64,000 nucleotides of DNA. Origin: an uncultured delta proteobacterium. GTDB taxonomy: Bacteria; Desulfobacterota; RBG-13-43-22. The position numbers and the translations under genes were made by a program. The stretch is taken from the NCBI GenBank assembly GCA_963843145.1, contig CAWJJC010000015.1, positions 1 through 64,000 on the forward strand. Reading direction: 5' to 3'. The notes below the pieces were generated by a model that was not told the DNA's origin, searched no databases, and saw nothing but the letters and a program-made list of their open reading frames with translations. Position 1 is the first letter of the stretch; the number at the start of each line of letters is the position of its first letter. This document shows, in pieces, positions 1 to 64,000 of the stretch.

Positions 1-339
1 ATATATTGAATAGTTTCTTTTCAAAATCACGAAGTTCTTGGATTCTCAATATCAAAGTTTAAAATTTGTTTACATATCTATTTGATATTATTATATTAAT
101 TGACTTGTTCAATATCACATTTATACATTTAGTAGGTTTCCTGTTCAATATCGATGCGGCCTGTTCCGGTTCCCATACTGGCGAGGTTTGACGCCATTCT
201 TGAAAAACGAGCCGTTGGGACGATTGGCAGATTGGAGCGGCCCTGGAGGCCGTAGGTTGGGAACGAACGCCGGCATTCGTAACTCCCAGGTGCGCCGCCA
301 AAGCGGCGGGTTTATTGAAGGGATCGGATCAAAAACAGG

Positions 340-473
340 GTAAGAAATTTTGTTTGATTTTATTCCAAAAAATGCCGTTGTCAAGGATTTTGCAGTAAAT
401 CCAGTTGGGTATTCGATTGCGGGCCGGGCAGGACGACCAGCGGCAGGGGTTCGACCCGGTATAGAAGGGATAG
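340..473. repeat. Direct repeat copy 1 (~134 bp): diverged copy of the ATPase 3' end plus a sigma70-like promoter
   Basis: Aligns by eye with 1074-1207 (gtaagaa...gttgtcaaggattttgcagtaaatcca...ggatag); minus strand reads ...RVEPLPLVVLPGPQSNTQLDLLQNP* versus ...RVEALPLVDLPGLQSNTQMDLLQNP* of the ATPase. Confidence 0.9.
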
Positions 474-495
474 TTTGTATGGCTGACCTTAAAAA

Positions 496-753
496 TTATC
501 GGGAAGCCCTCTTTTTAGGCGGTCCGTCCGGTCGACCGCTTCGGCCTGTCGATTTTTGTGCGATATGGATTAGAGACCGCAGCGCTTCATTAACCGCTTC
601 CTCGGTCGAGAACACCTTGGCCACATCCGGACTGAGCAGCACAAGGTTTGTGCCTTCGCGGTACGATTCAAAGTATTGGCCACGCACTCCTGTCCCAAGG
701 TCTTCCCGCTTATACTCCGAGCGGAGTTCGTTTAATTCCTTAGCCTTCTTCAT
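496..753 (-). CDS. Putative antitoxin partner of BrnT
   Basis: 85 aa, overlaps the brnT 3' end; motif RGxY...VLLSPDVAKVFSTEEAVNEALRSL is typical of small BrnT-adjacent proteins. Confidence 0.7.
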   Translation of the reverse strand: MKKAKELNELRSEYKREDLGTGVRGQYFESYREGTNLVLLSPDVAKVFSTEEAVNEALRSLIHIAQKSTGRSGRPDGPPKKRASR

Positions 754-1012
754 AAATCACCTTTTCATGACGTTCCATTAGGCGCGCGCTAATAATTCTG
801 GTTCGGGTCCCACGTTTTGTATGGGAGACCACAATAAGACGCCTTTGAAGAGATTCCCCAAAAGTCAGCTTCCGTTCTTCTTCTTTCGAATGGTCCGGGT
901 CTGGAAACGAAATAGCCAGAGGATCGCCAAAAACTGTTGCAGCTTCTTGAAACGTGACTCCATGTTTTTTGAGGTTTTTCTCAGTCTTCTTGGGATCCCA
1001 CTCAAATCTCAT
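740..1012 (-). CDS. brnT: BrnT family ribonuclease toxin
   Basis: MRFEWDPKK..NLKKHGVTFQEA..VF.DP...DHS..EER...RIISAR family signature. Confidence 0.9.
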   Translation of the reverse strand: MRFEWDPKKTEKNLKKHGVTFQEAATVFGDPLAISFPDPDHSKEEERKLTFGESLQRRLIVVSHTKRGTRTRIISARLMERHEKVIYEEG

Positions 1013-1073
1013 AGTAATAACTAAAATAACAGAACTGGCAGATTTCGTAGTAATTCAGAAGGTTAAAATTAGA

Positions 1074-1207
1074 GTAAGAATTTCGTTCGATTTTATTCCA
1101 AAAACCGGGGTTGTCAAGGATTTTGCAGTAAATCCATTTGGGTATTCGATTGCAGGCCGGGCAGGTCGACGAGCGGCAGGGCCTCGACCCGGTCTAGAAG
1201 AGGATAG
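1074..1207. repeat. Direct repeat copy 2 (true ATPase 3' end plus promoter)
   Basis: Partner of 340-473. Confidence 0.9.
1090..1117 (-). promoter_or_regulatory. sigma70-like promoter upstream of brnT
   Basis: Minus strand TTGACA-N16-TAAAAT; the same elements and spacing are kept in the repeat copy at ~357-384. Confidence 0.55.
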
Positions 1208-2295
1208 CGTTCCGTGCCCGGATAGACCACGTATAATTTTTCCAACTGCAGGTCTTCCAGAGCCACGTGCATCGACCTGGTCAGGGTCGGGGCGTCCGTG
1301 CATTTGAATTCGAATCCAACCCTGCGTCCCTTCCGCAGGAGCAGCAGGTCCAACTCCGCTCCTCGCTGGGTGCTCCAGAAATAGGCATCCCGCTCGCCCC
1401 ACATCTGGAGGACCTGTTCCAGGGCAAACCCCTCCCAGGAGGCCCCGTAGCGGGGATGGGACCGCAGTTCTTTCAGAGAACCAATGCCCAGCAGGTAATG
1501 AAGGAGCCCACTGTCCCGGACGTAAATCTTGGGGGCCTTGACCTGCCTTTTTTTCAGGTTCTCAAACCAGGGCGGCAAGACTCGCAGGATATAAGCCCCC
1601 TGAAGTATATCGAGGTAATGACGGGTCGTTTTCGGGGTTACGGCTAGGGATCGGGCCAGCTCGGAGCCGTTCCAAATCTGCCCATGATAATGAGCGTTCA
1701 TTGTCCAGAACCGGCGCAGGGCTTCAGCGGGGATGCGCAGACCCAGTTGAGGAATATCCCGTTCCAGGAAGGTGGCGGCAAACCCCTCCAGCCAGCGCCC
1801 GGCTGCCCCGTCATTCGCCGCGAGAAAGGCCCGGGGAAATCCCCCCCGTAGCCAGAGGCGGTTTTGCTGTTCCTTTCCCACTTCGTCAAGGGAAAACCCG
1901 GCCACCGGAATAAAAAGGACCCGCCCAGCCAGAGTCTCGGAGACTCCACGGACCAGATCTGGCGAGGCGCTGCCCAGAAGCAGAAATTTAGCCGGGTTAT
2001 CGGGTCGGTCGCAGAGCGGTCGCAGTACTTCAAACAGGGACGGAAGCCGCTGAACTTCATCGATCACAACCAGGCCTTTGGCTTCGCCCAGCGTCAGTTC
2101 CGGTGTTGCCAGGGCTGCCCGGCCGGCAGCCTGTTCCAGATCAAAAAAATGGACCGGACTGTATTCTTCAGCCACCATCCGGGCCAGTGTGGTTTTTCCG
2201 GTCTGCCGGGCCCCTAGAAGCACCGTTACCGGCGCTTCAGCCAGATTTTGCCGGATCTGTGACATCAAACGTGGTCTGGGAATTAATTGTTGCAT
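1114..2295 (-). CDS. AAA+ ATPase (AAA_14 plus DUF4143)
   Basis: Walker A GARQTGKT, Walker B VVIDEVQ, LAGR, K.PK.Y..DSG and ELD motifs. Confidence 0.9.
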   Translation of the reverse strand: MQQLIPRPRLMSQIRQNLAEAPVTVLLGARQTGKTTLARMVAEEYSPVHFFDLEQAAGRAALATPELTLGEAKGLVVIDEVQRLPSLFEVLRPLCDRPDNPAKFLLLGSASPDLVRGVSETLAGRVLFIPVAGFSLDEVGKEQQNRLWLRGGFPRAFLAANDGAAGRWLEGFAATFLERDIPQLGLRIPAEALRRFWTMNAHYHGQIWNGSELARSLAVTPKTTRHYLDILQGAYILRVLPPWFENLKKRQVKAPKIYVRDSGLLHYLLGIGSLKELRSHPRYGASWEGFALEQVLQMWGERDAYFWSTQRGAELDLLLLRKGRRVGFEFKCTDAPTLTRSMHVALEDLQLEKLYVVYPGTERYPLLDRVEALPLVDLPGLQSNTQMDLLQNP

Positions 2296-2435
2296 ATTGG
2301 TATTTTAGTTACTAATTTTCAACATTGTCAATTAAATAATTTGCCCGACAGGACTGCTAAAAAATAGACATAACTACTTGAAAAATAAAATTAATACTTG
2401 ATAACCTGATCAAAACCTGCTATGGGAGACAACCG

Positions 2436-2726
2436 ATGGCCGTCATGACCACCACGGAATTTTCGAAAAACATGAAGAAAATGCTCGCCAACTGGAGTTT
2501 GGGGGAGAGGAAATCATTTTAGTTCGGAACAAAAATAAAATCGTCCGAATCATTCCCGGCTCCCCCCACCTTACGGCCATTGAAGCCCTGGGGGATATCT
2601 ACAGAATCTTAGAGCCCGAAGCCGCCGTGGATTGGATAGAGGATAGCCGGATGGAGGGAAAAGTGGTCGCAGGAATGAGAGATCCGTCGGATTCCTGATC
2701 GACCCCTGTTTTTAATACGATCTATG
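2436..2726 (+). pseudogene. Decayed Phd/YefM antitoxin plus a stub of a VapC (PIN) toxin
   Basis: MAVMTTTEFSKNMKKML / frameshift / LEFGGEEIILVRNKNKIVRIIP...MRDPSDS*, overlapping a GFLID stub that stops at once. Confidence 0.6.
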
Positions 2727-2759
2727 TTTTTTGCATCCCGGCCGATCTCAAGAAGCTGG

Positions 2760-3746
2760 TCATGACCGGATAATATTTTCCTCTTTGATTCTTCCGAGGG
2801 ATGCTTCCAGGATCGAGCGCGCCTCCTCCACCGTGACGCTCTGAAAGCGCACGGTTTCCCGCAGCGGCAACTGGGCCATGCGGTCCATGTCCGCTGCGAT
2901 CAGGCAGGCGATCTTCACATAGCCGCCCATGGTCACCCCGTCGACGCCCAGGCAGATGGGTTCCTTGCCGGCCGGTATCTGGATGGCGCCGATGGCGTTG
3001 CCTTCATCCACGATGTTGGAAGGGTCCAGCCCGGCATCCCGGGACTCGGCGCGTTCTTTAAAATAGAGCTGCGGCCCCTCAAAGCGGTAACCCACCCGGT
3101 TGGCCCGAATGGAAACCCGGTAATCGGAATTTAAAAAACAGGCGACACTCTCTTCCTTTACGTGGTCGTCCTGGGGGCCCAGGATCACCCGCAGCACCTT
3201 CTCCTCGCCCGGCTGCGGGAGAATTCCCTTTTTGGCCTTCCGACCTTTTAGGACCTCCAGCGCCGCCCGGGGAACGCCGACCTCCAGGAGATCCCCTTTC
3301 TTCAATACCCGGCCGCGGACGCCGCCCAACCCGCCCAGGGTGTAGGTGGACTTGGATCCCAGCACCTGAGGGACGTCAATGCCTCCGGCCACGCACAAAT
3401 ACCCCCGCCACCCGCTGAGGGCCCGACCGATGGCCAGGAGGTCGCCGGGTCGAAGCGGGACGGTTTCCCACCCGGGAACCGGATTTCCGTTCACGGACGA
3501 CTCGAACCGGCCCCCGGTCAGGGCGACCACGGTTTCCTGAAGCGCTCGCAGCGTCAGCCCTTGGGCGGTCATTTCCAGACCCGCTTCCTCCTGGGGATTC
3601 TGCACCAGCAGATTTCCCAGCCGCAGCGCCGAGCGGTCCATAGCTCCGGAAGGAGGTATGCCGCTGGCTAAATGCCCCCTGCGGCCCAGGTCCTGGACGG
3701 TGGAGAAAATTCCCGGTTGAATGACCTCAAAGGTTGCCTGGCTCAC
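2760..3746 (-). CDS. pxpC: 5-oxoprolinase subunit C (carboxyltransferase/KipA-like)
   Basis: TVQDLGR, SGAMD, LGSKST, R.GYR, GAIQ.P, T.GGY motifs. Confidence 0.88.
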   Translation of the reverse strand: MSQATFEVIQPGIFSTVQDLGRRGHLASGIPPSGAMDRSALRLGNLLVQNPQEEAGLEMTAQGLTLRALQETVVALTGGRFESSVNGNPVPGWETVPLRPGDLLAIGRALSGWRGYLCVAGGIDVPQVLGSKSTYTLGGLGGVRGRVLKKGDLLEVGVPRAALEVLKGRKAKKGILPQPGEEKVLRVILGPQDDHVKEESVACFLNSDYRVSIRANRVGYRFEGPQLYFKERAESRDAGLDPSNIVDEGNAIGAIQIPAGKEPICLGVDGVTMGGYVKIACLIAADMDRMAQLPLRETVRFQSVTVEEARSILEASLGRIKEENIIRS

Positions 3747-3767
3747 CGTTCCCTCCTTTCAGCCGTT

Positions 3768-4532
3768 TTAAAGACGATACGATTCTTTCCTAATTTTGAA
3801 TTCGTAGCTTTCTTCCCAGACTTTCTGACGGATGAAGTCGAATTCTTCGGCGTCCACCGGGACGAACTTGAGGCGGTCCCCGATCTGCAGCAGCACCGGT
3901 GATTTTTCGAAGATGGAGAGGCTCTGATAGCGGTCGTACAGGGGGACCGGAGTGAGCCCCATCATCTGGTAGCCCCCCGGGCTGACCACCGGGTAGATGG
4001 CGGTGATGCTGCCGCCCAGGGCCACCGTCCCTTTGGGGGTGTATATCCGGGGTGAGATGTATTTGGGGACCGAGAGCAGCCGCTCCGGGTTGAGCTGCAT
4101 GAGCTGGGGGGACCCGGGCGTAAAGCCCACCATCCCCACCCAGTGGAGGGTCTGCGAATGGATCCGGACCACTTCTTCGGGGGAAAGATGGTTGCTTTCA
4201 GCCACAAAGTCGAGGTCCGGACCCCAGCGCCCCCCGTATTTGACCGGCAGCTCAATCAGCCGGGAAGGCACCTCGGTCACCTCGGGGATCACGTCGAGGA
4301 TCCGTTTCAATTCGGCGACGAGGTCCCGGGTGTGGACCTCCAGGTTGTCGTACGACAGGAGCAGGGACCTCCAGCCGGGGAAGGTCTCGATGCATCCCTT
4401 GATCCGGGCCTCCTGGATGGCCCGGTCCAATCCGATGACCTTGAAATTGGCCCGCAGGGTCATCTCGTCGCCGATCTCGATCGTCAGGTATTGATCGCCG
4501 GAATACAGGTAGCGCGGGGATTCATAAATCAT
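3768..4532 (-). CDS. pxpB: 5-oxoprolinase subunit B (KipI-like)
   Basis: PV.YGG..GPDL..VA, GFTPG, IYP..SPGGY; ATG 4532 has a GAGG RBS. Confidence 0.88.
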   Translation of the reverse strand: MIYESPRYLYSGDQYLTIEIGDEMTLRANFKVIGLDRAIQEARIKGCIETFPGWRSLLLSYDNLEVHTRDLVAELKRILDVIPEVTEVPSRLIELPVKYGGRWGPDLDFVAESNHLSPEEVVRIHSQTLHWVGMVGFTPGSPQLMQLNPERLLSVPKYISPRIYTPKGTVALGGSITAIYPVVSPGGYQMMGLTPVPLYDRYQSLSIFEKSPVLLQIGDRLKFVPVDAEEFDFIRQKVWEESYEFKIRKESYRL

Positions 4533-4543
4533 GGTGGTGTTCC

Positions 4544-5311
4544 TCACCAGCTATGCTGGCGTAGGGGAAGAATCTTCACCCCTTTGCTCTCCAGGTCCTT
4601 CCGAACGGCCTGAACGATTTCCGGCCCCTTGGGGTTATCCCCGTGGAAACAGACGCTGGTTCCCCGGGTCTCGATTTCCGTTCCGTCCGAGGCCGTAACT
4701 TTTCCCTCCAGCACTATCCTGGAAACTTTGGCCACCGTTTCGGCGATATCGATTTCCTCGTGAACCTTCTTGATGAAGGTGGTGCCGTCCGGGGCGTAGT
4801 CCAGATCGGCGTAGATTTCTCCGGCCACGCGGATCCCCATGGATCGGGCCAGCTCATAGGGAATGGTGCCGTAGAGGGCTAAAAAGATCGGTTCGGGCTT
4901 GATCGACCGGATCGCCTCCAGGATGCCACGGGCCAGGGCCTCATCCTTCCAGCCCATGGTATAAAGCTGGCCGTGCGGCTTGACGTGCTGCAATTCCACC
5001 CCGGCGGCTCCACAGAAGGCCTTCAGCGCCCCTACCTGATAGAGGATGTAATCTTTCGCCTCTTCCGGGGTGACCTCCAGTTTCCTTCTCCCGAATCCGA
5101 TCAGGTCCGGGTACCCGGGGTGGGCCCCCACGGCCACACCATACTGCTTGGCCAGGGCCACCGTTTTTCTCATGACATGCGGGTCTCCGGCATGGAGACC
5201 TCCGGCCACGCTGATCGAGGTTACAAATTTCATCATCGCTTCATCGTTGCCGATCTTGAAAATGCCGAAGCTTTCGCCCATGTCACAGTTCAGATCGATC
5301 GCCTTGGCCAT
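4544..5311 (-). CDS. pxpA: 5-oxoprolinase subunit A (LamB/YcsF)
   Basis: IDLNCDMGESFG, HAGDP, GAHP.YPD..GFGRR, HVKPHG, C.HGDNP. Confidence 0.92.
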   Translation of the reverse strand: MAKAIDLNCDMGESFGIFKIGNDEAMMKFVTSISVAGGLHAGDPHVMRKTVALAKQYGVAVGAHPGYPDLIGFGRRKLEVTPEEAKDYILYQVGALKAFCGAAGVELQHVKPHGQLYTMGWKDEALARGILEAIRSIKPEPIFLALYGTIPYELARSMGIRVAGEIYADLDYAPDGTTFIKKVHEEIDIAETVAKVSRIVLEGKVTASDGTEIETRGTSVCFHGDNPKGPEIVQAVRKDLESKGVKILPLRQHSW

Positions 5312-5411
5312 GGCCCGCCCCTTTCTATTCGAACTTATCTAAAATATATCCTCGGTCCGTCTTTAATATGAAAATAAAGTTGATCACCGATTATTAAGCT
5401 TTTGTCTTTGG

Positions 5412-5441
5412 TCGTCATCCCGGACCTGATCCGGGATCCAG
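5412..5441. repeat. REP-like palindrome (GTCAT(T/C)CC...GGATCCAG family)
   Basis: tcgtcatcccggacctgatccgggatccag; related copies at ~14660-14790, 15933-16121, 20605-20850. Confidence 0.7.
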
Positions 5442-5624
5442 GGTAGTTGAAGTTTGGTTGGCCTGGATTACGGCCATTCGACTAAGCTCATGGCCCTGAG
5501 TAAGCCGAAGGGCTTTCACCGGAAGGACGCCCTTTTGGCTAGCCAAATATTTTCATGCTTCGGGGTGCCCGCCCCGGGCATGGGGGTTTAATACGAAAAT
5601 AGAACCCGGCGCCACTCGGGCATT

Positions 5625-5670
5625 CATCAATAATTAATAATGAACAATTGATTATTAATTATTAATGTCA
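5625..5670. repeat. AT-rich heptamer palindromic repeat
   Basis: taattaa taatgaa caattga ttattaa ttattaa; similar runs at ~19560, ~20880, ~30195. Confidence 0.65.
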
Positions 5671-5717
5671 ATCAGTTAGGCTTATGTTCGCCCCTTTATT
5701 TTCATGCTTGGATGAAA

Positions 5718-6467
5718 TTATTGAATGATCAGTCCCCCATCTATCGTCAGCGTGATCCCGTTGACAAAATCCGAATCGTCGGAAGCCAGGTAGACCGCCC
5801 CCGGGGCGATGTCCTGGACCCGGCCGACCCGGCCGTAGGGGGTGTTGTCGACCCGGGACTTGAGATACTTCGGCTGGCTCAGGAGGTGTTCATTAAGCGG
5901 GGTGGCCACGTCGCCCGGCGCGATGCAATTGATGTTGATTTTTTTGGGGGCCAGTTCCATGGCCAAGGCCTTGGTCATGCCCATGATTCCTCCTTTGGAG
6001 GCGCAGTAGGCCGCGCTGTTGGGGAACCCGATCTGTCCGGCGATGGAGGCAATCATGATGACCTTGCCTTTGCCCTGTTTGAGCATTTCCGGGACGGCCC
6101 GTTGGACGGCCAGAAAACTGCCCTTCAAATTGATGTCGATGGTGTCGTCCCAGATTTTTTCCGAGTGTTTGGCCAGGGTCGCGCTGAAGAGGACGCCGGC
6201 GCAGGTGGCCAGGATATCCAGCTTACCGAAGGCGCTGATCGTTTCCTTCACCATTCGGTCCACAGCGGAGGGCTGAGAGACATCCCCGACGACGGCCAGG
6301 GCCTTCCCCCCTTTCTTGGTGATTTCCCTGACCACCTGATTCAGCTTGTTCATCCGGCGTCCGGTGATGGCCACCCGCGCCCCTTCCCTGGCGAATTCAA
6401 CGGCAATCGCCCGGCCGATGCCCGTGCCTCCCCCCGTTACCAATGCCACTTTATTTTTTAATCTCAC
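5718..6467 (-). CDS. SDR family oxidoreductase (FabG/glucose dehydrogenase-like)
   Basis: TGGGTGIG, YCASK catalytic motif; GTG start at 6467 preceded by AAGGAGG. Confidence 0.92.
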   Translation of the reverse strand: MRLKNKVALVTGGGTGIGRAIAVEFAREGARVAITGRRMNKLNQVVREITKKGGKALAVVGDVSQPSAVDRMVKETISAFGKLDILATCAGVLFSATLAKHSEKIWDDTIDINLKGSFLAVQRAVPEMLKQGKGKVIMIASIAGQIGFPNSAAYCASKGGIMGMTKALAMELAPKKININCIAPGDVATPLNEHLLSQPKYLKSRVDNTPYGRVGRVQDIAPGAVYLASDDSDFVNGITLTIDGGLIIQ

Positions 6468-6732
6468 GGCTGCCTCCTTTTCCTTCGGTCGAAGGTTTTT
6501 ATTCATCCGACCCCTGGGCCGGCCTTGGGAAACCCTTAATACAAACGTTTGAACAGCCAATAGAAAGAATTAATAAACATATTTTCAATAAGTTAAAAGA
6601 TAAGGTGCCCTGATCGACTTGTTTTTGCTAAAGATACCCTCGGATGAGCTTTCTTTTAGTTAATTATCTAGATAGCCTAAAAAAGTCAACAATTTTTCTT
6701 GACACCCCTTGGGATGGGACGGTATTAATTAA

Positions 6733-6746
6733 TGCTAACGTTTGCA
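6733..6746. promoter_or_regulatory. LacI-type operator overlapping the aminotransferase promoter region
   Basis: TGCTAACGTTTGCA near-palindrome just after TTGACA(6699)-N18-TATTAA; second site TACAAACGTTTGAA at 6540-6553; LacI gene in the same operon. Confidence 0.6.
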
Positions 6747-6759
6747 TAAGGAGAAGCCG

Positions 6760-8160
6760 ATGAGCGTATCCAGGAAAAACGAGTCCTATTTTAAGAAGCT
6801 TAATTGGAAGGCCCCTCAGGTCCAGGTCCCCCCTCCGGGTCCCAAGGCGCAGGCGCTGCTGGAGCGGCAAAAAAAGGTCGATTCCCAGGCGCTGGTCTAT
6901 CCCTCCCAAATCCCGCTGGCTCCGGAAAAAGGCCTGGGGGCCACGGTCAGGGATGCGGATCAGAATATCTTCATCGATTTCAGCGGTGGCGTAGGGGTGC
7001 TGAATGTCGGGCATTCCAACCCGAAGGTAGTAGAAGCCATCAAGAAACAGGCGGACCAGCTTACGCACGCGCTGGATTTTCCAGGTCCCCCCCGGGTCCG
7101 GCTGTCGGAAAAACTGGTTGAAATAGCCCCGGGAAAGATGCGGGGGGACTGCCGGGTATTTCTCAGCGGTCCCACCGGGGCCGACGCGGTGGAAGCCGCG
7201 GTGAAGCTGGGGAAATTTTACAGCGGGAAACCCGGGGTCATCTCCTTTGAAGGGGGCTGGCACGGGGTGACCGGGGCCGGGTTGGCGGCCACCGGTAAAC
7301 GGGGGGCCAAGGAGCGCTTTCTGCCCTTAATGCCCGAAGTCTACATCATCCCCTACGCCTACTGCTATCGCTGTGCCTTCGGCCTGGAGTACCCCTTCTG
7401 CGATCTCCAGTGCGCCAAGTATCTGGAGCATATCATCCGAGATCCGGATTCCGGCGCCACCAGTCCCGGCTCCATCCTGATTGAACCCATTCAAGGGGAG
7501 GGCGGGATTGTGGTGCCGCCACCCAGTTACCTCAAAGAGGTCCGACGGATCGCCACCCAATACGGCCTGGTCCTGATCATGGATGAAATTCAGACCGGTT
7601 TCGCCCGGACCGGGAAGATGTTCTGTTGTGAACACGCGGGCGTCACGCCGGATATCCTGACCGTATCCAAAACCATGGGCGGAGGGTTGCCCCTGGCCGC
7701 AGCCCTGATTAAAAAGGAATTCGATACCTGGCCGGCCGGGGCCCACGTGGGCACCTTTCGAGGCAATCTGCTCTCCTGTGCGGCCGGCCTGGCCGCCATC
7801 GATTTTATCGAAACGGCCGACCTGGTGGCCCGGGCAGAGGAATTAGGGCAAATGGCCCTGGAGCGGTTGAAACCCATAGCCCGGAAGAGCCGGTTCATCG
7901 GTGATCTCCGGGGCCAGGGCTTGTATATCGGGGCGGAGTTCGTTCAGGATAAAACCACCAAGGAACCGGCGCCCGAGGTCCTCAAACAACTCCAGGAACG
8001 CTGCTTTCAGAAGGGCCTCATCCTCTGGAAAGGAGGCCGCTGGAATAACGTGGCCCGGTTCCTCCCGGCACTGGTGATTACCGAAGACTTGCTCCTACGG
8101 GGAATCGAAATTTTTGAGAAAGAATTGAAAGCCCTCGAGCGCGGAAAAAGCAATTCATGA
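6760..8160 (+). CDS. Class III PLP aminotransferase (4-aminobutyrate/diaminobutyrate transaminase-like)
   Basis: GPTGADAVEAAVK, F.GGWHG, EPIQGEGG, DEIQTGFARTGK, SK..GGG.P, H.GTFRGN. Confidence 0.9.
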   Translation: MSVSRKNESYFKKLNWKAPQVQVPPPGPKAQALLERQKKVDSQALVYPSQIPLAPEKGLGATVRDADQNIFIDFSGGVGVLNVGHSNPKVVEAIKKQADQLTHALDFPGPPRVRLSEKLVEIAPGKMRGDCRVFLSGPTGADAVEAAVKLGKFYSGKPGVISFEGGWHGVTGAGLAATGKRGAKERFLPLMPEVYIIPYAYCYRCAFGLEYPFCDLQCAKYLEHIIRDPDSGATSPGSILIEPIQGEGGIVVPPPSYLKEVRRIATQYGLVLIMDEIQTGFARTGKMFCCEHAGVTPDILTVSKTMGGGLPLAAALIKKEFDTWPAGAHVGTFRGNLLSCAAGLAAIDFIETADLVARAEELGQMALERLKPIARKSRFIGDLRGQGLYIGAEFVQDKTTKEPAPEVLKQLQERCFQKGLILWKGGRWNNVARFLPALVITEDLLLRGIEIFEKELKALERGKSNS

Positions 8161-9185
8161 ACCAGCGCCGCGTAACCATCAAGGATATCGCTCGAGAGAC
8201 CCACCTGACCCCTTCCTCGGTATCCCGGGCCTTGAACGATCATCCCCGCATCAGCCCGGAGACCAAGGCCAGGGTTTTGCACATCGCCCAGAAACTCAAC
8301 TATTCTCCCAATTTATTCGCCCGTGGGCTGGTTAAAAAAAAGACCAACCTGATCGGTCTCCTGGCCTATGATTTCCGCAACCCTTTTTATGCCGAACTGA
8401 CCCGCTCCCTGCAGGACACGGCCCAGGAGCTGGGTTACTGGGTCATTCAGGCCAGCACCGACGACGACCGGGAAAAGGCCGATGCCCTGATCGACTCCAT
8501 GGTCCGGACGGGAGTGGAAGGGATCATTTTCGCCTCCTGCAAACTCCAGGACAAGGCCGTGGAATCCCTGATCAAGGACGATTTCCCGGTGGTGTTGGTC
8601 AATCGCAGGCTGAACCAAGACCTGGGCGATTATGTCGTTTTGGATAACCACTACGGGGCCTACCTGATCGTCAATCACCTCATCAACCAGGAGCATCGTC
8701 GCATTGCCCTGATCTCCGGGCCCCGTTCGGTTTCCACCAGTGCCGATCGGACTCAGGGTTATTTAAAAGCCCTGAAGGACCGAGGGTTGAAGGTCGACCG
8801 GTCCATCATCAAATACGGGGCCTTTTCCCAGGAAACGGGATTTAAATATACCAAGCAGTTGATGACCCTCCTGAACCCGCCACGGGCCATCTTTTGCGGC
8901 GATGACGCCATCGCCCTGGGGGCCATGAAGGCCCTGGGGACCCTGGGCCTGCGGGTTCCGGAAGAGGTATCCGTGGTGGGTTTCGACGACGCCGAAATTT
9001 CCTCCCATCCCCTGATCAAATTGACCACGGTCAGCCAGAATCTGAAGAAGATGGGGCGCCTGGCGGCCAAAACGCTGATTGACCGGATCGAAGGCCGGCA
9101 AAAAACCCAGCAGCGGATCTTACTGGAACCTCATCTGATTATTCGGCGGTCGTGCGGGTACAAATTCAAGGCCGAGACCGGGTAA
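8157..9185 (+). CDS. LacI family transcriptional regulator
   Basis: TIKDIA...SSVSRALN HTH plus periplasmic-binding-fold domain, GFDD. Confidence 0.95.
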   Translation: MNQRRVTIKDIARETHLTPSSVSRALNDHPRISPETKARVLHIAQKLNYSPNLFARGLVKKKTNLIGLLAYDFRNPFYAELTRSLQDTAQELGYWVIQASTDDDREKADALIDSMVRTGVEGIIFASCKLQDKAVESLIKDDFPVVLVNRRLNQDLGDYVVLDNHYGAYLIVNHLINQEHRRIALISGPRSVSTSADRTQGYLKALKDRGLKVDRSIIKYGAFSQETGFKYTKQLMTLLNPPRAIFCGDDAIALGAMKALGTLGLRVPEEVSVVGFDDAEISSHPLIKLTTVSQNLKKMGRLAAKTLIDRIEGRQKTQQRILLEPHLIIRRSCGYKFKAETG

Positions 9186-9221
9186 GCCCTTGGGCCTGGA
9201 AGAGGTGAATCCGAAGAACTA

Positions 9222-12200
9222 TCAACGCTTGGTAGTTCCCTGGTCTCTTCGGAACCGGAGGGCCAGGTCGTCCAGCAGCGAGTAGACCACCGGCGTCGCG
9301 ATCAGCGTGAGCAGGAGCGCGAGCGTCTGGCCGCCGATGACGACGATGGCGATCACGCGCCGCTCCTCGGCGCCCGGGCCGGTGCCGACAGCCAGCGGGA
9401 GCATGCCGGCCACGAAGGTGAGCGTGGTCATGAGGATCGGCCGAAGCCGGTCCCGGTTCCCCTGGAGGAGCGCCGAGGCCCGGTCCATCCCGCCCGCGCG
9501 CAGGCTGTTCATGTGGTCGATCTGGAGGATGGCGTTTTTCTTGACCACGCCGAAGAGGACGAGGATCCCGAGCGCCGAGTAGAGGTTCAAGGTGTTCCCC
9601 GTGATCCAGATCGACAAGAGCGCAAAAGGGACGCAGAGCGGGATGGAGAGCAGGATGGTGACGGGGTGGACCAGGTTCTCGAACTGGGAGGCGAGGATCA
9701 TGTACATGAAGACGATCGACAGGGCAAAAGCCCAGACGAATTCGGTGAACGTTCGCTCGAGTTCCCGCCCTCGCCCGGAAACGCGCGTGGTGTAGGCGGG
9801 GGGCAGGTTCATCGCGGTCACCGCGGCGCGCAACGCCTCCAGCCGATCGGCCAAGGCAAATCCGGGAGCCACCGAGGCCCGGAGGCGGACCTCGCGCTGC
9901 CGATCGAGACGGTCGATCCTCGAGGCGCCCAACACCCGCTCGATCCGCGCCACGCTTTGGAGCTGCACTACCCCTCCGCCCTCTCGCGAGACCACCAGCC
10001 GTCCGATCGTCCCGGGGTCGGCCCGGTCCTCCTCCCGGAGCCGAAGCACCACTTTGTATTCCTCGTTGTTCGAGGGATCCTTGAAGCGCGAGACTTCTTC
10101 GTCCCCGCCGACCATGAGCCGGACCGCCGTACCGACTTGTTCGGGATCGACGCGCAGGTCCGCGGCGCGGGCCCGGTCGATTTCGACTCGCCATTCGGGC
10201 TTGTCGAGTTTGAGCGTCGTGTCGGCGTCCAGGAGCCCAAGGGATTCCTGGCGGTCGCGCAGGCTTTCGGCGTATCTCGACAGCGCCTGGAGGTCCGGTC
10301 CCTTGAGAACGAAGTCGATATCGAAATTTCCGCCACCGATGTTGAATCCGGTGATGTTCCGGACCGAAACGCGCAGATCGCGGTACTTGCGGAGTCTCCG
10401 CCGCACTTCCTGCATCACTTGAAGCTGGGAGCGGTTTCCGCGGAAGGCGGCCAGGGGGTCTCCGGTGGCGGTGCTCCTTAGCAAGCGCATGATCGAGAAG
10501 ACGCGTTCCCCGTGCGGGGCAAGCTGGATGTAGGCCCTGGCCTCGCTCACCCCGCCGATCCACCCGCCCCCGGCGGTCGAGAGCACCAGCCGCACGCCGG
10601 CCACGGTCCGGATCTCGGCGACGATGTCATTCATGATTCCGTCCATGCCGGCCAGGCTCGTGCCCTGCGGGGCGTTCACTCTCACGTCGAACTCCCCTTC
10701 GTCCGCATTCGCGGGGAGGTAATCCTGGCGGATCAGCCCGAAGAGGGGGATCATCGAAAGCATGACGGCCAAAGCGATCAGCGCCACGGCCGCCCGATGG
10801 CGGAGGGCCAGGGAAAGCAAGCGTTCGTATCCGGCGTCGATCTGGCGATAGAAACCGCCTCGGGACTGCGGGGCGCCCGGGGTGCGCGCCGCATCGCCGC
10901 CCAACAGTCGGGCGCTCATCATGGGGGTCAGCGTGAAGGAGACGAGCAGGCTCACCAGAACCGCCACGGCCGCGGTGATGCCGAACTGGTAGAGGAAGCG
11001 GCCGGAGATGCTCGACATGAACGACACCGGGATGAAGATAACCACCAGCGAAAAGGTCGTGGCCATCACCGCCAGCCCGATATCGGCGGTGGCGGCCCGC
11101 GCGGCCTCGAACGGCGGCATGCCCTTCTCTTCCACGAACCGGAAAATGTTCTCGAGGACGACGATGGCGTCGTCGATTACGATGCCGACCATCAGGACCA
11201 GGGCGAGCATGGTCACGCTGTTCAAGGTGAAGTGCAGCGCCCACATCATCCCGAAGGTGGAGACCACCGAGGCCGGGATGGCGACCGCGGCGATCAGGGT
11301 CGAGCGCCAACTGCGCATGAAGGCCAGGACCACCAGGGAGGCCAGGATGCTCCCCAGGATCAGGTGGATATTGATTTCGTGCAGGGCGGAGTAAATGTAC
11401 CGGGACTGGTCCTGGACCACCGCCAGGTCGACCCCCGCGGGCAGCTCCCCGGCGGCGACGGCCAGGCTGCGTTTCGCGTCCTCGATGACGGCGACGGTGT
11501 TGGCCCCCGACTGGCGCCGCACCTCGAGGACTACCGTGGGGACGCCATTCAACCGGGCGGTGGAGCGCTGTTCCCGGGTCCCGTCCTCCGTCCGGCCGAT
11601 GTCCCGGATGCGAATGGGCGCGCCACCGATGGTGGCCACCACCAGGTCGTCGAAGGCGCGCGGGTCGGCCAGACGGCCGATCGTCCGGAGCGTCGACTCC
11701 CGGGCGCCCCGGGTCACGTTGCCGCCGGCGGCGTCGGCGTTCTGCCGAACGATCGCCTCGCGCACGTCGGTGACCGGGATCCCGAAGGCGGCCAGCCGGT
11801 CCGCCTCCACCCAGACGTTGACCGCGCGCTCCAATCCGCCGACAATCTGCACCTCGCCTACGCCCGCCGACCGTTCGAGGCGAATCTTGACCACTTTGTC
11901 CGCCAATTCGGTCAACTCGCGGAGGGGCCGGTCCCCGGCCAGGGCCACCGTCAAAACCGGTTGCTGGTCGTTGTCGAACTTCGAAACCAGGGGCGGCGTT
12001 GCGTCCTTGGGCAGGTCCTTGAGGATGGTGGCGACGCGATCCCGCACGTCCTGGGCCGCCGTGTCGATATCCCGGTTTAGGTTGAAGGTGACGATCACGA
12101 CCGAGGAGCCCGGCCCCGAGATCGACCGCAGCTCGTCGATCCCCTCGACGGTATTGACCACTTCCTCGATACGCTTGGAGATCCCGATTTCCACCTCTTC

Positions 12201-12371
12201 CGTGGAGGCGCCGGGGAGCTGGGTGCGGATCGAGACGGTGGGCAGGTCCACCGAGGGGAACCGGTCGACCCCGAGACGGAGGTAACTGGTGATGCCGATG
12301 ACCACCAGCGCCAGGATGAGCATGGTCGCGAAGACGGGGCGGCGAATGCAGATTTCGGCGAGTTTTTGCAA
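9222..12371 (-). CDS. RND efflux permease (AcrB/AcrD/AcrF family)
   Basis: 1049 aa; GIVIDDAIVVLENI, KKNAIL, RLRPILMTT. Confidence 0.95.
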   Translation of the reverse strand: MQKLAEICIRRPVFATMLILALVVIGITSYLRLGVDRFPSVDLPTVSIRTQLPGASTEEVEIGISKRIEEVVNTVEGIDELRSISGPGSSVVIVTFNLNRDIDTAAQDVRDRVATILKDLPKDATPPLVSKFDNDQQPVLTVALAGDRPLRELTELADKVVKIRLERSAGVGEVQIVGGLERAVNVWVEADRLAAFGIPVTDVREAIVRQNADAAGGNVTRGARESTLRTIGRLADPRAFDDLVVATIGGAPIRIRDIGRTEDGTREQRSTARLNGVPTVVLEVRRQSGANTVAVIEDAKRSLAVAAGELPAGVDLAVVQDQSRYIYSALHEINIHLILGSILASLVVLAFMRSWRSTLIAAVAIPASVVSTFGMMWALHFTLNSVTMLALVLMVGIVIDDAIVVLENIFRFVEEKGMPPFEAARAATADIGLAVMATTFSLVVIFIPVSFMSSISGRFLYQFGITAAVAVLVSLLVSFTLTPMMSARLLGGDAARTPGAPQSRGGFYRQIDAGYERLLSLALRHRAAVALIALAVMLSMIPLFGLIRQDYLPANADEGEFDVRVNAPQGTSLAGMDGIMNDIVAEIRTVAGVRLVLSTAGGGWIGGVSEARAYIQLAPHGERVFSIMRLLRSTATGDPLAAFRGNRSQLQVMQEVRRRLRKYRDLRVSVRNITGFNIGGGNFDIDFVLKGPDLQALSRYAESLRDRQESLGLLDADTTLKLDKPEWRVEIDRARAADLRVDPEQVGTAVRLMVGGDEEVSRFKDPSNNEEYKVVLRLREEDRADPGTIGRLVVSREGGGVVQLQSVARIERVLGASRIDRLDRQREVRLRASVAPGFALADRLEALRAAVTAMNLPPAYTTRVSGRGRELERTFTEFVWAFALSIVFMYMILASQFENLVHPVTILLSIPLCVPFALLSIWITGNTLNLYSALGILVLFGVVKKNAILQIDHMNSLRAGGMDRASALLQGNRDRLRPILMTTLTFVAGMLPLAVGTGPGAEERRVIAIVVIGGQTLALLLTLIATPVVYSLLDDLALRFRRDQGTTKR

Positions 12372-12378
12372 AAACGTG

Positions 12379-13602
12379 CTACCGGGTCACGGTGACCGGC
12401 GTCCCGCCGATCAGGTTTCCGGGATTGATCACGACCGGCTCGCCTCCGGCCAGTCCTTCGAGAACCTCGATCCGATCGCCGGAACGGCGTCCGGTCCGGA
12501 TGCGTATTTCCACGGCCTTCCCGTTCTTGACGCCGAACACCTTCTCGAGACCGGCGAAAGTCACCAGCGCCGAAGTGGGAACCATGACGGCGCTGCGGTC
12601 GGCCTCGACCACGATCTCGGCGCGCGCGAAGGAGCCGGGCCGCAGCCTGCCGTTCGGGTTCGCCACCTCGGCCTCGACGATCAAGGTGCGGTTTTGTTCC
12701 TGGATGGACGGACTCAGGCGCGCCACGCGACCGGCGTGTACCACGGGATCCCCCTCTAACCGGACTTGCACCGTCTGTCCGACACGCACGGAAGAAGCCT
12801 CCCGTTCCGGCACCGCCACCCGAAGCCGGAGCGGGTGAATCCGGACCAGGCCGAACACCGGAGCGCCGGCCGCCAGGTATTCGCCGACCGCAGCGCGGCG
12901 TTCCCGTACGGCTCCGTCGATCGGCGCGTTCAGTACCGTGTCGGCCAGTTGCTGCCGGGCCAGGGCGAGGCCCGAGCTGCGCTCGGCCAGCAATTCCTGA
13001 CGGTTGCGGATTTCTTCCAGCGCGGCCTGGTAGCGGCTCTCGGCGACCAACCGTCGGGACTGGGAGGCGTCGACCTCGGACTGGGAAATGTAATTCTTTT
13101 CCCAGAGGCGCGCCACGCGATCCCAGTTCAGGCGCGCCTCCTCGAGCACTGCCCGGGCCTCGCGCACCAGCGCGGTCTTCTCGGGATCAACGCTTTCGCC
13201 CGAGCCGTCCCGGGGAAGGCCCAGCCCGGCGCGCACCTGGCGAAGGGCGGCTTCGGCCTGTTCGACCCGAAGACGGAAATCCGTCGGGTCGAGGCGGGCG
13301 AGGATCTGCCCTTTGCGCACCGGGCTGCCCAGGTCGACCGCGATTTCGCTCACGCGACCGGCGACCTTGAATCCGGCGACAATTTCTTCGTCGGCAGCCA
13401 GGGTCCCGGTGACGGTCACCGTACGCGGAAGCCGCCCCAGCACCGCGTCGACGACGCGCACCGAGCGGGGCGCCTGGGCCTGGGCTCGCCTCGCCGCGCG
13501 CGTCGATTGGGTATCCTTTTCGCAGGCGACTCCGGAAATGGCCAGCAGCGCGGCGCAGAGCAGGGCCAGCACGGGAAATCTTCTCGAAGTGCGATCAGGC
13601 AT
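12379..13602 (-). CDS. RND membrane fusion protein (periplasmic adaptor)
   Basis: Lipoprotein-like signal (SGVAC), lipoyl G..VRKGQ.LA, coiled coil, APIDG, LRPG.F; start uncertain. Confidence 0.9.
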   Translation of the reverse strand: MPDRTSRRFPVLALLCAALLAISGVACEKDTQSTRAARRAQAQAPRSVRVVDAVLGRLPRTVTVTGTLAADEEIVAGFKVAGRVSEIAVDLGSPVRKGQILARLDPTDFRLRVEQAEAALRQVRAGLGLPRDGSGESVDPEKTALVREARAVLEEARLNWDRVARLWEKNYISQSEVDASQSRRLVAESRYQAALEEIRNRQELLAERSSGLALARQQLADTVLNAPIDGAVRERRAAVGEYLAAGAPVFGLVRIHPLRLRVAVPEREASSVRVGQTVQVRLEGDPVVHAGRVARLSPSIQEQNRTLIVEAEVANPNGRLRPGSFARAEIVVEADRSAVMVPTSALVTFAGLEKVFGVKNGKAVEIRIRTGRRSGDRIEVLEGLAGGEPVVINPGNLIGGTPVTVTR

Positions 13603-13963
13603 CGTACCCGTTTTCTTGGAGTCAAGCAGGCCGGGTTCTCCCCGGATGCAGGTGTTGAAATCTCTTGCCATAATCTCTGCTAGCCGATTCAGATTCGTAT
13701 CCGATTCAGATTCGTAACGGTGCAAAACTCGGTTCTGACGGGTGGCGAGCTTTGTCCGGTCGGCTTCTTAACCAACTGGATTCTCAAGGCTTTGTCTGGC
13801 GCACGAAGAATTTCCTCTTGGGCGAGGAGAGTATAGAATAAGCTCAATGGGGGGGTCAAGGAGAAAAAAAAAGGGAAAAGGGTGGGTAGGGGTTTTGAGC
13901 CGATTAGCCGGGAGACATCGGGCCCGGATCGGGTAAGTTAATTCCAAGCCGATAGCCGCTATC

Positions 13964-14566
13964 CTAAAGGAAGCGGGCCAACCAGGCGATGCGGGCCGAT
14001 TCTTCCATCAGCTCGGCCGTATATTGGGCCTGTCTAAGGGTAGGGCCCAAGGCCACCAAACCGTGGCCGGCGAGCAGCAGTCCGAAAACCTCCGGGTCCC
14101 GGGCGGTTTCCCGGACGGCTTGGGCCAGTTCGTGGGATCCTTCCGGGTATTCGGGAAGGAGCGGGACCTGCCTCAGAATTCTCCGGGCATGCACGGTGGG
14201 CAGGGGCAGCGGAAGATTTCTGACCGCGTAGGCCGTCGCGGAAGGGGGGTGATAATGGACGATGCCGCTCACCTCCGGTCGGACCTGATAAATGACCAGA
14301 TGGGTCAGCACTTCCTTGGTGGGTTGGGTCTTCCCTTCCAGAGGCCGGCCTTCCCCGTTTACCAAGACCAGGGTTGACCGGTCGCATTCCGTGAGTCCGA
14401 AACCCGTGGGCTTGGTCAAAAAAAGGTTGGGCCCCAGGCGCAGACTGATATTGCCTCCCGTGCCGGCCTGGAGACCCAGTTGGAAGGCCCGCCGGGCCGC
14501 CCAGCGAAAAACCTTCACCCCCGCGCGAAACATTTCTTCTCGCAGAATGGTCGAATTCAGGTCCAA
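13964..14566 (-). CDS. Class II aldolase/adducin family protein
   Basis: GGNIS, KPTG, PTKE...H..IY, HYHP, LL.GHG zinc-binding motifs; start uncertain. Confidence 0.85.
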   Translation of the reverse strand: MDLNSTILREEMFRAGVKVFRWAARRAFQLGLQAGTGGNISLRLGPNLFLTKPTGFGLTECDRSTLVLVNGEGRPLEGKTQPTKEVLTHLVIYQVRPEVSGIVHYHPPSATAYAVRNLPLPLPTVHARRILRQVPLLPEYPEGSHELAQAVRETARDPEVFGLLLAGHGLVALGPTLRQAQYTAELMEESARIAWLARFL

Positions 14567-14659
14567 AGGCTCAGCCCTCAATATTGACGATCTTTCCAGT
14601 CCGGACGATATTAACGGTCTCATAAGACGGACTCGCAAAAAGTCACCGAAAGACCGTTT

Positions 14660-14790
14660 TCGTCATTCCGATGAAAGTCGGAATCCAGTAGATTCAAGTA
14701 GTTGTCAATTCACTGGACCCCGGTTTTCACCGGGGTGACGACTCCAACCCGTTTTGTTTTTGGCGTCATTCCGGCGAAAGCCGGAATCCG
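14660..14790. repeat. Cluster of REP-like palindromes
   Basis: gtcattccgatgaaagtcggaatccag ... ctggaccccggttttcaccggggtgacg ... gtcattccggcgaaagccggaatcc. Confidence 0.7.
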
Positions 14791-14829
14791 CTGCGCGAGT
14801 GTCTGAAGAGAGACTAAACAAGCAGGAGA

Positions 14830-15805
14830 AACCCAGCCCGGGAACGTGGGACTGGGTGGAACGTTCGGTATGGACGGATCGTATGCTGGAGGCCCTCGAA
14901 AGGGGGTGAAAGGAGGAAGTTTGGTTCAGCTTGATCGACAAAGTTGTACCGACCCAGCACGCTGCTTGCGGCATGGGAACGGGTGAAGGCGAACAAAGGT
15001 AGCGCGGGATCGGACCATCAGAGCATAGAAGAGTTTGAGCGCAGACCTGGCAGGGAACCTTGGCAAGCTGGAGAGAAGAGCTTGTGCAGCGGGCAACTAT
15101 CAACCTCGGCCGATCCGCCGGCATGTATATCGACAAGCCTGGGAGCAAGGACAAGAGACCGCTTGGAATACCGACGGTTCGGGATCGGGTGGTCAAGGCA
15201 GCGTTGCGGCTGGTGATCGAGCCTATATTCGAGCGGGAATTTATCGCCGCGCAGTTACGGGTTCAGGCCGGGGCATGGGTTGCAAGGATGCCTTGCGAGA
15301 GGTTGATCGACTCCTGAAGGCCGGATACGCCTGTGTGGTGGATGCCGACCTGAAGAGCTACTTCGACAGCATCCCTCATGAGCTCCTTCAGGACGAAGTG
15401 CGGAAGCGGATCGCCGATGGTCGCGTACTGGATCTGTTCGAGGCTTTTCTGAAGCAAGACATTTTGGAGGATATGGCGTTGTGGACCCGGAACAAGGGAC
15501 GCCCCAAGGGGCGGTGATCAGCCCGTTGTTGGCCAATCTCTATCTGCATTCGGTGGATGTGGCCATGGCAGAGGCAGGGTACGGATGGTGCGTTATGCCG
15601 ATGACTTTGTCATTCTGTGCCGAAGCCAGGAAGGAAGCGCAGAGGCGCTGGTACGGGTGAGGGAACTGTCACGAGACGGGGACTGCACCCTGCATCCGGA
15701 GAAGACGAGACTGGTGGCGGTGGCCGATTCGGGGCGGGTTTGACTTTCTGGGGTATCATTTTGAGGCTGGCACACGTTGGCCGCGCAAGAAGAGCCTGGG
15801 AACTA
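14830..15805 (+). pseudogene. ltrA: Group II intron reverse transcriptase/maturase, frameshifted and truncated
   Basis: Across frames: AWERVKANKGSAG, RPLGIPTVRDRVV, VVDADLKSYFD, PQG..ISPLLAN.YL, RYADD (~15591-15605), LHPEKT, FDFLG; no intron domain V/VI seen after it. Confidence 0.88.
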
Positions 15806-15911
15806 GATTCTTTAGGTAGCTTTTGCCATGGGACCCTTAATAGACTCCGATCCCGTTAAGGAATATCTTATAATGCGTTTCCCGAAAAGTAAACCACCCA
15901 TCGGTGATATG

Positions 15912-16121
15912 TTCGCAAAAAGTTGAAAAACCCGTCATTGCGACCCCGGACCTGATCCGGGGGAAGCAATCCCCACCTTGGAACCTAGTCAGAATAATTG
16001 AGGATTGCTTCGTCGCTGCACTCCTCGCAATGACAGCTCGGGGGACTTTTTGCGAAACCTTCACCGGTTAAAAAGGGAATCCGGAGGTAAAGATTGGATT
16101 CCGCGCCACCCCCCGGAATGA
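15912..16121. repeat. REP-like/MITE-like palindromic elements
   Basis: ttcgcaaaaagt...actttttgcgaa inverted pair enclosing gtcattgcga...gaagcaatcc / ggattgcttcg...tcgcaatgac. Confidence 0.65.
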
Positions 16122-16207
16122 CCCCCTCCCAGCCGTGAAATATTTCACGTTTTATGTTTCATGAAAAATATCTTGACTTCTCTTTTTGGAGGTGGTATCC
16201 ACAAACC

Positions 16208-16882
16208 ATGGCGAGAGAAATGACCAAAATCAGCCCGTTAATCAAGACCAACCTCAATAACCAGATCTATCCTATCCTCAAGGAGATGATCGCCGATCAG
16301 CGTTTTAATCCCGGCGGCTCTATTAATGTGGAGCATTTGACCCACGAGCTGGGGGTCAGCCGGACCCCGGTCTGGGAAGCCATTCGGCGATTAGAGCAGG
16401 AGGGAATTGTCATCCACACCCCGCACAAGGGCGTTCGGGTTCGGGAATTGACCCGGGAGATGGCCTTGGAACTTTATGGGGTCCGGGAGGCGCTGGAAAC
16501 CACCGCGGCCCGCCAGGGGGCCGGCCGGGCCACACCCCAGCTTATTGCCCGCATGGAGCAGTGCCTGGAAAAGCAGGCCCGGATCGTCCAACAGGAAGAT
16601 GCCGTGGCCTATTCTCAGTCGGACCATGAATTTCACCTCTTGATCCATGAGGCCAGCGGCAACCATCTTCTTCAGGAAATTCTGGAGGGGTTGAGGTACC
16701 GGGCCCTGCCCTTGGCCTTTCGTCTAACCCCCCAGTTCGCGGAATTCCTGGGATATCATCGGATGGTCCTGGAGGCCTTTAAGAAAAAAGATGGCCCCGG
16801 CGCCGAAAAGGCCATCCGCCGTCACAACCTGCGCATGATTGAATTGATCGAAACGAACCCCTGGAGCAACGTCGACCCATAA
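16208..16882 (+). CDS. GntR family regulator (FCD domain)
   Basis: LGVSRTPV.EA..RL..EG HTH; D.EFH..I.EASGN. Confidence 0.93.
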   Translation: MAREMTKISPLIKTNLNNQIYPILKEMIADQRFNPGGSINVEHLTHELGVSRTPVWEAIRRLEQEGIVIHTPHKGVRVRELTREMALELYGVREALETTAARQGAGRATPQLIARMEQCLEKQARIVQQEDAVAYSQSDHEFHLLIHEASGNHLLQEILEGLRYRALPLAFRLTPQFAEFLGYHRMVLEAFKKKDGPGAEKAIRRHNLRMIELIETNPWSNVDP

Positions 16883-16911
16883 CCGGTCCGGGCAGAGGAA
16901 GGTATTCGGAT

Positions 16912-18192
16912 ATGGCGCAATTAGCGTTTTACGGGGGAAAACCGGTACGGACCCGCCCCTATCCTTCCTGGCCGCAGGGTGGAGAGGAAGAACGCTCCTA
17001 CCTGCAGCAGGTGCTGGAAAGCCCCCGCTGGTTTGCCGGCCCTCGAGGAGAAGACCCGCAGGCCCTGGGAACCCTCTTCGGAGAGCGCTTTGCCCGCCTG
17101 CACGGCGCCCGTTTCGGTCTCCCGGTGGCCAACGGCAGTGTGGCCATCGAGATCGCCCTCCGGGCCCTGGGGATCGGACCGGGAGATGAGGTGATTGTCC
17201 CGGCCTATACCTTTGTTTCCACGGCTACCTCCGTGCTCCAGGTGGGGGCCATACCGATCTTCGCCGATATCGAAGCGGATACCTATTGTCTGGACCCTCG
17301 GGATGTGGCCGCCCGGATCGGGTCCCACACCCGGGCCATTATTCCGGTCCACCTGGGAGGGCAGATGGCGGACATGGAAGCCCTCCAGACACTGGCCCGG
17401 ACCCATCACCTGGCCGTGGTCGAGGACTGTGCTCAGGCCATCGATTCCGCCTGGCTGGGCAAAAAAGCCGGCACCTGGGGAGATCTCGGGACTTTCAGCT
17501 TCCAGGCGAACAAGACCGTCACCTCCGGAGAGGGGGGGCTGATCATGACCGATGATGAGGCCCTGAAGGAAGAGGTAGTGGCGCTGCGCGCCTTTGGCCG
17601 CTCCGGTCAACAGGCGGGCTCTTTAAAACGGTCTTCCGCCTTTGCCTCCCAGACCCTGTCCGGCAATTACCGGCTGAGCGAGTTCCAGGCGGCGGTTTTG
17701 CTGGCCCAGTTGGATAAGTTTAGGCTCCAGGACGAAAAACGCCGGTCCAATGCCGAGCGCTTAACGCGGAGACTCCGGGAAATCCCCGGGATCAAACACA
17801 TCCTCCGGGAGGCGCCCGCTTCCAAACATGGGTACTACTATTACCTGGTGCGGTATGACCGGGAGCAATTTGCGGGATTGGATCCGGAGGGGTTTTGCGC
17901 CCTGCTCAATGCCGAAGGGATCCCTTTTCTCCCGGGTGATCGGGAACCTGTTTACCGTCATCCGGTATTTCGTTGGGAGCAGCTTCAAAAGGCGCTTTGC
18001 CCCGAGGTGCTGGAAAGGTACCGTCAGGTGGTTCACCCGGATGACCGGGTTTGCCCGGCCGCGGAGGAGGCCTGCCGCTGCACGCTTATTCTGCGTCATC
18101 CCGTGCTTTTGGGGGACCCGGAAGATATGGATGACATCGTGGAAGTCCTGGGGAAAATAAAGAAAAATATCCATGAAATCGTTACTGCCTAA
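16912..18192 (+). CDS. DegT/DnrJ/StrS family PLP aminotransferase (RifK/StsC-like)
   Basis: NGS.A..IAL, EDCAQA, FSFQANK..TSGEGG, NYRLSEFQAAVL. Confidence 0.92.
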   Translation: MAQLAFYGGKPVRTRPYPSWPQGGEEERSYLQQVLESPRWFAGPRGEDPQALGTLFGERFARLHGARFGLPVANGSVAIEIALRALGIGPGDEVIVPAYTFVSTATSVLQVGAIPIFADIEADTYCLDPRDVAARIGSHTRAIIPVHLGGQMADMEALQTLARTHHLAVVEDCAQAIDSAWLGKKAGTWGDLGTFSFQANKTVTSGEGGLIMTDDEALKEEVVALRAFGRSGQQAGSLKRSSAFASQTLSGNYRLSEFQAAVLLAQLDKFRLQDEKRRSNAERLTRRLREIPGIKHILREAPASKHGYYYYLVRYDREQFAGLDPEGFCALLNAEGIPFLPGDREPVYRHPVFRWEQLQKALCPEVLERYRQVVHPDDRVCPAAEEACRCTLILRHPVLLGDPEDMDDIVEVLGKIKKNIHEIVTA

Positions 18193-18201
18193 GGGGTATT
18201 T

Positions 18202-19473
18202 ATGTACGCTGCCAAGGAATTAAAAAGCGCCCAGCCCGTCAAGCCGGAGAACGTGAAGGCCCTCCGCCAGCGGGTGGAAGAAATTCTGGAACGAGTCCGG
18301 CAGGAGGGCGATGGGGCCCTGCGCTATTTTTCCCGATCCTTCGACGGCTATGATGGGCCGGTCAAGATCGGCGAGGCCGAGATTGAGGCCGCCCGGCAAG
18401 AACTCCCGGCAGACATCATCCGGGGACTTGATTTTGCCATTGAGCGGGTAACGGCCTTTGCCCAGGCCCAGCGGTCCTCCCTTTCCGAATTCGAGCAGGA
18501 GATGATCCCCGGCGTCCATATGGGCCAGCGACTGGTTCCCGTGAAATCCTGCGCGGCCTATGTGCCCGCCGGCCGTTATCCCTGCCTGACTTCGGCCGTG
18601 ATGTCGCTGGTGCCGGCCAAGGTGGCCGGGGTTAAAAGGGTGGTGGCCTGTTCTTCTCCGGGCCGGGAAAAACGCATCAACCCGGCCATCCTCTATACCA
18701 TGGCCCGGATCGGGGCCGATGAGATCTACTGTCTGGGCGGGGCCCAGGCCATTGCCGCCATGGCTTTCGGCACGGAGACGATCCGGCCGGTTGACCTGAT
18801 TGTCGGGCCGGGAAACCAGTACGTGATGGAGGCCAAAAGACAGGTCTTTGGAACCGTGGGGATTGATTTTCTGGCCGGGCCGAGCGAATGCCTGGTGATT
18901 GCCGACGAGAGTGCCCGGGCGGATTATATCGCGGCCGATATCCTGGCCCAGTGCGAGCATGACCCTCAGGCCCGAGGGGCCGTGGTCACCACCTCGGAGA
19001 AGCTCGGCCGGGCGGTGTTGGCGGAGATAGAACGGCAACTGCAGGCCCTGACCACCGAAGAGGTCGCCCGCCGTTCCTGGGAGGACCAGGGGGTGGTCGT
19101 GGTCGTCCCAACCTTGGAAGACGCGGCCGCCTATGCCAATGACTACGGCCCGGAGCACCTGGAAGTCCACACCCGTGACCCGAAGGCCCTGGTTCCCCTG
19201 TTGACGGCCTACGGTTCCTTGTTTCTGGGGGAGGCCGCGGCTGAGGTCTTTGCCGACAAAGTGGCCGGGACCAATCATATTCTCCCCACCATGGGAGGGG
19301 CCCGTTATACCGGAGGCCTCTGGGTGGGAAATTTCCTGAAGGTCATCACCCATCAATGGGTGGATGAACAGGGGATGAAAACCCTGGCCCCTTATTCCGT
19401 GCGGCAGGCGGAATTTGAAACCATGGATGCCCACCGGCGGGCGGCCCTGATCCGGTTGGCCGGAAAGCTATAA
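18202..19473 (+). CDS. Histidinol dehydrogenase-like oxidoreductase, HpsN (sulfopropanediol dehydrogenase)-type
   Basis: [43 protein letters not shown]; not in a his operon. Confidence 0.85.
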
Positions 19474-19611
19474 TTTTCAGGGTGTTCTCCCTTTTGGAGT
19501 GGATGGTATCAAGAAATAGGGGGTTCATATGAAGATAACCTCCTTAACCTGCATTATGGTTAATAATCAATAATCAATTCCTAATTCTCAATTAATGAAA
19601 GGAGTACCCTA

Positions 19612-20589
19612 ATGGCTAAACCATTAATCGAAAAGATTCTCACCAAGAGGACCGCAAAAAAAACCGGGACCAAGAGTCCTAAAAAGAAAGACGGGCCGGA
19701 AAGAGTTTACAACCTGTATCACTGCGGTTATCTGGAGGTTCGCGAATGGCTCAAGGAAACGGACATTATCCTGGTGCCTTTGGGAAGCTGCGAACAGCAT
19801 GGCCGGCACCTGCCGGTCTGCACCGACGGCGTGGCCACCGAGATCCCGGTGCAGCGGGCGGCCCGTCTGGCCCAGGTCCCGCACACCCCGCTGATCTGGT
19901 TCGGCTATTCCCCCCAGCATCTGCACAGCGCCGGAACCGGCTCGGGAACTATCACGCTGCGGGCCGATATCTACCAGAATGTCCTCTATGACGTGGCTCG
20001 TTGCTTGATCCATAACGGTTTCAACAAGATCGTTTTCGCCACCGGGCATACCTCCAACATGAAGGTGGTGGACCCGGCCCTGCGGGCCCTCCGCTATGAA
20101 ACCGGGGCCTTTGTCTGCGTCTTTCGCAACGATGCCGAGGCCGCCCCGGCCATGGTGCCCGATATCATCGAAAACCCTCCGGAGGAGACGCCGGGCTGGC
20201 ACGGCAGCGAGATTGAAACCTCCGAAGTGCTGGCCTTTAATAAAGACCTGGTCCACCTGGAGCGGACCGGCAAAGATTTCACCCATGCGCCCAAATGGCT
20301 GAGCAAAAAGTTCAACAAGGTCAACGGCAGTCCCTATGTGATTTATAACGGGATCAATGTCGCCTGGGTCCCCATGGACCATCAGGAATACAGCGACACC
20401 GGCCTGATCGGCAACCCTTTCCGGGCCACGGCCGAAAAAGGGGACCTGATTTTTCAACGCAAGGCCGAAATCTTGGCCGAGTTTCTAGAGGAGCTGAAGA
20501 AGGTAAAAGTAACCGTTAAAAATCGGTCCTACGATCGGACGGACCTTTTAATTGAAAAATGTTCAAGGGCTTGTGGATTCAGGGGTTAA
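19612..20589 (+). CDS. Creatininase family amidohydrolase
   Basis: P.GS.EQHG.HLP..TD, GH..N, H....ETS, G..GNP..AT.EKG. Confidence 0.9.
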   Translation: MAKPLIEKILTKRTAKKTGTKSPKKKDGPERVYNLYHCGYLEVREWLKETDIILVPLGSCEQHGRHLPVCTDGVATEIPVQRAARLAQVPHTPLIWFGYSPQHLHSAGTGSGTITLRADIYQNVLYDVARCLIHNGFNKIVFATGHTSNMKVVDPALRALRYETGAFVCVFRNDAEAAPAMVPDIIENPPEETPGWHGSEIETSEVLAFNKDLVHLERTGKDFTHAPKWLSKKFNKVNGSPYVIYNGINVAWVPMDHQEYSDTGLIGNPFRATAEKGDLIFQRKAEILAEFLEELKKVKVTVKNRSYDRTDLLIEKCSRACGFRG

Positions 20590-20604
20590 GGCCGTTGGCC
20601 TTTT

Positions 20605-20850
20605 TGTCATGCCGGACTTGATCCGGCATCCAGGAGGCTCGGACTGCCTTGGACCCCGGCTTTCGCCGGGGTGACGATTTTTTAATTGGAATATATAGGC
20701 GAGCAAAAAGGCGATTTTTGACTTTTTGCGAGATCATCTAAAAATGGTACCAACATCGTGGCGCGTCATTCCCGCAGCGCTTTTGAGCGGGAATCCAGGT
20801 TTTTCTCAGGAAACACTGGATCCCCGATAAAGACATTCGGGGATGACGAG
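20605..20850. repeat. Two REP-like inverted doublets
   Basis: gtcatgccggacttgatccggcatccag...ggaccccggctttcgccggggtgacg and gtcattcccgc...gcgggaatccag...ctggatccccg...cggggatgacg. Confidence 0.7.
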
Positions 20851-21000
20851 AAATTAGATCTAAAAATAATAAAGAGGCAATTAATAATTGATAATTAACA
20901 ATTGATTATTAATTATTAAGTTGGCGTTTAGGCCGATGCCTAGCAATATTTTCATGCTTCGCGGGTGCCCGCCCCGGGTATGGGGGACTAACAAGGAACC

Positions 21001-22282
21001 ATGGAACCCATTCGGGATAAAACCATCGCCATCATCGCCACCCTGGATACCAAGGGGCCGGAAGTGGCTTACCTCAAGTCCCGGATTGAACTCCAAGGGT
21101 TCAAGACCCTGATCCTGAACACCGCCATTCTGGAATGCCGAAATGAGGCGGTTCCGGAGTGCCAGTTTCTCCCGGAGGCGATCGCCCGGCGAGGGCGGGG
21201 TGAACCTCCGGGAACTCCGCCTGCTGTGCGCGGAGAAGGGCACCCGCAGTAAAGGCATCCGGGCCATGGCCGAGGGTTCGGCCCGGCTGCTCGGCCGGCT
21301 TTACGAGGAAGGCCGTTTCCGTGGGGTCATTGGTTTAGGGGGGGCCCAAGGCACCGAAATCTGTACCTGCGCCATGCGGGCCCTGCCGTTCGGCGTTCCC
21401 AAGGTCATGGTCTCCACGGTGGCCTCCGGCAAAACCCCCTTCGGAATCTACGTCGGGACCCGGGATGTAACCATCATGCACTCCGTGGTGGACATTCTGG
21501 GTATCAACTCCCTGACCCGGAGGATCCTGGCCAATGCCGCCGGAGCCATCGGCGGCATGTGCGACCTCGATCCCCTGGAAGCGGAACCCGACCGCCCTCG
21601 GATCGGTATTACTATTTACGGCCAGACCACCCCCGGCGGCCTGGCCCTCAAGGTCGCCCTGGAGGAGAAGGGGTTTGAAGTCATCACCTTTCATCCCAAC
21701 GGCACGGGAGGTCGGGCCATGGAGGAAATGGCCGGGGAACATTTCCTCCATGGCCTGCTGGACCTGACTCCGCATGAACTGACCGATGAACTTTTCGGAG
21801 GGATTCATGCCGGGGATTCCGAGAGAATCCTGGCGGCAGGCCGAGCCGGGATCCCCCGGCTCCTGGTCCCGGGGGCGATGGAGGTGATTACCATGGCGGA
21901 GCCGGAGACGATCCCGGATTCCCTCCGGGATCACCCGCGTCTGCCCCACAACCCCCATATCACTCTGGTTCGGGCCGACCGGGAACAAATGATTCAACTG
22001 GGCCGGGCCTTGGGGGAAAGGCTGAACCAGTCCAGCGGTCCGGTCATCGTGGCCATTCCGCGGGGAGGGTATTCCTTCTACAACCGTCCGGGTCTCCTCT
22101 TTTACGATCCTCCGGCGGACCGGGCCTTTGTCGAGGTCCTCAAGAAAACATTACGGAGCAATATCCCGGTGGTGGAGTTGGAAGGCCACATCAATGATCC
22201 GGAATTCGGGCAGGCTCTGGTGCCGTTGTTTTTGAAGATGATGGAGCGCTTCGGAGTGCGCGGGGCCGGAGGCCCGGAGTGA
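21001..22282 (+). CDS. Tm-1-like ATP-binding (UPF0261) protein, apparent frameshift near 21192
   Basis: N-terminal TLDTKG.E in one frame, LPFGVPK.MVST and FH.NG.GGRAME in the next; extra G in cgagggcggggtg. Confidence 0.82.
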
Positions 22283-22962
22283 AACGGACGCTGGATGCCT
22301 ATGTCCGGCAGGACCCCCGTATTCTCCGGGTTTACCTGGAGGCCCGGAAACAATACGATCAGGCCGGGCGGGAACATCACAACTTTCAACACGTCCTTCG
22401 GGATCTGTACCGGGCGCTGGCCATCGCCGAAACGGAGGAGTCGGTGGACTTTAGCGTGCTGATTCCCAGCGTCCTGCTCCATGATATCGGATTTTTCGAT
22501 CCGGAGTTCCGGACCCGGGGGCACGAGGAAACCGGGGCCGCGCTGGCCCGCGGTCTACTGACCGGGCTGGGCTATGAAGAAACGACCATTACGGCCGTGG
22601 CCGAATGTATTCGGGCCCATAAAGGAAGGGCCTCGCCGCCCCTGTCCCTGGAGGCCAGAATCCTTTACGATGCCGACGTCCTGGAAAAAGCCGGACTCTT
22701 CGCCCTGATTCTGGGCGGAAAGCTGATCTGCGAGTTTCGGGAGCCCTTGGAGGATTATGTCCGGAGGGAATCCGCCGACCGGGCGGAAGAACTTTCCCGG
22801 GGTTTTTATACGGCCAAGGGCCGGGAACTGGATGGGGGCCGGCTGGCCCGCACCCGCAATTTATTGGCGGAACTGAAGCAGGAAGTAGAAAAGGACCGTC
22901 CCGACTACAGCATCACCGAGCGGGATCTTTGGGACATCCCCCCCGCCGGAATAAACCCTTGA
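22279..22962 (+). CDS. HD domain metal-dependent hydrolase
   Basis: H...H, LLHDIG, H...GA, I.AH, LYDAD.L. Confidence 0.85.
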   Translation: MKRTLDAYVRQDPRILRVYLEARKQYDQAGREHHNFQHVLRDLYRALAIAETEESVDFSVLIPSVLLHDIGFFDPEFRTRGHEETGAALARGLLTGLGYEETTITAVAECIRAHKGRASPPLSLEARILYDADVLEKAGLFALILGGKLICEFREPLEDYVRRESADRAEELSRGFYTAKGRELDGGRLARTRNLLAELKQEVEKDRPDYSITERDLWDIPPAGINP

Positions 22963-22976
22963 TGATCGGGGGCACA

Positions 22977-23876
22977 ATGGAAGCTTCATCCCAGGCCCAT
23001 TCCTTTCAAACCATAGAGGACCTTTACCGGGCACTCCAGGGACAAAAATATATCTGTGACCGCCGCCTGGCCACCACTATTTATTTAGCCCTGGGAATGG
23101 AAAAGCCCCTGCTGCTGGAGGGGGAAGCCGGAGTGGGGAAAACGGAAGTGGCCAAGGTCCTGGCCCAGGCCCTGGGCCGCCGTCTGATCCGGCTGCAGTG
23201 TTATGAAGGGCTGGATGTCAGTACGGCCATCTACGAGTGGAATTTCACCAAGCAGATCCTCGGTATCAAGCTGGCCGAAGCCCGGCATACCCTGGAAAAC
23301 CTCACAAACATCTTTGACGAAGAATACCTGATTCAACGCCCGCTCCTGGAGGCGATCCGCAGCGAAACCCAAGGCCGGCCGGTGGTCCTGCTGATTGACG
23401 AACTGGACCGCGCCGATGAGGAATTTGAAGCCTTTCTGCTGGAGGTCCTTTCGGATTACCAGATTACAGTGCCGGAGATCGGGACCCTGACCGCGCTCTC
23501 CAAGCCGGTAGTCGTGATTACCTCCAACCGGACCCGGGAGCTCCACGACGCCATCAAAAGAAGATGCCTTTACTATTGGATCCCCTACCCCTCGCTGGAA
23601 AAGGAATATGCCATCATCACCGCCAAGGTCCCGGAGATCGGCCGGGAGCTGGCCCTGAAGGTCTGCTCCCTCATGCAGGACATCCGCCGGATGGATTTTT
23701 TTAAACGGCCCGGCATAGCCGAAACCCTGGACTGGGTCCATTCTTTAATTCTTCTCCATCGCGACCATCTCGATGCCGAGACGATCGAGGAAACCCTGGG
23801 ATGTCTTTTCAAAGTTCAGGAGGACCAGGAGAAGGTGGAATCGGAAAAGCTGGCGGCGGCCTGGGCGGGAGCCTAA
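22977..23876 (+). CDS. coxD: MoxR-type AAA+ ATPase, CoxD-like
   Basis: EGEAGVGKT, RLQCYEGLD, LLIDELDRAD.EFEAFLLE, TSNRTRELHDA.KRRC, PG.AETLDW. Confidence 0.88.
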   Translation: MEASSQAHSFQTIEDLYRALQGQKYICDRRLATTIYLALGMEKPLLLEGEAGVGKTEVAKVLAQALGRRLIRLQCYEGLDVSTAIYEWNFTKQILGIKLAEARHTLENLTNIFDEEYLIQRPLLEAIRSETQGRPVVLLIDELDRADEEFEAFLLEVLSDYQITVPEIGTLTALSKPVVVITSNRTRELHDAIKRRCLYYWIPYPSLEKEYAIITAKVPEIGRELALKVCSLMQDIRRMDFFKRPGIAETLDWVHSLILLHRDHLDAETIEETLGCLFKVQEDQEKVESEKLAAAWAGA

Positions 23877-23964
23877 ATGGGTCGGGTTCTTCCGGCGCCA
23901 GGCCCGATGAGGCTAAGGGCGGTGCTGGAGGCACCCGCCCTCTGGAAGAAAGGAAGGGTAGCCT

Positions 23965-25107
23965 ATTCATTCCCAGGGCGCTAACAAACCTCCAGGGGAC
24001 TTTACGGAAAAGGTCCTCTTCTTCGCTCGCCGCCTGAAGGAACGGGGCCTTCCGGTTACTCTGGGCCGGACCTTGGGGGCCGTGGAAGGCTTAAAGCTGG
24101 TCCGGCTGGAGGAAAAGGAAGAAGTGCATGCCCTTTTCTGTTCCCATTTCGTCTCCAGGCCGGAAGAGATCCCGATATTCGATCAGGCCTTTGAAGCCTT
24201 CTGGGGATCGAGCGGTTCGCGGGACTATTCCCGCAGCTTGGGGGATCCCCCCCAAAAAAGCGCCCGCCCCGTTGAACTGACGGGGGAAGCCGAAGGCCCG
24301 GCCGGGCAGCCCAAGCGTGATCGCCGACTGCCGGCCTACAGCCCCGGGGAAGATCTATCCAAGAAAGATTTTGGTGAACTGACGGGAAAGGAATCCGAGG
24401 AGGCGGCGCGGGTTATAACGGCCCTGGCCCAAACCATCGGAGAGCGTCTGGGACGGCGCTTCCGATCGGCACCCCGGGGAAGGCGGTTGGACCTCTCCCG
24501 GACCTTGCGCCGTTCCCTGCGGCACGGGGGGGACCTGCTGGTCCTGAGGCGAAAAAAACCGCGCCCCCGCAAGACCCGCTTCGTGGTCCTCTGCGATGTC
24601 AGCGGATCCATGGACAGCTACAGCCGCTTTTTGCTGGAATTTATGTACGGGTTTCAAAAGAACGTGCCCCGGGTGGAAACCTTTGTCTTCAGCACCCGGT
24701 TGTCGCACATTACCCGGGACCTGAGGCTCCGTCTCATGGGAGCGGCCTTTCAGCGGGTCTCCGCAAAGGTAAGGGACTGGTCCGGAGGGACGCGTATCGG
24801 GGGCGCCCTGAAAGAGTACAATCGGCGCTACGGCGGGAAATTTTCGGGGAACCGGACGATTTTTGTTCTCTTGAGTGACGGCTGGGACCAGGGGGAAATC
24901 CCTCTTCTCGATCAAGAACTGGCGGCCCTAAAAAAACGCGTCCGCCGTCTAATGTGGTTGAATCCGCTGCTGGGGATGCCCGATTACCGCCCCATCGACC
25001 GGGGAATGAAGGCGGCGTTGCCCCATACCGATGATTTTCTGGACTGCCACGATCTGGAAAAACTGGAGGAATTCGGCCACAGCCTGGAGAAGGTGGCCCA
25101 GGCCTGA
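23965..25107 (+). CDS. coxE: VWA domain protein, CoxE-like
   Basis: DVSGSM, ETFVFSTRL, WSGGTRIG, SDGWD, WLNPLL; the frame opens at 23962 and the codon placed after the AGGAAGG RBS is ATT (23965), so the start is uncertain. Confidence 0.85.
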   Translation: MHSQGANKPPGDFTEKVLFFARRLKERGLPVTLGRTLGAVEGLKLVRLEEKEEVHALFCSHFVSRPEEIPIFDQAFEAFWGSSGSRDYSRSLGDPPQKSARPVELTGEAEGPAGQPKRDRRLPAYSPGEDLSKKDFGELTGKESEEAARVITALAQTIGERLGRRFRSAPRGRRLDLSRTLRRSLRHGGDLLVLRRKKPRPRKTRFVVLCDVSGSMDSYSRFLLEFMYGFQKNVPRVETFVFSTRLSHITRDLRLRLMGAAFQRVSAKVRDWSGGTRIGGALKEYNRRYGGKFSGNRTIFVLLSDGWDQGEIPLLDQELAALKKRVRRLMWLNPLLGMPDYRPIDRGMKAALPHTDDFLDCHDLEKLEEFGHSLEKVAQA

Positions 25108-25198
25108 GGAGAAACCGAACCAAAAATATTTCGATATTCGATCATGCTGATTCATTTACCAGTTGCGAACACAGCATCAATGAAAGGGGGACGGAACG

Positions 25199-26053
25199 AT
25201 GAAAGCGTTTGAAATGATTGAACCCCGGACTGTGGAAGAGGCCTGCCAATGGCTGGATCGGTTCAAAGGCCGGGCCCGGCCCTATGCCGGGGGGACGGAC
25301 CTCCTGGTTGAATTAAAGACCGGGAGGGTCAAGCTGGACGCCCTGGTCAACCTGAAGCGTATCCGAGGCCTGGATAAAATCCGCTTCAGCGGTAAGAATG
25401 GGCTGACGATCGGGGCCCTGGCCACCTGGACCCAGCTTCTGGAATCGGAAGCCGTGTCCTCCCACTACCCGTTGCTGCGCAAGGCTTCGGGGTCCATGGG
25501 GTCCACGCAGATCAGGAATGTGGCCACGCTGACCGGGAACATCTGCCACGCCTCCCCAGCAGCCAACGGCCCCATTCCCCTGCTGCTCTATGAGGGCGTT
25601 TGTCTGGTCCAGGGAGTTAAAGGGGAGCGGATCATCCCGGTGAGCAAGCTCTTTGCCGGGGTCCAAAAAAACATCCTGAAGCGCGATGAAATCGTGACCG
25701 AGATCCGGCTTCCCCGGCCGCCGGCCGGAGCCCAAGGGTCCTTCCATAAATTTGCCCAACGAAAAGCCATGGAACTGCCGGTGGTGGCGGTCGGGACCCT
25801 CTGCTGGACGTTAAACGACGCCTGGGCCGAGGTCCGCCTGGCCCTGGGGGCGGTGGCCCAGAAACCCTTTCGGGCCCGAAAAACCGAAAAATTTCTGACG
25901 AAAAAAAAGACGGATGAGAAAATCCTGCGCCGAGCGGCGGAGGTGGCTGCCGGTGAATGTGCGCCTATAACGGACCTGCGGGCCTCCAAGGAGTACCGGC
26001 TGGAACTGGTCAAAGAGCTGGTCTTTCGGGCGCTGAAAGAAAGCCTGTCTTGA
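25199..26053 (+). CDS. Xanthine dehydrogenase family FAD-binding subunit (CoxM-like)
   Basis: AGGTDL, QIRNVATL.GN.C.ASP, PITD.R.S.EYR. Confidence 0.92.
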   Translation: MKAFEMIEPRTVEEACQWLDRFKGRARPYAGGTDLLVELKTGRVKLDALVNLKRIRGLDKIRFSGKNGLTIGALATWTQLLESEAVSSHYPLLRKASGSMGSTQIRNVATLTGNICHASPAANGPIPLLLYEGVCLVQGVKGERIIPVSKLFAGVQKNILKRDEIVTEIRLPRPPAGAQGSFHKFAQRKAMELPVVAVGTLCWTLNDAWAEVRLALGAVAQKPFRARKTEKFLTKKKTDEKILRRAAEVAAGECAPITDLRASKEYRLELVKELVFRALKESLS

Positions 26054-26090
26054 ACCCCCCCCACATGCATCGCGGAGATGGAGGAAGATC

Positions 26091-26561
26091 ATGAAAAAAA
26101 CCGTCACACTGGTGATCAACGGAGAGACCCATATTTTGGAGGTCGAACATCGGAGAACGCTTCTGGAGGTTATCCGGGACGACCTTCATTTGATCGGGAC
26201 CAAGAAGATGTGCGGGCAAGGCGAATGCGGCTCCTGCACGGTCCTTCTGGACGACCTGGCGGTAAATGCCTGCCTGGTGCTGGCCCTGGACGCGGACGGG
26301 AAACGGATCGAAACCATTGAGGGACTGGCCCAGGGCGACACGCTGCACCCCATTCAGGAAGCCTTTATCGAAAAGGGGGCGATCCAATGCGGGTTTTGCA
26401 CGCCGGGCATGATTTTGACCACCAAAGCCTTTCTGGTCCGGAACCCCAGCCCCAGCGAGGAGGAGATCAAAACCGCCATTGCCGGTAACTTTTGCCGTTG
26501 TACGGGGTATGCGCGCATTGTGGAGGCCATACAGACAGCGGCCGTTCGATTAAGGGGGTAA
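26091..26561 (+). CDS. Xanthine dehydrogenase family [2Fe-2S] subunit (CoxS-like)
   Basis: C..GECGSCTV...NAC, QCGFCTPG, GN.CRCTGY. Confidence 0.95.
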   Translation: MKKTVTLVINGETHILEVEHRRTLLEVIRDDLHLIGTKKMCGQGECGSCTVLLDDLAVNACLVLALDADGKRIETIEGLAQGDTLHPIQEAFIEKGAIQCGFCTPGMILTTKAFLVRNPSPSEEEIKTAIAGNFCRCTGYARIVEAIQTAAVRLRG

Positions 26562-26567
26562 GGAGCT

Positions 26568-28859
26568 ATGGAAGAACTATTTTTTGTAGGCAAAGACGTC
26601 CCCAGGGTGGATGCCCGGGCTAAAGCCACCGGTGAGGCGGTTTACACCGTAGACCTGACCTTTCCTAATATGCTTTGGGGTCAGATGTTGCGCAGTCCCC
26701 TGCCTCATGCCAAAATTCTAAAGATAGACACCAGCCGCGCCGAGCGGCTCAACGGCGTGAAGGCGGTGATCACCGGTCGGGATACCCCTTATGTTTTTGG
26801 CGTTTCGCACATGGACCAGACCCCTTTGCAAACCGAAAAGGTACGCTATGTGGGGGACCCGGTGGCGGCCGTGGCGGCCGTGGACCTGGATACGGCCCAG
26901 GAGGCCTTAGGCCTGATCCAGGTGGAATATGAACCCCTGCCGGCTGTTTTTGATCCGGAAGAGGCTATGCGGGAAGGGGCGCCCCTGATCCACGAAGGAA
27001 TTCCAAAGAATATCGCCGCCAATCCCAGGTACAATATCGGCGACGTGGAGGCGGCCTTCCGGGAAGCCGATTACGTCTTTGAAGACCGATTCGAGACCCA
27101 GCGGGTCGCCCATGTCTGCCCGGAACCCCACAACTGTGTGGCCGTTTGGGATCACAGCGGAAAACTGACCTTCTACTATTGTTCACAGATGCCCTCGGTC
27201 ACCCGGGTCCAACTCTCCAAGGCCCTCGGTATCCCGGAAAGCAAGATACGGGTCATCACCAACAACGTGGGCGGCGGGTTTGGCAGCCGGGCCACCAGCA
27301 AGTTCCCCATGGACTTTGCGGCCATCGTGCTCGCCAAAAAATCCGGACGGCCGGTCAAGATCGAATATTCCCGGGCGGAAGAATTTATCTGGTCCTCTTT
27401 CCGGCATAAATTCATTATGACCGTGAAAACCGGGATCAAGAAGGACGGGACTATCACCGGACGGCAGATCACCAATATCTGCGACAACGGGGCCTACAGC
27501 GACTACGGCCCGGTGGTCACCAACGTGGGCGGGGCCATGCAGGGGACCCTCTACCGGTTCATGAATTACCGCTACGACGGCTACACCGTGTACACCAACC
27601 TGCCTTACGGCGGGGCCATGCGCGGCATCGGGAACCCTCAGGTCCATTACGCGGGAGAGGCCCAGCTCAATGTGATCGCCCAGCGCCTGGGGCTGGATCC
27701 CCTGGAGCTGCGCTTGAAAAACGCCGTGCGCACCGGAGACGAAACGGCTTCCGGAGCGGTCCTGAATAGCTGCGGGTTGGTGGAGTGTCTGGAGGGCGTG
27801 GCCGACAAAATCGGCTGGAAGGAAAAGAAAGCCAATCCCCAGCCCAACCGGGGACTGGGGATTGCCTGCGGCGTGCACTTTACCGGGGTTCGGCTCTCCC
27901 CCGGGATTGACGCCGACTTTGCCGGGGCCACCATGGTCGTCAACGATGACGGTTCGGTCAACCTGGCCACCTCCTGTGTGGATATCGGCAGCGGCTCCAG
28001 CACCGCCCTGACCCAGATCGCGGCGGAGGCCCTGGGGATCGAGATGGAAAAGATCCACACCATTTTCGGCGACACGGAAACCTGCCCCATGGGCTGGGGT
28101 TCCCGGGCCAGCCGGAATACGGCCATCGGCGGCATGGCCGTTAAAAAGGCGGCCGAGGACGCCCGGGCCCAGATCCTCAAAGCGGCCGGTGAAAAAATGG
28201 AAGTCCATCCCGATGACCTGGGGATCCGGAACAGTACCGTCTTCGTGAAATCAGTCCCCAGCCGCTCCATGAGTGTGGCCGACGTGGTGCGCTTTAACCG
28301 CTACCGGAAAAACGGTCAGGCCGTCATGGCCAAGGCCCACTGGGACGCCCCCAGCACCCTGGCGGATAAAGTCACCGGACGGGGAAATTTCTCCATGGCC
28401 TTCTCCTTCGGGGCCAAGGCCATTGAAGTCGAGGTGGATCCGGGAACCGGGCAAATGACTATTATCGAGGTGGCCGCTTCGCAGGATCTTGGTAAGGCCA
28501 TCAACCCCTTAGGGGCCATTGGCCAGATCGAAGGGGGGGTACACATGGGACTGGGCTTCGCCATGTCCGAAGAAATCCTCTTGGATCCGGTGGGGCGGAT
28601 GCGTAATAATTATCTGTTGGATTATCGAGTGCTCACCGCCCTGGACATGCCCCCGGTCTCCTCCATCCTGGTGGAAACCGACGACCCGATCGGTCCTTTC
28701 GGGGCCAAAGGGGTGGGGGAAATGGCCACCATCGGCACCCCCGAGGCCTTGATAGCCGCCGTTTATGATGCGGTCGGGGTCTGGATCCCGAATCTGCCCA
28801 TCACGCCGGAAAAGATTCTGCTGGCCCTTAAAAAGAAAAAAACCGAAGAAAAGGAGTAA
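26568..28859 (+). CDS. Xanthine dehydrogenase family molybdopterin-binding subunit
   Basis: RSP.PHA, GGGFG, AMRG.G.P, GQIEGG, GPFGAKGVGE. Confidence 0.95.
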   Translation: MEELFFVGKDVPRVDARAKATGEAVYTVDLTFPNMLWGQMLRSPLPHAKILKIDTSRAERLNGVKAVITGRDTPYVFGVSHMDQTPLQTEKVRYVGDPVAAVAAVDLDTAQEALGLIQVEYEPLPAVFDPEEAMREGAPLIHEGIPKNIAANPRYNIGDVEAAFREADYVFEDRFETQRVAHVCPEPHNCVAVWDHSGKLTFYYCSQMPSVTRVQLSKALGIPESKIRVITNNVGGGFGSRATSKFPMDFAAIVLAKKSGRPVKIEYSRAEEFIWSSFRHKFIMTVKTGIKKDGTITGRQITNICDNGAYSDYGPVVTNVGGAMQGTLYRFMNYRYDGYTVYTNLPYGGAMRGIGNPQVHYAGEAQLNVIAQRLGLDPLELRLKNAVRTGDETASGAVLNSCGLVECLEGVADKIGWKEKKANPQPNRGLGIACGVHFTGVRLSPGIDADFAGATMVVNDDGSVNLATSCVDIGSGSSTALTQIAAEALGIEMEKIHTIFGDTETCPMGWGSRASRNTAIGGMAVKKAAEDARAQILKAAGEKMEVHPDDLGIRNSTVFVKSVPSRSMSVADVVRFNRYRKNGQAVMAKAHWDAPSTLADKVTGRGNFSMAFSFGAKAIEVEVDPGTGQMTIIEVAASQDLGKAINPLGAIGQIEGGVHMGLGFAMSEEILLDPVGRMRNNYLLDYRVLTALDMPPVSSILVETDDPIGPFGAKGVGEMATIGTPEALIAAVYDAVGVWIPNLPITPEKILLALKKKKTEEKE

Positions 28860-28862
28860 CCC

Positions 28863-29246
28863 ATGTCTTCCCAACTTCCTCTCGATCAAGTTCCCAGTCT
28901 GCTTCTGAATATTCAGGACCTGCTGGACAAAAATCCTCCACCACCCGGGGCGGAGGTTTATCTGTTGCCCTTGTTTCACGGGCAGGATATTACGGTCACC
29001 CTGGCCCAGATCCAAGGGACCCTTAACCCGCATTATCACGCCGCCCATGATGAAACCATCTATGTGTTGGCCGGCAAAGGGCAGGCCCTGGTGGCGGGCG
29101 CCTGGGTCGATCTGGCTCCGGGTATGGTCATGCATTTCCAGGGGACCGAGGTCCACGGGGCCCGGGCCGCATCCGGAGACAAGCTGGTCTTTCTCTGTCA
29201 TTTCGCTCCGGGGATGAGAGAGCTGGATCGGGTTTTTGTAGAATAA
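28863..29246 (+). CDS. Cupin domain protein
   Basis: PH.H..HDE..YVL.G.G and H.A motifs. Confidence 0.85.
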   Translation: MSSQLPLDQVPSLLLNIQDLLDKNPPPPGAEVYLLPLFHGQDITVTLAQIQGTLNPHYHAAHDETIYVLAGKGQALVAGAWVDLAPGMVMHFQGTEVHGARAASGDKLVFLCHFAPGMRELDRVFVE

Positions 29247-30133
29247 TGGAAAAGATCGGTTTCATCGGCCTGGGGGTCATGGGAAAGCCCATGGCCCGAA
29301 ACCTGCTTAAGGCGGGATACCTACTGGCCGTACACGACGTCATCCGTTCTCCGGTAGAGGAACTGGTAAAAGAAGGTGCTCGGGAGGCTTTTTCCCCCGG
29401 GGAGATCGCTCAGTGGGCGGATATCATGATTACCATGGTCCCGGACGGAGCGGCCTTGGAGGCTTTAACCTTCGGGGAGAACGGAATCCTGGAAGGGATT
29501 CGCCCCGGGAGGATCCTGGTTGATATGAGTTCGGTTGAACCCCGGGTATCCAAAAAAGTGGCCCAAGCTTTGGCGTTGAAGGGCGCGGAGATGCTGGATG
29601 CCCCGGTTTCGGGCGGAGAACCCGGCGCCGTGGCCGGAACCCTTTCCATCATGGCCGGAGGGGAAAAAGATGTTTTCGAACGGGTCCGTCCGGTTTTTGA
29701 CGTCCTGGGAAACGGGGGGCTGTTGATCGGCCCGATCGGTTCCGGCAACGTGGCCAAGATGGCCAATCAGATCATGGTGGCCATCAACCTGATCGGCGTT
29801 GCCGAAGGGCTCGTCTTCGCCACCAAGGCCGGGGCTAATCCCCGGCTGGTCTTTGAGGCCGTAAAAGGTGGTCTGGCCGGGAGCAACTGCCTCAACGCCA
29901 AGGCTCCGCTCATCCTGGAGCGTAACTTCAAGCCCGGGGCCCGTCTGGAAATTCACATTAAGGACCTTCACAACGCCCTGACCGCGGCCCATGAAGTGGG
30001 GGCGCCCCTCCCTTTTTCGGCCTTGGCCATGGAGGTCATGCAAGCCCTCAAAGCCTTGGGAGAGGGTCAGATCGATCACGGAGGAGTGATACGATACTTT
30101 GAGCGTCTGGCCGGTATCGAAGTGAAAGAATAG
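29246..30133 (+). CDS. 2-hydroxy-3-oxopropionate (tartronate semialdehyde) reductase-like beta-hydroxyacid dehydrogenase
   Basis: GFIGLGVMG.PMA, DAPVSGG, K.ANQ, F.PG....H.KDL; close to GarR/GlxR. Confidence 0.88.
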   Translation: MEKIGFIGLGVMGKPMARNLLKAGYLLAVHDVIRSPVEELVKEGAREAFSPGEIAQWADIMITMVPDGAALEALTFGENGILEGIRPGRILVDMSSVEPRVSKKVAQALALKGAEMLDAPVSGGEPGAVAGTLSIMAGGEKDVFERVRPVFDVLGNGGLLIGPIGSGNVAKMANQIMVAINLIGVAEGLVFATKAGANPRLVFEAVKGGLAGSNCLNAKAPLILERNFKPGARLEIHIKDLHNALTAAHEVGAPLPFSALAMEVMQALKALGEGQIDHGGVIRYFERLAGIEVKE

Positions 30134-30252
30134 GGTGGTCGTCCGCTGGGTGGATAGTCAATGCGGAAGAACTCGGTAACACTTAGAGCATCATTAATAA
30201 TTAACCATTGATTATTGATTATTAATATTATGTTAGACGGAGGAAGGATTGC

Positions 30253-30816
30253 ATGGCTGATTTGATTTCCCGGTCCCGGGAGGAGATTTTACGCGAAGTG
30301 GAAGAGAAGGCCTATGCTAATGAAAAGAATTTTCACGGGTGCAGCCAGTCCACTCTGGCCGCTCTGCAGGACGTTTTTGACCGCCGAGATGATCCGGTGT
30401 TTCGGGCCGCCAGTGGCTTGGGCGGCGGTGTGGGCCTGACCGCTGAAACCTGCTGCGGCGGGTTAACGGGTGGCTGTATGTTTATCAGCCAGCTTTGCGG
30501 AAGAGAGCGGGAAGCGGACGGCAGCTTCGGAGACAAAGAAAACTTTCGCTTCCGGGCCTACAAATACTGCCAGCTTCTGGCCGAAAGGTTTTTTGAAGAA
30601 TACGATGCCTGCAACTGCTTTGAGGTGCAGAAGGTAAAACTGGAAGGCCGCTCCTATGTTCTGGCCAAGCCCGATCAGTTCCAGGAGTTTATCGGTCGGG
30701 GAGGGCACAGCCACGTCTGTCCCGAAGTCATCGGGCGGTCGGCCCGCTGGGCGGCGGAAATCATACTGGATCATCTGGAAGACTTCGGCCTGGCGGATAA
30801 GATCAAGTTGACCTGA
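30253..30816 (+). CDS. C-GCAxxG-C-C family putative redox protein
   Basis: GCSQS, GGG.G....CG.LTGG, C.C, C. Confidence 0.8.
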   Translation: MADLISRSREEILREVEEKAYANEKNFHGCSQSTLAALQDVFDRRDDPVFRAASGLGGGVGLTAETCCGGLTGGCMFISQLCGREREADGSFGDKENFRFRAYKYCQLLAERFFEEYDACNCFEVQKVKLEGRSYVLAKPDQFQEFIGRGGHSHVCPEVIGRSARWAAEIILDHLEDFGLADKIKLT

Positions 30817-30844
30817 ACGAAGCCGGCAAAAAAAGGGGGTTCAT

Positions 30845-31129
30845 GTGTCCATTCTGGTAGCTTTTACGGCTAAACTCAAAGAAGGGGTGGAGGAACGGTA
30901 TCTTGCCCTCTCCCAAGAGGTCCTGGAACAGGCCCTCAAACAACCCGGCCTGATTTTCCTGGACCGGGGAAGATCGGTGATGCAGGAACGGGGCATTATC
31001 TCCGTTAGCGAATGGGCCTCCGAGGAGGCGCTTCAAGCCTGGAGGGACCATCCGCTGCACCGCCGGGCTCAGGAGCTGGCCAAAAAAAAGCTCTTTGAGT
31101 CCCATATCCTGAAAAAGGCCCAGCTCTAA
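30845..31129 (+). CDS. Antibiotic biosynthesis monooxygenase (ABM) domain protein
   Basis: QPG, SVSEW.SEEAL.AWR.HP.H..AQ. Confidence 0.8.
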   Translation: MSILVAFTAKLKEGVEERYLALSQEVLEQALKQPGLIFLDRGRSVMQERGIISVSEWASEEALQAWRDHPLHRRAQELAKKKLFESHILKKAQL

Positions 31130-31364
31130 TAAAATCAACCAAAAATTTATTAGTTTTTGGTTCAAATCCGAAATTCGAAACATTGTGCCCTAGGCAGACA
31201 GGTTTTCAGAAATCGGTATCTCCCGATTTCCGAAAAAACAAGGGTCCTCTGTGCTCTCTGTGTCTCGGCGGTGAAAAAGATTTTCTGAAGGCTTAAATGC
31301 TGCGAATTTAGATATTCTCTTGTATAATGGTAGAGAAGGATTCTCAGAAGGAAAGGAGAACGCC

Positions 31365-32636
31365 ATGGCCCACTATTTAAAAAAAGCCCAGGAGCGTCCG
31401 GAGCAGGACCTGCGGGCCGTATCGGATTTGGTAAAGGAAGTATTGGATCGGGTCCGTCAGGAAGGGGAGGCGGCGGTGCGCTATTATTCGAAGAAGTTCG
31501 ACGGGTGGGATCCGCCAAAATTCCGGGTTTCCAAAGCGGAAATTGAAAAGGCCGTCAAGAGCCTCTCTCCGTTGGAACGAGAGGATATCGATTTCTGCCA
31601 GGCCCAAATCCGAACTTTTGCCAAAAAGCAGCGACAAGTCATCCGGAGTTTTGAGGCCGAGACCTTGCCGGGCATCCATTTGGGGCAGAAGATCATACCG
31701 GTGGCGGCCAGCGGTTCTTATATCCCGGGAGGCCGCTATCCCATGCTGGCCTCGGCCCATATGACCGTCATCACCCCCAAAGTGGCCGGGGTGGAGCGGG
31801 TGGTGGCCTGCACGCCTCCCACCAAGGGTCTGGGGATCCATCCGGCCACCCTCTATTCCATGAAAGCCGGCGGGGCGGATGAGATCTTTTGCCTGGGCGG
31901 GGTTCAGGCCCTGGCCGCCATGGCCTATGGGATGGAAGGATTGGAGCCGGTGGACATGATTGTCGGCGCCGGTAATGTGTATGTAGCCGAAGCCAAACGA
32001 CAGCTCTTCGGCCGGGTGGGAATCGATCTCCTGGCCGGACCCACCGAAATTTTAGTCCTGATCGACGAGACGGCCGATCCGTACATCGTGGCCGCGGATA
32101 TCCTGGGCCAGGCCGAGCACGACCCCAATGCCCGCCAGGCCCTGGTATCCCTTTCCAGGAGTGCGGCTGAGAAGGCTATGGCCGAGATTGAAGTCCAGTT
32201 GAAAACGCTGCCCACCAGGGAAATCGCCTCGGTCTCCTGGGGGAACAACGGGGAAGTGATAGTCGTCGATTCTCCGGAGGAGGCCGTGGCCGTATGCGAC
32301 CAATGGGCGCCGGAACACCTGGAAGTCCAAACCGCCGATTGGCGCTATTATCTGGATCACCTCAAAAATTACGGCTCTATCTTTCTGGGTGAGGAAACGA
32401 CGGTGGCCTACGGAGACAAATCGATCGGCACCAACCACGTCCTCCCCACCATGCGGGCCGCCCGCTATACCGGCGGCCTGTACGTGGGGAAGTTCCTCAA
32501 GGTGGTCACCTACCAGTATGCCACCCGGCAGGCCTCCGCCAAATTGGGGGCCGTTTGCGAGCGGGCCTGCAACTATGAGAACATGCTGGCCCACGGGATT
32601 TCCTGCCAGGTTCGAGTGGAGAAGTACGGCCGCTAA
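31365..32636 (+). CDS. Second HpsN/HisD-like dehydrogenase
   Basis: YIPGGRYP, GN.YVAEAKR.LFG.VGID..AGPTE, YGDK..GTNHVLPT...ARYTGGL. Confidence 0.87.
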   Translation: MAHYLKKAQERPEQDLRAVSDLVKEVLDRVRQEGEAAVRYYSKKFDGWDPPKFRVSKAEIEKAVKSLSPLEREDIDFCQAQIRTFAKKQRQVIRSFEAETLPGIHLGQKIIPVAASGSYIPGGRYPMLASAHMTVITPKVAGVERVVACTPPTKGLGIHPATLYSMKAGGADEIFCLGGVQALAAMAYGMEGLEPVDMIVGAGNVYVAEAKRQLFGRVGIDLLAGPTEILVLIDETADPYIVAADILGQAEHDPNARQALVSLSRSAAEKAMAEIEVQLKTLPTREIASVSWGNNGEVIVVDSPEEAVAVCDQWAPEHLEVQTADWRYYLDHLKNYGSIFLGEETTVAYGDKSIGTNHVLPTMRAARYTGGLYVGKFLKVVTYQYATRQASAKLGAVCERACNYENMLAHGISCQVRVEKYGR

Positions 32637-32689
32637 TACTTGGGCCGGATACCCGACTTAGGAAGGAAGCCCAATGAAAAGATACCCGG

Positions 32690-32721
32690 CCCCACTTCTC
32701 AAACCAGAGGTGGGGTTTTTT
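32690..32721 (+). terminator. Rho-independent terminator
   Basis: ccccacttct-caaacc-agaggtgggg followed by tttttt. Confidence 0.8.
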
Positions 32722-32749
32722 ATGCAGCCCCCAGGCGGAGATTTTAGGT

Positions 32750-34097
32750 ATGGATGACAACGGAAAGACCAATGAGCAACTGATCCAGGAGTTGGAGGAT
32801 CTTCGCCGGAGGATTGCTGAACTCGAAATAGCAGATATCGAGCATCAGCGGGCGGAAGAAGTCATCCAAAAGAACTTAGGGTTCCGGCAAGTGTTGATGG
32901 ATGCGATTCCCTCTCCCATCTTTTACAAGGATGCCGACGGCGTTTATCTTGGAGGCAATAAGGCCTTCGAGCGATATTTGGGGCTTTCGCTGCATCAAAT
33001 CATGGGGAAGACCGTCTATGACATTTCACCTCCGGACTTGGCGGAGATCTACGATAGGGCCGACAAAGAGTTGCTGAATAACCCCGGCGGCCAGATCTAC
33101 GAAACTTCAGTCGCGTCATCCAGTGGAAAACGCCGCAATGTTATATTCAACAAGTCAACGTTCACCAATGCGGAAGGCCAAGTGGCCGGTCTGATCGGCG
33201 TGATCGTTGACATCACCGAGCGGAAGGAGGCCGAGGAGGCGCTGCAACAGGCACACGATGAACTGGAACAGCGGGTGGCGGCACGGACGGAAGAGTTGCG
33301 GAAGGCCAATGAGGAGTGTCATTTGGAAATCACCGAGCGCAAACGGACCGAAGAGGCGCTCCTGGAATCCGAAAACCGCCTTCGGTGGTTGAACGAACAT
33401 ATTCTGAACATGGTCATGGTCCTCTCTCATGACGTCAGGGGGCCGTTGACCTCCATCGTCTCCATCTTGAAACTCCTGTTTCGAGGCTCCTACGGAAAGC
33501 TGGATCAAAATCTGGCCAATACCGTCAAGGACCTCTTGGCCCGTTGCCTCCGCCTGCTCGGGACCGCGGAAGATTATTTGGGGAAAGCCTCCATCGTCGA
33601 CGGCTCGGTGAAAATGAAAAGGGAAGTGCTGGACCTGCGAGAGGATATCATCGATACCGTGCTGGACGAGCTGGTTGACGATATCACCAAGCATGAGATC
33701 GTGATCGACAATCGTTTAGGGACCATTCCCGCCGGATCCATTTCCATAAGCGCCAACAAAACCTGGCTCAAAGCCGTTTATCGGAACCTGTTTACCAATG
33801 CCATCAAGTATGGCGGCCAGGGGTGCACCATCTCTTTTGGTTTCGAACCCGGTGAATCGCACTTCCGTTTGAACGTCTACAACAGCGGAAACCCGATTCC
33901 GGAACCGGATCGGGGGAAGCTATTTGTTCGGTTTGGGCGAATCGAGAGCGAAGGGAAGACCCTCCCGGGATGGTGTCGGTCTCGGGTTGAGCCTCTGTCA
34001 GGAAATCATCCTCGACCACGGCGGAGAGATCTGGTACGAGGCCCTGCCCGACGGTTCGAACTTTGTATTTACCATCTCCAGGGAAGAGGGGGGTTAA
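32750..34097 (+). CDS. PAS-domain sensor histidine kinase, apparent frameshift near 33965
   Basis: PAS, H-box LSHDVRGPL, N-box NLFTNAIKY; G2 box GVGLGL...I..HGG lies in another frame ending TAA 34097. Confidence 0.85.
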
Positions 34098-34257
34098 GAG
34101 ACAATGTCGGCTCATTGTTCAACGGCTATGTGGATGAATCGATCAGTATGGCCTCCGACGAAGATGTGTTGTGGCTGTCCGCTGTCTTAAAGTAAAGAGG
34201 CCGGGTAAGATAGGGAGAACGCAAAACCGGTCACCTCAGGTGGCGATACTCGAATTT

Positions 34258-35076
34258 TTAGCGTTTGATTTCCTTGATGCGGGCGGCGCGGGTCTCCAGT
34301 AATTCGGCTTCCTCGGGGCGACCGGTTTTTCGGTAGATCGTTGCGAGATGGCTCAGGCTTTTGGCGACAGAGAGATGGTCGGGGCCGTAGGTTTTCTCAT
34401 AGATGGCCAGCGAACGTTTATAGAGCGGCTCGGCCTGAGCATACCGGCCCTGGCTTTCGTAGAACCCGGCAAAATTATTTAAACTCTTGGCTAAATCAAG
34501 ATGGTCGGGCCCGTAGGCTTTTTCAAAAATGGTCAGCGCGCGCTGGTAAAGTGGCTCGGCCTGAGCGTACTGGCCCTGGCTTTCGTAGAGTCTGGCGAGG
34601 TTATTCAGGATCGTGGCCGTAGCAGGATGATCGGGGCCTTGGACCTTTTCATAGATGGCCAACGAGCGCTGGTAAAGCGGGACAGCCTGGGCATATTGGC
34701 TTTGGGCGCGGTACAGCATGGCCAGGTTGTTCAAGCTCATGGCGACAGAGAGATGGTTGGGACCGAGGGCTTTCTCATAGATGGCCAGCGAGCGTTTATA
34801 GAGCGGCTCGGCCTGAGCGTACCGGCCTTGAGTGAAGTAGATTCTGGCCAGGTTATTCAGGCCCGTGGCGACGGCGGGATGGTCGGGGCCGACGGCCTTC
34901 TCCGCAACCTCGATCGCTTTCTTGGCTACGGTCACCGCTTGGTCGTACTGTCCTTTCTGGTAGAGAGACATCACCTTAGTATTGAGGGATTCCCATTCGG
35001 TGCCTTGAGCATAGAGGGATGCTGCTCCAGCGAATAGTAGAAGAAGGCCCAGGGAGATGGTGATTGCTTTTTTCAC
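34258..35076 (-). CDS. Secreted tetratricopeptide repeat protein (kinesin-light-chain-type TPR)
   Basis: Signal peptide; ~42-aa repeats G.DH...A..LNNLA..Y..QG.YAQAEPLY.R.L.I. Confidence 0.9.
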   Translation of the reverse strand: MKKAITISLGLLLLFAGAASLYAQGTEWESLNTKVMSLYQKGQYDQAVTVAKKAIEVAEKAVGPDHPAVATGLNNLARIYFTQGRYAQAEPLYKRSLAIYEKALGPNHLSVAMSLNNLAMLYRAQSQYAQAVPLYQRSLAIYEKVQGPDHPATATILNNLARLYESQGQYAQAEPLYQRALTIFEKAYGPDHLDLAKSLNNFAGFYESQGRYAQAEPLYKRSLAIYEKTYGPDHLSVAKSLSHLATIYRKTGRPEEAELLETRAARIKEIKR

Positions 35077-35201
35077 GGCCTATCATTTCTATGAGATGGG
35101 AATTTATCGTCTGTTGCCATAAATACCTCGATGGATTTTACTTAAATAATATAGGCCTTTATGGAAAATTATGGAAGTGAATACTTGAGTCAGTCCAAGG
35201 T

Positions 35202-35288
35202 AACGATCGGGTTATGCAGATTGCTAATAATTACGAAAGAGAGGTCTTTAACGGGGGCATTGGGCGGATAGTTTCCATTGACGAAGAA
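35202..35288 (+). pseudogene. Short fragment of a RecD2-like helicase
   Basis: NDRVMQIANNYEREVFNGGIGRIVSIDEE resembles the RecD2 segment GD.VMQ..NNY...VFNGDIG.I. Confidence 0.6.
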
Positions 35289-35424
35289 CCGCCATACCTG
35301 GTTGCGGGACAGGATGGCGGTCCAATAGCCAATCTTCGAAGCCATTTTATGGGAGCGTTTTTACAAAAGCTAATTAATCCAATAGGTTGCTTAGTACTTC
35401 CTGAACAAGGACGCTATTCAATGG

Positions 35425-36914
35425 CTATCTGTGAATAATGGGCAGATAATTTTTTGGAGAATTAAACACGTAGGCCGCTCCGGCGGTAAGAGCCGAATTG
35501 TCCCCCTGATTGCCGTTCACCCCCGTGGCGTTGCTGGCTTCACTATAGGCCCCGACGACCACCGTGTCCCCGGATATTGCCACTGAAGTCCCGAAGAGGT
35601 CCCCCGCGTTGGTATTGGAGGCCTTGAGGTAGGCCTGCTGGGCCCAGACCCCGCCGCTGCGGACAAACACGTAGGCCGCTCCGGCAAAATTGGCCGAATT
35701 GTCCCCCTGATTGCCGTTCACCCCCGTGGCGTTGCTGGCCTCACCAGAGGCCCCGACGACCACCGTGTCCCCGGATATCGCCACCGAAGTCCCGAATGAG
35801 TCACTGGCGCTCGGTATTGGAGGCCTTGAGGTAGGCCTGCTGGACCCAGACCCCGCCGCTGCGGACAAACACGTAGGCCGCTCCGGCAATAAGTGGCCGA
35901 ATCGTCCCCTTGATTGCCGTTCACCCCGGTAGCGTTGCTGGCCTCACCAGAGGCCCCGACGACTACCGTGTCCCCGGATATCGCCACCGAAGTCCCGAAT
36001 GAGTCCCCGGCCCCGGTATTGGAGGCCTTGAGGTAGGCCTGCTGGATCAGCGGGTCAATAGTCAGGGGGTAGACGGCCTGTCGGTCGTCTACTACGATCT
36101 GTACTCGGCTCCCCGCCCCTTCCAGCCGGGCCGGTACCCGGAAACCCCCGGCATCCACCACGGTCAGTTCCCCGTAGGTCAGCCGCACCCGGCCGTCCCG
36201 GTCGTGGAAGCTGACCTGTCGCCCAAGAGGATCCGCCTCCGGATTAAGCCCCCCTTGCACCGCCAGGGCCAGGGCCAGGGGCTGCTCGGCTCCCAAACCC
36301 GCGGGCCGTTTCTTCACCGTAAATCCCTGTTCCAGTCCTCGTTCCCCATTTTCAACCCATTCAATCAGGGACCCGTCCCAGCGGTAATATACTCGGTTGT
36401 TCTCCGCCCAGACCTGTCGCGGCGGTCCGGTCAACTCGATCGCTCCATACCGGACCAGTCGCAGACCCCATTTCCAACTTCCCTCCGCGGGCTGTATTTG
36501 CATTCCCCCTTTGGCAAAGGTCGACTGTAATTGCTGGCCTGGATTAAAGGATTGATAGGTCCCGTCTGAGGCCGCTTGGACCCGATGCCGGTGAAGATCC
36601 ATTTCCTTCTTAATGGCCTGCCACTCTCCAGCCTCCAGACCGGAAGGGACTTCCTCCGGCCCAAGCAGGCGGCTCGATTTTCCGGATAGGGCGGCTTCAT
36701 TCTTCTCTTGAGCTTTTAGCACTTCGTTTCGGATAACGGATGTGTTTATCTTGGAAAACGAAGTCTTGACGGGAGGAAGAAGGTTAGCCGGGAGAGGAGG
36801 GGTTTGGACCATGGCGCTGGTTGGTGCTATGCCGGCCGTCAGCGGTAAAACCAGCCAGGTAACAGTTACCAGCAGGAAAAACCCGAATAGACCAAAAAGA
36901 CGGATCGTTTTCAT
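35425..36914 (-). CDS. Secreted FG-GAP repeat protein with C-terminal YLPIIHR motif; frameshifts at ~35830-35890
   Basis: Signal peptide; YP.TIDP linker; three tandem QQAYLKASNT...FG.SVAISGDT.VVGA...AGAAYVF repeats; ends NYLPIIHR*. Confidence 0.82.
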
Positions 36915-37293
36915 ATTGCCTCCTGAAGCTAAAGGGTTGGGTCCAATTTACAGGTCGGAGGGAACCAGGCGCTCTTAGGAATTATCATTACCTAAAAAGA
37001 TATCGCCTGGGGGACAAGAAATAAATAAGGTAAAACCCCTATTTTAAGGAGTAAATCATTGTATTTTGTGTCCTCTTATTACCTCGGCAAATAATAATAT
37101 CAACTCCGAATTAGGCAATGATTAGAGATAGGTTGTCCTGGCTTCTCCCCTGGGAAAATACAGTTTTTCCCTTAATAAAATACGTTATTTACCCCATATT
37201 AATCTTCAATTTATTACTGTTTACTATGACCATGAAGGAGTAAAATCCAATTTCCGGTCAACCTCCGAGCATGGTCGATTGTTGAGGAGGTAT

Positions 37294-37571
37294 ATGATCT
37301 TGCGCAGCTTATTGGTTCGTCTATTGCTTGTGTTTGGCTTGACGCAAGCCTTGTGGCTGATGTACTCGCCAATTTTACCTGTCCAGGCCGGCGGTTTGGT
37401 CACCAATTGTGCCGACGACGGCCAATTCAGCAGCCTGCTGGCCGGCGGCGGGAACATTACGTTCGACTGCGGCACGGCGCTGCCCGACCGGTGGGTCCGG
37501 CCTGCGATATCGGCGCCGTGGAATATAGGGCGTTCTTACCCTGGCTTTATCTGCCCTTAATCTCAAAATGA
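37294..37571 (+). pseudogene. Internally deleted paralog of the 46481 beta-helix/choice-of-anchor Q gene
   Basis: Signal peptide plus GGG.ITF.CG joined out of frame to RPVG.ACDIGAVEY...LYLPLISK*. Confidence 0.75.
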
Positions 37572-37777
37572 TAAAGCCAGGTTCGCTGGTCAGGGCAATA
37601 GGCGATTTAATCCAAAAAAGTCGGTCTCGATTTTTCTCATCCCGAATTTCCTTATTTTCATCCATACCATATGGTGTCTTTATCCCGGGTGAAAAAAGTT
37701 TATTAGCAGAGGACTGATCCTATCATCAACAGATCTTGTTCTGAAAACGAAAAGTGAAACATGAAAGGGAGGTTATC

Positions 37778-40597
37778 ATGAGGCGATTTCGATTTCTGGG
37801 TGGTTTGACAATTTCGCTGGCCATAGCCGTCTATGCCTTGCTGTTCGGGAGAGTCCTTCCGGCAAGCGCCCAGGTCCCGGCCGGAACAATCTGGTTCGTC
37901 GACGACAGCATCAACGACGGACTGGCGGCGCATTGGAAATTCGATGAGGTAGGGGCCGGTACCGCGCTGGAATTCATCGTCGGCGCCGACGGGAGTCTGG
38001 TGCCCGGGGCCTCCATGGCGGCCAGTCCCCGGCCTCCGGTACTGTTTAACGATACCGCCTCTCTAACTTTGGATGGCGTGGACGGTAGGGTCGATATCGC
38101 CGATAACCCTTCCCTCAATCTATCCGCCAGTTTCACTGTGGCCGCCTGGGTAAAACGCAACGCGATAAATGTCTATCATGCCGTCTACGATTCCGGCGAA
38201 CAGGCCAAACACTGGTGGGTTTTCATCTCCGACCTGACGCAAGGCAACCTCCCGGGGCTGGGTGTGCGGGGAGTGACTGAAATCTACGGCACGAAGCCGA
38301 TTACCGATTTCGGCTGGCATCATATCACCGTGGTCAAGAATGGGGATACGGGCGCCAATGTGACCTTTTATATTGACGGAGTGGCGACGGGCGGGGGTTC
38401 AATAGGCGCTTTGACCCTGCCAAGCGGGGTCAAGCGGATCGGGGCTTTGTTGGACGGCAACTTTTCGGCGCATTTCGACGGCAATATCGACGACCTGCGC
38501 CTCTATAATCGGGCACTGAGCGCCCCGGAAGTGCAGCGATTGGCCCAGGGCCGCGGTTGCGTAACCGAGGGTACTGCCTGGTCTACGGCCTTTCGCGAAT
38601 TGCAATGCGGTCTGAGCATGGCGGCCGCGGGCGACCAGATCTGGATCGGTGAGGGCCTATATACACCCGGAGTCAGCGCCGCGCAATCATTTATCCTGAA
38701 GAACGGGGTTGATATTTTCGGCGGTTTCCTGGGGCTTAGTCCCGGAGGAGGCGAAACCGACCCGGGCCAACGCCCGGCCTTCAATGCCGATGCCCCTCTG
38801 ACCATTTTGAGCGGTGATGTGCTGGGCGACGATCTGCCGGCCACTTTTGCGAACTACGGCGACAACGCGTTCCATGTGATGACCGCCGGCACCGGCGTAT
38901 CCGCCTCCTTGGACCGCCTGGGGATCCATAGCGGTAGCGCGACCGGCGCCGGCCCTTCCGAAAACCTGGGCGGAGGGATGCTGGTCCAGACCGATGCGGG
39001 AACCATTCAGTTGACCGAAGTGGCCTTCTTTGCCAACCAAGCAACTTTCACCGGTGGCGGGTTGATGGCGCAAGCACCGGTCATTCTCAACCAGACGAGT
39101 TTTCTTAACAATAGCGCTCTATTTGGCGGCGGCATCGCAACCACAGTACCGCTAACCATTACCGGCGGACGGTTTAATAACAACCGGGCCACAACCTTTG
39201 ATGGCGGTGCCATCCAATCAACGGCCACGTCCGGCACCCTATCGATATCGCAGAGTACGTTTACGGGCAACGTGGCCGCGTTCTCAGGCGGTGCGATCAT
39301 TGTGGGGTCGGCAGCGCTGAACATCAACCAGTGTACTTTTCAGGATAACCAAACGAATACTTTTGATGGCGGCGCCATCAGTACCTCGGGAGTCCTGGAT
39401 ATCCAGAACTCAATCTTCAACTCCAACACCGCCAGGCAATTTGGAGGGGCGGTATCGGGCTCAGGGGGCGGAATCACAGTTCAAGGCAGCCAACTGACGG
39501 GCAATCGGGTTTTGGGGGGCAACTGCTCCCCTGCTTGCAGCATCGGTGATGGGGGCGCCATCTTCGCCCCTGGCCCCCTTACCGTTACCAATACAACCCT
39601 GACCAATAACTTTGCCAGGCTTAAAGGGGGTGCTATCTCTGGAAGGGGGGTGACTACGCTTAGTGACTCGCTGCTGACCGGTAATCAGGCCGGCACCCCG
39701 GGCGACGTGAACAACCCGGGCAAGGGAGGGGCGGTATATGTGACCGGAGAGGCCAGCCTCAGCAACAATGTGTTTGAACTCAATGCTGCCCAAAGTCCTG
39801 TCTCTGACGGCGGAGGCCTATTCGGGGAAAATGGGCCGGTGCTGTCAACCGGTAACCGTTTCAGCGGCAACTCCTCCACCCACTTTGGCGGCGGGGCGCG
39901 CTTGCCGTCTGCCCAGGTCAAAGGCGACCGCTATTTGAACAACACGGCTGTATTTGAAGGCGGCGGGATCCTAGCTTCAGGCAACCTAACGATTACCCAA
40001 ACGATTTTCGACGGAAATGCTTCCGACTTAAGCGGCGCGATTTCCGCCGCCGCCGGTCCGTCCGATCGCTCGCTACAGTTGAACATCGACAACTCGCTTT
40101 TCATCCGTAACCAGCGTCAAAGCATCGCCGGCGACGCTGACCTGCGTCTCTTCGATATCACCGGCAAGCTGGTGAATAATACCTTCGCCGATCCCGGGTC
40201 GGCCGGCGCGCTTTCCCTCAAGGCCTTCCGCAGCGACCTTCAAGTTGAAAACAACATTTTTGCCCATTACGGAAATAGCATCGATGGCGATACCGGACCT
40301 GGCGGTTTACCTGTCCAGGAAGACTACAACCTCTTCTTCAACGCTCCCTTGGGCCCCACCGTCACCTCCGGGGGCCACAGCCTGACCGGCAATCCCCTAT
40401 TCGTCGATCCGGCGACTCAGAACTACCGTTTGGCCGGCGGTTCGCCGGCCATTGGGGCCGGCCTGGACTCAGCCCTTCCGGCCTCGATTTTGAATGATCT
40501 CTCCGGGGGATTGCGGCGAGTTGGGCCTATCGATATTGGGGCCTATGAGTCTCAGAATCTTTTGTTCCTGCCGCTTATTTTAAGAAACGCGTTTTAA
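37778..40597 (+). CDS. Secreted LamG plus right-handed beta-helix (Pmp-like) plus choice-of-anchor Q-like protein
   Basis: Signal peptide; WHH.....F.G.IDDLR.YNRALS (LamG); F..N.A..GGAI repeats; L..GSPAI.AG...DIGAYE; ends FLPLILRNAF*. Confidence 0.88.
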   Translation: MRRFRFLGGLTISLAIAVYALLFGRVLPASAQVPAGTIWFVDDSINDGLAAHWKFDEVGAGTALEFIVGADGSLVPGASMAASPRPPVLFNDTASLTLDGVDGRVDIADNPSLNLSASFTVAAWVKRNAINVYHAVYDSGEQAKHWWVFISDLTQGNLPGLGVRGVTEIYGTKPITDFGWHHITVVKNGDTGANVTFYIDGVATGGGSIGALTLPSGVKRIGALLDGNFSAHFDGNIDDLRLYNRALSAPEVQRLAQGRGCVTEGTAWSTAFRELQCGLSMAAAGDQIWIGEGLYTPGVSAAQSFILKNGVDIFGGFLGLSPGGGETDPGQRPAFNADAPLTILSGDVLGDDLPATFANYGDNAFHVMTAGTGVSASLDRLGIHSGSATGAGPSENLGGGMLVQTDAGTIQLTEVAFFANQATFTGGGLMAQAPVILNQTSFLNNSALFGGGIATTVPLTITGGRFNNNRATTFDGGAIQSTATSGTLSISQSTFTGNVAAFSGGAIIVGSAALNINQCTFQDNQTNTFDGGAISTSGVLDIQNSIFNSNTARQFGGAVSGSGGGITVQGSQLTGNRVLGGNCSPACSIGDGGAIFAPGPLTVTNTTLTNNFARLKGGAISGRGVTTLSDSLLTGNQAGTPGDVNNPGKGGAVYVTGEASLSNNVFELNAAQSPVSDGGGLFGENGPVLSTGNRFSGNSSTHFGGGARLPSAQVKGDRYLNNTAVFEGGGILASGNLTITQTIFDGNASDLSGAISAAAGPSDRSLQLNIDNSLFIRNQRQSIAGDADLRLFDITGKLVNNTFADPGSAGALSLKAFRSDLQVENNIFAHYGNSIDGDTGPGGLPVQEDYNLFFNAPLGPTVTSGGHSLTGNPLFVDPATQNYRLAGGSPAIGAGLDSALPASILNDLSGGLRRVGPIDIGAYESQNLLFLPLILRNAF

Positions 40598-40740
40598 ACG
40601 GATGATGACAAATTGCCTGATAAGGCTGCCTGAGGAATCAAGCTCTATTCCGGGGGGGGTGAGATCCCAGATTTTCGCCTTGGCTATTTCAGGCCGTCAT
40701 CAAATGGGTGAATTTAAATCGGACGGAGGAAAGAAAGAAG

Positions 40741-42375
40741 ATGATTGTAACACATTCCAGATACCCCGTACTTTTGATGATGGGATTGATCCTGGTCATG
40801 TTTTGTTCCGCCCTTCCCCTCCAGGCCGCCACGAACGTCACCTTGAGTGGTGTCATGCCAGCTTGGGGGGATGTTAATTCTTTCCAGATCAGTTCGGATG
40901 GCCGGCGTGCCGTCTATCTGGCGGATCAGGATACGGATGGTGTTTTGGAGCTTTACAGCGTCTCATGGGACGGAAGTCCCCCGATTCGATTGAATCCCCT
41001 TCTTCCCACCGGCAGATCCATAGCCTCATTTCAGATCAGCCCGGACAGCCACCGGGTGGTTTATACGGCCGATCAAGATAACGCAAAAATCGTCGAATTG
41101 TATAGTGTGCCTATCGCAGGCCCGGCGGCGGCCGGGATCAAACTCAATGGGCCCCTGGTCCTCAGCGGTAATGTTGTTCGTTTCATTATCAGTCCGGACA
41201 GCACCCGGGTGATCTATCAAGCCAATCAACAAACCGCAAGTTTCCTGGAATTGTACAGTGTACCGATCGCGGGCCCGGCGGACGCCTGGATCAAGCTCAA
41301 CGGCCCCCTGGTCCTTAATGGGAATGTTGTGGATTATAAGATCAGCCCGGACAGCAGCCGGGTGCTTTATCGAGCCGACCAGGTCACCAACGGCGTCTTT
41401 GAGTTGTACAGTGTGCCGATCGCGGGCCCGGCAATGGAAGGGATCAAGCTCAACGGTTCCTTGGTTACTAACGGGTCTATTTTTGAATTTCAAGTCAGCC
41501 CGGACAGCAGCCAGGTGGTTTATAGAGCGGACCAACAAACCGATGAGGTCTTTGAGCTGTACAGCGTTCCTCTCGCGGGCCCTTCATCCGCCGGGGTCAA
41601 ACTCAACGGCTCCCTGGCCCTCAACGGAGATATTGTGGAGTTTCAGATCAGCCCGGACGGCAGCCGGGTGGTCTATCAAGCTGACCAACAAACCAATGAT
41701 GTTTTTGAATTGTACAGTGTGCCGATCAAAGGCCCGGCGGACGCCGGGATCAAGCTCAACGGCCTCCCGAGTCTTCTGGGATTTTTTTTGGTTTTTCAGA
41801 TCAGCCCGGACAGCACCCGGGTGGTTTATCGAATCGACCACCAGACCAATGGTGTTTTTGAATTGTTCAGCGTGCCGATCGCAGGCCCGGCGGACGCCTG
41901 GATCAAGCTCAACGGCCCCCTGGTCCCCAACGGTGCGGTTCAAGAATTTCAGATCAGTCCGGACAGCGCCCAGGTGGTTTATCGAGCCGACCAACAAACC
42001 CATAATGTCCTGGAATTGTACCGTGTGCCGATCAAGGGTCCGGCGGACGCCTGGATCAAACTCAACAGCCCCCTGGTCCTCAACGGTTCGGTTTTGGATT
42101 TTCAGGTAAGCCCGAATAGTAGTCGGGTGGTTTATAGAGCCGACCAGGAAACGGTTAACGCCCCTGAATTGTACAGTGTCCCGATGGGGGGCCCGGCGGC
42201 GGCCGGATTCAAGCTTAACAGCTTTCTGGTTCTCAACGGGAGTGTCACGTCTTCTTACCAGATCAGCCCGGACAGCGGGCGGGTGCTTTATATCGCGGAT
42301 CAAGATACCTATTCTGTATTTGAGCTTTTTATGACCTCCAATTATCAACTTTACTTGCCTCTGATGCTCAGATAA
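40741..42375 (+). CDS. Secreted beta-propeller protein with ten ~51-aa TolB/PD40-like repeats
   Basis: FQISPDS.RVVY.ADQ.T..V.ELYSVPI.GP....IKLNG repeated with a 153-bp period; ends YLPLMLR*. Confidence 0.88.
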   Translation: MIVTHSRYPVLLMMGLILVMFCSALPLQAATNVTLSGVMPAWGDVNSFQISSDGRRAVYLADQDTDGVLELYSVSWDGSPPIRLNPLLPTGRSIASFQISPDSHRVVYTADQDNAKIVELYSVPIAGPAAAGIKLNGPLVLSGNVVRFIISPDSTRVIYQANQQTASFLELYSVPIAGPADAWIKLNGPLVLNGNVVDYKISPDSSRVLYRADQVTNGVFELYSVPIAGPAMEGIKLNGSLVTNGSIFEFQVSPDSSQVVYRADQQTDEVFELYSVPLAGPSSAGVKLNGSLALNGDIVEFQISPDGSRVVYQADQQTNDVFELYSVPIKGPADAGIKLNGLPSLLGFFLVFQISPDSTRVVYRIDHQTNGVFELFSVPIAGPADAWIKLNGPLVPNGAVQEFQISPDSAQVVYRADQQTHNVLELYRVPIKGPADAWIKLNSPLVLNGSVLDFQVSPNSSRVVYRADQETVNAPELYSVPMGGPAAAGFKLNSFLVLNGSVTSSYQISPDSGRVLYIADQDTYSVFELFMTSNYQLYLPLMLR

Positions 42376-42419
42376 GGAGGGGATCTCATCACCTTGAGCG
42401 GTGGGAATGCCCTTTCACT

Positions 42420-42830
42420 ATTTTCAAGTTTCTTTCAGGTCAATCGCTGAACCGCAACCGGGTTGACCAATGCTACCATCAACGGAAACCGGGCGGTAGG
42501 GAGCGGCGCTGTGGGTCAAGACGGAGGCAGCATCGTCCTGGCTCACGCAACCATCGCAAACAAAGCCGCACCATTCTTCGCCGGCGGGATCGGGAATCGG
42601 TTGGGCACGATCACCCTAAAGAACACACTCCTCTCGGGCAACTTTAACACAAGGAACGGTCAGGGAACGAACTGCTGTAAACCGCTGGCCGCTGGCAGTT
42701 TCAGCTTGTCCGGTGATTTTACCTGTGGATTTGGCGCTGCCTTTGACCATGTCAGTCTCCCACTCTTTCCGCTGGCCTTTAGCCTGGGGTTCACGCCAAC
42801 ATAAATGCTTCCCCAAGGCAGTCCGGCAAT
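42420..42830 (+). pseudogene. Remnant of another beta-helix/choice-of-anchor Q gene
   Basis: TI.GN.A...TI..N...GGI...TL.NTLL.GN...NC...SLS.D.TC...GF.PT.; premature stop at 42802-42804. Confidence 0.6.
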
Positions 42831-42939
42831 TGAATCGGGAACTGGCGTCCGGGCCATTAACAAGATTAAAGAATTTCGTGAAAATGCCGATAAGGAAAGG
42901 GGACGAAAGAGCCACTTGGACAATCCCGCCGATTTTTAA

Positions 42940-44274
42940 ATGAGAGCGCTTTCAGAATATGAGTGCTCAACTGATTGGATCTGCGCCATGCGATCAGACA
43001 AATGCTTAGCTCGAACCAACCGCCAGGCATGGGTTGCGGGCCTTTCCTTTTTTCTGATTCTGCTAATGATGGGTGCGAATATCGGCATAAGCCAGGATCG
43101 TATCGCGGTTGCCGCACCGTCGCCAAAAGTGATATCCATCTGGGGGGGAGCGAGATCCTCGATCGTCCTAAAATCGGACGGTACAGTTTGGGACTGGGGC
43201 ATGAATTGGCATGGCAAATTGGGCGATAACAGCGTTTCGATTTTCTCGGATCAGGCCGACTTCGCCGGTGGCAGCAATGATCGCTTTACGCCGATTCAAG
43301 TCCACGGGCCAGGCAATGTGGGTTATCTCGATTCGATTACGGCGATCATGGGCGGCGAGAGCCATAGCTTCGCCCTGAAATCGGACGGCACGGTCTGGGC
43401 CTGGGGTTGGAATACCATGGGTCAGTTAGGAGATGGAACCTATACGGACCGATATACACCTGTCCGAGTCAGCGGATTATACTCAATCCTCGCCCTCGGA
43501 GGACGGGGGTATCACAGCCTGGCCCTCAGTTCGGACAGCACGGTCTGGAGCTGGGGATGGAATGCCGGTGGACAATTGGGTGATGGAACGACCATCAACA
43601 GAAACCTGCCTGTCCAGGTCATTGGACTGAGCGGAGTGTCGATGATTAGCGGAGGATATAAGCACAGCCTCGCTTTAATGGCTGACCAGACATTACGATC
43701 CTGGGGATTTAATAACGACGGCCAACTGGGGGATGGATCCAAGAACAATAGTGATACCCCTGTCCAAGTCAGCGTATTGACCGATATTATCCAGGTCTCC
43801 AGCGGATGGAATCATAACGTGGCGCTCAAATCAGACGGCACGGTCTGGACCTGGGGTTGGAATTTCAATGGCGAATTGGGGAACGGGACCTCCTCAGATA
43901 GTAATGTGCCTATCCAGGTCAGCGGGTTAAGCAACATGATCGCAGTATCTGGCGGGGATTTTCACACTGCAGCGCTCAAGTCGGACGGCACGGTCTGGAC
44001 CTGGGGATGGAATTACGATGGTCAATTGGGAGACGGGACAAATACGGAACGACATACTCCCGTCCAGGTTGTCGGATTAAGTGATGTGATCGCTATTGCC
44101 GCCAGAGACCACCATAACCTGGCGATCAAGGCAGATGGTTCAGTCTGGGCGTGGGGCTGGAATATCAATGGTCAGTTGGGCGATAACACGACTACCGACA
44201 GAAATATTCCCGTACCAGTCATTTTCTGGAACAATTGGAACAATCAAGTCTATTTGCCGCTCGTTGTGAGATGA
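42940..44274 (+). CDS. Secreted RCC1-repeat beta-propeller protein
   Basis: Seven [19 protein letters not shown]-type repeats; ends VYLPLVVR*; start uncertain. Confidence 0.9.
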
Positions 44275-44355
44275 CAAAAACTGGAGCCGAATGGAGAAAG
44301 GATGAGGCACCTGTATCTAAAAAACAGAAATGGCAGGAGAGATTTGGGGAGGCCT

Positions 44356-44910
44356 ATGCGCCTTATCATACCTCTCTCGCTGTTTATGCTCGCGATGGTT
44401 CTGCTTGGAATGGACGCTTGGGCACAAGTTGGAGGAGCAACTATCACCCTTGCCGGGAGCATCGTGACCAGAAACGGAACGGTGGTCCCGCCATTCCCTA
44501 AAGTCGGCAGATGGACTGAGTTTGAGGGTAAATCTTCCGACCGATATGAAACCCACCAATTTAGGTATATGGTCCCTAACGAGGCGCCGGCAATTGAACT
44601 TTACATGACAACCGACAAGCGGAATGAAGCGCCTGACGGAGTCTTTGAAATAGGATTGGTGAAAGGATTTGTCCGCGGTTTTGCTTCTAAGGCTGGATTC
44701 AAATACGAGGAGCCGGTTTTTGGAGGGCGGAATATCGGTACCGCCAAAACGCTGTACACTTCCGTGCTGTTATCGAAAGGCAGGCAGACACTTTGGGTTC
44801 ATGCCTATGTCTATCCTCGTAAACCGTCACTGACGTTTATAGTGGTCACAGGAAATGAGGGTAGGCGAGAGGGAATAGAGAAGTACCTGTTGGGAGTTGA
44901 GGTGAAATAA
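44356..44910 (+). CDS. Hypothetical exported protein
   Basis: GGGGAGG RBS, signal peptide ending AWA; no family recognised. Confidence 0.55.
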   Translation: MRLIIPLSLFMLAMVLLGMDAWAQVGGATITLAGSIVTRNGTVVPPFPKVGRWTEFEGKSSDRYETHQFRYMVPNEAPAIELYMTTDKRNEAPDGVFEIGLVKGFVRGFASKAGFKYEEPVFGGRNIGTAKTLYTSVLLSKGRQTLWVHAYVYPRKPSLTFIVVTGNEGRREGIEKYLLGVEVK

Positions 44911-45093
44911 GGTCGAAAAAGCTGTTGGAACGGACACCACCTCGCCCGCCGACCAATCCCCGGCACGCCTAAATAAGTAGGCCGGAACCGCCAGGCATTT
45001 TTCATTGCCCTTCATGCCAGACAGGACGAAAAGGTATGAAGCAAAGGCTTGGCATACCTATCGTTACCGGATTGATATGAATCAGGAGGAAAC

Positions 45094-45774
45094 ATGGTCA
45101 CCCTAATCGCCGAATGGATGGGTTCCGCTATCACCGTCTTGGCAGCAATACTATTCATGAAATTTTATTACACCGCTAAAATGTCTCGTTTCTATAAAAA
45201 GAAATGGGTCATCGTGGTCTGTTCATTCATGGTGCTCTATTCAATCATCGGCATTACTAATGCCTATAGAAGCTATACCCAAGATAGGCTCCCGACAAAA
45301 GGGGAACTCCAAAAAGCGATCGGAGCAAACAGCACCCTCGTCGTCCAGGATTTTGTTTTCGACTCTCCGGATGGATTCACTTTAGTGGTGCCAGCCAATT
45401 ATGCATACACGACTTTCCCTTCCGGTCCGATATCGATGATTGCCGTCAAAAAACAATCGCAATCTGCAATAGTTGTTTCGAGGCAGCAGGGCAGTGAGAA
45501 TTTAGAAACCCTAGTTAAAGATACAATCCAGGTATTGAAAAGGAAAAATTCAACCTACGCTTTCTCCCCGGCATCACAGGTATCGATAAGTAACAAAAAT
45601 GCGATTAAAATAAGTGTTGATGTGGAGAAGGAGGGGATTCCCGTTAAAGGGATATACTTATTTTCAAAAATTGGAAATAACGTTTTAGCAATTATGCTGT
45701 CCTGCCCGGCTAGTTTCTTTCCTCAAGAATCCGCAGCGTTCGAAAAAGTCATCCGATCGATAAGATTTCGATAA
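45094..45774 (+). CDS. Hypothetical membrane protein (two N-terminal TM helices, PsbP-like soluble domain)
   Basis: AGGAGG RBS; low-GC ORF; ends FEKVIRSIRF. Confidence 0.6.
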   Translation: MVTLIAEWMGSAITVLAAILFMKFYYTAKMSRFYKKKWVIVVCSFMVLYSIIGITNAYRSYTQDRLPTKGELQKAIGANSTLVVQDFVFDSPDGFTLVVPANYAYTTFPSGPISMIAVKKQSQSAIVVSRQQGSENLETLVKDTIQVLKRKNSTYAFSPASQVSISNKNAIKISVDVEKEGIPVKGIYLFSKIGNNVLAIMLSCPASFFPQESAAFEKVIRSIRFR

Positions 45775-46480
45775 AAGCATCCAACGAAATGGGCGTAGTC
45801 GACGGACGATAGTCGGTCAGGGTCCGGAAAACAAGCTTCTGGGAGGTCGAGACGGCATCACTCCGGATTTTCCCCAGGAGTTCCGGACCTTCGACATCCG
45901 CCGCAACAGTGACAATACCCTTTCCATCATCATCACCAAGGTGGACCCCGCGGTGGTCGCCGGGTCGCCCGCGGAAAAATCGAGGGGCTATGCCTTCGGC
46001 GCCGCGTGCGTCTTTGGTAGCTACCCTCTCGAGTACCGCTTCCCAGGCCTATAATGCCGAACTGGTGAGACAATTGACCCCTGCCAGGCAGGCGATCATC
46101 GTCAATTACGGCGAAGACTTGTAGGCGTATACGCTCAAAGGTAAGTCTGGAGACCGGGGGGAGGAGACCTTTTCAACTTGGAAAATCCGAGGCGAAGCAA
46201 ATTTTCCTTGGAATATCGGGATGCTTCTTCCTGTACTCTTACTCCGCTACTCCTGAAAAAGGACGAGATTTAGAATGGAAATCGTTAGTTATCGCCCAAA
46301 GTAAAAGCGCTTAAGGTTACTCCAGCTTTTCTCCACAAACCTCTTACTATGTACTGCCTGAATCGGTAAAATACTACGTTTACCCTATTTACATTTATTC
46401 TTCCATATCCATAATGCTAAATTGGAATAAATCCTAAAATAATTCCAAGTTCATGTGACCATTATAGGGAAGGGGTAGCC

Positions 46481-48185
46481 ATGAAAGAGGAGCGCTGGAG
46501 GGATAGCAGGAATCTAAAGGTGCTGATTCAATCAGGATTATTGATTCTGGTTGGAACGATCCTAATTACAGTAACTGCCCAGGCAGCGGGGGTCGTCGGG
46601 ACCGGTACACCGGCCAGTTGCACTGAGACAGCGCTGGATACCGCGCTGGCGGGCGGTGGCGCTGTGACCTTCAATTGCGGCGCGTCGCCGTTCATCATTA
46701 TTGTCACCGGGGTCAAGACCATCAGCAGCGACACGACCATAGACGGTGGAACCTTGGTCGCGCTCAGCGGCGGGAACGTGACGCGCGTGCTGGACGTAAA
46801 TGCCGGCGTAACCCTCACCCTCAATAACCTCACGGTCCAGAATGCCTTCCGGAGCCTGGGCGACGGCGGCGCGATCCAAAACCTCGGTACGCTCAACATT
46901 ACGAACTGTAAATTCCTGAACAACAAGACCACGTCGGCCTGGAGCGGCGGGGCGATTTTGTCACTGGGACCATTGAACATCACCAACAGCGAGTTTGCTT
47001 TCAACGAAGGGGGGAATGGCGGTGCCCTCTACCCGCGCTTTTCTGCTGCGATCACGATGATCTCGGGCAGCTCATTTCATGACAACTCGACGTCGAACAC
47101 GACGGACGGCTGGGGTGGCGCGATGCTGATCTGGGACGGCGCGCCGGTGACCGTACAGAGCAGCCAGTTCATCCACAATACCGCCCGCTGGGGCGGCGCG
47201 TTATACGTCTTCCCCAACAGCAGCTTGACCCTGACCAGCAGCTTGTTGGCCAATAACGTGGCCGACGGCGGCCCCAGCGCGGACGGTGGCGGCGGGGCCA
47301 TCTACAACAATGCCCACCTGGTGCTGGACGCTACCACGGTGGAGAACAACGTCGTGGTGGTGCCTCCGGGTTTCGGCTTCCCCGGGATTCGCGCCGGCGG
47401 CGCCATTTGGAACAGCACCTCCGGTTCGATCCAGATGAGCGGGGGCGCGCTGCGAGCAACCACGCCCTGCACGGTGGCGCGCTGTACAGCCTCGGAAACG
47501 CCGCGCTGGTCATGGCCACACTGGCGGATAACCTGGCCGGCAGAGGCGGCGCCATCGAAAATAGTAACAATTTGGCCAACACGCTGACCATCAGCGGCTC
47601 CACCTTCAGCGGCAACCAGGTTTCCTTCGCGATTTATCCCGCCGTCGTTACCCCTCTGGGCAGCGCCATCTTCAACACGGCGCGCCTCGACATCACCAAC
47701 AGCACCCTCAGCGGCAACAGCGGCAAATGGCGCTGCAAGAAGACAACAGCGTCATCACGCTTACCAACGTCACCGTGGCGCAAAACCCGAATGGCGGCCT
47801 CGGCTCTGATCAGAGCCCCAATACGAGTCAGGTCCGGTTGTTCAATACCTTGCTGGCCGGCAACGGCACGCACAACTGCGGATCGATCCTGTTCGGGACG
47901 TTCACCAGCCAGAACAGCCTTTCGAGCGATAACAGTTGCCTAACCTGGGTCGGCAGCCAAAACCAAAACGGCATCGATCCGCTGTTGAGCCCGCTGGGCT
48001 TTCACGGCGGCCCCACCCTGACGCACATGTTGGCCGCCGACAGCCGGGCGGTGGACGCCGGTGCCAACTGCCCCGCGCTGGACCAGCGCGGGGGCCTGCG
48101 GCCTGTGGGTGCCGCCTGCGACATCGGCTCGGTGGAGTATGGAGCGCTCTTGCCATTGCTTTATCTGCCGTTAATCTCGAAATGA
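46481..48185 (+). CDS. Secreted beta-helix/choice-of-anchor Q protein; two frameshifts (~47455, ~47727)
   Basis: GTPASCTE..L..AL..GG..TFNCG, GGAI repeats, DQRG..RP....CDIG.VE; ends LYLPLISK*; the duplicate at 56474-57226 is in frame across both sites. Confidence 0.85.
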
Positions 48186-48298
48186 TTAATCCAGCTCGGT
48201 CAGATCTTCCCGTTCCTTGACACCTTTCCTCCAAACAGCCCCGAATAAATTTTCGCGTTGTTACCCGACTAGGGATCGTTGACCGGACACTCGATCCT

Positions 48299-51295
48299 TT
48301 AGTTAAACAGCAGGGGGAGCCATATATTGGGATTCCAGACCACTGTAGCTGAACTGAAGAATTGAACCCCCGCCGCTACGCCGGTGGCTACAATCCTGTC
48401 CGTTCCCGGTGTCCCGTCATTCGAGTAGGTGAACGCCGCCCGGCCGTTGCTGTCGGTCGTGCCGGAACCGCCCTGGTCGCTGTTGGGGCCGGAGAGAATG
48501 TTGAAAAAGACCGGCACGTTCGCCAGCGGAGCACCGTCGGAGGTGATCGTCGCCGTGACCGTGTGGGGGCCGCTGGATTTGTTCGAACTCTCCTCGGGTG
48601 AAAGCGTGCTGATCAAGGTCCCCGCCGGGGGGGGACCGCTGGTCACCGTAACGCACCGAGAAAACTCCGAGGTACTCCCCTGGGGATCCGTAGCCGTGGC
48701 CGTGATGACCTGACCCGGGGAGACGGTGTCAAGCAGGGTCGCGCTGAAAGCCCCGGAGCCTGCGACGTCAGTCACTACAAGGGCTTCGCCCAGGAAAGTC
48801 CGGCCCTCGCCGAAACCCGAAGGGCTGCAAGACGAATTGGAGAAGAACTCCAACCGGAACTCGGTGTCCGGGGTGCTGTTGATCATGCCGGCGATGGCGA
48901 TGCTGTTCACAATCGTGGCGCTCGCCAGATCGGGATAGTTCTGGCCGGAATTGGCCCGCACGTCGGCGTCCAGGGGATCATTGGTGTCTACACCCGTCGG
49001 AGGAGAGAGGTCGATGGCCGCGGTGCTGCCATTTTCAAAGATGCTGTTACGGGAAATCGTATTTCCCGTGCCCGTACCACTGATGAACACCCCTCGCAAC
49101 GCGTTAAACGCGATGACATTGTTTTCAACCCTGTTCTGATCGGCGCTGGAGAGCAAGATCCCCGTATCCCCGTTTCCCCGGTTCAGGGTCCCGGTCAAAT
49201 CCGTGCCGATCAGGTTATTCCAGACGAGATTTCTTCTCGCCCCCGGCCCCAGGGCCACCCCGGCCACGGTGTTGCCCGAGATGACATTCCGATCCCCAGG
49301 ATCAGGACCACCGATCCGATCATCCTCGCCAAATACGCCGATCCCCAGCCGATTGGGTATGACCGCGCTGCCCGGCGTAAGGCCGATCAGGTTCCCGGAG
49401 ATCCAGTTCCCGTTTCCGGTCACCTGAATCGCGCCAATATTCGCGGAAGGCTGATGGTTCAGAAAGGCCAGGCCTTGAACAGTAATGTTATCCCCTGATA
49501 AATTTAACATCGGGGACTCAAGCCCGGCGCCATCCAAGCCGATTTTGACCACGCCGTTGAAGCCGGTCGATGCGGTGTTGGGGGCGGCCCCCGGCTGGGT
49601 AAAGCCGGCGATCACCGCAGGCTGGGTGATGGTCACCACACCTGCGAGGTCAATAACATGAGACTGGGAGCCGGGGATGTCAAAGAAGATCCGGTTCTCT
49701 ACCGCAGGATTTTCGGTGCCGTTGGAGTCTAAAACAGCCTGGGCAAAGCTGCCTGGGCCGGTCGGGTTGGTATTGTTGACACCGAACTCCTGGCCGGCTC
49801 GCGCCAAGACGGGGGAAAACTCCGAGGTATCCGGGATCGTTCCGGCGCGGGTGGCTGTGGAGCTGATCCAGTGCCCCTGGGAGGCGGGCAGGGCCGCTTC
49901 AAAAACCGCCTCGCCCTTCCCGTCGGTCGTTACGTCGATGGTCCCGAGATAAAACTGGCCCTCCCCGTAGCCGCTCGGGTCCCGGACCTCGTTTCCGTAA
50001 AAATCGATATGAAACGGGGTATTGGGCACGCTCTGGAGCCCCCCCTTGACCTTGAGGCCTGTACCGCTCGCCTCAACGCTGGAGAGGATCGGGAAGTTCT
50101 GGAGCCGGTTCGGGCCTTTGTCCTGGTCAGGGGCCGGGTCGTTTTTTGTTACCCCATCTGCTCCAAGGTCAATTCCGAGGCCTCCGTTTTTGAAGATGCG
50201 GTTTCCCCGAATCGAATTTCCGATGGATTCGAGGATCGAAAGGATCACACCTGATTCCAAATCATAACCACTCGATTTGGTAACGTTAATACCACTACCA
50301 CCATTATTCGCGATGATGTTTCCTGCTCCCGGTGTCGTCTGGCCGACAACAGAGTTTGTCTCCCCCTCGAATATTATACCGGGTCCGCCATTCCCCAAGG
50401 CACCGGTGCCAGACACATCCGTACCGATGAAGTTGCCGGTGATCACTCCCTCCGTTCCAATTTGTGACCTGATACCTTCATACTCATTTCCCGAGATCAC
50501 ATTTCGTTGTTCGGGACTCGTTCCGCCGATTGATGTCCCAGTAGCCCTAAATATGGTAATCCCTACGCCATTTGCCAACTTGGCACTGCCTGTCTTGTCG
50601 GTTCCAATGAAATTCCCCTCGATCTTGGTCCGATTAGCGTTAGAAATTGTAATTCCCGTTCTGGTATTTCCAGAAATAACGTTCCGTGATATCGGGTCCG
50701 CTCCTCCAATAATGTTGGACGAAGAATTCTCCTGGATTTCAATGCCATATCTATTGCCCATGTCCGCGGAGCCGGAAGCAGGAATGCCGATGAAATTGCC
50801 GGAGATCACATCTCGGCCGGCACCCGCCAGAATAATTCCGATAAAACTAAATCCGTAGATCGCTAATCCCTTCACTTTGCTATCTGCCGCAACGATATTT
50901 AAACCACTCGCAAGCCTACCTGCCAGGGAACCGTCCAATTCGATCTGCAATACCGCATTGTTGCCGGTGACCTCGGTGTTGGGGCTGGCCCCGGGCTGGG
51001 TGTAGCCGTCGATGGTTACCGGGGAAGTGATGGTTGGCAACGGACTTAAGGGCTTGATCGCATGGGGGCCTGCACCGGGTATATTAAAGGCAATGGTGTC
51101 CGCATTCGTCACGGTCAGATTCGCCTGTTCAATGGCGTCCCTCAGTGACCCCGCCCCGGCATCGTTGGTATTGATTACGGTGAAGGTTTCAGCGTGGGCC
51201 GTCAGCGTTGCCGCGACCAGGCCCAGGCCCAGCAGCAACCCCTGCACGATTCTTTTCCCCAAACTTCCTCTCATTCTGAAGACTTTGGTGTTCAT
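48299..51295 (-). CDS. Secreted parallel beta-helix protein with C-terminal Big_1/invasin-like Ig domain
   Basis: VINTND.G.GSLR.AI..AN, GNFIGTD, N.ISGN, QN.P.L, TSEFS (duplicated module); TTD.NG.A.F; ends IWLPLLFN*. Confidence 0.88.
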   Translation of the reverse strand: MNTKVFRMRGSLGKRIVQGLLLGLGLVAATLTAHAETFTVINTNDAGAGSLRDAIEQANLTVTNADTIAFNIPGAGPHAIKPLSPLPTITSPVTIDGYTQPGASPNTEVTGNNAVLQIELDGSLAGRLASGLNIVAADSKVKGLAIYGFSFIGIILAGAGRDVISGNFIGIPASGSADMGNRYGIEIQENSSSNIIGGADPISRNVISGNTRTGITISNANRTKIEGNFIGTDKTGSAKLANGVGITIFRATGTSIGGTSPEQRNVISGNEYEGIRSQIGTEGVITGNFIGTDVSGTGALGNGGPGIIFEGETNSVVGQTTPGAGNIIANNGGSGINVTKSSGYDLESGVILSILESIGNSIRGNRIFKNGGLGIDLGADGVTKNDPAPDQDKGPNRLQNFPILSSVEASGTGLKVKGGLQSVPNTPFHIDFYGNEVRDPSGYGEGQFYLGTIDVTTDGKGEAVFEAALPASQGHWISSTATRAGTIPDTSEFSPVLARAGQEFGVNNTNPTGPGSFAQAVLDSNGTENPAVENRIFFDIPGSQSHVIDLAGVVTITQPAVIAGFTQPGAAPNTASTGFNGVVKIGLDGAGLESPMLNLSGDNITVQGLAFLNHQPSANIGAIQVTGNGNWISGNLIGLTPGSAVIPNRLGIGVFGEDDRIGGPDPGDRNVISGNTVAGVALGPGARRNLVWNNLIGTDLTGTLNRGNGDTGILLSSADQNRVENNVIAFNALRGVFISGTGTGNTISRNSIFENGSTAAIDLSPPTGVDTNDPLDADVRANSGQNYPDLASATIVNSIAIAGMINSTPDTEFRLEFFSNSSCSPSGFGEGRTFLGEALVVTDVAGSGAFSATLLDTVSPGQVITATATDPQGSTSEFSRCVTVTSGPPPAGTLISTLSPEESSNKSSGPHTVTATITSDGAPLANVPVFFNILSGPNSDQGGSGTTDSNGRAAFTYSNDGTPGTDRIVATGVAAGVQFFSSATVVWNPNIWLPLLFN

Positions 51296-51600
51296 CCGGG
51301 CACCCTCACTCTTTGAATAAATCCTATGTTCCGAAGTGGATTGATTGCCGCCAATTTCAGGACAAGCGTAACTAATTGTACTTGTACGCTCATCCCCCCT
51401 TTTTAAAAAATATAAGTATTCTTTTTTAAGTTGGCCAGCAAAATCCACTTTTTTAGGGGCAGTTTCGCCCTTATATACGGAACGCCTCCTAATATTAGGT
51501 TGTTTTTAGTGCCCCCCAAGTTGAATATAAGGGAATTTTAACAAGAAAATACAGGGTATCCCTTATTTTGATTAAGGGAAAAACTCTTATATTCTAATCT

Positions 51601-51691
51601 AGGGACGGTGAATCCTCGAGACCAGGGTGCCATCCCCTTGCGCTTTATGACCCAAACGGGAGGAGTGTTCCTTCCCTTGATTTCTCGCTGA
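51601..51691 (+). pseudogene. 3' remnant of the 57485-58096 gene
   Basis: GTVNPRDQGAIPLRFMTQTGGVFLPLISR* fused directly to the promoter region. Confidence 0.85.
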
Positions 51692-51915
51692 TCGTTAAAT
51701 GACCTCAATTGCCGGTAACTTCTACGGAGGAAGACCCTTGGGTTGGCAGGTTGGACCAACCGTAATCGGCGGTATTAATATCTAGTGGAAATTATTAACC
51801 CTTAAGGGCAAAACAACATTAGCAGGTTCAATTAAGCCTAACGTAAATTTCGGTTTTGCTCGGTAATCGGAATTTGGGCTAGTGTACTCGCTATAAACCT
51901 TTACCAGGGCTTCGG

Positions 51916-53163
51916 ATGGACAAAATCAAGCGACAGGGAATGGTATTGGTCCGAAACGCCGAACTGCGCAGGCAAGCCGAGGAGATCGCCCGGGATAAAG
52001 CGGCCCAGTCGTCGGAAGTCCTGGAGGCTCTATCGCCCGAAGAAACGTGGCAGATGCTCCATGAACTGCGGGTGCACCAGATCGAGCTGAAGATGCAAAA
52101 TGAGGAACTGCGTCGGGCTCAGCAGGAACTTGAGACGTCCAGGACCAGATACTTTGACCTTTATGATCTGGCGCCGGTCGGCTATCTGACCTTAAGCGAA
52201 AAAGGGCTTATCCTAGAGGCCAATCTCACCGCAGCAGGTCTGTTGGGCCGGGAAAGAGGCGCGCTGGTCAAGCAGCCGTTTACCCGGTTTATTCTCAAGG
52301 AGGACCAGGACCTCTTCTATCGGTACCGCAAACAGCTTCTTGGAACGGGCGCTCAGCAAACCTACCAACTGCGAATGGTGAAAAAGGACAAAACAGTATT
52401 CTGGGTGCGTATAGAGGCGGCCACTGTTCAGGACCCTAAGGGTCCGCTCGTATTCCGCGTAGTGATAAGCGATATCACCGAGCTTAAGAGGATCGAGGAG
52501 AAATTGCGGGAGGGCGAGGCGTGTTACCGACGACAGGTCCTCGCCGCCCAGGAGAATGAAAGAAAACGGATCGCCCTGGAAATTCATGATAGTTTGGGGT
52601 CCAACCTGGCTGCCATTAAATTCAAGGTGGAAGAGGCCTTACTTCGTTTTCCTAAAGACGATATTTCTAAATCCCTGGAGGCCCTCACTCCCCTCATCAA
52701 GTATTCGATTGCCGAAGCCCGCAGAATTCAGATCGATTTGCGCCCCCCTCTTTTGGACGATCTGGGTATTGTGGTCACCCTTTCCTGGTTATGCCGGACC
52801 TTTGAAACGATTTACTCCGGCATCAAGGCTGAACTAGCGGTTAGCATCCTGGAAAAGGATGTGCCGGATCAAATTAAGATCGCCCTTTTCAGGACCGCCC
52901 AAGAGGCCATGAATAATATCGGAAAACATGCCAAGGCCAAAGCGATGCATCTCGTGCTGCGAAAAGTCGACGACACCATAGAACTGTGTATTAGAGATAA
53001 TGGAGAAGGATTTGATCCGAAAAGTCTGTCCTCAAGTGAGAATTCAAAAAAAGGCCTTGGGCTTACCAGCATGAAAGAGCGGGTTGAATTCTCAGGTGGT
53101 TCTTTTTCTATTGAGTCCGCCATAGGAAAAGGGACGGTTATCCGGGCCGATTGGCCCGTCTGA
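51916..53163 (+). CDS. PAS sensor histidine kinase (HisKA_3, NarX/UhpB type)
   Basis: ERKRIALEIHD, LRP..LDDLG, QEA.NN..KHA, DNG.GF, GLGL..MKERV. Confidence 0.92.
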   Translation: MDKIKRQGMVLVRNAELRRQAEEIARDKAAQSSEVLEALSPEETWQMLHELRVHQIELKMQNEELRRAQQELETSRTRYFDLYDLAPVGYLTLSEKGLILEANLTAAGLLGRERGALVKQPFTRFILKEDQDLFYRYRKQLLGTGAQQTYQLRMVKKDKTVFWVRIEAATVQDPKGPLVFRVVISDITELKRIEEKLREGEACYRRQVLAAQENERKRIALEIHDSLGSNLAAIKFKVEEALLRFPKDDISKSLEALTPLIKYSIAEARRIQIDLRPPLLDDLGIVVTLSWLCRTFETIYSGIKAELAVSILEKDVPDQIKIALFRTAQEAMNNIGKHAKAKAMHLVLRKVDDTIELCIRDNGEGFDPKSLSSSENSKKGLGLTSMKERVEFSGGSFSIESAIGKGTVIRADWPV

Positions 53164-53275
53164 TTATGAAGGCCTGGGCGGGCCGAGGGCCTTGTGGCAG
53201 AGTATTTACAAATGATAACCAACGAAAAGGCATTTCAAATTTGTTGACGTTATGATAAAAAATGGGTTGGGAAAA

Positions 53276-53459
53276 TTATTAACGGTCTCAAAATAATATT
53301 GACAGGATTCCTTGAAGCCGCCAGTCACAACCAAAGACAAAAGACGATCTCTCGCAAGAGCAACTTGGTCTTTCTCTGCGCCCTCGGCGAACTCGAGCGA
53401 AGCGGGCGAGAGACAAAAAGAAAACACCCCTGTAACTACAATTATGAGACCGTTAATAA
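53276..53459. repeat. Small MITE-like element with perfect 15-bp inverted ends
   Basis: ttattaacggtctca (53276-53290) / tgagaccgttaataa (53445-53459); one similar end also at ~14609. Confidence 0.6.
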
Positions 53460-53553
53460 AATAGATTTTTTGAGTTTCTTGGGAAACGTTTTTATCGAGG
53501 GAAGGTCAATGGAAGAATACTATTCTCCCTTTCTCAAATGAGAGACTTACAAG

Positions 53554-55356
53554 ATGAGAGATAATGAAAAGACCAAAGCCCAACTGATCGAGGATTTGAA
53601 TGGTCTGCGCTTGAGAGTTACTGAACTGGAAAAGTTTGAAATCGAGCACAAGCAGACCGAAGGAGCTATTAAGAATTTAGCGAAGTTTCCCTCCGAAAAC
53701 CCTAATCCTGTACTACGTTTGAGTCAAGAGGGTATTATCCTGTTTGCTAACGAGGCCAGTAAGGCCCTGCTCCGAGATTGGCAGTGTGAGGTGGGCGGCT
53801 ATGCTCCTGCATTTTGGCACAATTTAGTTATTGAGGCCTTCAAAGATCAATCTCCGAAAACCGTTGATGTCCAATTTGGTGATAAGTTTTATATGTTTGA
53901 TATCGCCCCTGTCCCCCATACTAACTATGCCAACCTTTACGGTCGTGACAACACCGAACGCCAACGAGCGGAAGTTGAAAATAGGCGCAACGAGGCACGG
54001 CTGGAAAGCTTGCTGAAGATATCCCAGTATCGCGCCGACTCGACTCAAGAGCTTCTGGATTTCGCCCTTGAAGAAGCCATTGCCCTCACAAACAGCAAGA
54101 TCGGCTATGTTTACTTCTATGACGAGACCAAGAAAGAGTTTATTCTCAACACCTGGTCCAAAGAGGTCATGAATCAGTGCACCATTGCCGAGCCACAAAC
54201 TCTCTATCACCTCGATAAAACCGGGATCTGGGGAGAGGCCGTGCGGCAGGGTAGACCGATTATTCTCAATGATTTCCAGGCAACCCATCCATTAAAAAAG
54301 GGATACCCTGACGGCCATGCGCCCCTCTACAAGTATTTGACCGTTCCCGTCTTTTCCGATGACCGCATCGTGGGAGTTGTCGGCGTGGCCAATAAAGAAA
54401 CGGACTATAACCCCTCCGATGTGCGCCAGCTCACCCTGCTCATGGACTCGGTCTGGAAAATCTTCGAACGCAAGCGGACCGAGGAGGCACTGCGAGAAAG
54501 TGAGCAGCGCTACCGCAGTTTATTTGAATCGATGGACGAGGGATTCGCCCTTTGTGAGATGGTCTATGACGTAGTCGAGGGCAAGCCCATAGACTTCCGT
54601 TACCTGGTCGTCAACCCCGCCTTCGGCAAGCTGACCGGCCTACCGGTCGACCAAGTCGTAGGACGAACGGTGAAGGAAGTGATCCCGGGAATTGAGTCTT
54701 TCTGGATTGAGTCTTTCGACTGCGTGGTGCAGAGCGGTCGGGATGAAAGGTTTTCCAACCCCGTGGCGGAACTGGGAAAGGAATATGAAGCCTACGCCTG
54801 GCGCTCGGATGTCGGGCGGTTCGCGGTTGTCTTCAGCGACGTAACGGAGCGCAAAAGGGCCGAGGAAGCTCTCAAGGCATTGTCTCTTAAAGATGAACTG
54901 ACCGGCCTGTATAACCGCCGGGGTTTCTTTACTTTGGCCGAACAGGGCTTGAAGGCGGCCCAACGGATGGGAATAGAAATGCTGGCCATTTTCGGAGACT
55001 TGGATAATCTGAAATATATTAATGATACCTTCGGCCATAAAGAAGGCGACCAAGCCTTGGTAGAAACATCACAGATACTTAAAGAAACCTTTCGGGAATC
55101 GGATATCATCGCCCGCATAGGAGGGGATGAATTCGTCATTCTGGCCATGAACAGCTTTAAGACCTCGGCCGAGAAACTGATCAACCGGATCGAGCAGGCC
55201 TTGAATGACCATCCTCTCCAAAAAAAAGGCCCCTATAAAATCTCTCTAAGCTTAGGTATTGCCTGTTTTGATCCCCAAAACCCTTGCTCCTTAGATGTCC
55301 TCCTGGCCGAGGCCGATAAGATGATGTATCAGAATAAACAAAAGAAGAATAGATAG
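53554..55356 (+). CDS. PAS-GAF-PAS diguanylate cyclase
   Basis: D.LTGLYNRR, K.IND.FGH..GD, RESD I-site, GGDEF. Confidence 0.93.
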   Translation: MRDNEKTKAQLIEDLNGLRLRVTELEKFEIEHKQTEGAIKNLAKFPSENPNPVLRLSQEGIILFANEASKALLRDWQCEVGGYAPAFWHNLVIEAFKDQSPKTVDVQFGDKFYMFDIAPVPHTNYANLYGRDNTERQRAEVENRRNEARLESLLKISQYRADSTQELLDFALEEAIALTNSKIGYVYFYDETKKEFILNTWSKEVMNQCTIAEPQTLYHLDKTGIWGEAVRQGRPIILNDFQATHPLKKGYPDGHAPLYKYLTVPVFSDDRIVGVVGVANKETDYNPSDVRQLTLLMDSVWKIFERKRTEEALRESEQRYRSLFESMDEGFALCEMVYDVVEGKPIDFRYLVVNPAFGKLTGLPVDQVVGRTVKEVIPGIESFWIESFDCVVQSGRDERFSNPVAELGKEYEAYAWRSDVGRFAVVFSDVTERKRAEEALKALSLKDELTGLYNRRGFFTLAEQGLKAAQRMGIEMLAIFGDLDNLKYINDTFGHKEGDQALVETSQILKETFRESDIIARIGGDEFVILAMNSFKTSAEKLINRIEQALNDHPLQKKGPYKISLSLGIACFDPQNPCSLDVLLAEADKMMYQNKQKKNR

Positions 55357-55409
55357 GGTCAGGATTTATGCCCTGTTTTTTCATTTATCCCAATAATATA
55401 ACGTTGGTT

Positions 55410-56411
55410 CTAGATTGCATATTTCTGAAGGCAGAGGTCAGGCATTTCCGGAGAGTTTGCCAACCGGGTAACGGATGAGGTCGTTGTTCCTAAGTAGCGC
55501 GCTACTTCCGCCCCTGAATATCCCCATCTCTTGACCGCCAGTTGACAGAAAAGTCTTCGGGTCTTTACTACCTTGGCGGCACGGCTTCCGGACCGAACCA
55601 AATCCCAATCGGTTCCTTCCGACCGGGAAACCCGGGAGGCCAGTGTCCCCAGTTCAACCTTCCGAGCTTTGAGCCGGAGAGTTTCCTCTAACCGTTTCTC
55701 CGCCTGGGACATGACCTCCTCAATGAACTCGCCGCTCCCCAAAATCCGCTCATCCGAGGCCATCCGCAGTTCATGCCGCCGCAGAGACAGCACTTGCGAC
55801 CAACCTCCGGCGCTGCGGATCAAACCCCCGCCAACTAAGTCAGGCCGCCGACCCATCGGGATCCCGTCGGCCACAAATCCCTCATATTCCGCTCGCGCCT
55901 TCCGCAATTTCGGACTAAAAATGGAAAGGATCGATTCGGTCTCCTGCCAGTCCCGCCCTACTTTCCCCATCAAAACCGAATGCCCGCTCCAAGGGTATTC
56001 CTTTAATTTAGGCAAATCAGCCACCACTCCCCCCCGCAGAGGATTGAGATGAATGTAGCGCGTTAACTCCAAAAGGTAGGCCTCTTCTTCGCACACGATG
56101 GATTTATAGCGATTCTGGAAAAGGTGACCAAACCGTTTATGCCGTCGGTTGAAGTTTACTACATACCCGGTCATCAATTTTCTCATATTCGTGGAGAGAG
56201 GCTGAAGACCGGTACGTACCAATAAATGCATATGATTGGGCATCAGCGCCCAGGCATAGACCACCCACGCCCCGGCGCGAGCCCTTTCCTCCAGACGGAA
56301 CAGGAAATCCTCCCGGTCTTTATGATTTCGAAAGATTTTGGTTCTTTCTATCCCTCGGGCCATGACATGGTGCAGAACCCCCGGTGCGTCTAATCGAGCT
56401 TGTCTGGGCAT
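55410..56411 (-). CDS. REP-associated tyrosine transposase-like protein (Y1_Tnp plus C-terminal HTH)
   Basis: MPR..R, HH...RG, HUH motif NHMH, GHLFQ.RY, RYIHLNP, YPWS; C-terminal HTH. Confidence 0.92.
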   Translation of the reverse strand: MPRQARLDAPGVLHHVMARGIERTKIFRNHKDREDFLFRLEERARAGAWVVYAWALMPNHMHLLVRTGLQPLSTNMRKLMTGYVVNFNRRHKRFGHLFQNRYKSIVCEEEAYLLELTRYIHLNPLRGGVVADLPKLKEYPWSGHSVLMGKVGRDWQETESILSIFSPKLRKARAEYEGFVADGIPMGRRPDLVGGGLIRSAGGWSQVLSLRRHELRMASDERILGSGEFIEEVMSQAEKRLEETLRLKARKVELGTLASRVSRSEGTDWDLVRSGSRAAKVVKTRRLFCQLAVKRWGYSGAEVARYLGTTTSSVTRLANSPEMPDLCLQKYAI

Positions 56412-56417
56412 ATTCAG

Positions 56418-56446
56418 AATTTATTACACTTCCCCTACTCTGTCAA
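56418..56446 (-). promoter_or_regulatory. sigma70-like promoter of the Y1 transposase, probably leaderless transcript
   Basis: TTGACA-N17-TAAATT then 6 nt to the ATG; identical in copy 2. Confidence 0.6.
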
Positions 56447-56473
56447 TGCAATTTAGAACCAACGTCCCGTATT

Positions 56474-57226
56474 ATGAGTGGGGGCGCGTTGAGCAACAAC
56501 CGCGCCCTGCACGGTGGCGCGCTGTACAGCCTCGGGAACGCCGCGCTGGTCATGGCCACACTGGCGGATAACCTGGCCGGCAGAGGCGGCGCCATCGAAA
56601 ACAGTAACAATTCGGCCAACACGCTGACCATCAACGCCTCTACCCTCAGCGGCAACCAGGTTTCCTTCGCGATTTATCCCGCCGTCACCACCCCGCTGGG
56701 CAGCGCCATCTTCAATACGGCGCACCTGGACATCACCAACAGCACCCTCAGCGGCAACAGCGGCAGCACGGCGCTGCAAGAAGACAACAGCGTCATTACG
56801 CTTACCAACGTCACCGTGGCGCAAAACCCGAATGGCGGACTCGGCTCTGACCAGAGCCCCAATACGAGTCAGGTGCGGTTGTTCAATACCTTGCTGGCCG
56901 GCAACGGCACGTACAACTGCGGACCGATCCTGTTCGGGACGTTTACCAGCCAGAACAGCCTTTCGAGCAACAACAGTTGCCTAACTTGGGTCGGCAACCA
57001 AAACCAAAACGGCATCGATCCGCTGTTGAGCCCGCTGGGCTTTCACGGCGGCCCCACCCTGACGCACATGTTGGCCGCCGACAGCCGGGCGGTGGACGCC
57101 GGGGCCAACTGCCCCGCGCTGGACCAGCGCGGGGGCCTGCGGCCCGTGGGTGCCGCCTGCGACATCGGCTCGGTGGAGTATGGAGCGCTCTTGCCATTGC
57201 TTTATCTGCCATTAATCTCGAAATGA
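56474..57226 (+). pseudogene. 5'-truncated duplicate of the 46481-48185 gene
   Basis: Matches 47435-48185; begins immediately at the Y1 element end; ends LYLPLISK*. Confidence 0.88.
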
Positions 57227-57484
57227 TTGAGCCGGATCGGTTAGATCTCCCCGTCCCTTGGCAATGAACATCAGCCGAAGACGGCTCAGCGGCAACAAAT
57301 CAATTGGTAATTGCTTTATTGCCACCTCCAACGGAACGCCCCCTAATATAGGTTGTTTTTACTGCCCCTCAAGGTGAATATAAGGGAATTTTAACAAGAA
57401 AATACAGGATATCCCTTATTTTGATTCAGGGAAAAACTGTTATATTGTAATCCAGGGAATAAAAAATCAAAAAAGGAGAATGCT

Positions 57485-58096
57485 ATGAAGAAAACTATGT
57501 GCCTGATCGCGAGTATTTTTTTGGGAATTGGAATTTTAGGGATTGGCTCCTACCCGAGCTTGGCCGCAGCACCCTCCTTGGCTTCCAGTGGAGACGAGGT
57601 GCCACCTGCCAAACCCATTGGTGCATCGAAATCGCTGGCCGCCTTGCCGGCACCTACCCCCGGGGAAACCTTGGTCTATTTTTTTCCATCGGACAATGAT
57701 GCCACAGCTACTGTCATGTACATGTTAAATACCGATTCTGTTCCCCATACGGTCGCTTTGAGGGGGTATAGCCAAAACGGGGTTACGGTTTATTCCCTAA
57801 ATATCGATATCGGCGCTACCAGCATGTTACGTCTGATCAGCGATTTGGTAGCGGCTAGTCCTCCACCCAGTTGGGCAGCCGACTCTAATTTAGGCACTCT
57901 TGCTCCGATCATAACCAATTTTACCGATTTTACCTATTTTGCCAGTCTATCTCTGCCGAAAGGGGTATTGGTGGACGGATATGTTATCTTTAACCCCGGT
58001 ACAGGGACGGTGGATCCTCGGAAGGACCAGGGAGCAATCCCTTTGCGTTTTATGACCCAAACGGGTGGAGTGTTCCTTCCCTTGATTTCTCGCTGA
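57485..58096 (+). CDS. Secreted hypothetical protein with C-terminal FLPLISR motif
   Basis: AAGGAG RBS, signal peptide, Pro-rich linker; ends GGVFLPLISR*. Confidence 0.8.
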   Translation: MKKTMCLIASIFLGIGILGIGSYPSLAAAPSLASSGDEVPPAKPIGASKSLAALPAPTPGETLVYFFPSDNDATATVMYMLNTDSVPHTVALRGYSQNGVTVYSLNIDIGATSMLRLISDLVAASPPPSWAADSNLGTLAPIITNFTDFTYFASLSLPKGVLVDGYVIFNPGTGTVDPRKDQGAIPLRFMTQTGGVFLPLISR

Positions 58097-58160
58097 TCGT
58101 TGAATAACCTCAATTGCTGGTAACTTCTACGGAGGAAGACCATTAGGTTGGGAGGTTGGT

Positions 58161-58267
58161 TCAAATTAAGATCGCCCTTTTCGGGACCGCCCAAGAGGCC
58201 ATGAATAATATCGGAAAACATGCCAAGGCCGAAGCGATGCATCTCGTGCTGCGAATTGAGTCCGCCA
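58161..58267 (+). pseudogene. Deletion remnants of the 51916 histidine kinase
   Basis: 58161-58255 matches 52869-52963; 58256-58267 matches 53111-53122. Confidence 0.85.
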
Positions 58268-58268
58268 G

Positions 58269-60071
58269 ATGAGAGATAATGAAAAGACCAAAGCCCAACT
58301 GATCGAGGATTTGAATGGTCTGCGCTTGAGAGTTACTGAACTGGAAAAGTTTGAAATCGAGCACAAGCAGACCGAAGGAGCTATTAAGAATTTAGCGAAG
58401 TTTCCCTCCGAAAACCCTAATGCTGTACTACGTTTGAGTCAAGAGGGCATTGTCCTGTATGCTAACGAAGCCAGTAAGGCCCTGCTCCGAGATTGGCAGT
58501 GTGAGGTGGGCGGCTATGCTCCTGCATTTTGGCACAATTTAGTTATTGAGGCCTTCAAAGATCAATCTCCGAAAACCGTTGATGTCCAATTTGGTGATAA
58601 GTTTTATATGTTTGATATCGCCCCTGTCCCCCATACCAACTATGCCAACCTTTATGGTCGTGACAACACCGAACGCCAACGAGCGGAAGATGAAAATAGG
58701 CGAAACGAGGCACGGCTGGAAAGCTTCCTGAAGATATCCCAGTATCGCGCCGACTCGACTCAAGAGCTTCTGGATTTCGCCCTTGAAGAAGCCATTGCCC
58801 TCACAAACAGCAAGATCGGCTATGTTTACTTCTATGACGAGACCAAGAAAGAGTTTATTCTCAACACCTGGTCCAAAGAGGTCATGAACCAGTGCACCAT
58901 TGCCGAGCCACAAACTCTCTATCACCTCGATAAAACCGGGATCTGGGGAGAGGCCGTGCGGCAGGGTACACCGATCATTCTCAATGATTTCCAGGCAACA
59001 CATCCATTAAAAAAAGGATACCCTGACGGCCATGCGCCCCTCTACAAGTATTTGACCGTTCCCGTCTTTTCCGATGACCGCATCGTGGGAGTTGTCGGCG
59101 TGGCCAATAAAGAAACGGACTATAACCCCTCCGATGTGCGCCAGCTCACCTTGCTCATGGACTCGGTCTGGAAAATCTTCGAACGCAAGCGGACCGAGGA
59201 GGCACTGCGCGAAAGTGAGCAGCGCTACCGCAGTTTGTTTGAGTCGATGGACGAGGGATTCGCCCTTTGTGAGATGGTCTATGACGTAGTGAGGGCAAGC
59301 CCATAGACTTCCGTTACCTGGTCGTCAACCCCGCTTTCGGCAAGCTGACCGGCCTACCGGTCGATCAAGTCGTAGGACGAACGGTGAAGGAAGTGATCCC
59401 GGGAATTGAGTCTTTCTGGATTGAGTCTTTCGACTGCGTGGTGCAGAGCGGTCGGGATGAAAGGTTTTCCAACCCCGTCGCGGAACTGGAGAAAGGAATA
59501 TGAAGCCTACGCCTGGCGCTCGGATGTCGGGCGGTTCGCGGTTGTCTTCAGCGACGTAACGGAGCGCAAAAGGGCCGAGGAAGCTCTCAAGGCATTGTCT
59601 CTTAAAGATGAACTGACCGGCCTGTATAACCGCCGGGGTTTCTTTACTTTGGCCGAACAGGGCTTGAAGGCGGCCCAACGGATGGGAATAGAAATGCTGG
59701 CCATTTTCGGAGACTTGGATAATCTGAAAAATATTAATGATACCTTCGGCCATAAAGAAGGCGACCAAGCCTTGGTATATACCTCACAGATACTTAAAGA
59801 AACCTTTCGGGAATCGGATATCATCGCCCGCATAGGGGGGGATGAATTCATCATCCTGGCCATGAACAGTTTTAAGACCTCGGCCGAGAAACTGATCAAC
59901 CGCTTCGAGCAGGCCTTGAATGACCATCCTCTCCAAAAAAAAGGCCCCTATAAAATCTCTCTAAGCTTAGGTATTGCCTGTTTTGATCCCCAAAACCCTT
60001 GTTCCTTAGATGTCCTGCTGGCCGAGGCCGATAAGATGATGTATCAGAATAAACAAAAGAAGAGTAGATAG
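58269..60071 (+). pseudogene. Duplicate PAS-GAF-PAS-GGDEF gene with frameshifts at ~59290-59490
   Basis: Near-identical to 53554-55356 but split by small indels. Confidence 0.85.
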
Positions 60072-60182
60072 GGGCAGGATTTATGCCCTGTTTTTTCATT
60101 TATCCCAAAGAAAATACTTATTAAAACCTACATTGGCGCATCTCCGGCCTACTGACCGGCGATCGGATTGACAGGACTTCTG

Positions 60183-60455
60183 TCACTGGACGGTCTCGCA
60201 CCTGGGAAAGTCGGTGTAGCCGACTTCGTCAAACGAGTACCAGACCTTCATGTCCGCCGGCGGATTTAAAGGCCAGCCGTTGACCAGCCGCTCGGCTAGA
60301 TCCGGATTGCTGATGAAGGGCCGGCCGAAAGAGATCAAATCCGCCTGGCCGCTCTGAATTGCCGCCTCCGCGGTTTCCTTGGTGTACCCACAATTCCCCA
60401 TGAGCGGCCCCTCAAATACCTCCCGGAATTCACCCAGGGTCATGGGCGCCCCGTA
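60183..60455 (-). pseudogene. C-terminal remnant of an Old Yellow Enzyme (alkene reductase)
   Basis: N.GY....AE..I..G.ADL..FGR.FI.NPDL..R...G.PLN...Y....GYTD.P; 5' part cut off at the mobile element. Confidence 0.85.
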
Positions 60456-60634
60456 GATGTAGATGGGACGCGTAATATGGGACATCCTATAATCATCCTG
60501 TCAAGAGGAAATATTTCATTTTGAGAAAAATAACGATTTTGATGGGATAGGATTTGGGCTCATTTTTTGAACGCACCTCCCCTTATACGCCTGACGCAGA
60601 CGTGATTTATAATGATATCCCCAGTGCTCACCAA

Positions 60635-60795
60635 CCGCGAACTTTAAACCTCAGCGTTATCAGTATCCGGCATCCCGTCCTGGACAGGCGCCCATCATCC
60701 CTTATCCAGGTTTTAAAGTTTAGTGAGCGGCCCTGATTGTCCCCCTCGAGGTCCATAAAAGGCCTCTACGTTGGTGCCTCGGGCTCGCTAAAGGG
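60635..60795 (-). ncRNA. Predicted bridge/seek RNA of the IS110 element
   Basis: Two stem-internal loop-stem modules after the recombinase stop; loop 1 has ACCAACGU and GGGAC (target), loop 2 has GGAUG and AUAAC (donor junction). Confidence 0.78.
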
Positions 60796-60812
60796 AATTA
60801 AGAGTTTTCTGC

Positions 60813-62093
60813 TTACTCTGGATTCAGATATCGCGGATTATAGGGCTCCTTTTTCTTCATGATCGTCCAAGCGATGATCAAGAACTTGGCCGACAGCTTG
60901 ACCCACCGTTTGGTTTTGATCCCGGCTTCTTTGGCCCGCCCCTGCAATTGATCCGTGTAATGTTCGATCCAGGGTCGATGGCGGGTGGAGGCGATAAAGG
61001 CTGCCTGGTATAAGGCATAGCGCAGATCGGCTTTTCCTTTTTTGGAAATGACCGGGATCGCCGTATCCGAGGGTTTCCCGCTCCGCTCGGCGCCCAGATC
61101 CAAGCCGGCCATCTTGAGCACCTGCTTCCGGTTTTGAAAACGGAAGGGATTGCCCAGGGCGCCGATCACCTTGGCCGAAACGTCCGGGCCAAAGCCGGGG
61201 ATGGTCAGCAGATACCCATATTCCGGAAACTGCCGGCAGGTCTCCCGGATCTGTTCGTCGGTCTTCTTAATGGTCTCCCGGAGTTGCCGCAACCCGTCCA
61301 CCATCACCTCGGCCTCGAAGTGGGCCCCTTCCCCCATCTCGCAACCGATGGAGTCGATGGCCAGTTGCTGGATGGTCTTTAAGCGCTGGTGCTGGGCCAG
61401 GGTCTTTCGCCCGGGCACTACCCGCTGGACGAATTGACCGAACTCCAAACCGGCCAGTTCGGAAGTATCCAGGCACCAGCGGACAATCGCTTCCACCTCC
61501 GGCCGCCCGCTAAAACGATCCAATTCGGGGAAATACTGCGCTAAGAGGTGGTTCCGGATACGCACCCGATAGCTGTGTTCCTGCTTCTTCAGCTTCTTTT
61601 TCAGCGACAGCAGGGTGCGCAGATCCCGGAGCCCCATCTCCGGGTACTCGTAGTACAGGCATTTTCCCTGGGAGATCAGGTCGGCGATATTGGCCGCGTC
61701 TTTGCTATCGTGTTTGTCCCAGCGCCCGTCCAAAAGCTCCCGGTTGCGCTTGACCGCTACCCCGGAAACCAGGACCACCATCCGGCCGCATTTAATCAAA
61801 TGCTCTCCCAGCGGCTTGTGATAGTTGGCCGTGGGTTCCAGGCCAAAGACTGCCTTCGGCAGACCCTGGGCCACCTGGACGGCCCTGACCTGGGTCAGCA
61901 ACTTCTCAAATCCCTCGATGGTATTGTCAAAGATCAATCGTTTGAAAAGCGTCTTCCCGGTGGCCGTGCCCAAGAAGGCATGGTGTTTTTCCTTGGCCAC
62001 GTCGATCCCGACGATCAGATGGTCCTTCGATCCCCGGATCTCTTTCTTGAGTTGACGAAATTCCTTGAGCCTGGTATCCTCTACTTCGTTCAT
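60813..62093 (-). CDS. IS110 family recombinase/transposase
   Basis: RuvC DEDD (GIDVAK, GLEPT, KHDSKDA), TIPGFG, conserved SG, SKKG..DLR.ALY. Confidence 0.95.
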   Translation of the reverse strand: MNEVEDTRLKEFRQLKKEIRGSKDHLIVGIDVAKEKHHAFLGTATGKTLFKRLIFDNTIEGFEKLLTQVRAVQVAQGLPKAVFGLEPTANYHKPLGEHLIKCGRMVVLVSGVAVKRNRELLDGRWDKHDSKDAANIADLISQGKCLYYEYPEMGLRDLRTLLSLKKKLKKQEHSYRVRIRNHLLAQYFPELDRFSGRPEVEAIVRWCLDTSELAGLEFGQFVQRVVPGRKTLAQHQRLKTIQQLAIDSIGCEMGEGAHFEAEVMVDGLRQLRETIKKTDEQIRETCRQFPEYGYLLTIPGFGPDVSAKVIGALGNPFRFQNRKQVLKMAGLDLGAERSGKPSDTAIPVISKKGKADLRYALYQAAFIASTRHRPWIEHYTDQLQGRAKEAGIKTKRWVKLSAKFLIIAWTIMKKKEPYNPRYLNPE

Positions 62094-62232
62094 TGAACAC
62101 CTCCTGTTTGAGAGTTGAAGTTTGGTGGAACTTACTTTTTCTCTTAACAGGAGGTTTTTTATTTGGGAAGATTATATGAATTTTTTTTCTGGCGCAGGCT
62201 CTGGAGCCTATTCCAAATTCTGGGAATATATA

Positions 62233-63297
62233 ACGTTGGTTCTAGATTGCATATTTCTGAAGGCAGAGGTCAGGCATTTCCGGAGAGTTTGCCAACCGGG
62301 TAACGGATGAGGTCGTTGTTCCTAAGTAGCGCGCTACTTCCGCCCCTGAATATCCCCATCTCTTGACCGCCAGTTGACAGAAAAGTCTTCGGGTCTTTAC
62401 TACCTTGGCGGCACGGCTTCCGGACCGAACCAAATCCCAATCGGTTCCTTCCGACCGGGAAACCCGGGAGGCCAGTGTCCCCAGTTCAACCTTCCGAGCT
62501 TTGAGCCGGAGAGTTTCCTCTAACCGTTTCTCCGCCTGGGACATGACCTCCTCAATGAACTCGCCGCTCCCCAAAATCCGCTCATCCGAGGCCATCCGCA
62601 GTTCATGCCGCCGCAGAGACAGCACTTGCGACCAACCTCCGGCGCTGCGGATCAAACCCCCGCCAACTAAGTCAGGCCGCCGACCCATCGGGATCCCGTC
62701 GGCCACAAATCCCTCATATTCCGCTCGCGCCTTCCGCAATTTCGGACTAAAAATGGAAAGGATCGATTCGGTCTCCTGCCAGTCCCGCCCTACTTTCCCC
62801 ATCAAAACCGAATGCCCGCTCCAAGGGTATTCCTTTAATTTAGGCAAATCAGCCACCACTCCCCCCCGCAGAGGATTGAGATGAATGTAGCGCGTTAACT
62901 CCAAAAGGTAGGCCTCTTCTTCGCACACGATGGATTTATAGCGATTCTGGAAAAGGTGACCAAACCGTTTATGCCGTCGGTTGAAGTTTACTACATACCC
63001 GGTCATCAATTTTCTCATATTCGTGGAGAGAGGCTGAAGACCGGTACGTACCAATAAATGCATATGATTGGGCATCAGCGCCCAGGCATAGACCACCCAC
63101 GCCCCGGCGCGAGCCCTTTCCTCCAGACGGAACAGGAAATCCTCCCGGTCTTTATGATTTCGAAAGATTTTGGTTCTTTCTATCCCTCCGGCCATGACAT
63201 GGTGCAGAACCCCCGGTGCGTCTAATCGAGCTTGTCTGGGCATATTCAGAATTTATTACACTTCCCCTACTCTGTCAATGCAATCTAGAACCAACGT
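62233..63297 (-). mobile_element. Y1/HUH (RAYT-like) element copy 2; both inverted repeats interrupted by IS110
   Basis: acgttggttctagattgcat (62233-62252) / atgcaatctagaaccaacgt (63278-63297). Confidence 0.85.
62242..63243 (-). CDS. REP-associated tyrosine transposase-like protein, copy 2
   Basis: Same as 55410-56411 except R19G. Confidence 0.92.
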   Translation of the reverse strand: MPRQARLDAPGVLHHVMAGGIERTKIFRNHKDREDFLFRLEERARAGAWVVYAWALMPNHMHLLVRTGLQPLSTNMRKLMTGYVVNFNRRHKRFGHLFQNRYKSIVCEEEAYLLELTRYIHLNPLRGGVVADLPKLKEYPWSGHSVLMGKVGRDWQETESILSIFSPKLRKARAEYEGFVADGIPMGRRPDLVGGGLIRSAGGWSQVLSLRRHELRMASDERILGSGEFIEEVMSQAEKRLEETLRLKARKVELGTLASRVSRSEGTDWDLVRSGSRAAKVVKTRRLFCQLAVKRWGYSGAEVARYLGTTTSSVTRLANSPEMPDLCLQKYAI

Positions 63298-64000
63298 TAT
63301 ATATTCCCAGAATTTGGAATAGGCTCCCGAGCCTGCGCCAGAAAAAAAATTCATATAATCTTCCCAAATAAAAAACCTCCTGTTAAGAGAAAAAGTAAGC
63401 ATCACCAAACTTCAACTCTTAAACAGGAGGTGTTCAATGAACGAAGAAGAGGATATCAGGCTCAAGGAATTCCGTCAACTCAAGAAAGAGATCCGGGGAT
63501 CGAAGGACCATCTGATCGTCGGGATCGACGTGGCCAAGGAAAAACACCATGCCTTCTTTGGCACGGCTACCGGGAAGACGTTTTTCAAACGATTGATCTT
63601 TGACAATACGATCGAGGGCTTTGAGAAGTTGCTGACTCAGGTCAGGGCCGTCCAGGTGGCCCAGGATCTGCCGAAGGCAGTCTTTGGTTTGGAACCCACG
63701 GCCAACTATCACAAACCGTTGGGAGAGCATTTGATTAAATGCGGCCGGATGGTGGTCTTGGTTTCCGGAGTAGCGGTCAAGCGCAACCGGGAGCTACTGG
63801 ACGGGCGCTGGGACAAACACGATAGCAAAGACGCGGCCAATATCGCCGACCTGATCTCCCAGGGAAAATGCCTGTACTACGAGTACCCGGAGATAGGGCT
63901 CCGGGATCTGCGCACGCTGCTGTCGCTGAAGAAGAAGCTGAAGAAGCAGGAGCACAGCTATCGGGTGCGTATTCGGAACCACCTCTTAGCGCAGTATTTC
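63298..64000 (+). mobile_element. Second IS110 copy in inverted orientation, runs off the window (CDS starts at 63437)
   Basis: Reverse complement of 62232 leftwards with scattered substitutions; MNEEEDIRLKEFRQLKK...GIDVAK. Confidence 0.92.

Follow-up and report, generated by a model that had tools for sequence, protein, structure and literature searches.

The window, that is, the whole stretch of 64,000 nucleotides analyzed here, was scanned for the pattern [YFW]LP[LIVM][ILMV]x[RKN] in the last 15 residues of its 1698 stop-to-stop frames of at least 20 amino acids. Exactly ten frames end in this way, stopping at 35425 (minus strand), 37571, 40597, 42375, 44274, 48185, 48299 (minus strand), 51691, 57226 and 58096. 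An initial annotation had listed ten such tails, and the scan of all frames recovered every one at the same place and with the same residues. The genes and gene remnants that carry them, together with an adjacent transposase gene, are as follows.

35425..36914, minus strand: frameshifted FG-GAP repeat gene (PF14312 FG-GAP_2, E 3e-23 and 4e-11) with 201-nt internal repeats
35718-36914, minus strand: N-terminal frame of the FG-GAP gene, with signal peptide
35425-35943, minus strand: C-terminal frame of the FG-GAP gene, ending in NYLPIIHR (tail codons 35428-35451)
37236..37571, plus strand: 111-aa relic of a choice-of-anchor-Q C-terminus (NF041518 21.2 bits, under its cut-off of 25), ending in LYLPLISK (37545-37568)
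37754..40597, plus strand: intact 947-aa exported protein with signal peptide, LamG, PMP-repeat beta-helix and choice-of-anchor Q, ending in LFLPLILRNAF (40562-40594), where three residues come after the basic position
40708..42375, plus strand: intact 555-aa exported PD40 beta-propeller made of 153-nt tandem repeats (repeat family D1), ending in LYLPLMLR (42349-42372)
42940..44274, plus strand: intact 444-aa exported RCC1 propeller, ending in VYLPLVVR (44248-44271)
46481..48185, plus strand: PMP-repeat/choice-of-anchor-Q gene in two frames (46481-47587 and 47568-48185; NF041518 73.5 bits), ending in LYLPLISK (48159-48182)
48299..51448, minus strand: intact 1049-aa exported NosD-type beta-helix with a Big_1 Ig-like domain, ending in IWLPLLFN (48302-48325)
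51572..51691, plus strand: C-terminal relic, 39 aa long, copied from the end of the gene at 58096 (203-aa protein family) and lying at the edge of a segmental duplication, ending in VFLPLISR (51665-51688)
55410-56411, minus strand: IS200-like transposase gene abutting the duplicate at 56366-57226
56366..57226, plus strand: 5'-truncated duplicate of the gene end at 47.46-48.19 kb (94-99% identical; NF041518 71.6 bits), ending in LYLPLISK (57200-57223)
57485..58096, plus strand: intact 203-aa exported protein matching no Pfam or NCBIfam family, ending in VFLPLISR (58070-58093)

These genes represent six unrelated architectures, namely FG-GAP, LamG/PMP beta-helix with choice-of-anchor Q, PD40, RCC1, NosD with Big_1, and the 203-aa protein without a family. 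The initial annotation had counted ten tails on unrelated folds and at least seven distinct architectures. The tails do sit on unrelated folds, but the number is six and the ten are not independent, since those at 57226 and 51691 are duplicates and the ones at 37571, 48185, 57226 and 40597 have a choice-of-anchor-Q end in common, with the tail coming after that domain. Five of the ten copies are broken: the FG-GAP gene and the gene at 46481-48185 are frameshifted, 56366-57226 is truncated, and 37236-37571 and 51572-51691 are relics.

Such tails might arise by chance or from a DNA repeat that overlaps stop codons, and three of the ten in the window are indeed recent DNA duplicates. However, ten of 1207 window frames of at least 30 amino acids are tailed, while 200 within-frame shuffles averaged 0.025 and never exceeded 1; in the genome 48 of 103,316 frames are tailed, against 20 shuffles that averaged 3.95 and never exceeded 7. 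Independent tails spell the same residues with different codons, and only one pair among the ten exceeds 50% ungapped identity over the 150 nt upstream. Since the tail codons vary from copy to copy, conservation acts at the protein level. Shuffle expectation and codon differences together lead us to reject this explanation, which we regard as having next to no chance of being right. Position within the protein is also characteristic. The reversed motif occurred once at C-termini, and the motif itself four times within a control slice of 14 residues located 31-44 residues upstream of the end. A crude gene set of 5227 ORFs contains the motif 51 times, in 34 cases with only 0-3 residues left before the stop. 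Among the 48 genome tails, 35 end exactly at the K/R/N position and 13 have 1-7 residues more, with 0-3 residues beyond the basic position in 47.

Judged by their sequences, the ten tails belong to the YLP-box, a C-terminal motif already catalogued in NCBIfam, and are not new. Two models cover it, NF050076 sort_motif_YLP (11 positions) and NF053834 ultrashort_CTERM (10 positions), both described as "YLP-box putative sorting motif-containing protein". In profile searches the RCC1 tail (44274) scored 18.1 bits with NF050076 (cut-off 15), the sole window tail to exceed that cut-off, and 16.4-17.1 bits with NF053834 (cut-off 10). The tag had been called uncharacterised in the initial annotation, and in the sense of uncatalogued this description has to be withdrawn, as described sorting-signal HMMs (NF050076, 18.1 versus 15; NF053834, 16.4 versus 10) match it. 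Other tails fall under the NF050076 cut-off of 15, the PD40 tail (42375) at 12.8-13.5 bits and those at 58096, 51691 and 37571 at 10.4-11.9 bits (11.9 for 58096; 10.4 for 37571, which scores 10.9 bits with NF053834). At E values up to 10, NF050076 lists five of the ten and misses five. The most divergent tail, IWLPLLFN (48299), is listed by neither model. One of ten window tails passes the NCBI cut-off of NF050076 and two pass that of NF053834, and the whole genome has just 3-4 matches above the NF050076 cut-off. Models this short have low information content, and in six-frame searches 10 of 14 control genomes also gave NF053834 scores over the cut-off, so HMM evidence by itself is thin. All ten tails nevertheless fit aromatic-L-P-hydrophobic-hydrophobic-x-basic at the extreme C-terminus. 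The local flavour is [LIV]-[YF]-L-P-L-I-x-[KR] followed by 0-3 residues; L-P-L-I is found in 39 of 48 genome tails and K is as frequent as R, preferences which explain why most score under the NF050076 cut-off.

The host genome (G000) encodes LpxC, Omp85/BamA and DsrA, and these genes mark it as a diderm, sulfite-reducing, LPS-bearing bacterium outside Chloroflexota; the initial annotation had likewise supposed a non-Chloroflexota host. Its suggestion that similar tails are common in Chloroflexota was also correct, judging from homologues and from a search with a VYLPLVxR-stop DNA pattern, in which 73 of 79 titled matches were Chloroflexota and the remaining six were chance matches in frames of 8-39 amino acids. 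The tails share with the YLP-box an end of 8-10 residues (aromatic-L-P-[LI]-[IV]-x-[RK]), signal-peptide proteins as carriers, many architectures and dozens of copies per genome, and differ from it in occurring in a host with LpxC, Omp85 and DsrA, outside Chloroflexota. A structural criterion does not depend on taxonomic range, and we therefore file them as YLP-box despite this host. DNA-pattern hits against the reversed control were 42/9, 34/8, 24/9 and 19/7 in G000 and its three sister genomes of the same genus (G001-G003), an excess of 12-33; the tail counts equal those of Chloroflexota genomes. There was no clear excess in 12 genomes of the sister genus g4 or in three genomes of g2 and g3, and no genome outside this genus reached at least 15 hits and more than twice the control in a sample of 201 genomes of the phylum. 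In this phylum, only the host's own genus shows the tail excess. The novelty lies in the host, an unrelated double-membraned bacterium in which the YLP-box is abundant.

We found no paper naming the YLP-box and no machinery assigned to such tails, which agrees with the initial annotation within the literature and databases searched, and we know of no enzyme that reads it. The sorting or anchoring role is putative, for the NCBI curators as it was for the initial annotation. An association with export is apparent in the genes themselves. A signal-peptide-like leader is present in 5/5 intact genes, just as the initial annotation had stated for every full-length tagged protein, and in the N-terminal piece of the FG-GAP gene. 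The scan of C-termini it had suggested, with a test for enrichment among signal-peptide proteins, gave a clear result: N-termini resembling signal peptides occur in 22 of 38 tagged ORFs, compared to 1196 of 5189 (23%) untagged ones (Fisher p 4e-6). Tagged architectures genome-wide go beyond the six of the window, and their domains are all of extracellular types (LamG, PMP, PD40, RCC1, FG-GAP, NosD, Big_1, BNR/sortilin, fn3, Flg_new_2, SBBP, DUF4394, metallophosphatase).

The tail could also be a structural element that forms the final beta-strand of every fold, or one that subunits exchange as a strand when they assemble into oligomers or fibres. Its residues favour beta structure, numerous carriers are beta-helices or propellers, and terminal strands can cap or close such folds. 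AlphaFold models of two unrelated folds, both based on deep alignments, predict otherwise: pLDDT is 38-53 in the last 12 residues of a 592-aa beta-helix protein (mean 94.4) and below 50 in residues 436-444 of the RCC1 propeller (body 94-98). The tail is thus modelled in both proteins as a disordered extension and not as the integral strand that the initial annotation had named as a finding against a sorting signal. The same eight residues moreover terminate six unrelated architectures, and close homologues have different C-terminal modules where the tail stands. A structural role is therefore very unlikely in our view. YLP-type tails terminate 11 of the best 120 RCC1 homologues, and others in this set end in a T9SS tail (PF18962; three), SLH (PF00395; two) or a C-terminal membrane helix (three), so the YLP tail appears to hold the same C-terminal slot as accepted anchors.

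Comparison with these and other sorting systems separates the YLP-box from each of them. LPXTG proteins also have a C-terminal L-P motif on Sec-exported surface proteins, often past a linker and in the slot after choice-of-anchor domains, but the host tails lack the membrane helix and long basic tail. Membership was rejected on the 0-3 residues past the basic position in 47 of 48 tails and on the result for sortase (PF04203), found in none of 31 genomes (G000 and 30 relatives). PEP-CTERM/exosortase and MYXO-CTERM/myxosortase resemble the YLP-box in placing one C-terminal tag on many unrelated exported proteins per genome; they combine a signature motif, a transmembrane helix and an Arg-rich cluster, whereas the YLP-box has 2-3 hydrophobic residues and a basic one. 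PEP-CTERM membership was rejected, the tails being helix-free and exosortase (PF09721) not tracking the tail in this family. The T9SS C-terminal domain (Por_Secre_tail, PF18962) directs Sec-exported proteins across or onto the diderm envelope and, as noted above, ends some RCC1 homologues where the YLP tail stands here. It is a folded domain of ~70-100 residues; the host tail has 8-11 residues and is predicted to be disordered, and a Pfam scan of the ten window proteins gave no match to PF18962 or its relatives, so T9SS membership was rejected as well. In Braun lipoprotein the C-terminal Lys is linked to peptidoglycan by L,D-transpeptidases. This is a case of a last basic residue serving envelope attachment without a membrane helix, a role that is putative for the YLP-box; the host tails differ in having Arg as often as Lys, also Asn, and in that residues may come after.

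No known sorting enzyme that we searched for follows the tail. In addition to the result for sortase, PrsW was found in none of the four genomes of this genus. Exosortase was present in G000 and G001 and also in the tail-poor g4 genomes G013 and G015, whereas searches of G002 (90% complete) and G003 (94% complete) did not find it. Caspase-like C14 peptidases occur in g4 and were not found in G003, and S41 peptidase is a single housekeeping copy in all four genus genomes and 29 of the 31 genomes searched, with no genus-specific paralogue. Across 121 Chloroflexota loci and the G000 islands, no untagged family is a repeated neighbour of tagged genes. As far as the account in bioRxiv 10.1101/2023.06.07.544157 goes, the MYXO-CTERM reader is encoded away from its substrates, was unknown for more than 10 years and came to light through partial phylogenetic profiling alone; the YLP-box would now be in the same situation as MYXO-CTERM was then.

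One possibility is a general C-terminal processing or quality-control tag, in which a ubiquitous envelope protease or chaperone binds the hydrophobic L-P tail and no dedicated machinery exists. S41 Ctp/Prc, HtrA-type PDZ proteases or a prolyl isomerase of the FkpA/SurA/PrsA type could then hold, mature or degrade large repeat proteins. The wide distribution of S41 and the hydrophobic, exposed tail with its prolyl bond suit this idea, as does an FKBP_N-domain protein encoded between two tagged genes on contig C5, and a universal reader would account for imported genes working in a new host and for the lack of a specific neighbour. It would leave the restriction to Chloroflexota and one genus unexplained, though, and the last residue is basic rather than non-polar. 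PDZ-read tags depend on recognition of a non-polar last residue at a set distance from the free carboxylate, to which the 13 of 48 tails with 1-7 residues past the basic position are a poor fit; with K, R or N as the last motif residue and no genus-specific S41 paralogue, a PDZ-read tag of the Tsp/Prc or DegS type seems unlikely. We consider a general tag unlikely. Somewhat less so is inherited baggage, with tails imported along with genes from Chloroflexota-like donors, unread in the diderm host and located in slowly decaying islands. By sequence similarity the tagged genes appear closest to Chloroflexota genes. Every named close homologue of the 592-aa protein is from Chloroflexota (nine named among 120 listed), and nine G000 paralogues are interspersed with Chloroflexota and metagenome sequences, with six label changes of which at least three are forced by well-supported branches. 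A tagged metallophosphatase was found only in G000 among 19 searched genomes of its family. Five broken copies out of ten, amid IS200/IS110 genes and segmental duplications, would suit decay of useless imports, and no known sorting enzyme tracks the tail. On the other hand, the excess in all four genus genomes stops at the genus boundary, which random import is unlikely to respect, and the tagged genes are not recent arrivals, given that their GC3 (0.651) is the same as that of the genome (0.649; p 0.88). In G001, 19 of 20 fetched regions contained tail-ending ORFs, 20 in total, and only seven of these matched any tagged ORF of G000; the best identities were 73, 58 and 54%, compared to 91% for an ordinary membrane protein. 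The motif is retained in these pairs. Between sister species the set of tagged genes thus changes quickly while the tail persists, apparently under selection. Baggage is an explanation to which we give a small chance.

The reading we lean towards, by a modest degree, is that YLP-box tails on Sec-exported proteins are read by an extracytoplasmic partner that fixes their place in the envelope. Tagged proteins would be exported by Sec via the N-terminal signal peptide and fold outside the cytoplasm, while the 8-9 residue tail would remain flexible and solvent-exposed past the last domain. The partner may be a protease or transpeptidase cutting in or after L-P-L-[IV], with a leaving group of 2-6 residues, or a docking receptor, and the outcome could be retention, attachment or onward transport. 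The genus may have repeatedly acquired Chloroflexota-type tagged genes and, since it keeps 20-40 of them per genome, it presumably also holds the reader. We entertain tentatively, as possible although not probable, that one LPS-bearing, DsrA-positive diderm genus has taken up a complete Chloroflexota-type YLP-box system, substrates and reader, that is functional there. The signal would then be independent of the monoderm cell wall, and the search for its reader would become a small, well-posed phylogenetic-profile problem, with the reader among the few genes common to the four genus genomes and tail-rich Chloroflexota and absent from g2, g3 and g4.

The window by itself adds further members of a catalogued motif. 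The YLP-box is among the shortest candidate protein-sorting signals known and, within a major, poorly cultivated phylum, is carried by a few dozen proteins in each genome examined. Its occurrence at full strength in one diderm genus implies that it is independent of any Chloroflexota-specific envelope feature, unless the tails are dead weight here. The tail-rich genus and its tail-poor sister genera form a natural contrast which could reveal the reader in the way MYXO-CTERM was solved; in one core membrane protein, genomes of g2, g3 and g4 are 54-82% identical to G000.

All stop-to-stop frames of at least 20 amino acids in the window (n=1698) were scanned for the tail [YFW]LP[LIVM][ILMV]x[RKN], with the motif required in the last 15 residues. 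Exactly ten frames end this way, and they are the ten that the initial annotation had reported, at the same coordinates and with the same sequences; 200 within-frame residue shuffles gave a mean of 0.025 and a maximum of 1. In the whole genome (G000; 5.35 Mb, 32 contigs) 48 tails were found, against a mean of 3.95 and a maximum of 7 in 20 such shuffles. The reversed motif was detected at a single C-terminus in the genome, and the true motif occurs only four times in the slice 31-44 residues before the end. Within a crude set of 5227 ORFs, 34 of 51 occurrences lie 0-3 residues from the stop, and independent tails encode the same residues with differing codons. The shuffles, the reversed and positional controls and the codon differences together show that the tail is a real, position-specific signal selected at the protein level.

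The carriers in the window are:
FG-GAP protein
LamG / PMP beta-helix / choice-of-anchor-Q protein
PD40 propeller
RCC1 propeller
NosD-type beta-helix with a Big_1 domain
203-aa protein without a family
three more choice-of-anchor-Q ends

We count six unrelated architectures among these carriers rather than the "at least seven" proposed earlier. Five copies are intact and five are broken (two frameshifted, one 5'-truncated and two short relics). Signal-peptide-like leaders are present in all five intact copies, as had been claimed for every full-length carrier, and none of the enzyme genes elsewhere in the window bears the tail, in line with the statement that no cytoplasmic enzyme there ends in it. 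Three of the window tails stem from segmental duplications; the duplicated segments are 47.46-48.03 kb with 56.50-57.07 kb (94-96% identity) and 53.55-55.08 kb with 58.27-59.79 kb (98-99% identity).

The 48 tail-ending frames are spread over 16 contigs and grouped in islands, the largest of which is the window's, with ten tails. Their logo is [LIV]-[YF]-L-P-L-I-x-[KR]; the basic position is the last residue in 35 of 48, while in the other 13 it is followed by 1-7 residues. The proposed check for enrichment among signal-peptide proteins came out positive, since a signal-peptide-like N-terminus was found in 22 of 38 tagged ORFs (that is, ORFs ending in the tail) and in 1196 of 5189 untagged ones (Fisher p 4e-6); the 38 include two false positives of the loose pattern (contig C5 at 39187 and contig C22 at 298888). 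The majority of leaderless tagged ORFs are pieces of extracellular repeat proteins. Metallophosphatase, DUF4394, BNR/sortilin, fn3, Flg_new_2 and DUF7948+SBBP domains were identified on further carriers.

The tail had been presented as an uncharacterised signal, which did not hold in so far as the motif is already catalogued. When 40-residue C-termini were scanned against NCBIfam at a permissive threshold, the RCC1 tail matched NF050076 (sort_motif_YLP) with 18.1 bits (cut-off 15) and NF053834 (ultrashort_CTERM) with 16.4 bits (cut-off 10). NCBIfam gives both models the description "YLP-box putative sorting motif-containing protein", so a described sorting-signal HMM already covers the tail; the sorting-signal interpretation itself agrees with this catalogued, putative assignment. 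In a six-frame search of G000, NF050076 gave 36 matches at E <=10, about half of which coincide with tails by coordinates. Only 3-4 of these exceed the cut-off, indicating that the local L-P-L-I flavour is a divergent form of the catalogued motif. NF053834 gave 32 matches, but 10 of 14 control genomes also have matches above its cut-off. The G000 tails are best filed with the YLP-box, in a host lineage new to it. A literature search found no mention of the YLP-box by name or model id, and the listed literature matches to tail strings concern other subjects, mostly antimicrobial peptides. A term search of a 2023 preprint by NCBIfam curators on orphan sorting signals gave no "YLP", "Chloroflex" or "ultrashort" (bioRxiv 10.1101/2023.06.07.544157). 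As far as the literature and NCBIfam searches showed, the YLP-box is an orphan putative motif.

An exact-pattern scan for V-Y-L-P-L-V-x-R-stop over 185,579 species genomes returned at least 122 stretches. Among the matches listed, 73 of 79 titled loci are from Chloroflexota (Anaerolineae, Chloroflexia, Roseiflexus, Herpetosiphonaceae, Ardenticatenaceae, Thermoflexales, Limnocylindria and Promineifilaceae); the six other titled matches can be dismissed as chance, with frames of only 8-39 aa. Tail-ending ORFs, 102 in total and carried mainly by proteins of 500-2000 aa, are present in 77 of 121 listed loci. These two results confirm the earlier statement that such tails are common in Chloroflexota. 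The host had been suspected to lie outside that phylum, and G000 indeed encodes LpxC (2 matches), Omp85/BamA (2 matches) and DsrA (613 bits, cut-off 393). Tails share contigs with the diderm markers: C5 carries Omp85 (119.8 kb) together with tails (136-149 kb), C20 carries Omp85 and tails, and C12 carries LpxC and tails. Contamination by Chloroflexota contigs is therefore ruled out as an explanation.

We also counted a degenerate DNA pattern of tail plus stop, with the reversed pattern as control. Hits/control were 42/9 in G000 and 34/8, 24/9 and 19/7 in its congeners G001, G002 and G003, compared with 16-33 hits and a control of 3-11 in five Chloroflexota genomes, so the genus is as tail-rich as Chloroflexota. 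A genome of sister genus g3 (G005) gave 17/11, and in sister genus g4 the pattern exceeded the control in none of 12 genomes. In a sample of 201 genomes from the phylum, the pattern reached at least 15 hits and more than twice the control in G000 and G003 alone. What the analysis adds to the catalogued motif is its occurrence outside Chloroflexota, in a diderm, and this sets up a clear comparison by which a reader of the tail could be identified.

That the tail is an integral strand of each fold is a reading we consider very unlikely. AlphaFold2 models of the 592-aa beta-helix protein (alignment of 91 sequences) and the RCC1 propeller (34 sequences) have bodies with pLDDT 94-98, while the tails, residues 581-592 and 436-444, have pLDDT 38-53. 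The check for an integral strand was thus negative, both models leaving the tail without beta structure. The best 120 RCC1 homologues include 11 with a YLP-type tail (412-452 aa, 61-70% identity), and others with a T9SS tail (3), SLH domains (2) or a membrane helix (3) at the C-terminus. The choice-of-anchor-Q domain precedes the tail, and its name likewise implies an anchor slot. The tail thus occupies a slot held elsewhere by accepted anchoring modules. Dockerin as an alternative C-terminal module gave only one weak match among six beta-helix homologues (P0012, 21.7 bits, cut-off 22.9), a hint at most.

With somewhat better than even confidence, we propose that the tail is a post-export recognition peptide for a lineage-specific extracytoplasmic partner. 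After export, this partner would read the tail, and the very short segment beyond L-P-L-[IV] could be what a protease or transpeptidase releases as its leaving group, or could act as an epitope for docking. In the leading alternative, the tails are baggage of imported genes without any reader. This would suit the broken copies and our failure to find a candidate reader, but we consider it unlikely: the tail excess stops sharply at the edge of the genus, tagged genes have a native composition, and the tail persists while the tagged repertoire turns over rapidly. Reading by a universal protease or chaperone is doubtful, as it would leave the phyletic restriction of the tail unexplained.

The search for the proposed partner covered neighbours and known enzymes. 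All-against-all BLAST of 672 ORFs from 121 Chloroflexota loci revealed no untagged family beside tagged genes in more than four loci. Untagged families recurring in the G000 islands are ABC-transporter parts, PAS/GGDEF signalling proteins, Lcl_C-domain proteins and transposases, the remaining neighbours being ordinary metabolic genes. Conserved neighbours were rejected as machinery, with no candidate recurring in either set. Sortase was found in none of 31 related genomes and PrsW in none of the four genomes of the genus. Among the 31 genomes, the phyletic patterns of exosortase and peptidase C14 do not match that of the tail, and S41 peptidase, a single copy in 29 of the 31, does not follow the tail either; G002 and G003 gave no exosortase match. 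P0121 (C5:151653-152645), a 331-aa protein with about eight transmembrane segments and SCCG and CPFC motifs, is encoded 3 kb away from a tagged gene and belongs to no Pfam or NCBIfam family. We rejected it as reader because genomes throughout the bacterial family carry it at 54-97% identity, g2, g3 and 7 of 12 g4 genomes among them, and none of five Chloroflexota genomes gave a match. Exosortase-family and caspase-like (C14) genes were observed about 15 kb apart in two genomes, possibly as a mobile PEP-CTERM/EPS island:
G000, C3:5079-5615, exosortase-family gene
G000, C3:19875-20705, C14 gene
G001, C6:116575-117300, exosortase-family gene
G001, C6:133429-134190, C14 gene

A strict YLP-type tail is present in 77 of the best 120 homologues of the 592-aa protein, and a looser one, judged by eye, in about 105; all nine with an organism name are Chloroflexota. 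In a FastTree phylogeny of 115 C-terminal regions, whose metagenome rows may include relatives of the G000 genus, nine G000 paralogues are scattered, with six label changes, at least three of them forced by starred branches. A clade with Anaerolineae and Thermoflexales sequences encloses one G000-G001 pair (local support 100%). Tail-ending ORFs are present in 19 of 20 fetched G001 regions, and 7 of 20 G001 tagged ORFs match any tagged ORF of G000 (best identities 73, 58 and 54%). A vertically inherited membrane protein of G000 is 91% identical to that of G001 and 97% to that of G002. The tagged metallophosphatase was found in G000 alone among 19 family genomes searched. GC3 is 0.651 in tagged genes and 0.649 in the rest of G000 (p 0.88). 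The picture suggested by these comparisons is of a fast-turning accessory surface-protein repertoire, of which the tail is the constant part.

Several loci have unusual arrangements. At C5:132745-137759 a tagged PMP beta-helix gene immediately follows minor-pilin genes (N_methyl/GspH-like, PilX_N), where a type IV pilus operon would have a PilY1-type tip adhesin; 5 kb beyond, an FKBP_N-domain protein is encoded. At C13:11466-16149 the gene of the species-specific tagged metallophosphatase is strung together with those of a B12-binding-domain protein, a lipid-A-acyltransferase-like protein and a PBP5-type D-Ala-D-Ala carboxypeptidase. C12:1-20000 and C26:2001-21650 are mirror-image near-duplicates with identical gene order, including a 592-aa tagged protein 98% identical to its copy on C20 (P0001); strain heterogeneity or duplication in the assembly may account for this, G000 being rated at 6.9% contamination. 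A look for sequencing runs that contain the sequence listed none of RNA; four DNA runs from one soil-metagenome study contain 9-21% of sampled words.

Nested recent rearrangements extend across 51500-64000 of the window. The GAF-GGDEF gene at 53554-55356 is copied at 58269-60071 (98-99%), where it is divided into two ORFs. Two IS200-like genes (55410-56411 and 62242-63243) are 100% identical, and there is a pair of IS110-family genes (60816-62093 and 63437-64717), of which the latter extends beyond the window. At 41028-42245 the PD40 propeller gene consists of seven or more tandem copies of a 153-nt (51-aa) unit, with 69-76% identity to the first copy, which marks its product as a recently expanded repeat protein. 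The RCC1 gene is directly followed by two genes (44302-44910 and 45094-45774) for exported proteins that are familyless or have weak DcrB matches only; Atlas neighbours of the 44302-44910 product are unnamed clusters. Upstream of the tail island, a catabolic cluster (16154-32633) contains histidinol-dehydrogenase-family paralogues (18202-19470 and 31320-32633), a UPF0261 protein, a creatininase-family amidohydrolase, MoxR-type AAA and CoxE-VWA proteins, and a xanthine-dehydrogenase-type molybdoenzyme (25199-28856).

What the first reader, a model, noticed from the sequence alone, without database searches (positions are those of the whole stretch)
60473..63297. IS110 bridge RNA appears programmed to attack the terminal inverted repeat of another transposon, with guides readable in the sequence
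Seen: the empty Y1-element end at 56446-56474 reads (reverse complement) TAATACGGG-AC-GTTGGTTCTAAATTGCAT. In copy 2 the same motif is split: TAATATGGG-AC (60473-60483), then 1751 bp of IS110, then GTTGGTTCTAGATTGCAT (62235-62252), with AC at both junctions. The opposite repeat is cut at the same dinucleotide (GT, 63296-63297) by a second IS110. Downstream of the recombinase, the minus-strand RNA folds into stem (60783-60790 with 60721-60728), internal loop, inner stem. The loop strands carry ACCAACGU (60768-60775; identical to the target left flank plus core, accaacGT) and GGGAC (60739-60743; complementary to core plus right flank, GTccc). A second stem (60708-60720 with 60640-60651) has loop segments GGAUG and AUAAC that partly match the predicted circle junction ataggatGT|tata. 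Established: IS621/IS1111 bridge (seek) RNAs have target- and donor-binding loops with such left and right guides, and IS621 targets REP sequences. Inference: this is a natural bridge recombinase with a GT core that parasitises the ends of a mobile HUH element; I do not know of this pairing being described.
Basis: partly seen in the sequence, partly recalled or inferred. Interest (0 to 1): 0.9.

Follow-up and report, generated by a model that had tools for sequence, protein, structure and literature searches.

The report
Bridge-RNA IS110 inserted in TIRtron repeats
An IS110-type jumping gene carries a guide RNA whose loops spell out the exact spot in the end-repeat of another small mobile element where all its copies sit, which is a clear natural example of a mechanism already known since 2024 rather than a new one.

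Summary
A 1751-bp IS110-family element (60484-62234, minus strand; 426-aa DEDD recombinase) splits the terminal inverted repeat (TIR) of a Y1/HUH element at ACCAAC-GT-CCC. All 3 of 3 genomic copies sit at that word, in one orientation relative to the TIR. The 3' non-coding region encodes a two-loop RNA. Across 25 homologous sequences, 38 pairs are 95.4% paired, against 29-49% in slid controls, and 25 pairs show compensatory changes. Its first loop carries ACCAACGU (left flank plus core) and GGGAC (complement of core plus right flank), the IS621 arrangement. Across 18 distinct homologous insertions the left guide tracks its own flank: mean 7.06 against 4.63 contiguous bases, 0 of 100000 permutations. 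The second loop matches the predicted circle junction, which would form a TTGACA-17-TATATA promoter.

Corrections:
- The element is IS110-type, not IS1111-type, although its RNA lies 3' of the gene.
- The target is a described class, a TIRtron (TIRYT gene with TIRs).
- IS110/IS1111 elements that target other mobile elements or REPs are already known.

Expression and activity are untested. Verdict: a real bridge RNA system and a new member of a known kind.

The parts
60484..62234 (-). IS110-family element, copy 1 (1751 bp counting one copy of the GT core; the body is 1749 bp)
   Evidence: Boundaries come from comparison with the uninterrupted repeat end at 56446-56474 and with two further genomic copies.
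60813..62093 (-). Recombinase gene, 426 aa (DEDD RuvC-like domain plus C-terminal Tnp domain)
   Evidence: PF01548 scores 86.9 bits and PF02371 62.1 bits. NF033542 'IS110 family RNA-guided transposase' scores 164.5 bits against a cutoff of 140. Both domains align to the IS621 transposase 8wt6. All 3 genomic copies have intact frames.
60608..60803 (-). Bridge RNA region, between closing helix 60791-60793 and 60620-22. The true 5' and 3' ends of the RNA are unknown.
   Evidence: RNAalifold and pair counts on 25 homologues: 38 pairs in 6 helices, 95.4% paired, 25 pairs with compensatory change, 0 of 500 shuffles as high.
60730..60784 (-). Target-binding stem-loop: base stem 60781-60784 with 60730-60733, inner hairpin 60762-60766 with 60748-60753
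60768..60775 (-). Left target guide ACCAACGU. It is identical to the top-strand left flank plus GT core, so it would pair with the bottom strand.
   Evidence: Contiguous identity with the cognate flank is at least 8 bases in 14 of 21 loci.
60739..60743 (-). Right target guide GGGAC, the complement of core plus right flank (GT-CCC)
   Evidence: At least 5 contiguous matches in 20 of 23 loci. The guide changes together with the flank in L018.
60626..60728 (-). Donor-binding stem-loop: helices 60725-60728 with 60626-60629, 60708-60720 with 60640-60651, and 60683-60692 with 60669-60679
   Evidence: Helices 5 and 6 have 10 and 8 pairs with compensatory change.
60696..60700 (-). Left donor guide core GGAUG. 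It matches the last four bases of the right end plus the first core base.
   Evidence: L018 and L027 change guide and right end together. L024 also matches the second core base.
60656..60660 (-). Right donor guide AUAAC, the complement of the GT core plus the first three bases of the left end
   Evidence: L017 changes the guide (CAAC) and the left end (TGT...) together.
60499..60504 (-). TTGACA in the right end: the -35 half of the predicted circle-junction promoter
   Evidence: TTGAC[ACG] with a 17-nt spacer to the left-end hexamer in 19 of 21 loci, and 18 nt in 2 of 21.
62227..62232 (-). TATATA at the left end: the -10 half of the predicted junction promoter
60473..60483 (.). Outer part of the left TIR of TIRtron copy 2, cut off by IS110 copy 1
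62235..63297 (-). TIRtron copy 2 between the two IS110 copies: inner TIR halves at 62235-62252 and 63278-63297, Y1 gene at 62242-63243
   Evidence: PF01797 at 1.6e-9. NF047646 scores 61.1 bits, below its cutoff of 80. 99.8% identical to copy 1.
63298..64000 (+). IS110 copy 2, which runs on to contig position 65047 outside the window. It is inserted at the same GT of the right TIR, inverted relative to copy 1.
55403..56474 (-). TIRtron copy 1 (Y1 gene 55410-56411), with an uninterrupted right TIR and an empty target word at 56458-56468

Best explanation
This is a bridge-RNA-guided IS110-family insertion sequence whose natural target is the terminal inverted repeat of a TIRtron (a RAYT-like Y1/HUH gene flanked by about 30-bp TIRs).

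Proposed cycle:
1. The element excises as a circle, in which the right end, one GT core and the left end abut and create a TTGACA-17 nt-TATATA promoter.
2. Transcription from that promoter runs through the recombinase gene into the 3' non-coding region, which folds into two stem-loops with internal loops.
3. [quoted passage not shown] 4. The second loop pairs in the same way with the circle junction (GGAUG and AUAAC).
5. The DEDD/Ser recombinase exchanges strands at the GT core. This gives orientation-specific insertion without a target duplication, between the inner 18 and outer ~11 bases of the TIR.

Shown here: the anatomy, the conserved and covarying RNA fold, guide-target and guide-donor complementarity and their co-variation, site and orientation specificity of all copies, and the conserved junction promoter geometry.

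Inferred from the IS621/ISEc21 paradigm: transcription and processing of the RNA, its binding to the recombinase, circle formation and catalysis. That TIRtron TIRs are the selected target rather than merely the commonest carriers of the 11-base word is also inferred.
For: 1. Site specificity. All 3 of 3 full copies, plus the flank of one right-end fragment, lie at ACCAAC-GT-CCC, with the left end always towards the Y1 gene side of the TIR. The 18-base inner TIR occurs only 9 times in 5.3 Mb at up to 2 mismatches, always at Y1 ends or fragments. It is therefore not a high-copy REP.

2. Protein. Both Pfam IS110 domains are present. NCBIfam NF033542 scores above its cutoff. Both domains align to IS621.

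3. RNA. The 25 homologues (47-100% protein identity range) give 6 helices and 38 pairs, 95.4% paired against 29.6-49.1% when partners are slid. 25 pairs show compensatory change, and 0 of 500 shuffles reach any of the five measures.

4. Guide polarity is that of IS621: the 5' side of the loop matches the top-strand left flank plus core, and the 3' side is the complement of core plus right flank (PMC11208160 passages).

5. Co-variation of the left guide. Among 18 distinct left-flank/guide pairs, cognate pairs average 7.06 contiguous matches against 4.63 for non-cognate pairs, with 0 of 100000 permutations as high. 14 of 21 loci have at least 8 contiguous matches, up to 11. Re-targeted examples are ...ACTAC-GT in L001 and ...CCATA-GT in L015 and L029.

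6. Co-variation of the right guide. Cognate pairs average 5.22 against 4.51, with 284 of 100000 permutations as high. In L018, GGCAC goes with GT-GCC.

7. Donor loop. L017 changes the right donor guide and the left end together. L018 and L027 change the left donor guide and the right end together.

8. Junction promoter geometry is conserved in 19 of 21 loci. The simple scan found no sigma-70-like promoter on the element's sense strand in the integrated copy.

9. The three genomic copies differ at 130 of 1755 aligned columns, yet all four guide strings are identical.

10. Y1 genes or fragments lie next to the left end in 9 of 18 loci that have at least 1 kb of upstream flank (W1-3, L001, L003, L010, L019, L020, L024).
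Against: - No expression or activity data exist. Contigs from two RNA libraries cover parts of the region, but DNA carry-over cannot be excluded, and no circle or excision joint was seen.
- The single-sequence fold is unremarkable (z = -1.21; 24 of 200 shuffles fold as well). Rfam has no match.
- In 7 of 21 loci the left guide matches its flank over fewer than 8 contiguous bases: L019 5, L003 4, L006 4, L014 3, L024 3, L027 2, L018 2. Several of these elements have broken genes or diverged guides.
- The left donor guide of the window's copies matches only the first core base (GGAUG-A against GGATG-T).
- Three perfect 11-base target words are unoccupied, including one outside any TIR (C27:4960). 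Because about 2.5 such words are expected by chance, presence at TIRs alone is weak evidence of specialisation.
- In 9 of 18 loci no Y1 homologue was detected beside the element.
- Two alternative pairings compete for columns 85-87 of the alignment, an extension of the first base stem and helix P3. One lineage split supports both, so the exact junction between the two stem-loops is unresolved.
Confidence: 0.88

Rival explanations
1. The bridge RNA is real, but the link with the Y1 element is incidental. The element needs only the ~11-base word. TIRtron TIRs simply hold most copies of that word in these genomes, serving as a multi-copy 'safe haven'. There is then no specialisation on, or consequence for, the TIRtron.
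For: Only about 11 bases are specified by the two target guides. 2.5 such words are expected by chance in the genome, and one perfect word lies outside a TIR. No Y1 homologue was found next to the element in 9 of 18 loci. L015 and L029 are re-targeted to a different word, and in L029, whose flank was examined, that word is not beside a Y1 gene. Y1 genes are near-universal in the order (20 of 21 genomes), so co-occurrence says nothing.
Against: 5 of the 6 exact words in the genome (3 occupied plus 3 empty) are TIRs, and the 3 occupied ones are all TIRs. In other genomes the flanks resemble the same TIR well beyond the guided 11 bases, for example the TGTCAA box about 20 bases further in, even where no Y1 gene was detected. 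Guide variants follow TIR variants within one MAG (L001, L003, L013).
Confidence: 0.15
2. The element is an IS1111-type IS with a seekRNA of IS1111 polarity, as suggested by the RNA lying 3' of the gene.
For: The longer non-coding region is downstream of the gene (329 against 141 bp), as in IS1111-type elements (PMC11187229 sections 4 and 6).
Against: There are no 11-13 bp subterminal inverted repeats; the best match is 7 of 11. The recombinase has 426 aa against 330-350 for IS1111 types. The guide order is bottom-strand match 5' of top-strand match, which is the IS110 order and not the IS1111 order.
Confidence: 0.03
3. The target is recognised by the protein alone, and the 8-base identity in the non-coding region is a captured or duplicated piece of target with no guiding role.
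For: No functional data are available. The single-sequence fold energy is not unusual.
Against: The identical segment sits in the internal loop of a conserved, covarying structure. It changes together with the flank in independent relatives, while the surrounding stems stay constant. The opposite loop strand is complementary to the other flank, and a second loop matches the donor junction.
Confidence: 0.03

Closest known systems
IS621 bridge recombinase and bridge RNA (IS110 group; Durrant et al. 2024, PMC11208160, passages read; structure 8wt6)
   Same: - DEDD plus Tnp-domain recombinase.
- An RNA with two internal loops.
- The 5' loop strand matches the top-strand left flank plus core (8-9 nt), and the 3' strand is the complement of core plus right flank (4-7 nt).
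[quoted passage not shown]
- A circle intermediate with a junction promoter, and no target duplication.
   Different: - The RNA lies in the right end, 3' of the gene, not in the left end.
- The recombinase has 426 aa against 326-328, and is only distantly related (phmmer E 6.6e-15).
- The core is GT, not CT.
- The target is a TIRtron TIR, not a REP.
- Nothing here has been tested experimentally.
ISEc21 (IS110 type; Siddiquee et al. 2024, PMC11187229, section 12 read)
   Same: An IS110-type element whose seekRNA has the bottom-strand match 5' of the top-strand match, and whose natural target lies inside another mobile element (a conserved stretch of IS3-family transposase genes).
   Different: In ISEc21 the RNA is upstream of the gene, and the target is coding sequence of a DDE transposase rather than a terminal repeat of an HUH element.
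IS4321/IS5075 (IS1111 family; Partridge and Hall 2003, seen only as a reference title)
   Same: DEDD-transposase elements that insert site- and orientation-specifically into the terminal inverted repeats of another transposon (Tn21 family), with the non-coding region 3' of the gene.
   Different: They are IS1111-type, with subterminal inverted repeats and transposases of roughly 330-350 aa. Their hosts are Tn3-family DDE transposons. This element lacks such repeats and has IS110 guide polarity.
REP-targeting IS110-family elements: IS621, ISPa11 and ISPpu9 (PMC11187229, PMC12288879, passages)
   Same: They target short repeats that belong to the RAYT/Y1 tyrosine-transposase world.
   Different: REPs are high-copy hairpin repeats dispersed in the genome. 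Here the target is a low-copy, non-palindromic TIR found only at the ends of the Y1 gene (9 sites).
TIRtron / TIRYT (Di Nocera et al. 2013, PMC3733652; subclass 2.1 of Quentin et al. 2018, PMC6006769; passages read). This is the class of the target element.
   Same: A RAYT-like Y1 protein of about 330 aa with an HUH motif and a catalytic-type Tyr, flanked by TIRs instead of REP hairpins. The TIR begins with a G-rich motif close to the published GGGGWSAS.
   Different: The published motif is matched only in part. A C-terminal DnaA_C/HTH domain was not detected by Pfam in this protein, though one homologue carries PF08299. This family is multi-copy here, with 3 full copies at 89-99.8% identity.

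Membership tests
IS110-family bridge recombinase / bridge RNA system | Recombinase with an N-terminal DEDD RuvC-like domain and a C-terminal Tnp domain bearing the conserved Ser-Gly | tested here: met
   PF01548 and PF02371 are present. NF033542 scores 164.5 against a cutoff of 140. The alignment to IS621 covers both domains, with GID, LEPT, KxDxxDA and ...SG conserved. The naming of the catalytic residues is recalled, not tested.
IS110-family bridge recombinase / bridge RNA system | Non-coding RNA with two stem-loops, each carrying an internal loop | tested here: met
   6 helices, 95.4% paired, 25 of 38 pairs with compensatory change.
IS110-family bridge recombinase / bridge RNA system | Target loop: the 5' strand equals top-strand left flank plus core, and the 3' strand is the complement of core plus right flank, co-varying with the target | tested here: met
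   Left guide: 0 of 100000 permutations as high. Right guide: 284 of 100000. 7 of 21 loci match poorly on the left.
IS110-family bridge recombinase / bridge RNA system | Donor loop complementary to the RE-core-LE junction | tested here: met
   AUAAC is the complement of GT+TAT. GGAUG equals GGAT plus G. Paired changes occur in L017, L018 and L027. The matches are short (5 nt), and the second core base is unmatched in the left donor guide of the window's copies.
IS110-family bridge recombinase / bridge RNA system | Site- and orientation-specific insertion without target duplication, with the same core dinucleotide at both junctions | tested here: met
   3 of 3 copies, compared with the uninterrupted TIR.
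IS110-family bridge recombinase / bridge RNA system | Circular intermediate whose junction forms a promoter | tested here: inconclusive
   The predicted junction gives TTGACA-17-TATATA, conserved in 19 of 21 loci. No circle junction was seen in the contigs laid.
IS110-family bridge recombinase / bridge RNA system | The RNA is expressed, binds the recombinase and is required for recombination | not testable with these tools
   Only contigs from RNA libraries were available, which cannot show transcription.
IS110 group (as opposed to IS1111 group) | Bridge RNA encoded in the left end, upstream of the gene | tested here: not met
   The RNA lies 3' of the gene, at 60608-60803. Siddiquee et al. note that some IS110-type groups have a downstream non-coding region (section 6).
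IS110 group (as opposed to IS1111 group) | No long subterminal inverted repeats; bottom-strand match 5' of top-strand match; longer recombinase | tested here: met
   Best inverted match of the ends is 7 of 11. Guide order. The protein has 426 aa.
IS1111 group | Subterminal inverted repeats of 11-13 bp, a transposase of 330-350 aa, and top-strand complement 5' of bottom-strand match | tested here: not met
   Only the downstream position of the non-coding region fits.
TIRtron / TIRYT (the target element) | RAYT-like Y1 (HUH plus Tyr) protein | tested here: met
   PF01797 at 1.6e-9. NF047646 scores 61.1 bits, below its cutoff of 80. HMH and a Tyr in the ...RYIHLNP... context are visible in the translation. 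Homologues are labelled RayT or putative transposase.
TIRtron / TIRYT (the target element) | Gene flanked by terminal inverted repeats rather than REP hairpins; the repeats are not a high-copy family | tested here: met
   TIRs of about 29-31 bp on the uninterrupted copies. 9 sites in the genome, all at Y1 ends.
TIRtron / TIRYT (the target element) | C-terminal HTH / Bac_DnaA_C-like domain (subclass 2.1) and the GGGGWSAS motif in the TIR | tested here: inconclusive
   There is no Pfam hit beyond Y1_Tnp at E<=0.001. One homologue carries PF08299. The TIR motif matches the published consensus only in part (by eye).

The most novel reading that the evidence does not exclude
A distinct clade of IS110-type bridge recombinases has specialised on the terminal repeats of TIRtrons and diversifies its left target guide in step with TIR variants. 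The clade has ~426-aa proteins and encodes its bridge RNA in the right end, but with IS621-like guide polarity. It would then be an RNA-guided hyperparasite of HUH/Y1 elements. By splitting the TIR it would disable or capture the host element, as in the IS110-TIRtron-IS110 arrangement at 60484-65047. Natural re-programming is visible in relatives, including one switch to a word lying next to an IS91-family (Y2 HUH) transposase gene.
Probability: 0.4. Interest if true: 0.6.

Novelty: new member of a known kind. Interest (0 to 1): 0.45.

Why it matters
This is a clean, fully readable natural bridge RNA system. All four guides, the core, the donor junction and the junction promoter can be assigned from sequence alone and checked by co-variation.

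- It adds a clade in which the RNA sits 3' of the gene yet keeps IS110/IS621 polarity. That bears on how the RNA moved between element ends during IS110/IS1111 evolution.
- It provides a set of naturally re-programmed guide-target pairs, with left guides of 8-11 nt. These could inform guide-length rules for engineering.
- It gives TIRtrons, poorly understood Y1 elements, a dated marker of their ends and a possible antagonist.

It does not reveal a new mechanism.

Tried and rejected
Rfam 15 search of 55000-64000 at E<=1: no match. Bridge RNAs of this clade are therefore not covered by a curated family.

Single-sequence folding of 60590-60812: z = -1.21, not informative.

REP hypothesis for the target: rejected. 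There are only 9 sites, all at Y1 ends, and no hairpin.

IS1111 membership: rejected (and the guide order).

Sequencing runs. No run holds more than 0.28 of the sampled words. I laid 2 RNA-library and 2 DNA runs, all held as Logan contigs. Short contigs 88-99% alike cover most bins, including the non-coding region. Contigs cannot show transcription, strand or ends. No joint corresponding to precise excision or to the RE-LE circle was listed. I draw no conclusion from this.

Co-occurrence in the order. The IS110 clade is in 10 of 21 genomes and Y1 homologues in 20 of 21. This is not discriminating, and the genomes are related.

tblastn against plasmids: the best identity is 31%, with no named close relative.

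Pfam on 10 ORFs flanking homologous insertions that lacked a Y1 hit: 7 without any family, 1 RHS, 1 sigma-54 activator, 1 IS91-type Y2 transposase.

A looser regular-expression table of left-end junctions over all 39 loci gave false positives and was not used for any count.

Rows dropped before the counts:
- L011 was left out of alignment A1 because its left-guide segment is deleted.
- L021, L025, L031 and L032 were left out because their non-coding regions are truncated.
- L002, L007, L017 and L030 have no usable left flank, and L019 and L030 no right flank.
- For L015 and L029 the left-end junction was chosen among 2-3 candidates by best match to the family's left-end hexamer-plus-two consensus, not by match to the guide. 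With the earlier distance rule they scored 2 contiguous matches, and the permutation counts were 20 and 4 of 100000.

I did not build a covariance model or run structure prediction. Neither would have changed the verdict.

Supplementary Fig. 2 of PMC11187229 and Supplementary Table 5 of PMC11208160 may already list this clade or its target, and I could not check them.

Searches behind 'not in print': (terms RAYT/IS110/REP; TIRYT; bridge RNA/IS110/IS200/terminal inverted repeat). They found no paper describing IS110 insertion into TIRYT or TIRtron repeats. This covers only the held library.

Full report
**What is in the sequence**

The sequence at 56446-56474 is an uninterrupted repeat end. At 60473-60483 its outer 11 bases are followed by 1751 bp of foreign DNA (60484-62234). 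The inner 18 bases then follow at 62235-252. On the + strand, AC closes both junctions.

A second copy of the foreign element starts at 63298, directly after GT at 63296-63297. It is inverted relative to the first. A 1.06-kb unit is therefore bracketed by two copies.

The foreign element encodes a 426-aa protein (60813-62093, minus strand). It carries both IS110 Pfam domains and scores above the curated cutoff of NCBIfam 'IS110 family RNA-guided transposase'. It aligns over both domains to the IS621 transposase of PDB entry 8wt6.

The bracketed unit encodes a 333-aa Y1_Tnp protein. That protein scores below the cutoff of the REP-associated tyrosine transposase model (61.1 against 80 bits).

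**Copies and sites in the genome**

The window is contig C15:1-64000 of a 5.35-Mb, 32-contig assembly. blastn finds three full IS110 copies: two in C15 and one in C12, 94% identical to each other. It also finds one 113-bp right-end fragment in C27.

All 3 of 3 full copies have the same left flank (ending ACCAAC-GT) and right flank (GT-CCC...). The fragment is followed by GT-CCC as well. In each case the element's left end faces the Y1-gene side of the repeat. This explains why the two copies around one unit are inverted.

The inner 18-base repeat occurs only 9 times in the genome at up to 2 mismatches. Every occurrence lies at the end of a Y1 gene or Y1 fragment:
- 3 are occupied by the IS110 element.
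- 3 are intact and empty.
- 1 is followed by 7 bases identical to core plus left-end start, then by unrelated DNA.
- 2 are degenerate.

The exact 11-base word ACCAACGTCCC is found unoccupied 3 times: twice in repeats and once elsewhere (C27:4960). About 2.5 occurrences are expected by chance.

**The RNA**

The 329-bp stretch 3' of the gene is far better conserved in its first ~200 bases than in its last ~110. Rfam has no match, and the single-sequence fold is unremarkable (z = -1.21).

Comparative data were therefore needed. The search for related loci returned 36 loci from public MAG contigs, with 47-96% identity to the recombinase. nhmmer located the non-coding region in 29 of them and in the window. 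I aligned 25 full-length instances as A1. L011 was left out because its left-guide segment is deleted. L021, L025, L031 and L032 were left out because they are truncated.

RNAalifold predicts a closing helix and two stem-loops, each with a large internal loop and an inner hairpin. After removing five isolated pairs inside the loops, 38 pairs in 6 helices remain:
- 95.4% of cells are paired, against 29.6-49.1% when partners are slid by 1-3 columns.
- 25 pairs show compensatory changes.
- 0 of 500 shuffles reach the observed value on any of the five measures.

In window coordinates:
- The first loop's base stem is 60781-60784 with 60730-60733, and its inner hairpin is 60762-60766 with 60748-60753.
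- The second stem-loop uses 60725-60728 with 60626-60629, 60708-60720 with 60640-60651, and 60683-60692 with 60669-60679.

An alternative 8-pair form of the first base stem is 97.5% paired. It competes with helix 60725-60728/60626-60629 for three columns. One lineage split supports both, so that detail stays open.

**Guides**

According to Durrant et al. (passages), two rules hold for IS621. [quoted passage not shown] In this element the 5' strand of the first loop reads ACCAACGU, identical to left flank plus core. The 3' strand reads GGGAC, the complement of GT-CCC. This is the IS621 and ISEc21 polarity. Siddiquee et al. report the reverse order for IS1111-type elements (sections 4, 9 and 12).

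I then compared the guide segment (fixed alignment columns) with the actual flank in every locus where a junction could be located.

Left guide:
- 21 loci have a usable left flank, giving 18 distinct pairs.
- Cognate pairs share 7.06 contiguous bases from the core outward, against 4.63 for non-cognate pairs.
- 0 of 100000 permutations reach the observed sum.
- 14 of 21 loci have at least 8 contiguous matches, up to 11.
- Informative changes include ...ACTAC-GT in both guide and flank (L001), ...CCATA-GT in both (L015, L029), and differing bases at positions -7 to -11 that match their own flank (L004, L005, L008, L010, L012, L026).

The remaining 7 of 21 loci match poorly: L019 5, L003 4, L006 4, L014 3, L024 3, L027 2, L018 2. 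Some of these elements have interrupted genes or aberrant non-coding regions. I did not establish why each one mismatches.

Right guide:
- The right flank varies less.
- Cognate pairs score 5.22 against 4.51 for non-cognate pairs, with 284 of 100000 permutations as high.
- 20 of 23 loci have at least 5 contiguous matches.
- In L018, guide GGCAC goes with flank GT-GCC.

Donor loop:
- AUAAC is the complement of GT plus the first three left-end bases.
- GGAUG equals the last four right-end bases plus the first core base.
- L017 has CAAC together with a left end that starts TGT.
- L018 and L027 have GAGUG together with a right end ...GAGT.
- L024 also matches the second core base.
- In the window's copies the second core base of the left donor guide is unmatched.

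The three copies in this genome differ at 130 of 1755 columns, yet all four guide strings are identical.

**Ends and junction**

The two ends share no 11-13-bp subterminal inverted repeat; the best match is 7 of 11. Joining the right end, one GT and the left end would place TTGACA 17 nt upstream of TATATA. This geometry (TTGAC[ACG], 17 nt, left-end hexamer) holds in 19 of 21 loci, and the spacer is 18 nt in the other 2.

The simple promoter scan finds nothing on the sense strand of the integrated element. That fits the junction-promoter logic described for IS110 and IS1111 elements (passages). It is weak negative evidence.

**What the target element is**

The 333-aa Y1 protein has at least 8000 homologues of about 330 aa. 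Sources label them 'REP element-mobilizing transposase RayT' or 'putative transposase'. Many sit on contigs of 1.06-1.2 kb, as expected for a repeated ~1.1-kb element.

The uninterrupted copies carry ~29-31-bp terminal inverted repeats that are not palindromic. This fits the 'TIRtron' class of Di Nocera et al. 2013: TIR-associated tyrosine transposase (TIRYT) genes flanked by TIRs instead of REPs. Quentin et al. 2018 place most of these in their subclass 2.1 (passages). The published TIR motif GGGGWSAS is matched only in part, and the C-terminal HTH domain was not detected by Pfam in this protein.

The genome holds 3 full copies (89-99.8% identical) plus fragments. In the order, 20 of 21 genomes have homologues, and 10 of 21 have the IS110 clade.

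An iterative profile search of six-frame ORFs examined the IS110 relatives in other genomes. It found a Y1 gene or fragment directly beside the left end in 9 of 18 loci with at least 1 kb of flank: W1-3, L001, L003, L010, L019, L020, L024. It found none in the other 9: L004, L005, L008, L013, L014, L018, L026, L027, L029. In several of these 9 the flank still resembles the same TIR well beyond the guided bases.

**How it most likely works**

The most likely mechanism is the IS621/ISEc21 one:
1. Excision to a circle.
2. Junction-promoter transcription through the gene into the 3' RNA.
3. Loading of the two-loop RNA on the recombinase.
4. Pairing of loop 1 with both strands of ACCAAC-GT-CCC in a TIR, and of loop 2 with the circle junction.
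5. Strand exchange at GT.

Sequence evidence shows the anatomy, the fold, the complementarities and their co-variation, the site and orientation specificity, and the promoter geometry. Every biochemical step is inferred.

I could not test whether the element 'attacks' TIRtrons. Splitting a TIR plausibly immobilises the unit. The rival reading is that TIRs are simply the commonest, harmless carriers of the word.

**Expression**

The best-holding public runs contain only 0.15-0.28 of the sampled words. When laid, contigs from two metatranscriptome libraries and two DNA runs cover most of the stretch at 88-99% likeness. They cannot show transcription, and no circle or excision joint was listed. 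I count this as no evidence either way.

**Comparison and novelty**

The system works like IS621. It meets all sequence-testable features of a bridge RNA system. It fails one feature of the IS110 group (RNA position) and three of the IS1111 group (subterminal repeats, protein length, guide order). Siddiquee et al. mention IS110-type groups with a downstream non-coding region (section 6). Durrant et al. say the 'vast majority', not all, of IS110-group RNAs lie in the left end. The arrangement is therefore anticipated, although I saw no characterised example.

Targeting of other mobile elements or their repeats is established for IS4321/IS5075 (reference title only), ISEc21, and the REP-targeting elements. 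Three literature searches found nothing on IS110 insertion in TIRYT or TIRtron repeats.

I rate this a new member of a known kind.

Noticed in passing
window 55385-55410: The left end of TIRtron copy 1 lacks the outer part of its TIR. After the inner repeat and GT come 5 bases identical to the start of the IS110 left end, then unrelated DNA. This could be the stump of an IS110 copy removed by a deletion.
   Followed up: partly
G000:C5:81875-81915 (outside the window): A TIR inner half ending ACCAAC-GT is followed by 10 unrelated bases, then GT-CCCG. It looks like a small insertion or footprint exactly at the core. Unexplained.
   Followed up: no
window 60183-60485: A 100-aa ORF matches only the last 60 positions of the Oxidored_FMN (old yellow enzyme) profile. 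It ends at the TIR/IS110 junction, so a host gene appears truncated by the insertion or by a later rearrangement.
   Followed up: no
window 55343-55392 and 60063-60108: About 50 bases downstream of ORF 53554-55356 recur downstream of ORF 59406-60071, which encodes a GGDEF motif and lies after a second ORF, 58269-59306. This suggests a segmental duplication with one broken copy. Seen by eye only.
   Followed up: no
L029:2340-5776 and L015: Two related elements carry a re-programmed left guide (...CCATA-GT) that matches their own flank over 11 and 9 bases. In L029 an IS91-family Y2 transposase gene (PF04986 plus PF14319) ends 425 bp beyond the right end. This may be a switch to another HUH element's neighbourhood.
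   Followed up: partly
right flanks of W1 (window 60440-60483), L005, L012, L015: In 4 of 22 occupied sites, the core plus first three right-flank bases recur 9-24 bases further out as short tandem units (three units in L005, a 19-base unit in L012). About 0.6 of 22 would be expected by chance. The three empty TIR ends in this genome show no such repeat. Unexplained.
   Followed up: partly
L001:3930-3965 and L011:1262-1300: Natural defective variants. L001 has a ~20-base insertion that replaces the right donor guide. L011 lacks the left target guide segment altogether.
   Followed up: no
L013:2361-5057: Two copies of the IS110 relative lie about 940 bp apart, each preceded by the same 12-base left flank, with a short Y1 C-terminal match between them.
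   Followed up: no
window 63243-63297: Just inside the right TIR, the complement of the conserved TGTCAA box reads TTGACA, 17 nt upstream of TAAATT and about 20 nt before the Y1 start codon. It is likely the Y1 gene's own promoter, which IS110 insertion leaves intact. Seen by eye.
   Followed up: no
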